Assembly (NCBI RefSeq): GCF_004010195.1
Contig: NC_057718.1
Location: 86,292,534-86,356,533 of the forward strand
Length of the DNA: 64,000 bases
Direction of reading: 5' to 3'
Origin: Chiloscyllium plagiosum
Lineage: Eukaryota
The translations under genes and the position numbers were made by a program. Every line of letters begins with the position of its first letter. Positions within the stretch are counted from its first letter, which is position 1. Of this stretch, positions 1 through 64,000 are shown in pieces. Below the pieces are notes generated by a model. The model was not told where the DNA came from and did no database searches. It worked only from the letters and a program-made list of their open reading frames with translations.

Positions 1-830
1 AAATTCAATCATATTATGATCACTGCCTCCGAAGGGTTCCTTCAGCTTAAGCTTCCTCATCGAGTCTGCCTCATCGCACAACACTAAATCCAGTATTGAC
101 TGTTTCCACCATAAGCTGCTCCAACACGCCATCTCGGAGACATTCCACAATCCCCGACCAAACTGATGTCAGCAGTCCACCTGCATATTGCAATCCCCCA
201 TGATCACTCTCACTCTGCCATTCCTACACATTTTTTCCAGGTGTATCCTGCACCCAGCTCCTGTCTACTATCTGTAGATCTGTACAGAACTCCAACTATG
301 GGTATTTTACCTCTGCAGTTCCTCAATTCTCCCCACACAGATTCTACACCATCTGACCCTGCTTTGTTTCTTACTACTGATATAATTTCATTTCTTCCTA
401 ATAAGGCATCCCCACTCCCTCTGCCCTCCTGCCTATCTTTTCGATCGGGTGTATATCCTTGAATATTGAGCTGCCCATCCTGATCCCCTTGCAGCCATGT
501 CTCCGTGATGCTCACCACGTCATACCTGCCCATTTTGATCTTTGCCACAAGCTCATTTACCGTATTCCTTATACTGCGTGGGTTCAGATGGAACACCTTC
601 ACTCCTGTATTAACCGGCCCTCTTCTCATTGTCAATCGTTTGTCCAGTTTGCTTAAAGACTGATTGCTCACCCTTTCCATACCCTCTGTCCTGTCTGTGC
701 TGGAGATTTTAATCACCTCTCCTGAGTTCTGCGCTCTTACCTCCTCCTTTTATTTGGGTTTTCTAATTTCCCCGATAACTGACCACTCCCTCTCTCCTAT
801 TTAGTTTCAAGCCCTGTCTGCAGTCGTGGT
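1..830 (-). mobile_element. CR1/HER1-type LINE fragment, APE endonuclease region of ORF2
   Basis: ORF 210..716 has 'LNPRSIRN..YDVVSITETWL..LNIQGY..RKDR..GRG', typical of the CR1 ORF2 N-terminus. Confidence 0.85.
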
Positions 831-1125
831 TTTGTGATTCACTCAGACTGTGGTCCCAGCACGGTTCAGATGAAGACCATCCCATTAGAACAGTTCACTT
901 CCTCCCCAGTACTGGTGTCAATGTCCCATAAATACAAACCCATTTCTCTCACACCAAGCTTTGAACCGCACTTTTACCTATTTCATTCTAAGGTGACTCA
1001 TACCTTTGAGTTTTCATGCCTCCAGCTGTTTGTAATCATCAGACAGAGATCTTTACAGTGGTCCATTAGCTCCTGTCCAACACTGTATGATGGTGGGAAC
1101 ATTTGCAAAGGTTTGGTGTGCTCAC

Positions 1126-1232
1126 CATCCAAGCATGGTGTCCTGAAGAAGGGCTAATGCCTGAAACGTCGATTCTCCTGTTCCCTGGATGCTGCCTGAC
1201 GTGCTGCGCTTCTCCAGCAACACATTTCCATC
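1126..1232 (+). mobile_element. ~107-bp Penelope-like terminal-repeat insertion with minimal hammerhead ribozyme motif
   Basis: CTGAAGA-agggctaatgcct-GAAA-CGTC; 9-bp TSD tgtgctcac (1117-1125/1233-1241); empty site in the paralogous region near 51910. Confidence 0.8.
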
Positions 1233-1239
1233 TGTGCTC

Positions 1240-1900
1240 ACATCTACATCACTTTCACAACAGATGAGGTTCACCAGGCAGGAAGATGGCCACAGGATTC
1301 AGGAATCTTGCTGGATTCTCAAAACTGGAAGGTGTCATCGATTACAAGCATGTTGCTGTTGAGGTTTCAGTGAGACAACCCGGGGCATTTGTAAATATTA
1401 ACCTTCAACACCCCTCAGTTCCATAGTGGGCAATGTACCACAGCCATTGGAGAGATAGATTCTGGGAGGTAAGGGCTGTCTATTGAAGAGATTGCTCATG
1501 ACCCCAGTGACACAAAGATCAGATGTTGAGTGACATTGCAATACGATTCACACAAACACCAAGGTGATCTGTCAAAAGGATTGACATCCTGCTGAACTCC
1601 ACAATGTCACCTCAAGCTATGACCATTGCCATTGTGTATATGGCAAAGATAAGGTCTATTGAAGAGATTGCTCATGACCCCAGTGACACAAAGATCAGAT
1701 GTTGAGTGACATTGCAATACGATTCACACAAACACCAAGGTGATCTGTCAAAAGGATTGACATCCTGCTGAACTCCACAATGTCACCTCAAGCTATGACC
1801 ATTGCCATTGTGTATATGGCAAAGATAAGGCAGGCACTGAAAAGGATGCTGGGACACACACCATCAACACGCCCAGGTTAGTAAACCCTCAAGTCAACAT
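1240..1900 (+). mobile_element. Decayed PIF/Harbinger transposase (HARBI1-like), copy 1
   Basis: Translates GFRNLAGFSKLEGVIDYKHVAV..PGAFVN; paralogous to 51930-52400 with an internal deletion near 1400. Confidence 0.7.
1478..1829. repeat. Perfect 176-bp tandem duplication (2 copies)
   Basis: gtctattgaagag...ggcaaagataag starts at 1478 and again at 1654; single copy in the paralog near 52255-52440. Confidence 0.9.
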
Positions 1901-2454
1901 CTATCCATAAGACCAGCCAAATGAATGAAAACAATAACTACACATCCATCCTCATGTGCATGTATTTAATGAAGGTTATCAGCAATACCATTCCTGTAAA
2001 GTCATCATAAATTCAGTGTGATTTCTTACATTGTTCCTGCCTGCTGCACTGTAGCCTTCCCCATGTGCTGCCAGTGGTCCTGGAGGCAGGCGGCTGACTC
2101 TAATATCCCTTTGTCTGGAATGGCCTTGGGGGTGGTCCTCTGTTTGGCTGAGTCTGTCTGGACCCTAACATGGTGAGGCTCTCCTGCACAGTGTCAGGGA
2201 CCTCCTTCATCACCATGGCTCTCTGAAGCACTGGTGTCAGTGGCAGAAGGTAGAGGAGTAACTGTCCCCATCAGGAGTGCCCTGACAGGTACTTCCCGAT
2301 GGTGACTGCTCCTCCCCATGTCCCACTCTGAGGCTCACTTGGCCCTCCATACTTTCCTGACTGAGGGACAATGACCCAACGATGACTTCAGATAACCTCA
2401 TTCACTTTTCTCTTGTACATTTAGTTCAGTGACATTGCAATGGATCACATTCTC

Positions 2455-2810
2455 CCTGACCCTAACATTCACCCTCATCCTAATCCAATCCTAAACTGTA
2501 GACCTCACCCTTACTCTACCCCTAAACTAAACCCACATCAAATCCTAATCTACCCTGAACCCTTATATTAACCTGACCCCAAACCCTAATCGTAAACCTG
2601 CCCTTAACCAGAACCTGAATACTAATTAGAAACTCAAACTCAAACCTAATCTTAAACCTAGTGAAAGTCCAACCCAAAACTTAACCACAACCCTAACCAT
2701 AACCCTAAACTCTAGACCTAAGCCTAATCCTAACCATAACTGTAGACTTAACACTGATCCAAATCTGAGACCCAACCCTGACCTAAGTCTAACTCCCAGC
2801 CGAACTCTAT
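2455..2810. repeat. Degenerate (CCCTAA)n telomere-like array
   Basis: Hexamer periodicity cctaac/ccctaa/cctaat. Confidence 0.75.
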
Positions 2811-3329
2811 TACAAGTCAGCATGTATATTCCATAGCATCTGATTGATCAGCCTCCACCAGAAATTGGGATGGGCTTGTGACCACCCTCCCACCCCCTAG
2901 CCCTCAGCACAAACCCATCAAGATGTGATTCTTCATCAGACACAAGCCCAAAGCCCCTGTGTAGCTCCCTGATTCCCCTCAATGGGCAATGCTGCTCACT
3001 GAGGAGTGGTTACAGGGACCAACTGTTAATCTGTTATAAAAAAGAGATTAATGATGATGATATCTTCATCTGTGATCATTTAAGAGGACACATGCCCTCT
3101 CTGTGAAATCAGTTGAACAGAGTCACAAACGTCACCATTTCAGAGGAGATGCCATCATTCTCCCTCTTAAAATGGTGACAACATCTCCCTTCATCGACCC
3201 TTCCTTTCGGGAGTAAGTCTTATCCCTTTTAATCTCACCACGTGCTCCTGCACCTGTCCCCTCCTGTCTCTCAGCCTCCAGCCTCCCAGTGGGTCTCTAG
3301 GTGAGTGACCAACTACAACATCTCCTCCT

Positions 3330-3580
3330 CCTCCATCACAGTCAGTTTGGCCACACCTCCACTGGTCTCATTCTCTCAATCAGCCTCTTGCAGCACATCA
3401 ACCACATTAACCAGATATGCTCATATCTACTGCCCACCTCTGCCAACTCTGCCCGATAACTGAGACATAGGGGAGGGCTCACTCCTCGGCTTTGGACCTG
3501 CCCTGGACGGGGTGGATGATATCTCCACCTTGGCAAAGGGTTTGTGAAAGATGGCGCTGTCACAGGAGACACCAGGGTTA
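3330..3580 (-). mobile_element. Decayed Myb/SANT-like ORF of the Harbinger element (convergent with the transposase)
   Basis: ORF 3342..3572 'APSFT...LAEVGSR...WLMCCKRL' resembles the Myb/SANT W.EVA..QCRKR motif. Confidence 0.45.
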
Positions 3581-3950
3581 AAGTTCATGGTCTAACCTGC
3601 TTCCTCAACAGTAAAAGGTCTGAACTCTCCATGCTGCTTCCCCACAGCTGAAGGATATTTACACAATCCCACTTCCCCTCAGCTGCCAATCATGCCCACA
3701 GCCCTGTACAATGATGGCTGGAGCTGTTTGCTGTTCACGGCCTGACCCTTCTCCCAGTAGATACCCACCATCACCGTGTGCTTCACTGAGAAGCGCCCTG
3801 GCACCATGTGACTTGGGTGACCAGCTCTTAGTCCCACTGTGAAGATCATTCGGCTGTGTGAGCATGTGGACCGGGTTCTATCCCATCGACCTGCCTGATC
3901 CCACTGACCAACATCAAATCCAGGCCCATGTCCCAGCAACAGACCCAGAC

Positions 3951-4155
3951 ATAGAACATATAACATAGAAAAATACAGCGCAGTACAGGCTCTTTGGCCC
4001 TCGATGTTGCGCCGATCCAAGCCCACCTAACCTACACTAGCCCACTATCCTCCATATGCCTATCCAATGCCCGTTTAAATGCCCATAAAGAGGGAGAGTC
4101 CACCACTGCTACTGGCAGGGCATTCCATGAACTCACGACTCGCTGAGTAAAGAAA
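3951..4155 (-). mobile_element. CR1/HER1 LINE 3' end
   Basis: 'FFTQRVVSSWNALP..FKRALDRHM' plus a (catagaa)n-type tail. Confidence 0.85.
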
Positions 4156-5829
4156 TGAGACTCATTGCACGGTTTATATGCACACACAAACGAACAAGCA
4201 ACTAACTTAGGTTGTATAGCGACTCCTGCTTCTTTACAGATGCACAATGTTCTTCATCCTTAAACTCCAAGATCTATCCCATTCCCATTGATGCAAATGT
4301 TAAGGACAGATTGAAAGTAATTGGCTGAAGAAATGAGAGTGATATGAGCAAAAATGGTTTCATGCAGCAATTGGTCAGGAGCTGGAATGAGTGGCCTCAG
4401 AGTAGGGCAGAGTGCATTCAATTCAAGCATTCAAGACGAAATGGGATTGGTCTCTGAAAGGACAGTAAGTGAAAGGCTACATGGCAAAAGCTGGGCATGG
4501 CAGGGGGTGAATAGCTCCCCAACACAGACACGTCAGACTAAGTAGCCACCTCCTGTGCTCCAACCATTGTGTGATTCAGTGATAAGTTATATGACTAGTC
4601 TTAGTGGAAATAAAGTGATTTATTTCACACTGTTTCTTCATCATTGGCTACACTCTTCACAAATACTATGACATTTGACTTCTCTCTTTTTCTCTGAAAA
4701 TGCAACATCTATTCTGAAGCACTTCGCAACAGCCTGCACTACTATAGCGAGGAAAATGTTCCATATCTCTATGCTATATGATTAGTCATAATACATCAAA
4801 TCTAGAGAGAAATGGCAGTGAGCAGCTATTGCAAGAATTTCTCTTTTGTGCTCAGAATTATCATGTAATTTGTTTAAAATATTGTAGTTGCCTAAAGCAT
4901 GTTCACTCCAGTAGTTGGGGAACTGCAGTATAACAAAATCAAAGAGATTACTGTTCCTGTTAGAGCAGAATAACTTTGTAGAGGTACATGACAACACAAT
5001 GTAATTGCTGCAAACCTATGATTTTGTTTCCAGAATTCACTTAGAACAATTCTCCAACAAAGCTATCTACTACCCATTAATGTTTGCATGTGGCTCATTC
5101 TGTTTATCAAAATTGTACATTTCTAGTGAAATTTACTGCTTTCTTCCTGTCAACAACAAAATTAACCATTGTTAGGAGTCTAAATAGCATTCTTTGTAGT
5201 ACTTACTTTTGAAATGTTAGTTACAGATTATTTAGCAATCACAAGTGGAGGATGGGCTTTTTAAACCTTAGCAACTTATGATTGGCCATTTTAAGTGCCT
5301 TTCTTGCATTCAGTGGAATTGATTAAACCAAAATAAAATATAAATTGTCTATTATTTTCATCAGAAAATGTTGATAATTGGACCAGTCCAAAAGTGAATT
5401 GAACCTACCTCTGCCATACTCTCAGGCAGCTGTTGGAAATTCTGGAAAGGGTGAAAATAGATAAGTCCCCTGGGCCTAATGGCATTTATCCTAGGATTGT
5501 CTGGGAAGCAAGGGAGGAGATTGCAGAGCAAACATATGGCAATAAAATCCCAGTCGGAGAGAGCTTTGGGATCCAGAAATCTGAAAGTACCTATTCCTCC
5601 CAGACAAGGACCATTTAACACACGTCAGGTCACAGATTCCTCATGTCCTCATGGAACTAAACTAAAATTCACAAATTACAGCATGAGCTGTTTCTTGTAG
5701 GAACACCTGAAACTGGATCCAGCATGAGGAGAGAAAGAGGGAGGGTTTATACACTGAGAGATATATCAGGTGAAAGAACAGAGTGAAAGTGGGATTGAAA
5801 AGATAACACAACCTGCTTCAGCTTCTTAC

Positions 5830-5899
5830 CAGGAACTCCGAAGATTGCAAGAAAATGGTAGTAAGTGAAAGCTATCTGTTCAATTGTTGGTAATTCCAT
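5830..5899 (-). CDS. Exon 1 of a GPR139-like GPCR (exon 2 not in window)
   Basis: MELPTIEQIAFTYYHFLAIFGVP-G|gtaag, intact phase-1 donor; nearly identical to exon 1 at 55291-55360. Confidence 0.8.
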
Positions 5900-5961
5900 T
5901 TTCAAAGAGGGGGGCGATATCAATTGTTGTCCACAGATCTGAATCATCAGACATTCATCTG

Positions 5962-5968
5962 TTATATA
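5962..5968 (-). promoter_or_regulatory. Candidate TATA box
   Basis: TATATAA about 65 nt upstream of the exon-1 ATG; also present at 55422-55428. Confidence 0.4.
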
Positions 5969-6226
5969 AAGCAACTAAATCTCCCCTGTGATTTTGTGCG
6001 GTTGCAGAGAGAGTGAAATTAGTTTGCAGTCTTTGAACAAACAGGTACAGTTAATTTTAATAGATATTACACAATACAATCTTCACCTACACTGGAAGAT
6101 TGAAGGAGAACAATTGGGCCTGGTCCATCTCAGGGCTCCTTGCTCACTCTCTTAGTGCTCTCTACACGGATGCTCACACCATCCCTGCCTTGCCTTGCCT
6201 TTCTCACTTTGCCCCCTCACCCACAC

Positions 6227-9200
6227 AGTCAGAGAATCACAGAGCTGTACAGCATTGAAAAAGATCTTTTCATCCAACTTGTCCTTACTGATCAGATATC
6301 CTCTATTAATCTCATCCCTTTTGCCAGCATTTCACCCATATCCCTCGAAACTCTTCCAATTCATATACTAATCCAGATGCCTTTAAAATGTTGCTATTAT
6401 ACCAGCCTCCACCACTTCCTCTGGCAGCTTATTCCATACATTCACCACTCTCTGCGTGAAAAAATTGTTCCATTGGTCCCATTTAAATCTTTCATCTTTC
6501 ACCCTAAACCTGGGTGAATGACCTTGGCTATTTACTTTATCTATGCCCCTCATGATTATATAAACCTCTATAAGGTCACCCCTCAGCCTCCGAAACTCCA
6601 GGGAAAATAACCTTAGCCTTTTCAGCCTCTCCCTATAGCTCAAATCCTCCAAACCTGCCAACATCATTGTAAATCTTTTCTGAACCCTTTCAAGTTTCAC
6701 AACATCCTCCATGTAGCAGGGAGACCAGAATTGAACACAGTTTTCCCACATCCTGTCAAGCCACTCAACCATCCAATTCTATACTCAATGCCAATAAAAC
6801 CAAGTGTACCAAACCCCTTCTTCACTATCCTATCTACCTGGGACTCCACTTTCAAGGAACTATCAACCTGCACTCCAAGGTCTCTTTGTTCAGCAACACT
6901 CCCCAGGACCTTACTATTAAGTGTATAAGTCCTGCCCTGATTTGCCTTTCCACAATGCAGCACCTCACTTTTATCGAAATGCCACTCCTCAGTCCATCAG
7001 CCTATCTGATCAAGGTCCCTTTATACTCTGAGGTAACCTTCTTCCTGTCCCTTCCAAAACCAATGTTGGTGTCACCTTCAAGCTTATGAACCATTCCTCC
7101 AACATTCACCCTCAAATCATTTACATAAACTACAAAAAGCCATGCACCCAGCACCGATCCTTACAGCACACCGCTGGTCAAAGGCCTCCAGTCTGAAAAG
7201 CAATCCCCCACCACCATCCTCTGTCTCCAACCAATAAGTTGATTGTGTATCCAATAGGCAAATTCGCACTGTATTCCATGTGATCTAACCTTGCTAACCA
7301 GTCAAATATGCAGAACCTTGTCGAATGCCTTACTGACGTCCATGTAGGTCACGTCCACCACTCTGTCTTCATCACTCCTCTTCCTCACTTCTTCAAAAAC
7401 TCAGTCAAGTCAGTGAGACATGAGTTCTAACACACAAAGCCATGTTGAGTATCCTGAATCACCCATTGCCTTTCCAAATAAATCTAAGTCCTGTCCCTTA
7501 GAATTCCCTCCAACAACTTGCCTGCCACTGATGCTAGCCTCACTGGTCTATAGATCCCTGGCTTTTCCTTACCACCTTTCTTAAATAGTGGCACCACATT
7601 AGCCAAACTCCAGTCTTCTGGCACCTCACTTCTCACAGTCTATTAAATAATTATCTCAGCAAGGGGCCCAGCAACCACTTCCCTAGCTTCCCACAAAGTG
7701 CTCAGGTATATCTGATCAAGTCCCAGGGATTTATCCACCTTTATGCATTTTTAAATGTTCAGGACTTTGTCCTCTGTAATATGAACATTATTCAAGATGT
7801 CATTATTTATTTGTCCTTGTTACATATATCTTTCATATTCTTCTCCACAGTAAATAGTGTTCCAAATACTCGTTTCGTATCTCCCCCATCTCTTGCGGTT
7901 CCACATACAGAGGTAGCCTTGCTAATGTTTAAGGGCCCCTATTCTCTCCCCAGTTCCTTTTTTGCCCAATGTGAGTTTGCCAATTTCCTGTGAATTCTGC
8001 CTAACCCTACTTGCCAAGGCTATCTCATGCCCCTTTTTGCCCCCCTGTTTTCCCTCTTTAGTATATTGATTTTTTACTCTTCTCGGGATACACTCGATCC
8101 CTGCTGTCTATACCTGACATATGCTTGCTCCTTCTTTCATCGGAACATTCACTTCCTGAATCAGAAAATGATCTTATGCACACTTAACAAATTCCCCTCC
8201 ATCCAAACCCTTAACACAATGACAGTTCCAGTCTCGGTTTGGAAAGTTAAACTTCCCGAACATTATCACCCACCAGTTCTAACTGATAACTGAGATCTCC
8301 TTTCAAATTTGCTTCTCAATTTCCCACTGATTGTTGTGGGGGCCTGGTGATCATTCCTTTCTCATTTCTCAGTTTCATCCAGATAACTTCTCCGGTCATA
8401 TTCCCAGGAAGATCCTTCCTCAGTACAACTGTAATTTTATCCCTAACCAAAAAGGCCTCTCCATTCCCTCAGTTCTATTCTTCCTATAAGCATCTATATC
8501 CTGTAAAATTAAGCTGCCAGTTCTGTCCCTCCCTGAGCCAAGTCTCTGTAGTAGCTATGATATCCAGTCCCATTTTCCCAAATATACCCTGATTTCATCT
8601 GCCTTACCTGTCGGGACCCTTGCTTTGAAATAAATGCAGTTTAATTTCTGACACCTATCTCATTCTCTGCTTTGTTTCTGCCTGCACTGACTGTTTGACT
8701 TGTTCCTTTCCCCAGCTGCAACAGTCTCAGTCCGATCTCTTTTCTCATTGATCTCTCTGGGTCCCATCTTGTGCCCCTGACTAATTTAAATCCTCCCGAG
8801 AAGCCCCAACAAATCTTCCCAACAGTTTATTAGTCCCCTTACAATTCAGATACAATCTGTCTTTCTTATACAGGTCAATCCACACCAGAAAAATTCCAGT
8901 GATCCAAAAATGTGAATCCTTCTCCCCTGCAACAGCTCTTCGGCCACGTATTCATCTGCTCTATCCTCATATTCCTACCCTCACGAGCATATAGCAATGG
9001 GTGTAATCGAGACTTTACTCCCCTCAAGGACCTACTTTTTAACTCCTGCCTTATTTCCTGTATATTCTTCTCAGAACATCATCCTCTTCTTTTCCTATAT
9101 CGTTGGTTCCAATGTGCACAACAACCTCCTGCTGGTTCCTCTCTCCTTTAAGAATATTCTGAACTGACTCTGAGATATTCTTGACCCTGGAACCAGGGAG

Positions 9201-9264
9201 AAAACACACCATTCTGATGTCCTGTTATCAACCGCAGAAACCTCTGTCTGTGCCTGAGTCACAT
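6227..9264 (-). mobile_element. ~3-kb degraded CR1/HER1-type LINE (end of ORF1, endonuclease, RT, 3' end)
   Basis: 'CVQFWSP..KLERVQKRFT..RRLRGDLIEVY..FFTQRVVNVWNKLP'; absent from the paralogous site near 55685. Confidence 0.9.
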
Positions 9265-10914
9265 AAAGACTCACAATATTTCTGTTGTGTCTTCCCTTTG
9301 GTGCAGACACAAAGCCAGACAGTTTGTTGTAGCTTCCAGCCGTCATCAGTCAAGGGAGCGGACATGTTGCTGTGCAGCACCGCACTACATCGATCTTACA
9401 CCCGCACCATGTGACAACAGTGTCCAGTTTGTATGAATGATGTCATCCAAAATGGAATAAAATGAATGGAACGATATTGGTATCATTGACAGTCACACAT
9501 TACACCCCATGAGACACACATCGACACTTCCTTGGCAAGTCTTCTGTGCCTAGATTTCTTCTCTCGTTAGAGAGCTAATTGGTCCTCCCCAATTTACTCA
9601 ACCTCGCTGTATCTCTCTCTAAACATAAATTACCTGAGCCCTTTGGTTAAGACAACAGACCATGTTTTTGACAGATTTTAGGTTTGGCTTTTCTCTTTTT
9701 ACTCATGTTTCTTTTTAGAACCGAAACCTCCCAGTTTCTGTTTAAATAATAGCTTCTTTTTCAATAATTATCTCCATAGCAACCTTAGGACTGTCTTGCT
9801 TCTGGAAGCCTCTCAGCTGGGTCAAAACATTTTTTTTATCAGCTCGCACAGGCACCATGGAACTAACTCAGAGCTAACAACCTCTAACCTACCTTCAAAT
9901 GAACCAAATCTCCACATTTTTAGACCATAATACAGACCGCAGTAGAATCAGCTGTAACAATGCGTGACTTTATGAATATGTAAATACACATTTTTGGGTT
10001 TTGGGAGGGGGTACAAATCACAGCAGAAGTGGTTGCTGAATCTTTGAAGACCTGAGTGATATATGTTTTGACGAGAGATGAATGGAGTTGAGGAATAGGT
10101 CAGCCATGATCGAATTAAATGTCAGCAAAAGCTTGCCTTCTGCTTTCCTATGAGTAGCGCTGTGTCACTAACTGCAGCCCAACTATGTCTCTTTCCCTGA
10201 ACTCTAGTACCATGGCCCTTTCACCTTCCCATTGGTGATTGTGCCTTGAGCCATGGGCACCATGCTTTGCAGTTTATTCTTCTCAAACTCATCAGTCCAC
10301 TGAAATCTTTGTTCCTGAATAAATCTTTGCTCTCCTTTTCCCACTTCCTCATCCTATTTCTTCTTCACTTGCTCATCCCAGCTTTTTTTGTCTTTCTCTT
10401 TACACTTGATTATGTTTAACTCCTGAGTTGGTACAGATTGTACTGTTGTTTACATGTTATCTGCAGAACAGGGGATCCTTGGGGTTCAGGTACATAATTC
10501 TTTGAAGTTTACATCACATGTAGATATGGTGGATAAAAAGGCTTTTGACATACACACCTTCATTGCTCAGACCTTTGGGTACAGGAGTTGGGAAGTCATG
10601 TTGAGGTGAGGCCTCTTCTGGAATACTGTGTCCAGTTCTGGTCGCCCAGTTACAGGAAGTTATACTTAAATTGTGTGGAGAAATGGAAGAATTTGGGTTT
10701 GTTCTCTCGTTCAAAATTTTGAAACATTTTGATAGATTGAAGAGAGACAAAATCCATTGAACAATGAGTCAGTAACCAGATGTTAGATAAAATCTCTTTA
10801 CCCATTCCATTCTTAATCTCTCTCCTGTACTTTCTGTGTTCTGTTTGGATCGGGACTGAATGATGAAGCTGTCAGTGTGGAGCTGCCCTGCACTGTTGCT
10901 GATATTTGCCCCAG

Positions 10915-11150
10915 GAATGGCAGACAGGGGGAAATCGGTACCCCACACTGCGGGCAGGCTCCTGCTGGATGGGGTGCTGCTGATACAGGCCTTTCTCCAG
11001 CTCCAGGAGCAGGAGAGGAGACCCCGACACCAGACCATGCCAGCCCTGTCTGAGGTTCCCACCCAGGTCAGTGCAGTCTCAGCCACCTGGAGGAATGCCC
11101 AGCGCTGTCCGAAGAAGGTCAATGTCCTTCTCCACTATGCCAGGTTACGT
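10915..11150 (+). mobile_element. Myb/SANT-like DNA-binding ORF remnant (Harbinger-type repeat)
   Basis: 'MADRGK..LLLDGV..TMPALSEVPTQVSAVS..RNAQRCPKKVNVLL'; homologous copy at 36940-37170. Confidence 0.6.
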
Positions 11151-11904
11151 TGCACCGTCTTCTCTCCAATACCTCACACTCACTCTGTTTCTGCTCCTGC
11201 ACCCACCACTCACTAAGGCTCATTCTTTCCCACTCTGCCTATTGTCTGCAACATCTCCCCCACTGGCTGTTATCCAGCCCAACACCCAACACCACTATCT
11301 CCGCCTTGACTTGCCTGGGGCCTGCTGACAACTCTGACAAGCTTCCTGGCTTTGTGTCTGTGCTCAATGGCAAGGTCAGACAGCAGTGTATGAGCCTGGC
11401 TGAGAGAGAAAATGAGCAGAAAATGTAAGCCAAAACAATGGGAGGAGGAATGCTTAAGCATCCAGGTCAGCTCCGAGTGAGTAAGTGCTCTGAGAGTAAG
11501 TGGAGAGCCTGGAGGTGCAGCCTGGTCCAGTCCATGGGCTGAGTGTCTGGCCCTGAATGTACAGGGTCCTTGCTGCAGCGTTACAATGAGAATTGCCAGT
11601 GCACACCAAGGGGCAGCATTGAAGGGCAGAAGGGTCCTGTAAGTGGGCTCGATATATGATATGGGAGTCTTTGAGGCTGGCACGTGTTGGATGCCAATGT
11701 CCGTGGAGGTGGGGAGCATGTGACCAATGTCCAGGGACCGTGCCCTGAGATGTTGGTGCCCGGTCTCCAATGTGATGGTCTTTCAGACTAAGCACTGAGC
11801 TGAATCCATGACTGGATGAGATGTTTTTTGTGTGACTTGAAGTATGTTTGAGAGTCTGGAAGTTAGAAGTCAGTACTGTTGTTTGCACTTTCGAATTCAG
11901 AGTG

Positions 11905-12781
11905 TCATTATACAGCCCCCTCCAAAGACAGGACTACACCTTGACCAAGCTCAGGACGTTGGAAATCTGTGTGACTTCATCCAGGGTCCTCATATGGAGA
12001 ATTGAAGATACCATATCCAAATTACCAGCTAAGTCCCCAATTCCACTGTTTAAAGAAAATAAAATCAATTTATTTTTGAACTCAAAAAGTGAACATGAAA
12101 CAACAACTATTCACTACTCTAAGCCCCCCTTTCTCTTAACTGCTTACTGTCTGCCTCCAACTCTATAGCAATATGCTGTTCTAATAAGACACTCATTAAA
12201 ATTACATCAACTTCATTTCAAAATCACACAGCCGCTGTCGTCTTCTGTGTCTTTCTCCTTCCAGCTGAGGATCTCCCTGGGTCTCCTTCTGCCTTTTTAC
12301 TGCAAGTATGTTTCACATTTAAAGGTACATTTGATCGAGAGTGTTTCCTCATTTCTTGGAGAGCAAGATGTTAGCTCTCTATGTGTTTCTTTCTCAATGG
12401 CAATTGCTCCCTGACCAATTTTCAAAATGTCTGCATTGTATTCCCACTCAACATCGGATTGTCTCATTGCTTACATGTTGGCAAAACAATAAATTCAAAC
12501 TCGATTGGGTTTTAGTATCTCTTTGGATGCTACCTGACCTTCTGTGCTTTTCCAGCAACACACTTTTTGACTCACATAACTGAACTGATTGGCTAAATGT
12601 GAATTGTAGTCAAAACAGCAATCAAGTCAGGTATCCATTTCACAGCTGAATGTTGCACATTTTCAATTTTCCAGTATACTCTGGGATTGCCATCCATATA
12701 CACAGGTGTTCGTCGTCTCTCAGTTCAGAACAGTATTCACTCTCTCTTCAAGGTACAGTACATGCCTTCAACTTCATAACA
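11905..12781. mobile_element. Possible solo LTR
   Basis: TGTCAT...ATAACA termini, non-coding; no TSD found. Confidence 0.35.
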
Positions 12782-13032
12782 CATTGAACACCAGGATACC
12801 TTGAAATGACCTGCATAACCATGTGTGAAAAGTGCCTCTGTTTATTCAAGGTCAGGGTTCCTAGCGTTGAGTCTCTCCAAAACACACAGGATGAGAATTT
12901 CCTGCAGAATAGGTTCCAGGAAGTGGAACCCCTGAGAATACTAAATGGGTAGCCTATCTGTCAGCGGGCTAGCCAGTCAACAGTCACCCATCATGTTAAT
13001 GTATAATATGTTGATTTGAACTGAGCACCTCA

Positions 13033-13424
13033 CTACACTGACAGGCTCAAGAGCAAAGTACGGGTAAAGATTTTGAAGCAGAACGCAATACAGATAGTTG
13101 GTATAACCACACCTGTAGTCTTCTGCCTGCAATACTTCCATTTGAACTTTAGACAACAAATGCGGACAAAGCGATCCACAGTGAAAGTGACTGTCAGCCA
13201 GACAGAGCAGTCAATGTCCACATTGTTGATCACCTCATTGATACTTTGTATGGGAGTGTAGTCGAGAAATGAGAAGGGGAAGCAGCATCCAAGCATGTAA
13301 AAGATTATCACATTGAAAATAATGACCAGTAGGTCTGCTGTTGTCATACCCACCAAGTAAAGTGTGATCCCTTTGGACAGACCACAGCCTCCTCAGGACA
13401 GAAGGATAGTTGTCAGGAGGTTAA
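13033..13424 (-). pseudogene. GPR139-like exon 2, pseudogene B (truncated after TM4)
   Basis: Acceptor tttggag|TT AAC; NLLTTILLS*GGCGLSKGITLYLVGMTTADLL..TVDRF; in-frame TGA at 13393-13395, frameshift near 13075, similarity lost near 13030. Confidence 0.9.
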
Positions 13425-15448
13425 CTCCAAAGAAAAGAGCAAACTCTCCAAATTAATGACAGAGCATTGTTTGGAGGTTATAGCTCAACATTGGGTCATT
13501 TATTCTAACATGTCTGTGTGGGTCTTCTTGCTCCACAAGAACATGCACCCATGTCACTTCCTCTCAGATATCAAAATCAGAAGGTGCTGGAGAAACTCAG
13601 TAGATCTCGTAGCATTTGTGGAGAAAGAAACAGAGTTAATGTTTCAAGTCCAGTCCAGTAAAACTCTTCTTCAAAGCACTTCTTCAGGTTTCCAGCATCT
13701 GCATTATTTGACTTTAATATTAAAACGTTACTTTCCTCTTCACTTCCACAGTGACTAGCCCATAACTAATCAACTCACCATATCTGTATGGGGGTGGCAA
13801 TACTGCATAGATTACAATGAAGTAAATTCCTCCCTCAAATTGGGAAGTTTTATGAACATGACCTGGGACACAGGAATTTATAGACAGAAGAAGAGCAAAG
13901 TCTGTTGATGATTTGGAGATGCCGGTGTTGGACTGGGGTTACAAAGTTAAAAATCACACAACACCAGGTTATAGTCCAACAGGTTTAATTGGAAGCACAT
14001 TAGCTTTTGGTGTTGTGTGATTTTTAACTTTGTACACCCCAGTCCAACACCGGCATCTCCAAATCATGACTACTTTCAACACCACTAACCATCGGCTTAA
14101 AGTGGAGAGGATCTCCAAGAAGATCGCACATATCGACACAGACATCAAGTTTTTACAGGAATGCAGGCAAGCAGGAAAGATCCCAAAAGGATTACGGATC
14201 ACGAACCCACTTAAGTCGACCCACAACACAGACTACGCAGAGAGACTTTGCCACCGCACCTTTCGTAAACTCCTCAATCATCTCGTGCACCAACTCTACA
14301 GCAGGCACCACAACCTTAAAATTCAGATGGAGTCCACACTCTCAGCCTGCACTCAGGATACATCAGTACAATTATGTGACATTGCCAAACAGACAAGGCG
14401 ACAAAACTACACCACGTACATGCACGCCAAGAACAAAAAACTGGAGAAACTTGGCATTCTCACCAGTAATAGCAAAGCCCACCCTGGAACCGCAGTAGAC
14501 AACATTATCACTGTGGGGAAGTCTATTATCAACTTATCGGACCACACCCTTCGACCCACTCTACCGCAAACCCACAGACAACCTCACAATGCTACACTTC
14601 TCCAGCTTCCACCCAAAACATATTAAAACAGCCATTCCCTATGGACATGCTCTACGCGTATACCGGATCTGCTCAGATGAAGAGGAACGTGACGGACACC
14701 TGGAAGTACTCAGGGATGCCCTCACAAGAACGGGATACGATGCCCAACTCATCGGCCACCAGTTCCGACGTGCCACAGCATGGAACCGTAATGACCTCCG
14801 CAGGAGACAGACACATGCTGCAACCAACAGGGTACCCTTCATTGTTCAGTATTTCCCAGGAGCTGAAACATTACGCCATGTTCTTCGTGACCTGCAACAC
14901 ATTATCAATGAGGATGAGCACCTCACCAAGACCTTCCCCACACCTCCACTACTTGCCTTTAAACAACCGCCAAACCTCAAACAGATCGTTGTTCGTAGCA
15001 AGCTGCCCAGCTCTCAGGACAACTCCATACAACCCTGTCACGGTAGGCGCTGCAAAACGTGTCAGAGTGTGGACATAGATACCACCATTACACGTGGGGA
15101 GACCTCCCACCTTGTACATGGCAGGTACTCATGTGACTCAGCCAACGTTGTCTATCTTATACGTTGCAGGCAAGGATGCCCGGAGGCATGGTACATTGGG
15201 GAAAATGAGCAGAGGCTATGACAACGGATGAATGGGCACCGCACAACAATCAACAGACAGGAGGACATTCGACCTCAGACCTTCGGGTGACCATCCTCCA
15301 AGGTGGACTTCGGGACAGGCAGCAGAGAAAAGTGGCCGAACAGAGGCTGATAGCTAAGTTTGGTACCCATAGGGAGGGCCTCAACCGGGACCTTGGGTTC
15401 TTGTCACATTACAGGTGACCACCATTGCACTATATACACACACAGATA

Positions 15449-15711
15449 GGTAAAAACAATGACTGCAGATGCTGGAAACCAGATTCTGGATCAGTGGTGC
15501 TGGAAGAGCACAGCAATTCAGGCAGCATCCGAAGACAGGCAAAATCGACGTTTCNNNNNNNNNNNNNNNNNNNNNNNNNNNNNNNNNNNNNNNNNNNNNN
15601 NNNNNNNNNNNNNNNNNNNNNNNNNNNNNNNNNNNNNNNNNNNNNNNNNNNNNNNNNNCTGTCTTCGGATGCTGCCTGAATTGCTGTGCTCTTCCAGCAC
15701 CACTGATCCAG
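15449..15711. mobile_element. Nested inverted-repeat insertion of a second Penelope-like family (centre in gap)
   Basis: Reverse-complement arms on either side of the N-run; 15-bp TSD atacacacacagata (15434-15448/15712-15726). Confidence 0.75.
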
Positions 15712-16385
15712 ATACACACACAGATACTCCTACACACACACACACAGAGGCACTCCTATACACATATACACATGGACACACATATACACAGACACACACA
15801 CAGACACCCACACACATCCTTACAGACACACACACTCCCACACTCACACATGCACCCCCTCACAGACTTAAGACACTCTGCACTCACTACACACACACAT
15901 TCTCACACTCACAACCCCCAACCCAGACAGACAGACACACACACACAGACACAGACAAAGACCCATATGCACACATATATGTTGTGGGGTGAATTTGTAC
16001 TTGCAGGGTTACATTGTACTTTGCTCAAAAACTGCATGCATTCATGTAGAACTCTGAGCTCAGAAGCTGCATGAATTTATGTAAAACTCCGTTATCTCAC
16101 TTTTTAGATTAGAATCAATCTAAACATCATGGCATAGACAGAGAACACAGGGGACTAACACCTTCAACATATTGTCTAGCTATCACCATTGTTAACAGCT
16201 AATCTGAGAATGCAACTTTTAAAAAAAAGGTTTTATGATTTACACATCAAAGAAGTGAAACTATCATGATAGTCTAACAGATGAAAGTCTTAACAGACAA
16301 TCAATTTTTCAATGTATAATTTCAGTTACATCACACTGTAAATTTTTGCTATAAATTCTGTGTGTTAGGATTGAGCCCTCCACTA

Positions 16386-16421
16386 CCACCTGATGAAGGA
16401 GCGACTCACCGAAAGCTAGTG
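16386..16421 (+). ncRNA. Minimal type I hammerhead ribozyme motif in the Penelope 3' terminal repeat
   Basis: cac-CTGATGA-aggagcgactcacc-GAAA-GCTA-gtg: conserved core, palindromic AGCT stem III, CAC/GTG stem I; duplicate near 18893-18928. Confidence 0.7.
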
Positions 16422-16869
16422 TGCTTCCAATTAAACCTGTTGGACTATAACCTGGTGTTGTGTGATTTTTAACTTTGTAGTCTGTTGAGTTTGCCTTCTC
16501 CCATCCTGATATTTGCATGTTCCAGGATAATGAGGTTGTTGATTAATCATAGGGATCAATCTTTATCCCATGGATCGACAGCAGACCCAGACATATATGA
16601 GGCAAGGAAAACCTGCAGTGGTAGAATCCTCTCAAGCTTGGTTAATTTATCATTAATCTCCTCCCAAACATCTGATACTAAATGCCAAAATGTTTGCTGA
16701 GAGAGAATAAATTTAATAAATAGCAGAAAGAGTTGTTAATTGAAAGAATATCCTGAAAGTGAACTCAGCGCAGAGAAAGACTGAGGTGTCGTACGTTGAA
16801 GGATACATCAAGAACAAGAACAGACTGAAAAAGTGATTCAGATAAAAACAATCAGGTTTAGCTTCTTCC

Positions 16870-16939
16870 CAGGGACTCCGAAGATAGCCAGGAAATTACA
16901 GGAAATGTAAGCTGTCTGTTCGATTATCGAGCGTTCCAT
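16870..16939 (-). pseudogene. GPR139-like exon 1 of pseudogene B (dead donor)
   Basis: MERSIIEQTAYISCNFLAIFGVP-G|ggaag (GT changed to GG). Confidence 0.8.
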
Positions 16940-17443
16940 TAGACCCAGTTTTTTGGGAGCAGAGATGACAGAAATCAATGAAGACTGACCCTGAATCACC
17001 AGGTGTTCTCTGTTTGTGACAGTTCCCTAAACATTTGGCTATCCTGTTTCTGAAAAATAGAAATAGTCTGAAAAATGAATAAAAAATAGGACCATGTTTC
17101 TGTTCCCCGAGACCATTTGCTCAGCTCTAATCTGCAGCATCAGTGCAGGAACTCTCCACATGCCACGATAGATACAGAGGTTCCTGCCATGTTGTTACAA
17201 TGCAGTTTAACACAGTTATTACTCATTTATCTGAGACTGTTTATTCTGCANNNNNNNNNNNNNNNNNNNNNNNNNNNNNNNNNNNNNNNNNNNNNNNNNN
17301 NNNNNNNNNNNNNNNNNNNNNNNNNNNNNNNNNNNNNNNNNNNNNNNNNNNNNNNNNNNNNNNNNNNNNNNNNNNNNNNNNNNNNNNNNNNNNNNNNNNN
17401 NNNNNNNNNNNNNNNNNNNNNNNNNNNNNNNNNNNNNNNNNNN

Positions 17444-19757
17444 CCCACACCTCCACTACTTGCCTTTAAACAACCGCCAAACCTCAAACAGATCGTTGTT
17501 CGTAGCAAGCTGCCCAGCTCTCAGGACAACTCCATACAACCCTGTCACGGTAGGCGCTGCAAAACGTGTCAGAGTGTGGACATAGATACCACCATTACAC
17601 GTGGGGAGACCTCCCACCTTGTACATGGCAGGTACTCATGTGACTCAGCCAACGTTGTCTATCTTATACGTTGCAGGCAAGGATGCCCGGAGGCATGGTA
17701 CATTGGGGAAAATGAGCAGAGGCTATGACAACGGATGAATGGGCACCGCACAACAATCAACAGACAGGAGGACATTCGACCTCAGACCTTCGGGTGACCA
17801 TCCTCCAAGGTGGACTTCGGGACAGGCAGCAGTGAAAAGTGGCCGAGCAGAGGCTGATTGCTAAGTTTGGTACCCATAGGGAGGGCCTCAACCGGGACCT
17901 TGGGTTCTTGTCACATTACAGGTGACCACCATTGCACTATATACACACACAGATAGGTAAAAACAATGACTGCAGATGCTGGAAACCAGATTCTGGATCA
18001 GTGGTGCTGGAAGAGCACAGCAATTCAGGCAGCATCCGAAGACAGGCAAAATCGACGTTTCNNNNNNNNNNNNNNNNNNNNNNNNNNNNNNNNNNNNNNN
18101 NNNNNNNNNNNNNNNNNNNNNNNNNNNNNNNNNNNNNNNNNNNNNNNNNNNNNNNNNNNNNNNNNCTGTCTTCGGATGCTGCCTGAATTGCTGTGCTCTT
18201 CCAGCACCACTGATCCAGATACACACACAGATACTCCTACACACACACACACAGAGGCACTCCTATACACATATACACATGGACACACATATACACAGAC
18301 ACACACACAGACACCCACACACATCCTTACAGACACACACACTCCCACACTCACACATGCACCCCCTCACAGACTTAAGACACTCTGCACTCACTACACA
18401 CACACATTCTCACACTCACAACCCCCAACCCAGACAGACAGACACACACACACAGACACAGACAAAGACCCATATGCACACATATATGTTGTGGGGTGAA
18501 TTTGTACTTGCAGGGTTACATTGTACTTTGCTCAAAAACTGCATGCATTCATGTAGAACTCTGAGCTCAGAAGCTGCATGAATTTATGTAAAACTCCGTT
18601 ATCTCACTTTTTAGATTAGAATCAATCTAAACATCATGGCATAGACAGAGAACACAGGGGACTAACACCTTCAACATATTGTCTAGCTATCACCATTGTT
18701 AACAGCTAATCTGAGAATGCAACTTTTAAAAAAAAGGTTTTATGATTTACACATCAAAGAAGTGAAACTATCATGATAGTCTAACAGATGAAAGTCTTAA
18801 CAGACAATCAATTTTTCAATGTATAATTTCAGTTACATCACACTGTAAATTTTTGCTATAAATTCTGTGTGTTAGGATTGAGCCCTCCACTACCACCTGA
18901 TGAAGGAGCGACTCACCGAAAGCTAGTGTGCTTCCAATTAAACCTGTTGGACTATAACCTGGTGTTGTGTGATTTTTAACTTTGTAGTCTGTTGAGTTTG
19001 CCTTCTCCCATCCTGATATTTGCATGTTCCAGGATAATGAGGTTGTTGATTAATCATAGGGATCAATCTTTATCCCATGGATCGACAGCAGACCCAGACA
19101 TATATGAGGCAAGGAAAACCTGCAGTGGTAGAATCCTCTCAAGCTTGGTTAATTTATCATTAATCTCCTCCCAAACATCTGATACTAAATGCCAAAATGT
19201 TTGCTGAGAGAGAATAAATTTAATAAATAGCAGAAAGAGTTGTTAATTGAAAGAATATCCTGAAAGTGAACTCAGCGCAGAGAAAGACTGAGGTGTCGTA
19301 CGTTGAAGGATACATCAAGAACAAGAACAGACTGAAAAAGTGATTCAGATAAAAACAATCAGGTTTAGCTTCTTCCCAGGGACTCCGAAGATAGCCAGGA
19401 AATTACAGGAAATGTAAGCTGTCTGTTCGATTATCGAGCGTTCCATTAGACCCAGTTTTTTGGGAGCAGAGATGACAGAAATCAATGAAGACTGACCCTG
19501 AATCACCAGGTGTTCTCTGTTTGTGACAGTTCCCTAAACATTTGGCTATCCTGTTTCTGAAAAATAGAAATAGTCTGAAAAATGAATAAAAAATAGGACC
19601 ATGTTTCTGTTCCCCGAGACCATTTGCTCAGCTCTAATCTGCAGCATCAGTGCAGGAACTCTCCACATGCCACGATAGATACAGAGGTTCCTGCCATGTT
19701 GTTACAATGCAGTTTAACACAGTTATTACTCATTTATCTGAGACTGTTTATTCTGCA
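17444..19757. repeat. Near-identical copy of 14937-17250 (offset 2507), gap-flanked
   Basis: Almost identical sequence with an internal gap at the same place; few substitutions. Confidence 0.9.
19377..19446 (-). pseudogene. GPR139-like exon 1, duplicate of 16870-16939
   Basis: Same sequence and GG donor. Confidence 0.75.
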
Positions 19758-20796
19758 NNNNNNNNNNNNNNNNNNNNNNNNNNNNNNNNNNNNNNNNNNN
19801 NNNNNNNNNNNNNNNNNNNNNNNNNNNNNNNNNNNNNNNNNNNNNNNNNNNNNNNNNNNNNNNNNNNNNNNNNNNNNNNNNNNNNNNNNNNNNNNNNNNN
19901 NNNNNNNNNNNNNNNNNNNNNNNNNNNNNNNNNNNNNNNNNNNNNNNNNNNNNNNNNNNNNNNNNNNNNNNNNNNNNNNNNNNNNNNNNNNNNNNNNNNN
20001 NNNNNNNNNNNNNNNNNNNNNNNNNNNNNNNNNNNNNNNNNNNNNNNNNNNNNNNNNNNNNNNNNNNNNNNNNNNNNNNNNNNNNNNNNNNNNNNNNNNN
20101 NNNNNNNNNNNNNNNNNNNNNNNNNNNNNNNNNNNNNNNNNNNNNNNNNNNNNNNNNNNAGAAACAGAGTTAATGTTTCAAAAGACTTCTTCAGGTTTCC
20201 AGCATCTGCATTATTTGACTTTTATATCAAAATGGTATGTTCCTCTTCACTTCCACCGTGACTAGCCCCTAACTGATAAACTCACCATATCCATACGAGG
20301 GTGGCAATACTGCACAGAGTACAATGAAGTAAATTCCTTCCCCAGACTGGGAAGTTTTATGAACATGACCTGGGACACAGGAATTTATAGACAGAGGAAG
20401 AGCGAAGACTGTTGAGTTTGCCTTCTCCCATCCTGATATTTGCATGTTCCAGGATAATGAAGTTGTTGATTAATCATAGCGATCAATCTTTATCCCATGG
20501 ATCAACAGCAGACCCAGACATATATGAGGCAAGGAAAACCTGCAGTGGTAGAGTCCTCTCAAACTTGGTTAATTTATCATTAATCTCCTCCCAAACACCT
20601 GATACGAAATGCCAAAATGTTTGCTGAGAGAGAATAAATTTAATAAATAGCAGAAAGAGTTGTTAATTGAAAGAATATCCTGAAAGTGAACTCAGCGCAG
20701 AGAAAGACTGAGGTGTTGTACGTTGAAGGATACATCAAGAACAAGAACAGAGTGAAAAAGTGATTCGGATAAAAACAATCAGGTTTAGCTTCTTCC

Positions 20797-20866
20797 CAGG
20801 GACTCCGAAGATAGCCAGGAAATTGCAGGAAATGTAAGCTGTCTGTTCGATTATCGAGCGTTCCAT
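20797..20866 (-). pseudogene. GPR139-like exon 1 (paralog or allele lacking the Penelope insertion)
   Basis: MERSIIEQTAYISCNFLAIFGVP-G|ggaag; adjacent intron matches 13625-13905 + 16479-16870. Confidence 0.8.
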
Positions 20867-22135
20867 TAGACCCAGTTTTTTGGGAGCAGAGATGACAGAA
20901 ATCAATGAAGACTGACCCTGAATCACCAGGTGTTCTCTGTTTGTGACAGTTCCCTAAACATTTGGCTATCCTGTTTCTGAAAAATAGAAATAGTCTGAAA
21001 AATGAATAAAAAATAGGACCATGTTTCTGTTCCCCGAGACCATTTGCTCACCTCATATCCGCAGCATCAGTGCAGGAACTCTCCACATGCCACGATAGAT
21101 ACAGAGGTTCCTGCCATGTTGTTACAATGCAGTTTAACACAGTTATTACTCATTTATCTGAGACTGTTTATTCTGCATTGTTTACCTCTTTCAGGTCTTT
21201 TCCATTAAATTGATAAAAATGAATTTGAACATGAAATGAGACTGAAGTTTCAATTTGAGGATCTGATTTTCCCTGGTCTTTATTTACTCAGTAGAAAATA
21301 ATCTATGTGGCTTTGGCTGGTTTTATGAAAGAGTTATCCAGTCATTCCCGTTCCCCTGTTCCTTCCCTGTAAATATTTCCTTTCCAGGTGTAACTGTGTC
21401 TCAATTGGGATCCCCTCTGTCTGAATCACATGGCTCTGGGTTCCAGTCCCATATGATCAGGAAGCAATTCTTCACTCAATGGCTGGTGACCCAATGTCAT
21501 TCTCTCCCACAGGAGGCAGTGGAGGCCAAGTCACTGAATATCACCAAGAAAGAGATTGATAATGTTTTAGGTATTAAAAATATTAAGGAGTATGGGGACA
21601 AAGTAAGAATATGGCATTAGGATAGGGGATGAGGGATGGTCATATTGAACAGTGTCCTGGTTCTCCCAGTTTCTGTTTCTGAGCTTGAGCAGAAATGNNN
21701 NNNNNNNNNNNNNNNNNNNNNNNNNNNNNNNNNNNNNNNNNNNNNNNNNNNNNNNCTGAGAAGGAATTGCTGTACTTTTAAAAAAAGAGTTACTGAAACT
21801 CATTGTCAGTGGAGTTTGCACTGTTGCCTTTCACTGGGGAATAAGAGATGAGGAGACGCTTGCTCTGTGTACAAAGTGAGATGCAGCCAGCAGGAGGTTG
21901 CTGATTGGTTTGTGGAGTTGTGACTGTTTGTGGATACCAAAGGCCATCAGCTTCACAACAACTATCTGATTGGCTCTTCACCTCTGACAGTGCAGTGAGT
22001 GTGTTTGTGTATTGAAGAACATGGCGTCAGGCACAGAGAGAAGAATACTGCCTTATGGTCACTTTCAATATAAACTTCAAAGACAGAAATTAAGATAGAA
22101 TGCAGTAAAATTATTTGAATCTATGCTTCTTTATT

Positions 22136-22488
22136 TCATGTAATGATTATTTTGTATATCTAATAATTGCAACAAGTGGATATGGTGTCACATTTCTCAG
22201 TTTCTGTCTGAATTTAGTCTGGGCCAATGCATAAACGCATGTGTTGTACAGGAGCTCATCAGTAGAAACTTATCTGTGGTGCAGTAATGGATCTGTGGAT
22301 TGATCTGGCTCATATTGACGTTCCATAATGATGTTCTTTAATCCTGGAAATGAGGAAAAATACAACATTTGGCATCCACAGCATGATGAAAGTGAAAGAG
22401 ATGGCGAACAGTAAAGTGATGGATTTCCTTCGGCTCTGGATCATCGCTGTTGTGGGTGTTGCATTGACCTTGCAGTGATCTGCGGGTT
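22136..22488 (-). pseudogene. GPR139-like 3' fragment (ICL3 to C-terminus), copy 1
   Basis: TRRSLQGQCNTHNSDDPE/RRKSITLLFAIS..LWMP aligns with 50205-50568; frameshifted. Confidence 0.85.
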
Positions 22489-23258
22489 TAAACTCAGTGA
22501 ATTATATTGTTATAGACTAGGCCAGACCACTCAAACCATTCTTAAGTAGGCATCACAATTAGGTTAGTACTTCCCAGTTTATTTCCACATATCTCCCATG
22601 TGATCGTAATAACTCTTTCAGGTTATTTCGATTTTCTTGTGGAAGGTAACTCAACAAAATCCCAGTGAGGAATGGCGATGCTCACTTGTACAATAACCAA
22701 AGGAAGAGACTCCACAAACATCCCCATCCTCAATGATGGTAGACAGTGCTCTAACGGGGCACTGAGTCAGTAACAACCTGCTGTCTAATACCCCACTCGG
22801 AGTTGTCTTTGGCCATGCCTGTCTGAAAATAACATTTTTCTTTTGTATTTTTGATTGTATATTAAAATTGGAAAAGGACTGTTTACAACAAAAGACTGAG
22901 GAAGGAATTGCTGTACTTTTAAAAAGCAAGTTACTGAAACTCATTGTAAGTGGAGTTTGCACTGTTGCTTTTCACTGGGGAATAAGAGATGAGGAGACGC
23001 TGGCTCTGTGTACAAAGTGAGATTCAGCTAGCAGGAGGTTGCTGATTGGTTTGTGGAGTTGTGACTGTTTGTGGATACCAAAGGCCATCAGCTTCACAAC
23101 AACTATCTGATTGGCTCTTCACCTCTGACAGTGCAGTGAGTGTGTTTGTGTATTGAAGAACATGGCGTCAGGCAGAGTGAGAAGAATACTGCCTTATGGT
23201 CACTTTCAATATTAAGCTTCAAGGACAGAAATTAAGATATAATCTGTGTTTCTTTATT

Positions 23259-23596
23259 TCACGTAATGATTATTTTGTATATCCAATAATTACAATAAAT
23301 GGATATGGTATCACATTTCTCAATTTCTGGGCCAATGCATAAACGCATGTGTTGTACAGGAGCTCAGCAGTAGAAACTTATCTGTGGTGCAGTAATGGAT
23401 CTGTGGATTGATCTGGCTCATAATGACGTTCCATAATGATGTTCTTTAATCCTGGAAATGAGGAAAAACACAACATTTGGCATCCACAGCACGATGAAAG
23501 TGAAAGAGATGGCGAACAGTAAAGTGATGGATTTCCTTCGGCTCTGGATCATCGCTGTTGTGGGTGTTGCATTGACCTTGCAGTGATCTGCGGGTT
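23259..23596 (-). pseudogene. GPR139-like 3' fragment, copy 2
   Basis: Same fragment inside a ~1.1-kb tandem duplication; ends ~20 bp from a Gypsy LTR remnant. Confidence 0.85.
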
Positions 23597-23615
23597 TAAA
23601 CTCAGTGAATTATAT

Positions 23616-26600
23616 TGTTATAGACTAGGCCAGACCACTCAAACCATTCTTAAGTAGGCATCACAATTAGGTTAGTACTTCCCAGTTTATTTCCACATAT
23701 CTCCCATGTGATCGTAATAACTCTTTCAGGTTATTTCGATTTTCTTGTGGAAGGTAACTCAACAATTTATCCCAACTTTTGACAACTTCCTCATTGTCCA
23801 ATTTGATTTGAGGAATGTCCAATTCAGAATCCTCTGAACTTGGTTCATCCTTCTGCGCTGTAATCATTAACACCTTCTCCTCTTGCTTTCCTTCCCCATC
23901 AAAATACCTTTTGAGCATATTCACATGACACACTCTGTGAGATTTCTTCCTGTCTTGGGTCCTTGTCAAGTAGTTCACCTCACTCAATTTCTTCACGATT
24001 TTATAAAGTCCAATAAACTTTGCTTTTAAAGGCTCATCTGTTACAGGAAGTAATACCATTACCTTATCCCCAATTGCAAAATTGCACATTTGTAATTTCT
24101 TATCAGCTTCCTGTTGCAATGTATGCTGAGATACTTTTAAATACTGTCTAACCAACTCCCCAGCTCTATTTAATCATTCTCTAAAAGTTAGCATAAAGTC
24201 CAAATGGGTGGTTTCTGAATTCTGACTTATTAATTTCTCATTAATCAATTTTAACAGTCTCTTACTTCATGTCTAAAAATTACTTCAAATGGACTGAATT
24301 CAGTCGATTCATTTGGTGCATCTCTGATCGCAAGAAGTACAAAGGGAACTCCCTTATCCCAATCATCTGGATAATCCTGACCATAAGCCCTCAACCTGGT
24401 CTTTAGTGTTTGATGCCATCTCTCGTGCTTCTGTGATTCTGGAAGGTACGCAGTAGATTTGAATTTCTTTATTCCCAAATTATTCATAATCTCCTTGAAT
24501 AGTTTGGATGAGAAGTTTGATCCTTGATCTGACTGGATCTCTATTGGGAGTCCATATCAAATAAAAAACTTAAGTAATTCTTCTCCAACCCTTTAAGCTA
24601 TGATGTTTCATAATGGCATTGCCTCTGGAAATTTAGTTGATGCGTCCATTATTGTTAATAAATATTTATTCCCACTTTTTTGTTTGAGGTAGGGGACAGA
24701 CACAATCAATCAAGACTCCTGTGAAAGGTTCCTGGAATAGGTACTAAAGGTGCAGGCTTTATTACTGCCTGTGGTTTTCTGATTAGCTGACATGTATGAC
24801 ACATCTGGCAAAATTCAACTCCATCCTTGTGTCGTCCAGGCCAGTAAAATTGTCTTTGTATTTTGGCCTGTGTTTTCCTCACTCTTAAGTGACCTCCGAG
24901 TGGTAGCTCATGTGCCACCCGCAGCACCTTCTTTCTATACCCTACTGGCAAAACAATCTGATGAACCTCTGCCCATTTCTCATCTGCTTGAATGTGTGAT
25001 GGTCTCCATTTCCTCATTAAGACATCATTTGTTAAGTAATAACACACAGAGATGCATTCACTCTCCTCTGTTTAAGCCTTTTGATATAACTGTTTTAAAT
25101 TCTCATTTCTCTGCTGTAACTCAATCAATTTAGCAGGGCTGAAAATACTTGCATGTTTACCTATTTGTTCCTGCTGTGTCACACTTATCTGATTAAAACA
25201 AAACTCCGATAAAGCTCTATCAGCTTCCTTATCTGTGCCTTTTGGACTCTCCTGCTTCAGCTTGTGCCTCTGTGGTCTTGTGACCACACAATCAGGGAAA
25301 ATTTCTGGATAAACATCTTCCATTTCTTCAGTTGCCTGAGTCTCCACTGGCTTTTCAACTAGAGAAGGCAACACACCTACCAGTGAATCAGCGATATCAT
25401 TTGCAAGGATCAAATTGTATTCCTACATCTGAGAGTTTGTCCAGTGCTCCAACCACAAATCCTCTTCACTGGACTCTCTGGCCTCACTTTACATAATTGA
25501 GCACTTTTTGTCTCACCATGAATTCCTGTTACCAGTAGCTTTTCCAGCAATAGTCCTTCAGGAGTACATATTTCCTCATCCTTCAGCATTACAGACTGAG
25601 AGAAACCTGTGTTCCTTAATACTGTAACCTCTTTGCCTGGTACTCCTGGCCTATGTGAATAAACTTTACCCTTGCATGGATATCTTTTAAGCAGATCTGG
25701 CACTTCTGTCTTAACCAACCTCTGATCATCTTGTACACTCTGAGGCAGTTGTCTAACCTTCCTTGTGCTTTTTGTTACCAGTCCAATAAAACTGCCAGGC
25801 TTGTCTGGTTTTCCTACATCAGGCTTTCTCTTGGCCCACCAACACTGTGACTTCGTGTGGCCCACTTTATTACAATGAAAACACCAGAGCTTTTTAACTT
25901 CTTTGTCCCCCTCAAGGGTTTCTTTTTTACCCTGTGGTAAGTTATCCTTATGATCTTCTCTGAGATCTACTTTTCCCTTTCCAGGTGAGGATTTCTCTTT
26001 GCCCCAATTTCTATCCCTCATGGACTGAAACTGATTCTGGAAGCCAAACCGAGTTTTATGGACCAGCTCATAATCATCAGCCACTTCAGTTGCCAACCTT
26101 GCCATTTTAACTCCTTGCTTTTCTACATGAGTTCGCACTACTTCCTCACTAAGGTTACCCTCAGCCTTTATCTCCAGCCTTTTAAGCTGACTTTCCTGTT
26201 TAAAGTGTCAGTTTTTGAAGTTCAAATGGTCTCTCTTTTTCTCTCTGTTTTACTGCTCTCTCTTTTCCTTTCTCTTCTGTCTCTCTCTCTCTCTCTTTCC
26301 CTCTCTCTATTGCTCTCTCTTTTTACTCTCTTCTGCCTCTCTCCTTTTCCCTCTCTCTCTGCTGCTCTCTCATTTTCCCTCTATTCTGCTTTTGAATNNN
26401 NNNNNNNNNNNNNNNNNNNNNNNNNNNNNNNNNNNNNNNNNNNNNNNNNNNNNNNNNNNNNNNNNNNNNNNNNNNNNNNNNNNNNNNNNNNNNNNNNNNN
26501 NNNNNNNNNNNNNNNNNNNNNNNNNNNNNNNNNNNNNNNNNNNNNNNNGCCTCTCCCCCAAGTCCCTCCTCCCTACCTTTTATCTTAGCCTGCTTGGCAC

Positions 26601-26920
26601 ACTCTCCTCATTCCTGAAGAAGGGCTCATGCCCGAAATGTTGATTCTCCTGCTCTTTGGATGCTGCCTGACCTGCTGCGCTTTTCCAGCAACACATTTTC
26701 AGCTCATTCTCCTTTTGCAAACCTTCCAAAGTCACCACATCCACTTACAGAAAACCTTTGGCGATTGAAAGAGCCATTCCTATGCCAAGCTTTGTCCACC
26801 CAACCAAACCAAATAAAGAGCCTGGCACCTGCCACTCGCTGTTTAAAATCCCACTAAGAGCCCCCAGTCTGTTATGGACTAGGCCAGAGCACTCCAAACA
26901 GTCTTAAGCAGGCGGCTCTG
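23616..26920 (-). mobile_element. Gmr1-like Gypsy LTR retrotransposon, RT/RNaseH deleted
   Basis: gag zinc knuckle CFHCNKVGHTKSQC; protease LRNTGFSQS; integrase (HELPLGGHL..CHTCQ, ERWHQTLK); matching LTR ends tgttat(a/g)gactaggccag at 23616 and 26870. Confidence 0.9.
26848..26866 (-). promoter_or_regulatory. Degenerate tRNA-Pro primer-binding site
   Basis: TGGGGGCTCTTAGTGGGAT 3 nt after the LTR end ...ATAACA (PBS-Pro consensus TGGGGGCTCGTCCGGGAT). Confidence 0.65.
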
Positions 26921-27004
26921 GGAGATGAACTGAAGCAATTCCCAAGTGACCCTGCAGCAGGACCTGAGTAAACGTTGCTGCAGCAGATAGCAACACAAAG
27001 CTGA

Positions 27005-27310
27005 TGATTAGATTATTAGATTAGATTACGTTACAGTGTGGAAACAGGCCCTTCGGCCCAACAAATCCACACCGACCCGCCGAAGCACATTTGCCCCTTA
27101 CCTGACACTAGGGTCAATTTAGCCTGGCCAATTCACCTAACCTGCACATTTTTATTTGGAATGTGGGAGGAAACCGGAGCACCCGGAGGAAACCCACGCA
27201 GACACGGGGAGAATGTGCAAACTCCACACAGTCAGCCGCCTGAGGTGGGAATTGAACCCGGGTCTCTGGCGCTGTGAGGCAGCAGTGCTAACCACTGTGC
27301 CACCGTGCCA
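27005..27310 (-). mobile_element. HE1-type tRNA-derived SINE
   Basis: Head GTGGCACGGTGGCACAGTGGTTAGCACTGCTGCCTCACAGC..GGTTCAATTCC, core GTGGAGTTTGCACATTCTCCCCG, (atcta)n tail. Confidence 0.9.
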
Positions 27311-28099
27311 CCCACATGATGAAACAAAGGAAAGAACTACTCTGAACCTGAATGAATCCATGACAACAAATAATGACACCATGAAACTATGAAGAAGGAT
27401 TTGTGCTCTGGAACATAAAGTGAAGCTTGAAATCATTGAAGCAATTGATCTTGCGAGAAAGAACTGGACATCTCTTGTGCTGAATGGAAGAATTAAGACA
27501 AAAAGAATTTGTGAACTGATGAGAAACAAGTGATCATTGATTACTTGAAATTCTTGAGGTAAATATAGAAGATATTATTCATCAAAGCACTGCAGACAAA
27601 GAAAACCACAATTTCATATCTCCACTTGTTGGTAAAGGTTGAATAAAGAGAACTAAGTTACAATTAAAGGACAATTCTGCATTTAAACAGGATGAGGTCC
27701 ATTTGGATGGTTGATAAGCTTCTGAAAAACTTGGACATCAAAAGGAAAACAAAGTCCCTGCAGACATGGAAGAGAATCAGAAGCGAACCTGTTCAGGGTG
27801 GTTCAGGGACTGTGTTAAAAAGGTCAGCACGGAGATGACAATGTAGTGTCGGTTTCTAAAGAAGTATACATGGAGCTACTGAATTTAGACAGGAAGAGGA
27901 TTATGATGGAGAATTTCTTTTCGGTTCATATCACACAGCTGCTGGTCTGTGAAAGCAGAGGGTCTGTCAGAAATAAGCAAATTCTTGATAAATCTGACCC
28001 AAACTAAGTGAGCAATTTTCAAAAAAGAGGATGGAAAAGCTGTCAGGATTACAGGAAGAGAGAAAGGTGATTTGCTGTGCTGGGAAACAGAAAGTGAAG

Positions 28100-28630
28100 C
28101 CCACCATTTCTGGTCTCCTTCCTATCAGAACAATGCTGTGAAACTTGAAAGGGTTCAGAAAAGATTTACAAGGATGTTGCCAGAGTTGGAGGATTTGAGC
28201 TACAGGGAGAGGCTGAACAGGCTGGGGCTGTTTTCCCTGGAGCATCGCAGGCTGAGGGGTGACCTTATAGAGATTTCTAAAATCCTGGGGGGATTAGATA
28301 GGTTATGTAGACAAAGATTTTTCCTGGTGTGAGGAAGTCCAGAACTAGAGGGCATAGGTTTAGAGTGAAGGGGAAGGATTTAAAAGGGACCTTAGGGGCA
28401 AATTTTTCACACAGAGAATGGTGAGTGTATGGAAAGTGCTGCCAGAGGAGGTGGTGGAGGCTGTTACAATTATAACACTTAAAAGGCATCTGGTATATAA
28501 ATAGGAAGGGTTTAGAGGAATATGGGCCAGGTGCTGGCAAACGGGACTAGATTAGTTTCGGATATCTGGTCAGCATGGATGAGTTGGACTGGAGGGTCTG
28601 CTTCTGTACTGTACATCTCTATGACTTTAC
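28100..28630 (+). mobile_element. CR1/HER1 LINE 3' fragment
   Basis: 'FWSPSY..KLERVQKRFTRMLP..RRLRGDLIE'. Confidence 0.9.
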
Positions 28631-28651
28631 TGCTTTGAATGTTGAACATAC

Positions 28652-28840
28652 TGTAGCCAAATCCAAAGGCGTCTGGCCTACCTGGTTCTTCATGGGAAGG
28701 TCTGCCCCAGGAGCCAGCAGCAGAGCACGGAGTTGTGTCCTTCCTTTCTGTGCTGCTTCATGCAATGGAGTGACAGCCCGTTTATCAGTTACATTGACAC
28801 GGGTGTTGTATTGGATCAAAAGTGCTGTAATATCCACACG
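28652..28840 (-). pseudogene. tnks: Tankyrase ankyrin-repeat exon (189 nt, phase 0/0), diverged copy
   Basis: ttcctttcag|[63 protein letters not shown]|gtatgt vs [67 protein letters not shown] (recalled). Confidence 0.85.
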
Positions 28841-29908
28841 CTGAAAGGAAAACCAAATAAGGACTTAGAAATGTAATGTTCCCCATACACTTCTCGTTTA
28901 AAGTTGTGACTGCATTCATGAAAATTGCAATCTTTCATGAAACAATTTTAAGTGAATCATGAGTTCCATAGGAGTCAATGGGCTCCTTTTGACATTCCTC
29001 ACCCTGAAAAGGCAAAGTCTAAACTGAGATAACACACTGTGTATGTGCAGCGCTGCATTCTGAGCTGAAATAATTCACAAAACAAAATGCATCACACAAT
29101 GTTTTAAAAAAAGATACTTACCTCGTGACTCCATCTGGTGGCAGAGGTTGGTTAGTGCAGGCAGCAGCTGGACATTGAACCCAGGAGCCAGGAGGAAGCC
29201 ATTCAGCTGCACAGGCTGTCTCACCATTCTCAATCAGGGCTGAATGTCTACCTCAACACCATCTTCCTGCACTATCTCCTTATCCCTTGATGTCATTAGT
29301 AACTAGAAATCTAGCAATCTCTGTCATAAATGTCCTCAATGACTGAGCTTACTAAACCCTCTGGGAGAGAGAATTCCAAAGATTCACATAATCTCTGAGT
29401 GAAGAATTTCACCTCATCTCAAACCTGAATTGTTTGCCTTTGATACTGTGATTAGTTCTGGGGGATTCTGCATCCATCAGAACTACTTGCACAGACTGAC
29501 TTCAGGTGGAGAGACGATAGCAAAGAGAGGAAGAGGCAGTGAGAAGGGGAGGGACAGCCAAGGCTAGAGAGTGAGGTGAGGCAGTTGGGGGGTGGTGATA
29601 AAGACCAGAGAGGAGAGGCCGGGCAGGGGAGGCTAGTAGCGGAATGGGGAGGCAGGAGAGGGGAGAAGATGGCAAGGCCATACAGTCACACAATTTCCTT
29701 GTTAGGAAGGGAGGGAGGAACATTTACAGGCCAATTTTAAAAAGAAGAAATCTCTCTATAATCTCAGATAATAATTGAGCTCCAAGAGCCAGAGTCACTG
29801 AGTGCAAACTACCGATAGGTACGGAGTCTTGTTTCACACAAGGAATCAAAATATTGAAAAAGGTGCTCGTAGAGTTTAGTGGGAAGTGATAATGCAGCAG
29901 TTGCTTAC

Positions 29909-29986
29909 CCCGTAGGATGCTTCATTATGAAGTGGAATCAGGTCCCGTTTCTCTTGTACGTTAACATCTGCACCATGCTTCTCCAA
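29909..29986 (-). pseudogene. tnks: 3' part of the preceding tankyrase exon
   Basis: LEKHGADVNVQEKRDLIPLHNEASYG|gtaagc vs TNKS [26 protein letters not shown]. Confidence 0.8.
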
Positions 29987-30375
29987 ACTGTGTGACTCAG
30001 TCCAAGCTCCCTGCCCTGTGCAGGATACAACATTGTCACGGTGTTGTCCTTAGGCCTTTTTCCTCAGCAAAGTGTCCTTCTTTAAAAAAACATGTAGGGT
30101 ACCTTTATGTAGTTCTACAGAATCTCATCATCTTCAAAATAAATCCTTGGATCACAGCCCTTCTAACAGTGTACATTACACAATTACTCAACTTGGTCAA
30201 CATCTGAACTTTCTTGTTTTGTTAGCAAACTGAATAATTTCCACTCTCCAAATCCAGATATCCTTCCTAAACTGGGAACAGTGACTCTAACATTAACTGT
30301 AACTGGATTGTTTTGGACCATAATTTCCAAACAATATTGTGTTATTAATCTGGGATTCTGTTCTTTTCTTTGTAG

Positions 30376-30899
30376 CTAACTTCCTGACAATTGTCCTTCT
30401 AATTTGTGGAGGCTGTGGTCTGTCCAAAGGGATCACTCTTTATTTGGTGGGTATGACGAGAATTGATCTCCTGGTCTTTATTTCCAATGTGATAATCTAC
30501 TACATGCTTTACTATTATTTCCCATTTTCATTTCTACATTTCACCTCAATAAGTACCATCAATGAGGTTATCAACTACACAGCTGTTGACTGCTCTGTTT
30601 GGCTCACGGTCGCTTTCATTGTCGATCGCTTTGTCCTCATTTGTTGCCAGAGGTTGAGAGCAAAGTATTGCAGGGAGGAGACTGCAGCTGTGGTGATAGT
30701 GACTGTGTGTGTTGTGTTTTCATTCAAAAACATCCCCCTGTATTATGCTATTGAGTGAATCTGCATAATAAACAATGTGGAGTGGGGCACTCATTTCAAA
30801 CCAGACTACTTTACCTTACCAGGATGGATAACCTTTGATTGGCTTCACAAAATTTTAAACCCACTATTGCCATATGTTTTCATTTTCCTGCTCAATGCA
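30376..30899 (+). pseudogene. GPR139-like exon 2 5' half, pseudogene C (inverted relative to the cluster)
   Basis: Acceptor tttgtag|CT AAC; very similar to the intact gene; TGA at 30756-30758; truncated after TM5 'FLLNA'. Confidence 0.9.
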
Positions 30900-32664
30900 G
30901 TACAGCTCCATAAAAATGATATCCTGTTCTTTTGGAAACTCAAACCTTTCTCATTTCCATTTATTCAAAGAATTGCAAGAGTCAACATAAAACACATGCA
31001 GTTTAAAGAGTTAAACTGTAAAATGTGATTTACTTCTAATGTTTTGTGTGTGTGTGTATGTGTGTGTATTTATGTCGGTGTGTATATGTCTGTCTGTGTG
31101 TGTGTGTGTGTTCATGAGGGTGTGAGTGTTTTTCAATGCATGTACATTTCAGATTGTTGTGGGAATAAATTTCGGGCGGAATCTTATCGGGGTCTTTGTG
31201 ACGTGGACAATGGCAAGTCATGTGACAGAATCAGGTGACATGTGCAGCGAGGCCCGTCTAAACAGCAAGATGGTCTTGCTCCACCTTTCATGTTTTTGAT
31301 AAGTGGTGTGTGGAAACTCTCACTAGGCAGCAGGGAGATGGGAATTGATGAGCATTAGTGATGGTTAAACACCACCTTGTTAGCATCCCAACTCGGCTCA
31401 TTAATATTCAGCCTCACATCTTATCAAACTCAACAAACAAGCTCATTTTCTGGGAAAACGTAACAAGAAAACCAGAGTGAGTACCTCGTGGATGCAGCTC
31501 ACCGCTTGGTCTGATAGACCTTCATGTTGGAGACCGGACACCAACATCTCAGGGCACAGTCCATGGGCATCGGTCACATGCTCCCCACCTCCACAGACAT
31601 TGACACCCAACACGTGCCAGTCTCAAAAACCCCCATGTCACATATCGAGCCCACTTACAGGGCCCTTCTGCACGTCAATGTTGCCCCTGGTGTGCACTGA
31701 CAAATGTTCTCAATTGAAGATGTAAAGATGGCAACCGAAAGGTTTGGATAATTTAAATATATACACCGACCGTTGGAGAAAAATGCTAACATGTAGATAG
31801 GTCTGAGGAGAAACTGAAATGCAAGAAAGTTTGCAAACTGTTACATTGAATGGTCACATGGTCCTGAGGTAAAGGATGTGAAAGCAAATGATGAAAATGG
31901 TGTTCTGATTCCGAAGTTACTCTGCAGACGCAAGCTGCTGGCACTAAGGTGTCTTCTGTGCAGTTTTAGCACAGAACAGTGGGGAAGATTCCAACAAATC
32001 CTCTCCAGGAATCCTTTCTGAGCGACGCAGATGACTTCAATTAGATCACACAATTAAATTAAACAGATCGCGAAGGCGAGTTACAAAGAAAGGGAGGAAG
32101 AAGTTGATTGTTTCCTCTCAAGGAGTTCTAACTGTGATTAAAAATGTAATCGCCTTATCATGCTCACACACTGGGCTATATAACCTCTCCCTGACAGGTC
32201 TGCAGACTGACTTCTCCTGAACTCCCTGTTCCCCACATTTGTAACATTAATACTGTTAGATCCAGTGTCTTTACCTGAGCAAAATGTTCTCTGTTTAGAG
32301 TTTCAACAGATATATGTATGGCCACCCCATAAACTTAAAAAAATGAAATTTGGATTACATCTCTTCATAAAAATATCATAGAGTCATACATTCATACACT
32401 ATGAAAACAGATCCTTCAGTCCAACAGGTCCATGCTGACCTGTGGGTATAATGGCTGGAGTATTACTGGTGAAAGGCAGCTGACGTGTGGTCCTCTAACT
32501 CTCACCAGCCTCTTACCCGCTCTCTGAAACCCACTCTGCCATCTTCAGCCTCTAGACAGAAAGCCAATGGCTCCCAGTCCTGGGACTGGTCAGCTATGGA
32601 ACCTCCCCCTCCATTGGAGTCAGAATTACTAGCTTGGCCACCACTCACCTGTCCTCACTGCCCA

Positions 32665-35395
32665 TAGAGTCATAGAGACATACAGCACGGAAACAGACCC
32701 TTCGGTCCAACTCATCCATGCCAACCAAATCTCCCAAACTAAACTAATCCCATTTGCCTGCTTTTGGCCCATAACCCTCTAAACCTTTCCTATTCCCGTA
32801 TCTGTCCAAATATCTTTTAAAGATTGTAGCCGTATCTGCATCCATCAATTCCTCTGGCAATTCATTCCATATACGAACCACCCTCTGCATGAAAAAGTTG
32901 CCCCTCAGGGGAACATCCATCTCCTCTCACCTTAAAATTATTCCCTCTAGCTTTGAACTCCCCTACCTGAGGAAAAAGCCTTTGCCATTCACCTTATCTG
33001 TACCTGTCACGATTTTATAAACCTCTGTAATGTCACCCCTCAACCTCCTTCTGTTCCAGTGAATAAAGTCCCAGCTTATGCAGCCTATTCTTATAACTCA
33101 AACCCTCCTGTCCTGGGAACATCCTTATAAATCTTTGCTGTACCCTCTTCACCTTAATAACATCCTTCCTACAGCAGGGCAGCTAGAACAGTCCATATTA
33201 CTCCAAAAGTGGCCTCACCAATGTTCTGTACAACTACAACATGACATCCCAATTCCTTAGCTTAACGGTCTGAGCAATGAAGGCAAGTGTGCCAAGAGCC
33301 TTCTTTACCCCTCTGTCTTCCTGTGACACAACCTTCAAAGAACTATATACCTGACCATCAAGCCAATTTTGTATTCAACTGATAAGCTCTCCCTGGATCC
33401 CATTAGATCGAACAATACTGACCAGTCTACTATACAGAACCTTCTTGGAGACCTTCCTACAGACTGTGTACACAATATCTACTGCTCTGCTTTCATCTAC
33501 CTTCTTGTTCACAGCCTCAAAACACTCAATCAAGTTTGTGAGACATAATTTCTCACACACAAAACCATGAGGACTGTTCATAATCAGTACTTCCTTCTCC
33601 AAATGCATGTAGATCCTATCTCTGAGCATCCCCTTCAACTACTCATCCATCATTTACATCAGATTCGCTGGTCGACAGTTTTCTGGTTCTTCATTGAAGC
33701 CTTTCTTAAATAAAGGCACAACATTTAGACAGCAAAGAAGATTACCTCAGATTACAACAAGATCTCGATCAGATGGGCCAATGGGCTGAGAAGTGGCAGA
33801 TAGAGTTTAATTCAGATAAATGTGAGGTGTTATATTTTGGGAAAGCAAATCTTAGCAGGACTTATTCACTTAATGGTAAGGTCATGGGAGTGTTGCTGAA
33901 CAAAGAGACCTTGGAATGCAGGTTCAAAACTCCTTGGAGGTGCAGTCGTAGGGAGACAGGATAGTGAAGAAGGCTTTTGGTATGCTTTCCTTTATTGGTC
34001 AGAGTATTGAGTACAGGAGTTGGAAGGTCATGCTACGGCTGTACAGGACAATGGTTAGGCCATTTTTGGAACATTGTGTGCAATTCTGGTCTCCTTCCTA
34101 TTGGAAAGATGTTGTGAAACTTTAAATTGTTCAGAAAAGATTTACAAGAATGTTGCCAGAGTTGGAGAATTTGAGCTAAAGGGAGAGGCTGAATAGGCTG
34201 GGCAGTTTTCCCTGGAACGTCGAACGCTGAGGGGTAATCTTATAGAGGTTTATAAAGTCATGAGGGGCACGAATAGGATAAATGGACTAAGTCTTTTTCC
34301 TGGGGTAGGGTGCCTAGATCTAGAGGGCATAGGTTTAGGGTGAGAGGGGTAAGACATAAAAGAGACCTAAAGGGCAACGTTTTCATGCAGAGGGTGGTAC
34401 GGGTATGGAATGAGCTGCCAGAGGAAGTGGTGGAGGCTGGTACAATTTCAACATTTAAAAGGCATCTGGATGGGTATATGAATAGGAAGGGTTAGGAGGG
34501 ATATGGGTTGGGTGCTGGCAGGTGGGACTAGATTGGGCTGGGATATCTGGTCGGCATGGACGCGTTGAACCGAAGGGTCTGTTTCCATGCTGTAGCCCCC
34601 CTCCAGTCTTCCAGCACCTCAGCTGTGGCTGCAGGCAATACAAATATCTCTGCTCGGGACTGCACAATTTCATCCCTCAATACACTTGATCAAAACCCAG
34701 AGATCATCTACCTTCATCCTTTGTATGACTGCCAGCACCTCTTTTTCTGTAATGTTGACTCTTTTCAAGATGTGAATATTTATTTTCCTGAGTTTGTTAG
34801 CTTCCATGTTTTTTTTCTCCAGAGTGAAGCAAAAATATTCATTTAGATTCATACCCATCTCCTGTGGTTCCGTGGATTGATGACCTTGTTAATCTTTTTG
34901 AGGCCATATTCCCACCTAAGCTGCTCTTTTGCCCTCAATGTAATAATAGAAACTCTTTGGTTCATCTTTAACCTGATCTGCCAAGACTATCTCGTATCCC
35001 CACTTTGCCTCACTTTAAGATTTCACTCTTAAAATTGCCCCCCATCCCTTATACTCTTCAAGAGATTCTCTTGATCCCAGTTGCCTAGACCTGGCATATG
35101 TCTCCTTCACTTTCTTGATGAGAGCCTCAATGTTTCTCTTCATCCATTGTTCCCGACTCCTTCCAGCCTTGCCCTTCACTCCAACAGATCATACTGCCTC
35201 TGAACTCTCATTATCTCACTTCTGAAAGCCTCCCACTTGCCAGTTGTCACTTTAACTGGAAATAGTCTACTCCAATCAACTTTTGAAAGTTCCTCTCTCA
35301 TGCCATCAACATTGGCCTTACTCCAATTTAGAACTTTAACTTTTATACAAGGCCTATCCTTTCCCATAACTATTTTAAGACAAATAGAATTATGG
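32665..35395 (-). mobile_element. Degraded CR1/HER1 LINE interrupted by an opposite-strand LINE
   Basis: RT motifs 'RDRIYMHLEK..HGF..CLTNLIECF', 'LNWSKAN'. Confidence 0.85.
33729..34594 (+). mobile_element. Nested 5'-truncated CR1/HER1 LINE
   Basis: 'QWAEKWQIEFNSDKCEVLYFG', 'QRVVRVWNELPEEVVEAGTI'. Confidence 0.85.
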
Positions 35396-35467
35396 GAGCC
35401 AAAATTATAATCAGAGCTAAGATCTTACTATTGTGTCTTGCAAGATACCATCACTCACCAGTCATGA

Positions 35468-35572
35468 ACTGAAAATGTGTTGCTGGAAAAGCGCAGCAGG
35501 TCAGGCAGCATCCAGGGAACAGGAGAATCGATGTTTCGGGCATAAGCCCTTCTTCGGGCATAAGCCCTTCTT
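35468..35572 (-). mobile_element. Penelope-like hammerhead repeat fragment abutting the GPCR stop codon
   Basis: (gaagaagggcttatgccc)x2-GAAA-catcg-attctcctgttccctggatgctgcc; CUGA core absent. Confidence 0.75.
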
Positions 35573-36445
35573 CTATCGTTTAATGGAATTCTGGATGGTG
35601 ATGAAGGGATATTTCACAGTATTCAGCATCTCCTCTCTGAACTCCCTCTGTGTGATTGCGTAAATGAATGTGTTGGTGCAGGAGCTGGATAACTGAAGCA
35701 TTGTCCCCATGCGATCTCCCACCCAATATCCAGCTGGTGCTCTACTATACCACCCAGTAATTCGCTGAATCGTGAGAGTTATGACACGAGTGATCCATAA
35801 CAGGATAAAACTGCCCGATATGGCAAAGAACAAAATGATGGATCTTCTTCGATTCTTCATTTCTGGATCATTCGGCTTATCTCCATTTTGTTGTCCTCTC
35901 AGCTTCCTGCGGACTGCACTAGCCAGAAGGATGTGTCTGATGGTGACAGCATTGAGCAGCAGGATCAGGAAGAAAGGGAGCACTGGAGTTAAAATATGAT
36001 TCCCCCAGTCAAAAGCTATCCATGCAGGGTACTGAATGTATTTACAGGTGATTATACAAAAGTATGTTTCATACTTAAAATGCAATGGGATTTTGTTTAA
36101 TAAACTCAGTAAACTGACAGTTGTGATAATGACAGCTGCATTTCTCTCAGTGTAGAATTTTCTCTTCAGTTTCTGGAAATAAATAGCCACCATCCGGTCA
36201 AAGGTGAAGATGACTGAGCCAGACTGAGCTACTTACAGCTGTGGAACGAATGATGTCTCTTTTGCTACAACCAGGAGAGATGTAGAAGAATACAATGCGT
36301 AGATATAAGTAAGTCATCTTGTACAGTATGACCTGAATAACAACAACCAGCAGATCTGCTACAGCCATAACGATCAGGTACCAAGTGACACCTTTAGAAA
36401 GACCACACTTCCCTCGTGACAGTGTCATGATTGCGATTAGGTTAG
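35573..36445 (-). pseudogene. Divergent GPR139-like exon 2, gene D (full length, one frameshift)
   Basis: tttacag|CT AAC; NLIAIMTLSRGKCGLSKGVTWYL..SSVWL/VIFTFDRMVAI..SSCTNTFIYA..KYPF; apparent 2-bp deletion near 36215. Confidence 0.9.
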
Positions 36446-36939
36446 CTGTAAATGTAAAAAAGGTGACACCAAATTGTAGGCTGAAAATGTGTGCAAGTAG
36501 TGTAAGAGTTAAAAATTTACAATTTTACAGCTGACTTTGTAGGGATTTTGTCTGAGTGAGTCAACAAGTAAGTTTCTTAATAACAGTGTAGATACAATTT
36601 GTGCAAAACTATAAAACTTAGTTTTAGGGAAGTGCAAGTAATGTCAGGGTTTTTGCAGGAATTCTTGATGTGCGGCCCTGTGTCTTTTCCCTCCAAATCT
36701 TACCAAATGCACCTTATCAATGTCCATGCTATCCTAGGGCATCCCTCACATCCAAATCTCTCCCTTACTTACCATGTGCTCTTCCCAGAAAAATGTGGCA
36801 CTCACTGGATATCCTGGAATGATTGACATCCCTTGTGCCGATGCCAACTTTAAAATTCTACAGTGCACCTGGGCAAGCACTGTGAGGCCTGAACTGTCCT
36901 GCATGGTGACTGAGAAAGAGAACCATTGGTTTGCCCCTG

Positions 36940-37170
36940 GCCTGGCAGACATGGGGAAATGGGCATTCCAGTTTGTGGGCAGGAACCTGGAGCTCCTGCT
37001 GGATGTGGGGATTCAGACTCAGGATATCTTATTCATCCACAAACACCAACAGCGATGGGCATGATAGTAACCCATGCCAGCCTGGTCTGAGGTTGCCACT
37101 CCAGCCAGTGCAGTCTCAGCCATATGCAGAACTGACTAGCAGTGTAGGGAGATGGTCCTTCTCCACTCTG
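36940..37170 (+). mobile_element. Myb/SANT-like Harbinger-type remnant
   Basis: 'ADMGKWAFQFVGRNLELLLDVG', homologous to 10915-11150. Confidence 0.5.
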
Positions 37171-38605
37171 CCACTGTGCCACCATCTTCTCTCCTCTAAC
37201 TCCCCCTCATTCTATCTCTGATCCCATCCCCTCCTTCCTTTAATGGTCATAAACCACCACTCACAGTGTTGCCTGAACCATCTTCCCTCACTTACACTCA
37301 CTCTCCCTACCCATAACACCACTTGCCCTTGGCACTGCCTCCTCACTCACTCGGGTCACCTTCCCACCTCCACCAAATGTCACAGCTGTCCCACCCACTT
37401 TCAGCTCCCTTCATCCCTTCCTCTCTTTCACTCCAGGAGGAAAACATCCCTCAATAGGGCAAAAAAACATCATGGCAGGTGGTGGGCTGCCAGACATTCA
37501 ACTCCTCATCCCCCTGTGAGGATAAGACCCTGACTGTCTGATTGATCATGTCCAATCCTCTGGACTAGTATCAGAGGCTGCCCTTGATTTACTCTGTGAG
37601 TGAAGTCTATCTCATTTGTCTTGACTGAAGATGCTGACACCCATGACAAGCTTTCTGCCTTTGTCTCTGAGCTCAACGGCAAGGCAAGGCAATCGGAATC
37701 AGGGGATGCTACAAACGTTCACTCGCCGAATGAGGGCAGCTCCAACAACACTCAAGAATCCCAACACCATTCAGGACGATGCAGCCCGTGTGATTGGCAC
37801 TTCATCCACTTCCTTCTGCACTGACTCCATTGGCAGAGGGACAGCAGTGTGTACCATCTACAGATGGATTATAATAACTCACCAAGACCCCTCAGACAGC
37901 ACCAAGGGTGATGACAGTGTCACCTACAATTTTCCCTCCAAGCCATAATTATCCCGACGTGGATCTAATTCGCTGTTCTTTCTCTGTCACAATCCTGGAA
38001 ATCCATTCCTCCATAATCTGCACAGGCTCAGCAGATCAGGAAGGCAGCTCAACACCACCTTCTCAAGAATGGTTAGAGATGGGCAATAAACACTGGTCCA
38101 GTCAGTGACCTGTCACATCCTCATAAAGAATATTTAAAAATACAGTGATCCTTCACAGGGTGTGAGGAGCTTCAGGATGTTCTGATGGTGTAAAAGGCCT
38201 GACATAGTCCATTCCTGAGTGTAATTCTTTGGTGTGAGAGAGCACACATTCTATTGCAGTGAAGGTGCATCTCCCCACTTTGCTTCAATGCACAAAACAA
38301 CATCCAAATACAACACATCCTCACTGAAGCCTGGAAATAAATGGAACAGTCCTGGAAATTAATAAATACATCCTGATGTAGGATTTAACACTTGAAATAA
38401 GTTAAATGCAAAGAATTTGACTGGAGCAGATGGACCCCAGTTTGGCTGCATGTTCAAATTGGTTATGAGACTATGACTAAAATAAGGAGAAACATCACGA
38501 GATGTTAATGATCGATAGCATTTGAACTAAAACTCTAAATGTATAAGGATGCAACAAATACTATACCAACAGGTTACATTATCAACAACAGTTACAATCA
38601 CTCGC

Positions 38606-38687
38606 ACAGAACTCCAGTGACCCCAAGGATGGGATAGAAAATGGGTTCAATATCAAAGAGCAGAAACATTAGATCCACCAGATTCAT
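38606..38687 (-). pseudogene. Exon 1 of GPR139-like gene D
   Basis: MNLVDLMFLLFDIEPIFYPILGVTGVL-T|gcgagt; same phase 1 and I-E..Y..L...GV pattern as other first exons; GC donor. Confidence 0.7.
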
Positions 38688-39498
38688 GTTGAGTGGTGAA
38701 TTCGAGTGTCCTTCAGCATCAAACAGGTTTCATTAACACTCTGAGCTTACTCGGTCAGTGAAGCCATTTTTGAATCCAGGTGAGTGACACTCACTGAGCC
38801 CAAGAGGCTGACGAAGCTGTTGTAATTAGTTCCAGCCATTGGAGTAAACAGGTTAACTCACTGAGTTTAATGTATGGCGGTGAAGAGAAACAGAACTGAT
38901 GTACAGTCGCTTGATAAAGTAAAGACCAAACACTGGAGCAAAAACATTGAATTAAGAAACTGGCAACAGAAAAATGACCATTGAACTTCTCAGACCTGCC
39001 TTGGCTCCTGTCAGATTGATCCACTCACACCCATTTCTCTTGCTCCTTTCCCCGTACTTTTGTCCCTTTGAGAAACATTTCATGGATTCTCCTTCCTTTT
39101 GGTTGCTGCAAACTCTGACAACTCCATGTCCAAACATGTGCAGGTTGAGTGGATTGGCTATGCTGGGGATGTGGAGGTTAGGTGCATTAGCCATAGGAAA
39201 TGGAGAGTTACAGCGAAACAGTAGAGGGTGGGTCTGGCACCCACCAAACACATCTACCCCTCCTGCCCTGGTCAGTATTCCATTTGGGACACTCCATCTG
39301 CAATATACTGGTCCTTTTCTCTGTCTTTGGAGGGTCATTGTGGACTCATTGGGCCAAAAGGTCTGTTTCCACACCATATGGTTTCTATGATTGTATAATT
39401 CTATGAACCCTTGTCCCTGTGTGCTCATGTGTGTGGATCTCATCTCATGGCCTGACAACTGCACAAGATTCCTAAATCTAGGTTTATATTGGAAGCTG

Positions 39499-39950
39499 AA
39501 AATGTGTTGCTAGAAAAGCGCAGCAGGTCAGGCAGCATCCAAGGAACAGGAGAATCGACGTTTCGGGCATAAGCCCTTCTTCAGGAATGAGGAAAGTGTG
39601 CCCAGCAGGCTAAGATAAAAGGTAGGGAGGAGAGACTTGGGGGAGGGGCGTTGGAAATGCGATAGGTGGAAGGAGGTCAAGGTGAGGGAGATAGGCCGGA
39701 GTGGGGTGGGGGCAGAGAGGTCAGGAAGAAGATTGCAGGTTAGGAAGGCAGTGCTGAGTTCGAGGGATTTGACTGAGACAAGGTGGGGGGAGGGGAAATG
39801 AGGAAACTGGAGAAATCTGAGTTCATCCCTTGTGGTTGGAGGGTTCCTAGGTGGAAGATGAGGCGCTCTTCCTCCAACCGTCGTGTTGCTATGGTCTGGC
39901 GATGGAGGAGTCCAAGGACTTGCATGTCCTTGGTGGAGTGGGAGGGGGAA
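39499..39950 (-). mobile_element. 5'-truncated Penelope-like element
   Basis: 'RRLEEERLIFHLGTLQPQGMN' GIY-YIG C-terminus; 14-bp TSD tatattggaagctg (39485-39498/39951-39964). Confidence 0.85.
39553..39588 (-). ncRNA. Minimal hammerhead ribozyme motif (intact core)
   Basis: tc-CTGAAGA-a-gggc-ttat-gccc-GAAA-CGTC-ga: perfect stem II, palindromic ACGT, GUC cleavage triplet. Confidence 0.75.
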
Positions 39951-40157
39951 TATATTGGAAGCTGCCAATTTAAATTTGTTACAACGTAATCCCTAGTGAG
40001 AGGCTATGATGCAGGGTGAGAGATTAATGAAGAGAGGCAGATGTGAGTTTTCAAGATTGAGAGTACATCACAGTGAGTCTAAACCAGAGTGAGGAGGGAA
40101 TGGAGTGAGGAACTAACAGAGTGAAGGCGTATGGGAATGACACAATAGGGAAGGCGT

Positions 40158-40529
40158 TTAATCAAAATGGAGGGCAAAGCAAATGGTCTCAAATTCGAAC
40201 TCAATACTCAGTGCTGAAGAATGTAAAGTCCTCAAGCAGACAATGAGGCTTCTGTTGGGCCAACTTTGCAGCAGGACTTGGACAGCATTGTTAGCTTGAC
40301 AGCAAAGTGGTTTATTAACATGGCAAACCACCCAAAGATTGGGATTACTCTTGTGGACAAAGCAGCAGGGCTCCACAAAGCATATATGGTTAATCTCATT
40401 AATATAGAGGCGATTACATTGTGAACAGCAAAAGCAATAGATTAGATGGAAAGAAGGAAAGTGAAACTGCTGTTCACTGGAAAGGTGTGTTCTGGACCCC
40501 AGGCTGCGAGGAGGAAGGCCCGTCTGCAA
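40158..40529 (-). mobile_element. Old Penelope-like GIY-YIG fragment
   Basis: 'LIYCFCCSQCNRLYINE..LIVCLRTLHSSALSIEF'. Confidence 0.55.
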
Positions 40530-41564
40530 TTACATCGGAAAGTGCACTGTGAATTGTATTCATGGGTTGTCTGTGGTTAGGGATTGATGAAGCTGTGACA
40601 GGAGTGACAGAGAAATGGACCAGTGTTTTGCAGATGGAGCAGCCCAAGTGGAATACTGACCACTTGGTAGGATCAACGATAAAGATCCTCTGCCTGCCAA
40701 CAACAATGCGATTGGTTGTCAGGGAGTTGAACAGCTTGAATCATGAATCAGACAGAGAGCTTTGTCAGACCAGAAGAGACTCTCCCTCTCTCTCCCTCTC
40801 CCTCTCTCTCCCTCTCTCTGTCTCTCTCTCTCTCTCACTCTCTGTTCTCTGCAGTAAGCCGCTTTAAACTGAATAAACAGAGCTTACCTTTTCTTGCCGA
40901 GTTTCAGTTAAAACCTTCAACTTTGGTGATGATGCTGGAATAGCAGAACCTGATTTCCAGTGCACTACCATGGGGAGGCTTGACAAAGAGTTTCTTGACA
41001 AAGTGTGACATTGTGGTCCATTCCACACATGATTTTTAAAGATTCTATCACATTCTATGAGAATAGTCAATTGGAGTTTCTGTAGTTGAAAGCTTCAGAA
41101 ATAATAGGTGATTGCAATGAGGAAGACCAACCTCTGACACTGAGAGAGATCAATATTGAGAAGTTCTCATTGTTTGTCTGGAAAAGAGCAGGTTCTTTCC
41201 TCTCTTGTCCAGGAGTGGCACAGTTGGTGCAGTTGGAGACTGCTGTCTCGAGGGACCAGGGAATTTTGGGTCATTATTCCTGTTGCTGTGCTCTCTCCCA
41301 GTACTTGGAAATACGTGGGTGTCTTTGACTACATCTTGACGGTGCTGTTCAAAATATTCCTGTGGCGCCAGGTTTTTTAGGAATACACTCACCTATCTAT
41401 ATCCAATTTTAGTCTCACAATGTCCTCGTCACAAATTACTTTCCAACCCATCTTTGCACCATCAGCAAATGTAGCTACCATACCCTCATTCACTTCATAC
41501 GTCTCTATCTCTGCATTTTAAACAGTTACAGCACCAGCACTGATCCTTGTGGCAAAACACACGA

Positions 41565-43495
41565 TTAGATTAGATTCCCTACAGTATGGAAACAGGCCCT
41601 TCAGCCCAACAAGGTTAAAAACAATGACTGCAGGTGCTGGAAACCAGATTCTGGATAAGTGGTGCTGAAAGAGCACAGCAGTTCAGGCAGCATCCGAGGA
41701 GCAGTAAAATCGACATTTCAGGCAAAAGCCCTTAATCAGGAATACAGGCAGAGAGCCTGAAGCGTGGAGAGATAAATGAGAGGAGGGTGGGGGTGGGGAG
41801 AAAGTAGCATAGAGCACAATAGGTGAGTGGGGGAGGGGATGAAGGAGATAGGTCAGGGAGGAGGGTGGAGTGGATAGGTGGAAAAGGAGATAGGCAGGTA
41901 GGACAAGTCCGGACAAGTCATGAGGACAGTGCTGATCTGGAAGTTTCAAACTGGGGTGAGGTGGGGGAAGGGGAAATGAGGAAACTGTTGAAGTCCACAT
42001 TGATGCCCTGGGGTTGAAGTGTTCCGAGGTGGAAGATGAGGCGTTCTACCTCCAAGCGTCTGGTGGTGAGGGAGCGGTGGTGAAGGAGACCCAGGACCTC
42101 TATGTCCTCGGCAGAGTGGGAGGGGGAGTTGAAATGTTGGGCCACAGGGTGGTGTGGTTGATTGGTGCGGGTGTCTCGGAGATGTTCCCTAAAGCGTTCT
42201 GCTAGGAGGCGTCCAGTCTCCCCAATGTAGAGGAGACCACATCGGGAGCAACGGATACAATAAATGATATTGGTAGATGTGCAGGTAAAACTTTGATGGA
42301 TGTGGTCCCAGGATGATCAGTTCCACCACAGAACACACCAGATGGCCTCCTTCTTTAGAGACCGCAATTTCCCTTCCCACATGGTTAAAGATGCCCTCCA
42401 ACGTATCACGTCCACATCCCACACCTCCACCCTCAGACCTCATCCCTCGAACCGTAACAAGGACAGAACGCCCCTGGTTCTCACCTTCCACCCTACCAAT
42501 CTTTGCATAAACCAAATCATCTGCCGATATTTCCGCCACCTCCAAACAGACCCCACCACCAGAGATATATTTCCCTCCCCAACCCCTTTCCGCTTTCCGC
42601 AAAGACCGTTCCCTCCGCGACTACCTGGTCAGGTCCACGCCCCCCTACAACCCACCCTCCCATCCTAGCACCTTCCCCTGCCACTGCAGGAATTGCAAAA
42701 CCTGCGCCCACACCTCCTCCCTCACCTCCATCCAAGGCCCTAAAGGAGCCTTCCACATCCATCAAAGGTTTACCTGCACATCCACTAATATCATTTATTG
42801 TATCCGTTGCTCCCGATGCTGTCTCCTCTACACTGGGAAGATGGGACACCTCCTAGCAGAGCGCTTTAGGAAACATTTCTGGGATACCCACACCAATCAA
42901 CCACACTGCCCTGTAGCCCAACATTTCAACTCCCCCTTCCACTCTGCCGAGGACATGGAGGTCCTGGGCCTCCTTCACTGCCGCTCCCTCACCACGAGAC
43001 GCCTGGAGAAAGAACGCCTCATCTTCCGCCTCGGAACACTTCAACCCCAGGGCATCAATGTGGACTTCAACCGCTTCCTCATTTCCCCTTCCCCCACCTC
43101 ATCTTAGTTTCAAACTTCCAGCTCCGCACTGTCCCCTTGACTTGGGCTTTTGCCTGAAACGTCGATTTTACTGCTCCTCGGATGCTGCCTGAACTGCTGT
43201 GCTCCTTCAGCCCAACAAGTCCACACTGACCCTCTGAAGAGTAACCCACCCAGACCCATTCCACTACCCTATATACACCCCTGACTAATGTACCTAACAC
43301 TATGGGCAATTTAGCATGGCCAATTCACCTGACTTGCACAACTTTGGATTGTGGGAGAAAACCAGAGCACATGGAGGAAACCCACACAGACACTGGGAGA
43401 ATGTGCAAACTCCACACAGATCATCACCCAAGGCGGGAATCATACCCGGGTCCCTGGCACTGTGAGGCAGCAGTGCTAACCACTGAGCCACCACA
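41565..43495 (-). mobile_element. HE1-type SINE split by a Penelope-like insertion
   Basis: SINE tail at 41565-41613; body and head at 43204-43495. Confidence 0.85.
41614..43203. mobile_element. Penelope-like insertion with long inverted arms
   Basis: GIY-YIG/3' end on minus (41614-42296) and plus (42300-43203); 16-bp TSD ccttcagcccaacaag (41598-41613/43204-43219). Confidence 0.9.
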
Positions 43496-44753
43496 TATGA
43501 AATCTTGCCACCCAGAAAATGATTCACTTATGCCCACTCTCCACTTCATGTTATCTTGCTAATCTTCTGTCCATGCCAATATATTGCCTCTGGCACTATG
43601 AACCTTTGTTTTCCACAATAGCCTTTGACATGGCACTTTCTCAAATGCCTTCTGAAAATCTAGACATAGGACATCTTTCTTTACATAGAGCACATGGTGC
43701 TTCTTCGAAGAACTGCAATATATTGGGGAAACATAATGTCTTTTTCACAAAAACATGTTGACTCCGCCTGATTAGCATCAATTTCTCAAAATGCCCTGCC
43801 GTAAAATGTTTAATGATAGATTTTAATACTTTCCTGTGACAGAATCTCAGGAAATTTGAAATATTAGAAACAGCGCATAAAATATATATAAAGACCTGCG
43901 GGTAAACAGCAGCAGGACTCAGGGATTTGTGAGCCCACAGTTCCAACCATTTGCTCAGTCACACTTGGCTGTTGCTTTCACTTTTTTTTGAGTCCATCCT
44001 TCCTTTCCATTTCCTAGTTACAGCTAGTTTGGGGGATGTTAATTGTATCACTTGCATTGAAGACTGATCCAAAATACCTTTTCAATTCATCTGTCTTCTC
44101 CTTTCTTTCCCAGACTCCCTGTCTATGGGACCAACTTTCATTTTGCCAACTCTTTTTCTTTTATAAAATACTTGTATTAACACTTTACAGCTCTTTTATA
44201 TTTCTAGCTATTTTTCTCTTATACTCTAAACTTTTCCTACTCATTAATCTCTCAATGGTACTTTGCTGATTTTAATATTCTGTCCAGTCCTCTACATTGG
44301 TTCCCATCTTTGTGCAATGATATGCTTTTTCTTTAAGCTGTCAATACCTTAACCTTTTGAGTTACCCTCACCCTCTCTTGTTGGATTGTGTCTATTATGT
44401 ACGTTCTGAAGAATCCCCTCACACATCGATCACTGCATTTCTGTTGACCTTCCCCTTTCATAATTTGCCACCTTCATTTATCACAACTCAGCTGGGAGGA
44501 GAGTGAGGACAGTTGTGTCTCACTCTTACACCAGCTGTCGCAAAATGTAGAAATGTATAAAATCCTGATGAAGCCGCCAAAATCTGGTGAGCACTGATTT
44601 GCCTGACTGACTGCCACTCAGGACAATTCCTGCCAGGTTTTGTCATTAACAAAAAAATTACTCTGTTAATTATAACACAAAATTTTAACAAGAACAGAGA
44701 ATAAGAAAGGATTGATAATCTACTACCATGCAATTTAAACTATGCCCTTTAAA

Positions 44754-45057
44754 TGGGTGGCTCAATGGTTAGCACTGCTGCCTCACAGTGCCATGGTCCC
44801 AGGTTCAATTCCAGCCTCGGATGACTGTCTGTGTGGAGTTTGCACATTCTCCCCGTGTCTGTGTGGGTTTCCTCCAGGTGCTCCAGTTTCCTCCCACAGT
44901 CCAAAGATATGCAGGTCAGGTGAACAGGCCATGCTAAATTGTCCATAGTGCCAGGTGCATTAGTCAGAGGGAAATGGGTCTGGGTGGGTTACTCCTCAGA
45001 GGGTCGGTGTGGACTGGTTGGGCTGAACGGCCTGTTTCCATACTAGGAAATCTAATG
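44754..45057 (+). mobile_element. HE1-type SINE
   Basis: tRNA-like head, GTGGAGTTTGCACATTCTCCCCG core, LINE-like tail. Confidence 0.9.
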
Positions 45058-45284
45058 TAAAATCCAAATACATGCACTCAGACATGATAAAGGCAGACAG
45101 AAGAGAAATGGTTAAACATGAACACATGGCAGCAAAAAGAACATCAACAGGGTAAGCAAAATGCAGTCGATCAGAAGTCTAGATCATAAGTTGATTTTGG
45201 CAACAATTACATACCATTTCTGTCATGTTGCTGTTCAAGGGCTTCTGCACCACTCACACAAATGTCTTGCAGCCTTTCTCACAG

Positions 45285-45820
45285 ACTCACAGTCATGGAT
45301 GTGTACAGCATGGAAACCGACCCTTCAGTTCAACTCATCTATGCTAACCAAATAGCCTGAATAAATCTAGTCCCATTTGCCAGCATTTGGCCCATATCCC
45401 TCTGAATCTTTCCTATAAATGCGCCCATTCCGATGCCTTCTATATATTGTAATTTACCAGTCTCCACCACATCCTCTGGCAGCTCATTCCATACACATAG
45501 CACCTTCTGCATGAAAAAATTGCCCCGTAGTTCCCATTTAAATCTTTCCTCTCACCTAAAACATATGCTTTCTAGTATTGGACTCCCCCACCCCAGGAGA
45601 AAACAAAAAATTCTTGTCTTTTTACACTATCCATGCCCCTCATGTTTTTTTAAACTTGGATAAGGTCACCCCTCAGCCTCCAATGCTCCAGGGGAAATAG
45701 CCCCAGCCTATTCAGCCTCTCCCTGCAGCTCAAATCCTCCAACTCAGGCAACATCCTTGTAAACCTTTCCTGAGCCCTTTTAAATTTTACAACATTCTTC
45801 CTCTAACTGGGAGACCAGAA
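45285..45820 (-). mobile_element. CR1/HER1 LINE 3' fragment
   Basis: Similar to 6227-6735. Confidence 0.85.
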
Positions 45821-46076
45821 TTGCAGGTCTGTGTTATCCCGCAGCTGTGTCTCAGTAATGACTATCAGATCTTACTTATTTATTTCTATTTGAACTCTCA
45901 GTTCATCTGTCTTGTTCCAAATGTTGTGCATATGCAGATACTGAGCTTTCAGATCTGTACTTTTATTACTTTTGGAAACCTCCAGCCTTATCTATTGGTT
46001 TAGTCTTGGATACACGCTCTATCTCTTCCTGCCATGGTCTGTTTATCACATGCCTGATTCGGAATTTTCTCACTTG

Positions 46077-49000
46077 TGTTATGGTCCAGATCAAACCCTC
46101 TCAGAATATATTAAGAAGACAGTCCAGAACCTAACAATTTCTTATCTTAAAGGTAAGTGTAAGGCATTGAATTGCAGATGTAATTTGATTGGTCAAGCTA
46201 ATTGAAGTTAAGCAAGACACACTTTATTTTTACTTGACAGTTAAAATACAGACAAAATAAAAATGAAAGAATTGGCTTAACTTTAACATGATTGAAATGC
46301 TTAAATTAATAGATATTATTAACTACTGTTCATAAAATGTTCCAATATAATAACATTCCATAAAAACAAACTTGGCAAACGCATATCCAATAAAACAGAT
46401 TGTCTCACATGCAATTCTAGTAGCAGGAAGAGAACCCCAGTTTTTAGCTGTAACAGAGAGAGGGACAAGAGCTTCAAGACCCCAGCAACCACAGAAAGGT
46501 AAAGCTAAAAGTCCTGGTGCAGCTGGAGCTTGACCCCAACCATTCAGGCTGCTTCTATTATTCCAACTTTTTAAAAATCCTAAGCCTTCACAAGCTGCTA
46601 CTCTGTTGGGTTTGGAGCAGACTTTGCAGCACCTCTGTCTCAACCTTTCTTCATTAAAAAAAGTATAGAATGTATCTTTTAAAGCCAAAGCATCATCACA
46701 CCTCCCCACTTAAAAATACACCATTAATCTACAAAGATGGCTTCATTTTTGAAAACCTTTAGTCTGACACTATTAGTACCCCAGGATGCATCTACATTAC
46801 ACTGACTCTCAGCATTACTACAGTGCATTTCAGTCTGTTTTATCCCACCACAGGACAACTCTGTCTTCCTTCATCAAAGTCATGACAACACGTCAGCAAT
46901 TACGTATGTGATTTCCAAATTCAATGCCTGCAATAGCAAGTTGAATTGAAAGAACCTGGAATTTTTATCCATATTTCTTTCCAAAAACCTTAAGGGATTA
47001 TGATCAGTATATACAATTGTCTCAGACACATTACTGATAACGTAAGTGTTGAAATGTTGCAATGCCATCACCAAGCTCAAGGTCTCCTTCTCAATTGTGG
47101 AATATTTCTGTTGATTATTCTCCAATTTTCTGGAAAAATGTCCAATAGATCTTTTTATCTTCTTGTTATCTTCTTCCAAGTGTTCAGCATTGACACTCAC
47201 ATGACTCGCATCAATAGCCATTTTGAATGGCTTTATGTGATTAGGTGTGGCTAACTCTAGGGCGGTGGATAACACAATTTTCAGGCTGTCTTCTGACAGT
47301 CTGTTGTCCATTGAACATTTCTGCACTTCTTCAATAATTCAGCCAGTGGAGCAACCATACAGCTAAAATTTGGCAAGAACTTCTGATGAAAACGATTCAG
47401 CCTCAGAAATAATAGTACTAACATCAGTGTCGATGGTATGGGAAACTCCCCAATAACCTTTGCTTTCACATCCCATGGGACGATCTGTCTGTGTCCAATA
47501 ACATAGCCCAAAAACATGACTTGGGCTTTTTGGAACTCACTCACTGGGTTTATCACCAAACCTACCTCCCAAAGTCCATTGAACAATTCCGATTGATGGT
47601 CCAAATGTTCCTTCCACATGTGACAAAAATCACCAGGTCATCAACACCACTGGGCAATCCTGAAATGTCTTTGTTGATTCACCTTTGAAATGTGGCTAGC
47701 ACATTTTTCATTGCAAATGGCATGACTTTAAGCTGATACAGTCCATTTGGCATCACAAAAGCCAGAATTTTCTTCACTCTTTCAGATAAAGGTACCTGCC
47801 AGTATCCTCTGTGTAAGTCCAACTTAGAAATATAAGTTGCTTATCCCACCTTCTCAATACAGTCTTCCAAACGTGGAATAGGATATGAATCAGACTTTGT
47901 GACAATCTGCACTTGATCATTGGGTACCATCTGATTTTGGCAGCATCACTATGGGGGAGTTCCATTCACTGCAACTTGCTTGATTATATTGTCTTTCAGC
48001 ATGCAGTCAATCTTTTTTTGAACCTGTTCCAAATTTGGAGGGTTAAATCTATAAGCATGTTGTTTAATGGGAACAGCATTTCCTCTATCTACATCATGCA
48101 CAATCAGATTAGTACTTCCAAGCTTATTTCCACATATCACCCCATGTGTTTGTAATAACTCTTTCAGGTCATTTTAATTTCCCTCTGGAAGTTATCCAAT
48201 GACCAATGTCTCAGTAATTAATTTCACTGACCGTTTCATCTCATGGCTAAAAAACTCATCAAAATGGACTGAATGTAGTTACTTTATCAGGTGCACTCCT
48301 AACTGCAAAAAGTACAAATGGAGTTTCTTTATCACAATCCTCTAAATCGTTATGACTATAAGCTGTCAACATGGTCTTCAAAGTTTGCAGCCACAATTCT
48401 AATGCTCCATGTGATTCTCAGTGGACTTAAATTGTTTTATTCTTCAGTTATTGGTAACTTCATTGTATAATTTTGATGTAATATCTGCCCCTTGATCGAA
48501 TTGTATTTCTGTGAGTAGTCCATTTCTAGTTTTAAAAAATTTGAGTAAATATTCTACAGTTCTTCAAAGCAAGATACTGCGTAATGGAACGCCCTCTGGA
48601 AATCTAGTAGATACATCCATTACTGACACTTATGACATGACTCACAAATTTTAACCATGCAGGCCAATAAAAATGCCTTTGTATTTTGGCTTGAGTTTTC
48701 CTTACTTCCAAATAGCCTCCAATGGGAAATTCATGTGCTATCCACAACACCTCCTTTTTATAACCCAATGGTAATATAACTTGATGAACTTCTGCCCATT
48801 TCATATCCACCTGAATATGGCCTCCATTTCCTCATCAAGATGTCATTTTAAAGATAGTGACATTCTAGCACACATTAAGATTTTTCTTCTGTATGTGCCT
48901 TTTATTACAAATCTTTAGTTTTTCATCTTCCTGTTATAATTCAGTTAATTGCTCTGAAAGAAAAGTATCCACTTTGTCCTCCACTTGTTCGTGTTTCTTT

Positions 49001-49600
49001 TCTCAACTGTTTAATCAAGCATGGTTTCTGATAATTGTACTTTCAACCTCTGCATCTTTATTCTTTGATTTCTCCTCTTACTTGAACCTGTGGCTTTGTG
49101 ACCTTGTTAACACGCAGTCAGGAAAAATCCCAGGATATATTTCCTGTAACACCAGTTGTCTGGTTTTCCACTGGCTTTTCAACCACAGTAGGCTTCACTC
49201 CCACCTGTGTTTGAGCTATATCATTACCAAGGATAAATTGTATTCCTGGAACCAAGAATTTCTCTATTATTCCAACCAACACTTCTCCATTTGCCACCTG
49301 ACTCACCAACTTCACTTAATATAATGGAACACTGCTCTTCTCACCATGAATGCCACATGTTACCACGTTTCTTGGCAATACTTCTTCTGCGACATACCAC
49401 ATATCTCCTCATCTCTCACCAGCAAAGATTGACTTGCTTCTGTATCTTTTAAAATTTAATTTCTTTACCTGCTCCTCCTAGCATACTGAAGTAAACGTTA
49501 CCCTTGCAAGAAAATCCTTGAAAGTAATCTGGCAGTTTCTTCTCAACCACCCCCTGAGCAGGTTGCACATTCTAATACGGCTTTTTTAATCTTCCATATG
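46077..49600 (-). mobile_element. Gmr1-like Gypsy element (PR-INT-RT-RH, PPT, 3' LTR 46077-46700)
   Basis: Integrase 'WAEVHQVILP..AHEFPIGG' precedes RT 'PIKQHAYR' and RNaseH 'IDASH..YSTIEKE..TDHNPL'; PPT aagtggggagg next to a TG..CA LTR. Confidence 0.9.
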
Positions 49601-50204
49601 GAACTATCTCCTTCACTATTGCTACATCAAGCTGCTGGAATTCCCTCACTTTGATCATCGTGGGTCACCCGAAAGCAGGACTGCAGCACGTCACTACCAC
49701 CTTTTGAAAGGCAATTCGAGACAGGCAATAAATACAGGCCTAGCCATCAAGACACACATCCTGGAAGTAAAGAAAGAAACCTACACAAACCACACGGTAA
49801 TTTAAAAATGAGTCATTGTTGTAATGCAGCAATTAATCTGTACACAGAGAGACCTCACATTCAACAATAAGAGAAATGATCAAACAATCTGCTGTCAGCG
49901 ATGGTGGTTAGAGGATAAGTATTAGCCAGAAGACCATGGATGACATCACTGCTAGTCCTCAAAGGAGGGCTGTGGGAAATGTTACACCCAATGAGGAGCG
50001 TGGACTGGTGTAGTGTTACCAGCTCATCTGAAGTGGAATTCTGTCAGCCTCAGTCATGTGCTTGATCACATGACCCTGTGATGCAGAGGTGAGAATATCA
50101 GCACAGAGTGAAGACTATTATTTACAGTTAACATCGAACGATGAGGAACAATTGTACACAGGATAATATAGATTGATATGAATGCTTTGCAACCTTTTTA
50201 CCAG

Positions 50205-51124
50205 TCATGCAATGAAAAAGTATTTGACGCATTTAATAATTGCAAGGAATGGAGACATTATTGCAATTCGCAACTGTTCTCTGAATTTAGACTGAGCGAA
50301 TGCATAAACGCATGTGTTTGTACAGGAACTCAGCAGTTGAAACATATCGCCAGTATATTCTGCAATAAGTAAGGGATCCATATAATGATCTGGTTCATAA
50401 AATGTATCTGTAATTCTAGAAATGAGGAAAAATATAGCGTATGGCATCCACAGCACGATGAAAGTGCCAGAAATGGCGAACAATAAAGTGATGGATTTCC
50501 TTCGGCTCTGCATCTCTGGATCGTCGCTGTTCTGGGTGTTGCGTTGACCTTGCAGAGCTCTGCGGGTTCGATTGGCCATCACAATGTGTCGAACAGTCAG
50601 TGCATTGAGCAGTAAAATGAGAAAGTATGGCAATAGTGGGTTTAAAATTGTATCAAGCCAGTCAAAGGTTATCCATTCTGGTAAGGTAAAATAGTCCGGT
50701 TTTAAATGAGCACCCCATTCCACATTGTTAATTATATAGATTGGCTCAAAAGCATAGTACACGGGGATGTTTTTGAATGAGAAAATTATCATTACAATCA
50801 CTGTAACCACAGCTGCAGTTTCCTCCCTGCAATACTTTGCTCTCAACCTCTGGCAACAAATGAGGACAAAGCGATCGACAGTGAAAGCGACCGTGAGCCA
50901 AACAGAGCAGTCAACAGCTGTGTAGTTGATCACCTCATTGATGCTCCTTATTGAGGTGAAGTGTAGAAATGAAAATGGGAAATAGTAGTAAAGCATGTAG
51001 TAGATTATCACATTGGAAATAATGACCAGGAGATCAACTGTCGTCATACCCACCAAATAAAGAGAGATCCCTTTGGACAGACCACAGCCTCCACGAATTA
51101 GAAGGACAATTGTCAGAAGGTTAG
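50205..51124 (-). CDS. Exon 2 of intact GPR139/GPR142-like class A GPCR (gene A)
   Basis: tttgtag|CT AAC; uninterrupted 7TM frame with TVDRF, LNPLLP, RRKSI..LWMP, SSCTNTCVYA..KFR; 329 aa when joined to exon 1. Confidence 0.92.
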
Positions 51125-51929
51125 CTACAAAGAAAAGAGCAGAATCCTCAGATTAGTAACACAACGTTGCTTGGAGCTTACAGCATGAAACCACTTTTTG
51201 GCCCAATGGGTTTACACTGAGGTTCATACTGCACGTGTTTCCTCCCACTGACTTCATCTTACAATATTGAGATATTATTTCTTCCATCCACATGCATTTA
51301 CTGAATTTCCCATCAGGCAAACTCACAAATGTGAAGAAATATTGCACAGATTGGAAGGAAGCAAATTTCTTTCTCAAACCAGAATCCCTTTACAGGAATG
51401 AATTGAGTGGGTGTTCCCCCCCCCCCCCCCCCTCCACAACTTTGCCTTATGTCTGTCTATAACTAAACAGAAGAGTGGGTGAGGGTGGGGTTTGGGAATG
51501 GGCTGCCTCCTTTGAACATTGACAAACTTTAAAAAATTGAAGCTCTTTCTCAGCTCAACTGACCACAATTGTACAGGATCCATTCTATTTTACAGAGATT
51601 GCACACACAAATCAGTATGGGGAGAAGGCTTTCCCAGCAGTATGATGTTAGGGGCTTTGAGACACTCTCCAGGGAGTCTTTGTGACAAATCAGTTCCAAT
51701 TCCCTGATGGGTGTTCAGTGTCTGCGGCTTTCATGCCTCCAGCTCTTTGTAATCATTCATTTTAGTTTTAAACTGAGTTTTAATGATCACCCATGGCACT
51801 GAGCGTTTGTGCCTCCAGCTCTTTGTAAGCATTAGATTGAGATGTTTACAGTGGGCTGTAAGCTCCTGTACAACACTGTATGATGGAGGGAACATTGGCA
51901 AGGGTTTGGTGTGCTCACACCTACATCAC

Positions 51930-52400
51930 GTTCACCACAGATAAGGTTCACCAGACAGGAAGATGGCCACAGGATTCAGGAATCTTGCTGGATTCTCAAA
52001 ACTGGAAGGTGTCATCGATTACAAGCATGTTGCTGTTCAGGTTTTAGTGAGACAACCCGGGGCATTTGTAAATATTAAAGGGGTTCACTCCCTAAGTGTC
52101 CAATTAGTCAGCAATTATTGACAAAAGCTTCTCCAGGTATCTGTGTCTATTCCAGGGAGGGGTCATGACCCATACAACCTTCAACACCTCTCGGTTCCAC
52201 AGTGGACAATGTACCATAGTCTTTGGAGAGATAGATTCTGGGAGGGAATGGCTGTCTATTGCAGAGATGGCTCATGAACTCAGCAAAACAACACAAATCA
52301 GATGTTATATCGTATTGCAATAAGATTCTCGCAAACTCCAAGTCTATCTGGCAAAAGGATTAACATCCTGCTCAACACCACAATGTCACCTCAAGCTATG
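51930..52400 (+). mobile_element. Decayed Harbinger transposase in the intron of gene A
   Basis: GFRNLAGFSKLEGVIDYKHVAV..FVNIKGVHSLSVQLVSNY*..PGRGHD matches the HARBI1 GaIDctH..NRKGfHSinvQ..PGs.HD pattern. Confidence 0.8.
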
Positions 52401-53084
52401 ACCAGTGACAGGACCATTGTGTATATGGCAAAGGTAAGGCAGGTACTGAAAAGGATGTTGGGACACACACCATCAACAAGCCCAGGTTAGTAAACCCTCA
52501 AGTCAACATCCATCCCCAAGACCAGCCAAACGAACAACAGCAATAACTACACATCCATCCTCATGTGCATGTATTTAATGAAGGTTATCAGCAATACCAT
52601 TCCTGTAAAGACATCATAAATTATTCCCCGTGTTCTCCCATACAGACTCAGTGTGATTTCTTACATTGTTCCTGCCTGCTGCACTGTATCCTTCCCCATG
52701 TGCTGCCAGTTGTCCTGAGGGCAGGCGGCTGACTCTAACATCCTTTTGTCTGGAATGGCCTTGAGGGTGGTCCTCTGTTTGGCTGAGTCTGTCTGGACCC
52801 TGACATGGTGAGGCTCTCCTTCACAGTGTCAGGGACCTCCTTCATCACCATGGCTCTCTGAAGCACTGGTGTCAGTGGCAGAGGGTAGAGGAGTAACTGT
52901 CCCCATCAGGAGTGCCCTGACAGGTACTTCCCGATGGTGACTGCTCCACCACATGTCCCACTCTGAGGCTCACTTGGCCCTCTGTACTTTCATAACTGAG
53001 AGACAATGACCTGGCAATGAGTTCAGATAATTCCATCCTCTTTTCTCTTGCTCCTTGAGTTCTGTGACAGTGCAATGGATCACA

Positions 53085-53660
53085 GTAACCTTAACTCGAT
53101 CCCGGACTTTTACACACATCTTGAACCAAAACGACCCAAACCTCATCCTCACCTTCAAGCAAGCCCTAACCTTAACCCTCATCCTATGCCTAACCCTAAC
53201 TGTAACCCCAACCAAACCTGAAACCTAACCTGAACACGAAACAGAATCCCACTTCCAAACCTAATCCTCACCACATTGCTAACCATTACCCTAACCATAG
53301 ACCTCAAACATGCTTTACCCTTTCCTGAATTCGAACCAAAATCCTAAACATAACCAAACCACAAATGCAACGATAGATTGAAGGGTTCCTAACTTTAACA
53401 GTGAAACCTAACACTAACGCTAATGGAAATATTCAACCAAACATTAAACCCACCCTAACCCTAACCCTGAGCCTAACCCTAACCCAAGCCATAATCCTAA
53501 CACCTCCCCTAACCCGAACCCTAACTTGAGCACACAGTTTTAACCCTGATCCTAGCCATAACCCAAAACATTCCCTCACACTAATCCTATACCTAACACT
53601 AATCCTATACCTAACACTAATCTTAACACTAACCCAAACACGGACCCAAACCCTATTGCA
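53085..53660. repeat. Degenerate (CCCTAA)n telomere-like array
   Basis: ccctaaccctaa runs with hexamer periodicity. Confidence 0.75.
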
Positions 53661-55290
53661 AATCAGAATGCACACTTCACAGCACCTGATGAAGGTGTAT
53701 TCCTGACCTGGATCGTCTCCTCCACTGTCCATTTGATGTTGTACAAGCACTTCTGAAGCTCAACCGATTGCACATCCAGTATCTGTCACACAACAGACAG
53801 CTCCAGAGGCTCATCACCATCAGACTGGGGCACAGCATCTAGTCAGCTTCCACCATTGCTGTCAGTGTCTGAGGGCTGCACGATCAGCTTTCACCCGAGA
53901 TTGGGATGTGCTTGTGACCACCCCCCACCCCCCTACACCTCAGCAGATGTGCACAAACCCATCAAGATGTGATGCTTCCTCAGACACAAGCCCAAAGCCC
54001 CTGTATAGCTCCCTGTTCCCCCTCAGTGGGCAATACTGCTCACTGAGGAGTGGTTACAGAGATCATCTGTTAATCTGTTATTAAAAAGAAGAGATTAATG
54101 ATGATTACATCTTCATCTGTGATCATTTAAGAGGACACATGCCCTCTCTGTGAAATCAATTGAACAGTGTTACAAACATCTCCATTTCAGAGGATGTGCC
54201 AACGTTCTCTCTCTGCCAATGGTGACAGTATCTCTGTTCTTCTGCCCTTCCTTCCTGGAGTAAGCTTGGTCCTTCTGAATCTTACCTTGTGTACTCCCAT
54301 TCCTGCCCCTCAGCCTCCAGCCTCCCTGTGAGTCTCCAGGTGAGTGACCAACTGCAACATCTCCTCCTCCTCCATCAGAGTCAATTTGGCCACACCTCCA
54401 CTGGTCCTCGTTCTCTCACTCAGCCTCTTGCAGCACGTCAACCACATTGACCAGCTACACCCACATCTACTGTCTGCCTCTGCCAACATCTGCTCGATAA
54501 CTGTGACACAGAGGAGGGCTCACTCCTCGACCTTAGGCCTGCCCTGGACGGGGTGGATTATATCTCCACCTTGGCAAAGGGGTTGGTGAAAGATGGCACT
54601 GTCACAGGAGACACCAGGGTTTAAGTTCACAGTCTAACCTGCTCCCTCAACAATAAAGGTTCGGAACTCTCAATGCTGCCTCCCCACAGCTGAAGGATAT
54701 TTACACAATCCCACTTCCCCTCAGCTGCCTGCTCATCCCCACAGCCCTGTACAATGACGGCCAGAGCTGACTTGCTGTTCACGGCCTGACCCTTCTCCCA
54801 GTGGATACCTGTCCTCACCGTGTGCTTCACTGAGGAGGGCCCTGGCACCATGTGACTTGGGTGACCAGCACTTGGTCCCATTGTGAAGATCGTTCAGGTG
54901 TGTGAGCACGTGGACTGGGCACTATCCCATCGACCTGCCTGATCCCACTGACCAACATCAAATCCAGGCCCATGACCCAGCAACAGACCCAGACACATGG
55001 CGCTAAAAACCCAGTCAGAGAGAGCTTTGGGATCCAGAAATCTGAAAGTACCTGTTCCTCCCAGACAAGGACCATTTAGCACACGTCAGGTCACAGATTC
55101 CGCAAGTCCTCATGGAACTAAACTAAAATTCACAAATTACAGCATGAGCTGTTTCTTGTAGGAACACCTGAAACTGGATCCAGCATGAGGAGAGAAAGAG
55201 GGAGGGTTTATACACTGAGAGATATATCACGGGAAAGAACAGAGTGAAAGTGGGATTGAAAAGATAACACAACCTGCTTCAGCTTCTTAC

Positions 55291-55360
55291 CAGGAACTCC
55301 GAAGATTGCGAGGAAATGGTAGTAAGTGAAAGCTATCTGTTCAATTGTTGATAATTCCAT
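55291..55360 (-). CDS. Exon 1 of intact GPR139-like gene A
   Basis: MELSTIEQIAFTYYHFLAIFGVP-G|gtaag joins exon 2 in frame (GVP-A-NLL), like the GLP-ANIL segment of GPR139; in-frame upstream ATG at 55414 also possible. Confidence 0.88.
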
Positions 55361-55421
55361 TTTCAGAGAGAGGATGATATCAATTGTTGTTGACAGATCT
55401 GAATCATCAGACATTCATCTG

Positions 55422-55428
55422 TTATATA
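55422..55428 (-). promoter_or_regulatory. Candidate TATA box of gene A
   Basis: TATATAA about 65 nt upstream of the ATG. Confidence 0.4.
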
Positions 55429-57677
55429 AAGCAACTAAATCTCCCCTGTGATTTTGTGCAGTTGCAGAGAGAGTGAAATTAGTTTGCGGTCTTTGAACAA
55501 ACAGTCACAGTTAATTTTAATAGATATTACACAATACAATCTTCACCTACACTGGAAGATTGAAGGAGAACAATTGGGCCAGGTCCATCTCAGGGCTCCT
55601 TGCTCGTTCTCTTAGTGCTCTCTACACGGATGCTCAAGGCGTCCCTCCCACGCCTGGCCTTTCTCATTCTTTTCCCCCAACCAAAGCTTAAAGACTCACA
55701 ATATTTCTGTCATGTCTTCCCTTTGGTGCAGACACAAAGCCAGACAGTTTGGTGTGGTTTCCAGCCGTCATCAGTCAAGGGAGCGGACATGTTGCTGTGC
55801 AGCACCGCACTACATCGATCTTACACCCGCACCATGTGACAACAGTGTCCAGTTTGTATGAATGGTGTCATCCAAAGAGGCGTAAAGCAAATGGCAGGTT
55901 ATTGGTATCATTGACAGTCACACATCACAACACACCTGATGCATACAGACATTTCCTTGGCAAGTCTTCTGAATCTAGATTTCTTCTCTCTTTCGAGAGC
56001 CTACTTTGCTTGATCTTGCATTTTCTGTTTCCGAATCTGCATTAACTGGGTCCTTTGGTTAACCACAACAGTCTTTGTTTTTGGCAGAATCCATGTGAGG
56101 CATCATGGATCAATTTCAAAGCTAAGAGCCTCTAATCTACCTGAGACTAAACTAAAGCTCCACATTTTTAGTCCTTAATATAATCCACAATACAGTCACC
56201 TCTGACAATGTGTGTCTTTATAAATAAACAGATGGATAAACATTGCTTTATACACAGCAAACTTTGGATTAGCCGGCACCATGTGAACTGGCACTTTCAA
56301 TAAACCAGCAACAAGTATATCCCTGAAATATCATCGCAATCTCCGCAAAGCCTGAAGGTGAAAGTGAAAAGGATCTCTGTTGGTAAATTTTATTTAAGGC
56401 AACATTACATTATTACTGAAGTGATTTTTGCAGCAAATAAAGGATAACAGTGATGTGCATATCCTCATATTGCGTTTCTATTACTGAGTGTGTTTTTACA
56501 TTGGTTGTTTGAACCTCTTGATCGACAAGATTGTTTGATCAACTAATCCACTCCTGGTCCTCCAGGTGCTGGGTAGTCAAACGTTTGCTGTACTCGTCTA
56601 GAATACAAGGTGACGATGCTGTCACTTTAACAGTTTATTTTCTCCTCTTGTTCTTTGCAGAGAAGTTGGAAGGCCAAGGTACGGAGCTGTCTCACAGAAA
56701 GTAAACAATTTGCGAGGCCTTAGGGTTAGTTTTAAGGTTGGAACAATGGAAGCAGCCTGGGTGTGGCCAGCTCGCACACACCAGGCTTTCTCCTTTTTTT
56801 CACTGATTTGGTTCAGTTTTAATCAGAAGCCTTTGGGGTCTCAAAAGAGTTGGGAGTACATTGAATATCTCCTAGATGCTACTTTCTTTGAATTTTCTCT
56901 TGATATTTTTCCTCCTGGATGGGAGAACTGCATGTGAGAGTCTGTGTCTGAATTTGCCTTTTTGCCAAGGGCTGTGTTTATGGGATGTTACTATACTGGA
57001 ACAGTTAAAAAAGGAAACTTACTGTATTGATTATTTGATTAAGTTTTCCAACAGTTGAAGTATTCTCAATTCCTCTTTCTTTTGGTTGTATTTTAACTCT
57101 AATTTTTAAATCAATTTTGTTTTGCTTAATATCGAGTAGTTTGATCAGTCACATTGCACCTGGAACACATTTACCTTTAAAATAAGAAAAGGTTAGGGTC
57201 TAGGCTACCTTCTTAAAATAATTTGAAGCGGTCTGGTCTCGTACATAATCTTGTCAAGACTGAAATCTATAATTCAAGGTTGGGTTTAGGATTGTTGGAC
57301 CCAAAGGCAACGAGAGGTAATTGTTGGTGCCTTTTATTTTGGGTATTGAATTCATTTGGTTTAAGCAGGGTGTGGCTTGTGTCGTAATGGATCATTCTGT
57401 TATGAAGAGTTTTCTGGGGCTGGAAGAAAGGGGTTTAAATAAAAGTGATCAAGGCACAGCTTTTGGAATTGGTAAAGAGGCTGGAGTTGGGGTTGCCTGG
57501 GTCTGCAAGGAAAGGGGAGGTAGTTGTGGCAATTGCACAACATTTAAAATCATCAAAACTACCATCAGAATCTTTGGAAACGGCTAAAATTCAATTGTTA
57601 ATGAATCAGTTTGAATCAGAGGCAAAAGATAAGGAAAGGATACCTTGGCAGAAGAAAAAGTCAGAGAAAAAGCGACT

Positions 57678-57920
57678 GACTGCGTGGAGTTTGCACATTC
57701 TCCCCGTGTCTGTGTGGGTTTCCTCCGAGTGCTCCAGTTTCCTCCCACAATCCAAAAATGTGCAAGTTAGATGAATTGGCCCATGCTAAATTGCCCGTAG
57801 TGTTAGGTGAAGGGGTAAATGTAGGGGAATGGGTCTGGGTGGGTTGCACTTCAGCGGGTCAGTGTGGACTTGTTGGGCTGAAGGGCCTGTTTCCACACTG
57901 TAACTAATCTAATCTAAACT
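57678..57920 (+). mobile_element. 5'-truncated HE1-type SINE inserted in gag
   Basis: Core GTGGAGTTTGCACATTCTCCCCG and (taatc)n tail. Confidence 0.85.
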
Positions 57921-60900
57921 AAAAAGAAGTGAAACAGTTTGAATTACGATTAAAAGCAAAGGAAAAAGAAAAGGAGAGGAAGACTCCAGCAGAAGAAAGA
58001 GAGAAAGAGAGAGAGCTTAATCTTCAGAACTTGGTAATTAGAGAAGAAAGTCGACAAAAAAGGGCAGAGGTGAAGACAGAAGGTACATTTAGTGACTAAG
58101 ATCATGATGACAAGCAAACTCATTGTAGACAAAGGTCTGGTGGGGATCTTTTTAAATATGCCTAAGCATTACCTAAATTCAACAAGAAAGATGCAGAAGG
58201 CTTCTTCATTTCATTTCAGGAAGTGGCTAAAAAATGAAGTGACCAGTGACCATGTGGGTATTGTCAATTCAAACAAAGATGGTAGGTAGAGCTGGTGAGT
58301 TATTTGCAAAACTATCGGAGGAAGTCCCTGGGGAGTATGAGGGGGTGAAGAAAGCGATCTGAAGTACTCGTACCAGAAGCCGACAGACAATGTTTCAGGA
58401 ATCTAAAGAGGCACCCTGGTCCAACATACATTGAGTTTGAAATGATCACACAAAGTAATTTGATAGGTAGATAAGGCATTGAAAATACATCAAACATCTT
58501 ACACTCTTAGAAAGATGATTATTTTGGAGAAGTTCAAATCTCACTTCCTGAAGCAATGAGAACTCATGTGGAAGAGCTGATTATCAGTGGAAATGGCTCA
58601 TGATCATGAATTGGTTCATAAATCAAAGTGTAGCATCCAACATCAATTTCAATCTGTGAGTGACAGAAATTGGGGAAAAGAGAGAGTAAAGATAGTTTAT
58701 CACAAGGTAAACAGGAAACCCATGAGGCAGAAAGGGAGGTGAGAAAAAGCTCAGGTTTTTTCACTGCCATAAGATGGGCGAAATTGGGGAAAAGAGAGAG
58801 TAAAGATAGTTTATCACAGGGTAAACAGGAAACCCCTGAGGGGGGAAAGAGAGGTGAGAAAAAGCTCAGGTGTTTTCACTGTAATGAGATGGGCCACATG
58901 AAGTCACAGCGTTGATGGTTTAGAAAAATCACTGGGAAGACAGATATAGGAAAACAGGAGAAGCCAATGAGTTTTGTTGAAGTGATTAAGGAAGCACAGT
59001 GGAAGGTGAAAAGCTGCAGCAGAATGTACAGGGGCTGGTCAGGGGCTGGTTCAGAAGTAAATACCAGATCTTCTTAAAACACTTACTTCTGAGAGTAAGG
59101 TTTACTCATGTGCTCAGGATGAGCAGGGAAAAACATTACAATATTAAGAGATGCAGGAGATAGAGACAAGAGATACATACTGATGTTGAGAGATGCGGAG
59201 ATGTGTAATTCAGAAGGACTGTTGATAGAAAAAGTGGTAATATGTGGAATTCATGGTGAGACAAGAAGCATTCCATTATGTAAAGTGAGTTGGAGTATGC
59301 CAAAAACAGAGAAGTGGTAGTAGGAGTAATGGAGAAATTCCAGGCTCAGGAATACAATTTATCCTTGGAAATGACATAGCAGGTTCACAGGTAGGAGTGC
59401 TGTCTACTGTGGTGGAAAAGCCAGTGGAAAATCAGACAACTGATGTTTGACAGGAAGTACATCCTGACTGTGTGGTAACAAGTTCACAAAGCCACCAGTT
59501 GAAGCAAGAGGAAAAAAATCAAAGAATAAAGATCAGGGAGTTGAAATACAATTATCCGAGACCATGACTGATTGAATGGTTGAGAAAAGAAACAAGAGCA
59601 GGTGGAGTAGAAAATGGATATTTTTATTTCAGGGAAATTAGCTGACTTACAACAGAAAGATGAGAAACTGAAGCAGTTGTATCAAAAAGCATACACAGAA
59701 GAAGAATCTGAGTTTATTTCAGAATGTTGTTAACTTAAACATGACACCTTGATGAGGAAATGGAGACCATCACATATTCAGGTGGATGAGTTGACTCGAC
59801 AGGCTTTGAAAGTAGTACAATATATGATGAAACAGGAAACAGACAAGAAATCACAAATTCACAATTTTACTTGTGGAGATAAAGTGCTAGTGTTACTTCC
59901 AGTGATTGTTGATCCATTAAAAGCAAGGTTTAGTGGATTTATCTAATCAAAGGGTGATTTCGTGAGGTAAATTATTTGATAAAAATACCAGACATAAAGA
60001 AATCTCGCAGGATGTGTCATGTCAATATGCTCAGAAGGTGTTTTGATAAGCAAGGAAAGCAAAAGAAGAATATATTACTGGTTACAACACATCGTGAAGA
60101 ATCAAGTTCAGAGGATTTTGTATTGGACATTCTTCCAATTAAATTGGACAATGAGGAAGTTCTCAAAACTTGGAATAAATTACTGAGTTATCTTCCAGAG
60201 GAAAAATGAACTTAAAGAGTAATTGTTATTGCAGGGAGAGATGTGTGGGAATAAGCTGGAAAGTAATAATCTAATTACACATGATATAGTTGAAGGAAAT
60301 GTTGTTCCAATTAAACAATACCCTTATAGACTTAATCCACTAAAATTGGCACAGGTTCAAAAGAGATTGGATGCATGTTCAAAGACAACATAATCAAAGC
60401 GAGTTGCAATGAATGGAGTTCACCCATAGTAATGGTGCCAAAACCACATAGAACCCAATGATTATCTGTGGTCTATTGCAAAGTCAGTGCAGTTACAAAA
60501 TCTGATTCATATCCTATTCCACATTTAGAAGACTGCACTGAGAAGGTGGGACAAGCAACTTACATTTCTAAGTTGGACTTACTCAGAGGATACTGGCAGG
60601 TACCTTAATCTGATAAACTTAAGACAATTTCAGCTTTCTGATCACACTTTTCAATTCAGTACTAATTTAAAGTCATGCCATTTATTATGAAAATGTACCA
60701 GTCACATTTCAAAGTCTATTCAGGATTATCTTATTGTGTGGTATACATTGAAAACCTAATGACTTTTAGTCAGACATGAGAGGAACATTTGCAGAATTTA
60801 TTGGAATTGCTCAATTGACTTCAGGAGGCAGGCTTGGTGATAAACCTGGCAAAGATTCAGTTCACAAAAGCCCAAGTCATGTTCCTGGACCATGTTTTTG

Positions 60901-61024
60901 GAAATGGACAGATGACCACAGGGAATGTGAAAACAAAGGTTATTGAGGATGTTCCCATACCTTTGACGAAGAGGGCAATACTATGATTCCTGGAATTTTA
61001 TCTGAAGTTCATAATGGATTTTGT

Positions 61025-61195
61025 TCAACAGGTTTATTTGGAAGTAGTGGTTTTCAGAGTGCTGCTCCTTCTAGTTACCTGTGAAAGGAGCAGCACTCTG
61101 AAAGCTAGTGCTTCCAACTAAACCTGTTGGACTATAACCTGGTGATGTGTGATTTTTAACTTTGTCCACCCCAAAGCACTGGCACCTCCACATCA
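61025..61195. mobile_element. Solo Penelope terminal-repeat hairpin inserted in Gypsy pol
   Basis: Inverted arms caacaggttta..gctgctcctt / aaggagcagc..taaacctgttg; same family as 16390-16478. Confidence 0.8.
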
Positions 61196-61749
61196 GCACT
61201 GGACTTTAACAGTGTGGTTGCTGCACTGACTGACTTCCTGAAGTGCAGAAAATGTCAGTGGACAGTAAACTGTCAGAAGACATTTGACAACCTGAAAGTT
61301 GCATTAACCACTGCCCAGTGTTAGCCACAATTAATTACGCAAAGCCATTCAAGATGGCTATCAATGCAAGTGATGTGGGTGTTGATGCTATACTCTTACA
61401 AGAAGACAGCAGGAACATAAAAAGATCTAATGGTTATGTTCCAGAAAATTGAATCCTCATCAACAGAAATATTCCACAATTGAGAATGAAGCCTTGAATT
61501 TGGTGTTAGTGTTACAACATTTCAACATTTATATCGTCCGTAATGTGTCTAAGACAATTGGATGTACTGATCTGAGAAAGTGGCTAAACAAATTAAATGG
61601 CAAGTGACCGTGTGGGTATTGTTGATCCAAATGAAGTTGGTAGTGAGGTCATAGAGCTAGTGAGGTCATAGAGTCATAAAGATGCACAGCGTGGAAACAA
61701 ACTCTTTGGTCTAACTCGTTCATGCTGACCAGATATTCTAAATTAACTT

Positions 61750-63150
61750 TTGCCAGCATTTGGCAAGGTTCCCCATGGTAGGCTTATGCGGAAAGTCAGG
61801 AGGCATGGGATAGTGGGAAATTTGGCCAGTTGGATAGAGAACTGGCTAACCGGTCGAAGTCAGAGAGTGGTGGTAGATGGTAAATATTCAGCCTGGAGCC
61901 CAGTTACAAGTGGAGTTCCGCAGGGATCAATTCTGGGTCCTCTGCTGTTTGTAATTTTTAAAAAATGTTTTTTTAAAAAATTTTTATTAATGACTTAGAT
62001 GAGGGAGACGAAGGGTGGGTCAGTAAATTTGCAGAAGATACGAAGATTGGTGGAGTTGTGGATAGCGAGGAGGGCNNNNNNNNNNNNNNNNNNNNNNNNN
62101 NNNNNNNNNNNNNNNNNNNNNNNNNNNNNNNNNNNNNNNNNNNNNNNNNNNNNNNNNNNNNNNNNNNNNNNNNNNNNNNNNNNNNNNNNNNNNNNNNNNN
62201 NNNNNNNNNNNNNNNNNNNNNNNNNNNNNNNNNNNNNNNNNNNNNNNNNNNNNNNNNNNNNNNNNNNNNNNNNNNNNNNNNNNNNNNNNNNNNNNNNNNN
62301 NNNNNNNNNNNNNNNNNNNNNNNNNNNNNNNNNNNNNNNNNNNNNNNNNNNNNNNNNNNNNNNNNNNNNNNNNNNNNNNNNNNNNNNNNNNNNNNNNNNN
62401 NNNNNNNNNNNNNNNNNNNNNNNNNNNNNNNNNNNNNNNNNNNNNNNNNNNNNNNNNNNNNNNNNNNNNNNNNNNNNNNNNNNNNNNNNNNNNNNNNNNN
62501 NNNNNNNNNNNNNNNNNNNNNNNNNNNNNNNNNNNNNNNNNNNNNNNNNNNNNNNNNNNNNNNNNNNNNNNNNNNNNNNNNNNNNNNNNNNNNNNNNNNN
62601 NNNNNNNNNNNNNNNNNNNNNNNNNNNNNNNNNNNNNNNNNNNNNNNNNNNNNNNNNNNNNNNNNNNNNNNNNNNNNNNNNNNNNNNNNNNNNNNNNNNN
62701 NNNNNNNNNNNNNNNNNNNNNNNNNNNNNNNNNNNNNNNNNNNNNNNNNNNNNNNNNNNNNNNNNNNNNNNNNNNNNNNNNNNNNNNNNNNNNNNNNNNN
62801 NNNNNNNNNNNNNNNNNNNNNNNNNNNNNNNNNNNNNNNNNNNNNNNNNNNNNNNNNNNNNNNNNNNNNNNNNNNNNNNNNNNNNNNNNNNNNNNNNNNN
62901 NNNNNNNNNNNNNNNNNNNNNNNNNNNNNNNNNNNNNNNNNNNNNNNNNNNNNNNNNNNNNNNNNNGAGAGTGGTGGGGGCATGGAATGCGCTGCCTGTG
63001 GGAGTGGCAGAGTCAGAATCATTCGTGACCTTTAAGCGGCACTTGGATAGGTACATGGATGGGTGCTTAAGCTAGGACAAATGCTCGGCACAACATTGTG
63101 GGCCGAAGGGCCTGTTCTGTGCTGTATTATTCTATGTTCTATGTTCTATG
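61750..63150 (+). mobile_element. CR1/HER1 LINE (RT to 3' tail; centre in gap)
   Basis: '[24 protein letters not shown]'; (ttctatg)n tail. Confidence 0.85.
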
Positions 63151-63189
63151 TCCATCTGAAATCTTCTTAGTCGTGTACCAGTCTAGATC

Positions 63190-64000
63190 CTTTTAAATGT
63201 TGTAATTGTATCTGCCTCCATCACTTCCTCTGGCAGCTCTTTCTCGATATTTAACACGTTAAAAAGTTCTTCCTCAGCTACTTTCTCCCCTCACCTATGC
63301 CCTCCAGTTTTGGACTCCCTAGCTGAGGACCTGGATTTTCATTCTATCCATCCTCCTCAATGATATTATAAACCTCTATAATGTCAGCCCTCAGCATCCC
63401 ATGCTCCAGAGAAAATAGCTTCAGTCAATTCAGCCTCTCACTATAGCTCAAATCCTCTCACCCTGGCAATGTCTTTGAACAAATTTTCTGAACCCTTTCA
63501 AGTTTAACACTATCTTTCCCATAGCGGGGAGACCAGAATTGAATGTGGTATCCCAAACATGGCCAAACCAATGTCCTGCACAGCTGCAAGATGACATCCC
63601 AACTCTTACACTCAACGCACTGACCAATAAAGGTAAGCATCCCATTTGCGTTCTTCACTACCCTGTCTGCTGTGACTACTTTCAAGGAACTATGAACCTG
63701 CATCCCTTGGTCTCATTGTTCAGCAACACAACCCAAGAGATTTCCATTAAATGCATGAGTCCTGCCCTGACTCCCTGATTTGCTCTACCAAAATGCACCA
63801 ACTCACATTTATCTAATCTAAACTCCATCTGCCACCTTTCAACCAACTGGCTCAACTGATCAAGGTCTTGTTTTACTCTGAGATAACCTTCTTCTCTGTC
63901 CAGTCCACCAACAATTTTGGTGTCATCTGCAAGTTAACTAGCCATTCCTCCAATGTGCACATCCAAATCTTTTATATAAATGATAAGAATGGTGGACCCA
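63190..64000 (-). mobile_element. CR1/HER1 LINE fragment
   Basis: 'IQFWSPRYGKDSVKLERVQK'. Confidence 0.85.

Follow-up and report, generated by a model that had tools for sequence, protein, structure and literature searches.

The question raised by this locus is what kind of receptors are repeated along it, and what they might sense. The window, that is, the whole stretch of 64,000 nucleotides from Chiloscyllium plagiosum, contains one clearly intact gene (gene A, see table), a class A GPCR encoded by two exons that are separated by an intron of 4,166 nt and form an open reading frame of 329 aa without internal stop. Its protein matches Pfam 7tm_1 (55 bits against a cut-off of 30.5, E 1e-14) and carries the activation motifs N1.50, D2.50, DRF, P5.50, LWMP and NTxxY. 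An AlphaFold model of exon 2 has seven helical segments and helix 8 (pLDDT 90.9); in Foldseek searches with this model every match was class A, and opioid, somatostatin, C3a and GPR139 structures scored alike (TM 0.64-0.72). For gene A the database has a model of 280 aa (P0001) that begins within exon 2 and lacks TM1. Homologues of exon 1 are present in the relatives P0002, P0003, P0007, P0009 and P0013, and in a putative RNA contig of a relative (run X1) the homologue is spliced to the exon-2 acceptor. Gene A is 77-80% identical to models from catshark, white shark, horn shark and sawshark, and 60% identical to a chimaera model. Gene A is not a transient copy; its subfamily, A, is common to shark and chimaera.

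Table. Receptor exons and remnants in the window
Feature	Position	Strand	Description
Gene A, exon 1	55360-55291	-	70 nt, phase 1, GT donor; N-terminus and first half of TM1
Gene A, exon 2	51124-50205	-	rest of TM1 through stop
Locus B, exon 1	38687-38606	-	82 nt, phase 1, non-canonical GC donor
Locus B, exon 2	36445-35573	-	one 2-nt deletion near 36215
Locus C	30326-30899	+	inverted duplicate of gene A acceptor and exon 2 (TM1-TM5), one stop
E2	23595-23273	-	decayed 3' fragment (ICL3-TM7) of the A subfamily, with indels
E1	22487-22150	-	decayed 3' fragment (ICL3-TM7), with indels
Exon-1 copy	20866-20797	-	dead GG donor; allele or recent duplicate
Exon-1 copy	19446-19377	-	identical to copy at 16939, dead GG donor; within probable assembly duplication 14937-19950
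Exon-1 copy, assigned to pseudogene D	16939-16870	-	dead GG donor
Locus D, exon-2 remnant	13422-12970	-	TM1-ECL2, four stops, ends after ECL2
Locus F, exon 1	5899-5830	-	intact GT donor

The loci of the window gave tblastn E-values of 1e-21 to 1e-97, against a best E-value of 0.46-8.2 in 10 of 10 shuffled controls. Locus B belongs to a divergent subfamily (44% identity to gene A). The annotated model nearest to it, P0184 from Hemiscyllium (82%), spans the site of the 2-nt deletion, and B is likely to be either a pseudogene or an assembly error. Locus C, for which no exon 1 was found, ends in TM5 and is 90% identical to gene A at the DNA level (dS 0.19, dN/dS 0.38 over 172 codons). Fragment E2 adjoins an LTR retroelement remnant, and the block that holds it is 93% identical to the block that holds E1. 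The closest relative of pseudogene D, P0012, is intact.

Two points bear on the count of loci. The exon-1 copies at 16939 and 19446 each lie in a unit of 2,507 bp; since the two units differ by only 3 mismatches and carry the same 104-N gap at an identical offset (618), they very probably represent one locus doubled by the assembly. The copy at 20866 shows 16 differences from that at 16939 in 772 bases, and all three copies with a GG donor probably belong to pseudogene D. Exon 1 of locus F lies in a duplicate of the 5' region and intron of gene A (1017-6216 against 51810-55678, 83-96% identity), which is cut by LINE-like sequence near the left edge of the window. Its exon 2 probably lies beyond this edge, and the exon therefore need not be an orphan. 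With these two corrections, we count six or seven independent loci (F, D, E1, E2, C, B, A) within 50 kb, five or six of them broken or incomplete, among retroelement remnants. The sequence-only reading of at least five loci of one two-exon class A family is thus upheld. The orphan first exons it described reduce to copies that are probably part of D, one of them very probably an assembly duplicate, and to a gene that probably runs off the window. The short N-terminus and phase-1 intron in TM1 that it ascribed to all loci can be recognised at four of them (A, B, D and F); in C the acceptor is found at the same position, and E1 and E2 do not include the region.

The family extends far beyond the window. 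A word-index protein search yielded 1,327 matches (clusters at 90%) with E<=1e-20, from 2,693 candidates. All 119 named top matches were chondrichthyan; 49 of them came from the horn shark, on 16 different contigs, with 18 on a single one. At least 52 annotated horn-shark paralogues are 46-93% identical and keep the activation motifs. Among 16 family representatives that we looked up, 14 were named chondrichthyans and two showed no organism. The family has so far been found only in sharks, rays and chimaeras. A short N-terminus is the rule: N1.50 could be located in 92 family models, and in 73 of these it falls at residue 20-28. RefSeq already carries these genes as "probable G-protein coupled receptor 139", an automatic name only, and our literature searches found no paper that describes or treats them as a family. 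Together with the pseudogenes in the window, these numbers bear out the proposal that the family belongs to cartilaginous fishes, evolves by birth and death and is present in many copies per genome.

The RefSeq name points to one possible identity, namely that the genes are true orthologues of GPR139 or GPR142, or arose from these by recent duplication, and would sense Trp and Phe. Human GPR139 is indeed the best match among solved structures (E 1.1e-6 for gene A, 2.3e-20 for the family profile), scoring 75.9 bits with the profile against PDB sequences, where the next match scores 52.9, and it is the human receptor nearest to gene A in sequence. Both have the class A 7TM fold, W6.48, an aromatic residue at 3.33 and two exons, as described for GPR139 (PMC7318219). 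However, gene A is only about 23-27% identical to human GPR139 (by hand count, ~70 identities over 298 residues), whereas true orthologues are described as 70% identical between human and zebrafish (PMC7318219). On the family profile, human GPR139 also ranks below an amphibian gene (227), a coelacanth paralogue (208), amphioxus proteins (125-142) and unnamed peptide-receptor-like proteins (111-121). Further, GPR139 is a single conserved CNS gene and lacks C3.25, whereas the shark family has tens of copies or more per genome, C3.25 in 86% of members, and longer ECL2 and ICL3. At GPR139 positions F109, H187, W241, N271 and R244, gene A has Y91, D181, W249, D283 and Y252; the first four are given as residues that matter for Trp and Phe (PMC5430874). 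Across 184 family sequences W241 is found in 98%, but H187 in 13% and N271 in 8%. Because two of the four binding residues are Asp in gene A, and these two are seldom kept in the family, the aromatic amino-acid ligand suggested earlier is not supported. We consider orthology very improbable, as the sequence-only reading had also suggested: identity, pocket and copy number largely refute it, in a comparison made with GPR139 and not directly with GPR142.

Instead, the family appears to be part of the GPR139 / MIP-FMRFamide (proctolin) receptor branch, being related to amphioxus "GPR139" and to protostome-type peptide receptors; the branch is described as one of peptide receptors (PMC8514136). 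For an intron position shared with GPR139 the evidence is indirect: amphioxus P0260 starts at the equivalent junction, sturgeon P0310 lacks TM1, and the source on the two exons of GPR139 gives no position. In a phylogenetic tree, computed like its larger counterpart without a canonical GPR139 or GPR142 sequence, the 29 sampled family sequences group together (SH-aLRT/UFBoot 87.6/92), with amphibian and sturgeon sequences as their sister clade (51/90), and a 207-sequence tree has the same topology. With moderate support, the nearest outside relative thus seems to be an orphan gene found in amphibians and sturgeon, which is conserved and apparently single-copy. This gene (P0220, P0291-P0310), also named "probable GPR139", was matched once per species across 19 additional amphibian clusters and a single sturgeon, and is 66-74% identical among amphibians. 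It shares with the shark family the short N-terminus and motifs in TM1-ICL1, TM3 and ICL3-TM6, but has N at 2.50, is 27-33% identical to the family, and has a pocket net charge of +3 as opposed to -4 in gene A. The term lineage-specific, applied to these receptors earlier, therefore suits the expansion but not the lineage.

To characterize the pockets, we used generic residue numbers set from motifs and not from model coordinates. The activation motifs are kept at 90-99% (D2.50 99%, DR3.49-50 99%, P5.50 98%, F6.44/W6.48 98%, Y7.53 96%), except for P6.50 (15%) and P7.50 (T in 93%). Over 184 family sequences, mean entropy was 2.23 bits at 32 pocket-facing sites and 0.95 at 108 intracellular TM sites; pocket entropy was 0.40 bits within the 17-member A subfamily and 0.25 bits in seven amphibian and sturgeon sequences. 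The paralogue-minus-orthologue contrast was 1.85 bits at the pocket and 1.26 at 62 other extracellular TM sites (p=0.004), in tests that count related sequences as independent. The 12-site pocket strings of the 52 horn-shark paralogues are all different. Pockets that vary between paralogues and are fixed within subfamilies follow the pattern of a sensing repertoire. Tree-based site rates, however, did not place the pocket above the remaining extracellular TM sites (1.32 vs 1.18, p=0.30), so that much of its variability may reflect relaxed constraint of the whole outer half. Relative to the mean, intracellular TM sites evolve at 0.49 and extracellular sites at 1.2-1.3.

The pocket of gene A contains six acidic residues. 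Since its 12-site string is acidic and has been kept identical in chimaera P0020, gene A likely binds a cationic ligand (an amine, a polyamine, a basic amino acid or a basic peptide) and not Trp or Phe. In the family, D or E occupies 3.37 in 91% and 5.42 in 64% of sequences; in fish TAARs, Asp5.42 is described as contacting amines (PMC4695389). An endogenous ligand would account equally well for the deep conservation of the A pocket.

Several observations count against a sensory role, among them that only one of the six or seven loci in the window is clearly intact. In X11, the one confirmed RNA sample with reads (tissue unknown), ~85 reads of a paralogue were apparently antisense and none sense, and the sister run X12 had 0 reads. 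Two putative RNA contigs of a relative are both spliced internally over 494 nt, which shifts the frame and leaves a non-coding form. According to one account, all catshark olfactory neurons are apparently Go/TRPC2 microvillous, with robust expression already explained by V2Rs (PMC10116579), and a catshark brain and olfactory library is described with no GPCR among its 50 most specific genes (PMC11979771).

In our preferred reading, which we hold with evenly balanced confidence, the window is a tandem cluster of a large chondrichthyan GPCR family that forms a repertoire of sensors for outside chemicals; many such chemicals would likely be detected, because the binding pockets differ from copy to copy. 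One orphan gene of the GPR139 / MIP-FMRFamide branch would have expanded to give the family, and amphibians and sturgeon would retain its single-copy sister. Copies duplicate locally and decay among retroelement remnants. For each subfamily we predict separate ligands, with signalling through an intracellular face common to all; the intracellular half evolves slowly. Expression would be expected in epithelia with a chemosensory or barrier function (nose, taste buds, skin, gill or gut). The chemosensory role is inferred from sequence, and an immune or barrier role is the alternative. An innate-immune or irritant repertoire carried by leukocytes, by mast-like cells or by somatosensory neurons, directed at microbial or damage-derived peptides and cations like the formyl-peptide receptors and MRGPRs of mammals, predicts the same pattern of variable pockets, conserved inner face, and birth and death. 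Acidic pockets would suit cationic peptides, a combination with a parallel in MRGPRX2. The descent from a branch of peptide receptors (PMC8514136) points the same way, and sharks, described as without MAS1 and its relatives (PMC8455134), may have had this role vacant. Yet the fold search singled out no chemoattractant receptors, and we judge this alternative somewhat unlikely.

It is also conceivable, but unlikely, that a few old subfamilies such as A serve endogenous ligands and that copy number mostly reflects neutral duplication in repeat-rich, slowly evolving genomes, most copies being silent or decaying. The many broken loci among retroelement remnants, the unchanged A pocket between shark and chimaera, the antisense or frameshift-spliced RNA, and pocket rates no higher than at other extracellular sites agree with this. 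Against it stand the number of diverged horn-shark paralogues that retain the activation motifs and the difference in rates between the intracellular and extracellular halves, which neutral decay would not produce.

Under the sensory reading, the account of shark chemosensation would change and vertebrate chemoreceptors would gain an extra independent origin; under the immune one, an unrecognised recognition system would come to light. Sharks are described as having a keen smell and few receptors, with 34 V2Rs in catshark and 4-9 members in each of the other three families (PMC10116579), and as poor in GPCRs overall (PMC8455134). The distinct members hidden under "probable GPR139" in one shark equal at least the size of this known set. 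Tentatively, and with more doubt than confidence, we suggest that they may constitute a fifth major chemoreceptor family of vertebrates in cartilaginous fishes, larger than the V2R set and derived independently from an ancestor of the neuropeptide-receptor type. Amines or basic peptides would be what its ancient subfamilies are tuned to, and the sister in amphibians and sturgeon would be unexpanded. If true, the picture of shark smell as the work of only a few dozen receptors would be overturned. The A subfamily of chimaera and sharks and the single Xenopus sister gene offer practical entry points for ligand finding.

How, then, does the family compare with known chemoreceptors? Descent from OR, TAAR, V1R, T2R or V2R was rejected: at E<=0.01, Pfam found only 7tm_1 and a sub-threshold Srx in both proteins searched, and the family lacks D3.32 and has a coding intron in TM1. 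Several A-subfamily proteins have a precomputed match to Srw (PF10324). The nematode srw receptors offer a precedent, being described as a birth-and-death expansion from the same neuropeptide-receptor branch, for which sensing of environmental peptides has been proposed (PMC2576165, where this function is itself speculative); their expansion was independent of that in sharks. With OR, TAAR, V1R/ORA, T2R and V2R, the shark family has in common tandem clusters, pseudogenes and pockets that vary between paralogues, with the class A chemoreceptor types a short N-terminus, and with teleost clade III TAARs a frequent Asp at 5.42.

Self-comparison of the window and tblastn with its longest GPCR-like ORF recovered every locus of the sequence-only reading; genuine loci had E-values of 1e-21 to 1e-97, against 0.46 for the best of 10 shuffles. 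Gene A, a class A GPCR gene of two exons, is intact (see table). Locus B, which is 44% identical to it, has a first exon of 82 nt with a GC donor and carries a single 2-nt deletion near 36215. Locus C is an inverted, truncated copy of gene A with 90% DNA identity and a stop (dN/dS 0.38, dS 0.19 over 172 codons), pseudogene D has four stops, and what remains of E1 and of E2 is a decayed 3' fragment each.

Coordinates of features in the window, with strand where assigned
Feature	Position	Strand	Remarks
Gene A, exon 1	55360-55291	minus	70 nt, phase 1, GT donor
Gene A, intron	between exons 1 and 2	minus	4,166 nt
Gene A, exon 2	51124-50205	minus	329 aa together with exon 1
Tandem repeat in gene A intron	53100-53660		degenerate, GGTTAG-like
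Alternative splice within exon 2	51053-50560	minus	494 nt, GT..AG, frameshifting
Apparent antisense polyadenylated RNA	50407-50684	plus	about 85 single-cell reads (X11)
Doubled 2,507-bp unit	14937-19950		with N gap; probable scaffolding artefact
LTR-retroelement remnant 1	23665-26207		decayed; Pfam integrase and/or RNase H match
LTR-retroelement remnant 2	46880-49600		decayed; Pfam integrase and/or RNase H match
LTR-retroelement remnant 3	58600-61600		decayed
Penelope-like ORF 1 (presumed)	14499-15221		
Penelope-like ORF 2 (presumed)	41918-43107		

Four matches comprise a first exon only, and we reject their interpretation as four separate genes. The copies at 16939 and 19446 lie within a 2,507-bp unit that is repeated with 3 mismatches and has a 104-N gap at the identical offset in both copies, which argues for an assembly duplication. 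A further copy, at 20866, shows 16 differences over 772 bases. The donor is GG in all three copies, which fit pseudogene D as its exon 1. The remaining one, locus F at 5899, retains its donor and is embedded in a duplicate of the upstream region and intron of gene A. Since this duplicate runs to 1017, where LINE-like sequence starts, the second exon of F probably lies to the left of the window. The proposed cluster is thus real, with six or seven independent loci, whereas the original count was slightly inflated by the assembly duplication.

The spacers between loci hold remnants of LTR retroelements and LINE-like sequence. Pfam matched 4 of 11 spacer ORFs (an endonuclease below the cut-off, two integrases and an RNase H) and returned nothing for the other 7. 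The three LTR-retroelement remnants are mutually related, with 67-77% DNA identity. Of the ORFs that we take to resemble the C-terminal domains of Penelope-type retroelements, the two scanned had no Pfam match at 1e-3.

A word-index search yielded 2,693 candidate proteins, of which 1,327 matched at E<=1e-20. Among the best 120 of these 1,327, on which taxonomy was read, one was the window's own and the 119 others all came from sharks, skates or chimaera, with "probable GPR139" as the name of nearly every one. The closest non-self matches listed were carpet sharks, with the zebra shark at 88%, and the horn shark had at least 49 proteins on at least 16 contigs, at least 18 of them on one contig. 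Sixteen family representatives were looked up; 14 came from named chondrichthyans and 2 had no organism given. The suggestion of a cartilaginous-fish multigene family is therefore borne out: it is a real, large chondrichthyan GPCR radiation, whose genes are already catalogued, under a wrong name. P0001, the existing 280-aa model of gene A (full span 55360-50205), begins at an internal methionine and lacks exon 1 and TM1, and the models of several relatives are truncated in the same way.

Among PDB sequences, human GPR139 matches gene A best, albeit weakly (E 1.1e-6). Exon 2 matches 7tm_1 and no other Pfam family, and its predicted structure is a confident 7TM bundle (pLDDT 90.9). A Foldseek search with this model could not tell class A receptors apart: many scored alike, with GPR139 in 13th and 23rd place by E-value. 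The ESM Atlas returned the identical automatic name together with srw-like and invertebrate clusters, which serve as leads only. By hand count on the alignment, gene A and human GPR139 share about 70 identities over 298 residues; human and zebrafish GPR139 orthologues are 70% identical (PMC7318219). Human GPR139 scored 75.9 bits on the family profile. Neither the word-index nor the family-profile searches provided a usable canonical GPR139 or GPR142 protein, and both our trees were built without them, so that identity, profile score and pocket residues carry the case against orthology. These uphold the earlier suggestion that the receptors are not true GPR139 orthologues, and we consider orthology highly improbable. 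The cysteine pair linking TM3 and ECL2 is absent from gene A (residue 83) and most of its shark subfamily, and present in 86% of the family; C3.25 is also missing in human GPR139, apparently independently.

To place the family, a profile of 62 members was compared with 1.84 billion representatives, giving 140 matches at 1e-30. The best outside match was a salamander gene (227 bits), followed by a paralogue group of coelacanth, teleosts and crocodile (up to 208 bits), amphioxus "GPR139" (125-142 bits) and unnamed peptide-receptor-like proteins (111-121 bits). With the salamander gene as query we found a further 19 clusters from amphibians, each named species contributing one, with identities of 66-74%. 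The query also matched a single sturgeon protein (46% identical) and four proteins from chondrichthyans (32-33%); as this search depends on shared words, absences from it are weak. The amphibian and sturgeon matches rule out a family without bony-vertebrate relatives. In a maximum-likelihood tree of 46 hand-picked sequences, the 29 family sequences form one clade (87.6/92), to which the amphibian-sturgeon clade is sister with moderate support (51/90). A FastTree of 207 sequences, from which representatives covering fewer than 235 profile positions were excluded (60 kept), agrees.

The amphibian and sturgeon proteins (P0220, P0291-P0310) represent an orphan GPCR that is conserved and apparently single-copy in frogs, salamanders, a caecilian and sturgeon. 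It bears the automatic name GPR139, its residue at 2.50 is N and its pocket is basic; our word-limited search gave no amniote or teleost match. The coelacanth, teleost and crocodile proteins (P0230, P0234, P0254, P0256, P0264, P0267) form an additional GPR139-like paralogue group, distinct from human GPR139 (E 1.8e-18 for the coelacanth protein) and usually without W6.48 and P6.50.

Within the family, gene A, loci C and D and the intact paralogue P0012 belong to one subfamily with members from catshark, white shark, horn shark, sawshark, sevengill and chimaera (93.6/99 including chimaera, 46-sequence tree). Locus B belongs to a second, distant subfamily and is 82% identical to an epaulette-shark model. 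Gene A is old, its subfamily spanning sharks and chimaera, and the window therefore records how copies arose locally and decayed around a subfamily that has been retained for long, beside the distant second one.

Activation of GPR139 by Trp and Phe requires F109, H187, W241 and N271 (PMC5430874, PMC8807744). With generic positions set from TM motifs, and the S62V mutation of a GPR139 construct as a check, gene A has Y, D, W and D at these sites; over 184 sequences, W occurs in 98%, H in 13% and N in 8%. Judging from these residues, the family probably does not share GPR139's ligands. Across the same 184 sequences, entropy was 2.23 bits at 32 pocket-facing sites, 1.96 at 62 other extracellular TM sites and 0.95 at 108 intracellular sites. 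The corresponding values were 0.40, 0.69 and 0.40 for 17 members of the A subfamily, and 0.25, 0.59 and 0.65 for seven amphibian and sturgeon sequences. The paralogue-minus-orthologue contrast was larger for the pocket than for other extracellular sites (p=0.004). Tree-based rates were 1.32 and 1.18, respectively (p=0.30), and 0.49 intracellularly, so we reject the notion that the pocket evolves faster than the remaining extracellular half. A mostly neutral expansion we regard as improbable.

All 52 horn-shark paralogues compared differ in their 12-site pockets, and gene A has the same 12-site string as a chimaera protein. Its pocket contains six acidic residues (net -4); that of locus B is at +2, the family ranging from -7 to +5. 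Position 5.42 is D or E in 64% of the family, and Asp5.42 contacts the amine in teleost TAARs (PMC4695389). From pocket variability, charge spread, acidic residues and Asp5.42 we infer that subfamilies would each bind different ligands and that gene A would bind a cationic one, both being predictions. By sequence, the family appears to resemble a ligand-diversified sensing repertoire in its mode of working.

Four of 22 sequencing runs were mapped on 49600-55700. In contig X1, presumed to be RNA of a relative (depth 4.5), the loose end at the exon-2 acceptor is an in-frame homologue of exon 1, which supports the gene model; in the equally presumed contig X2, the sequence upstream of this acceptor is a different one. 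The same segment of exon 2 is skipped in both contigs, by a splice that removes TM2-TM5 and whose two sites exist in gene A. Single-cell run X11 had 102 matching reads among 13.0 million records, most of them in the interval tabulated as antisense, where no sense reads were seen and the RNA ends inside the ECL2-coding region. Their loose ends agree with P0012. On the plus strand, an A run comes 13 nt behind an AATAAA (8 reads); this, mate orientation and a 5' end (3 reads) that we assume to be adapter point to antisense polyadenylated RNA. Such RNA of a P0012-like paralogue could be regulatory or incidental. Run X12, from the same sample, gave 0 reads on 49600-55700 and is no test of expression. 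These runs have no bearing on sensory expression.

The family is apparently undescribed in print. No description was found in the literature searched, mostly outside subscription papers, which does not show its absence from print. The term "GPR" is absent from the main text of PMC11979771, PMC8455134, PMC10620051, PMC10116579 and PMC13113109, and the supplements of PMC7677710 and PMC10116579 and half of those of PMC8455134 (whale shark; 12 of 24 files) held no family match in the portions covered. Published shark repertoires comprise OR, TAAR, V1R, V2R and T2R, and all catshark olfactory neurons appear to be Go/TRPC2 microvillous cells (PMC10116579). The latter makes a role of the family in the nose less likely, though conceivable. 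On its sequence features, we rate a broad chemosensory role of the family at even chances; immune or irritant sensing is conceivable but rather unlikely.

A broad chemosensory role would have a parallel among the relatives of GPR139 and GPR142, which are grouped with the protostome MIP, FMRFamide, proctolin and myosuppressin receptors (PMC8514136, PMC12208981): the nematode srw receptors likewise expanded by birth and death from the GPR139/142-MIP-FMRFamide branch (PMC2576165).
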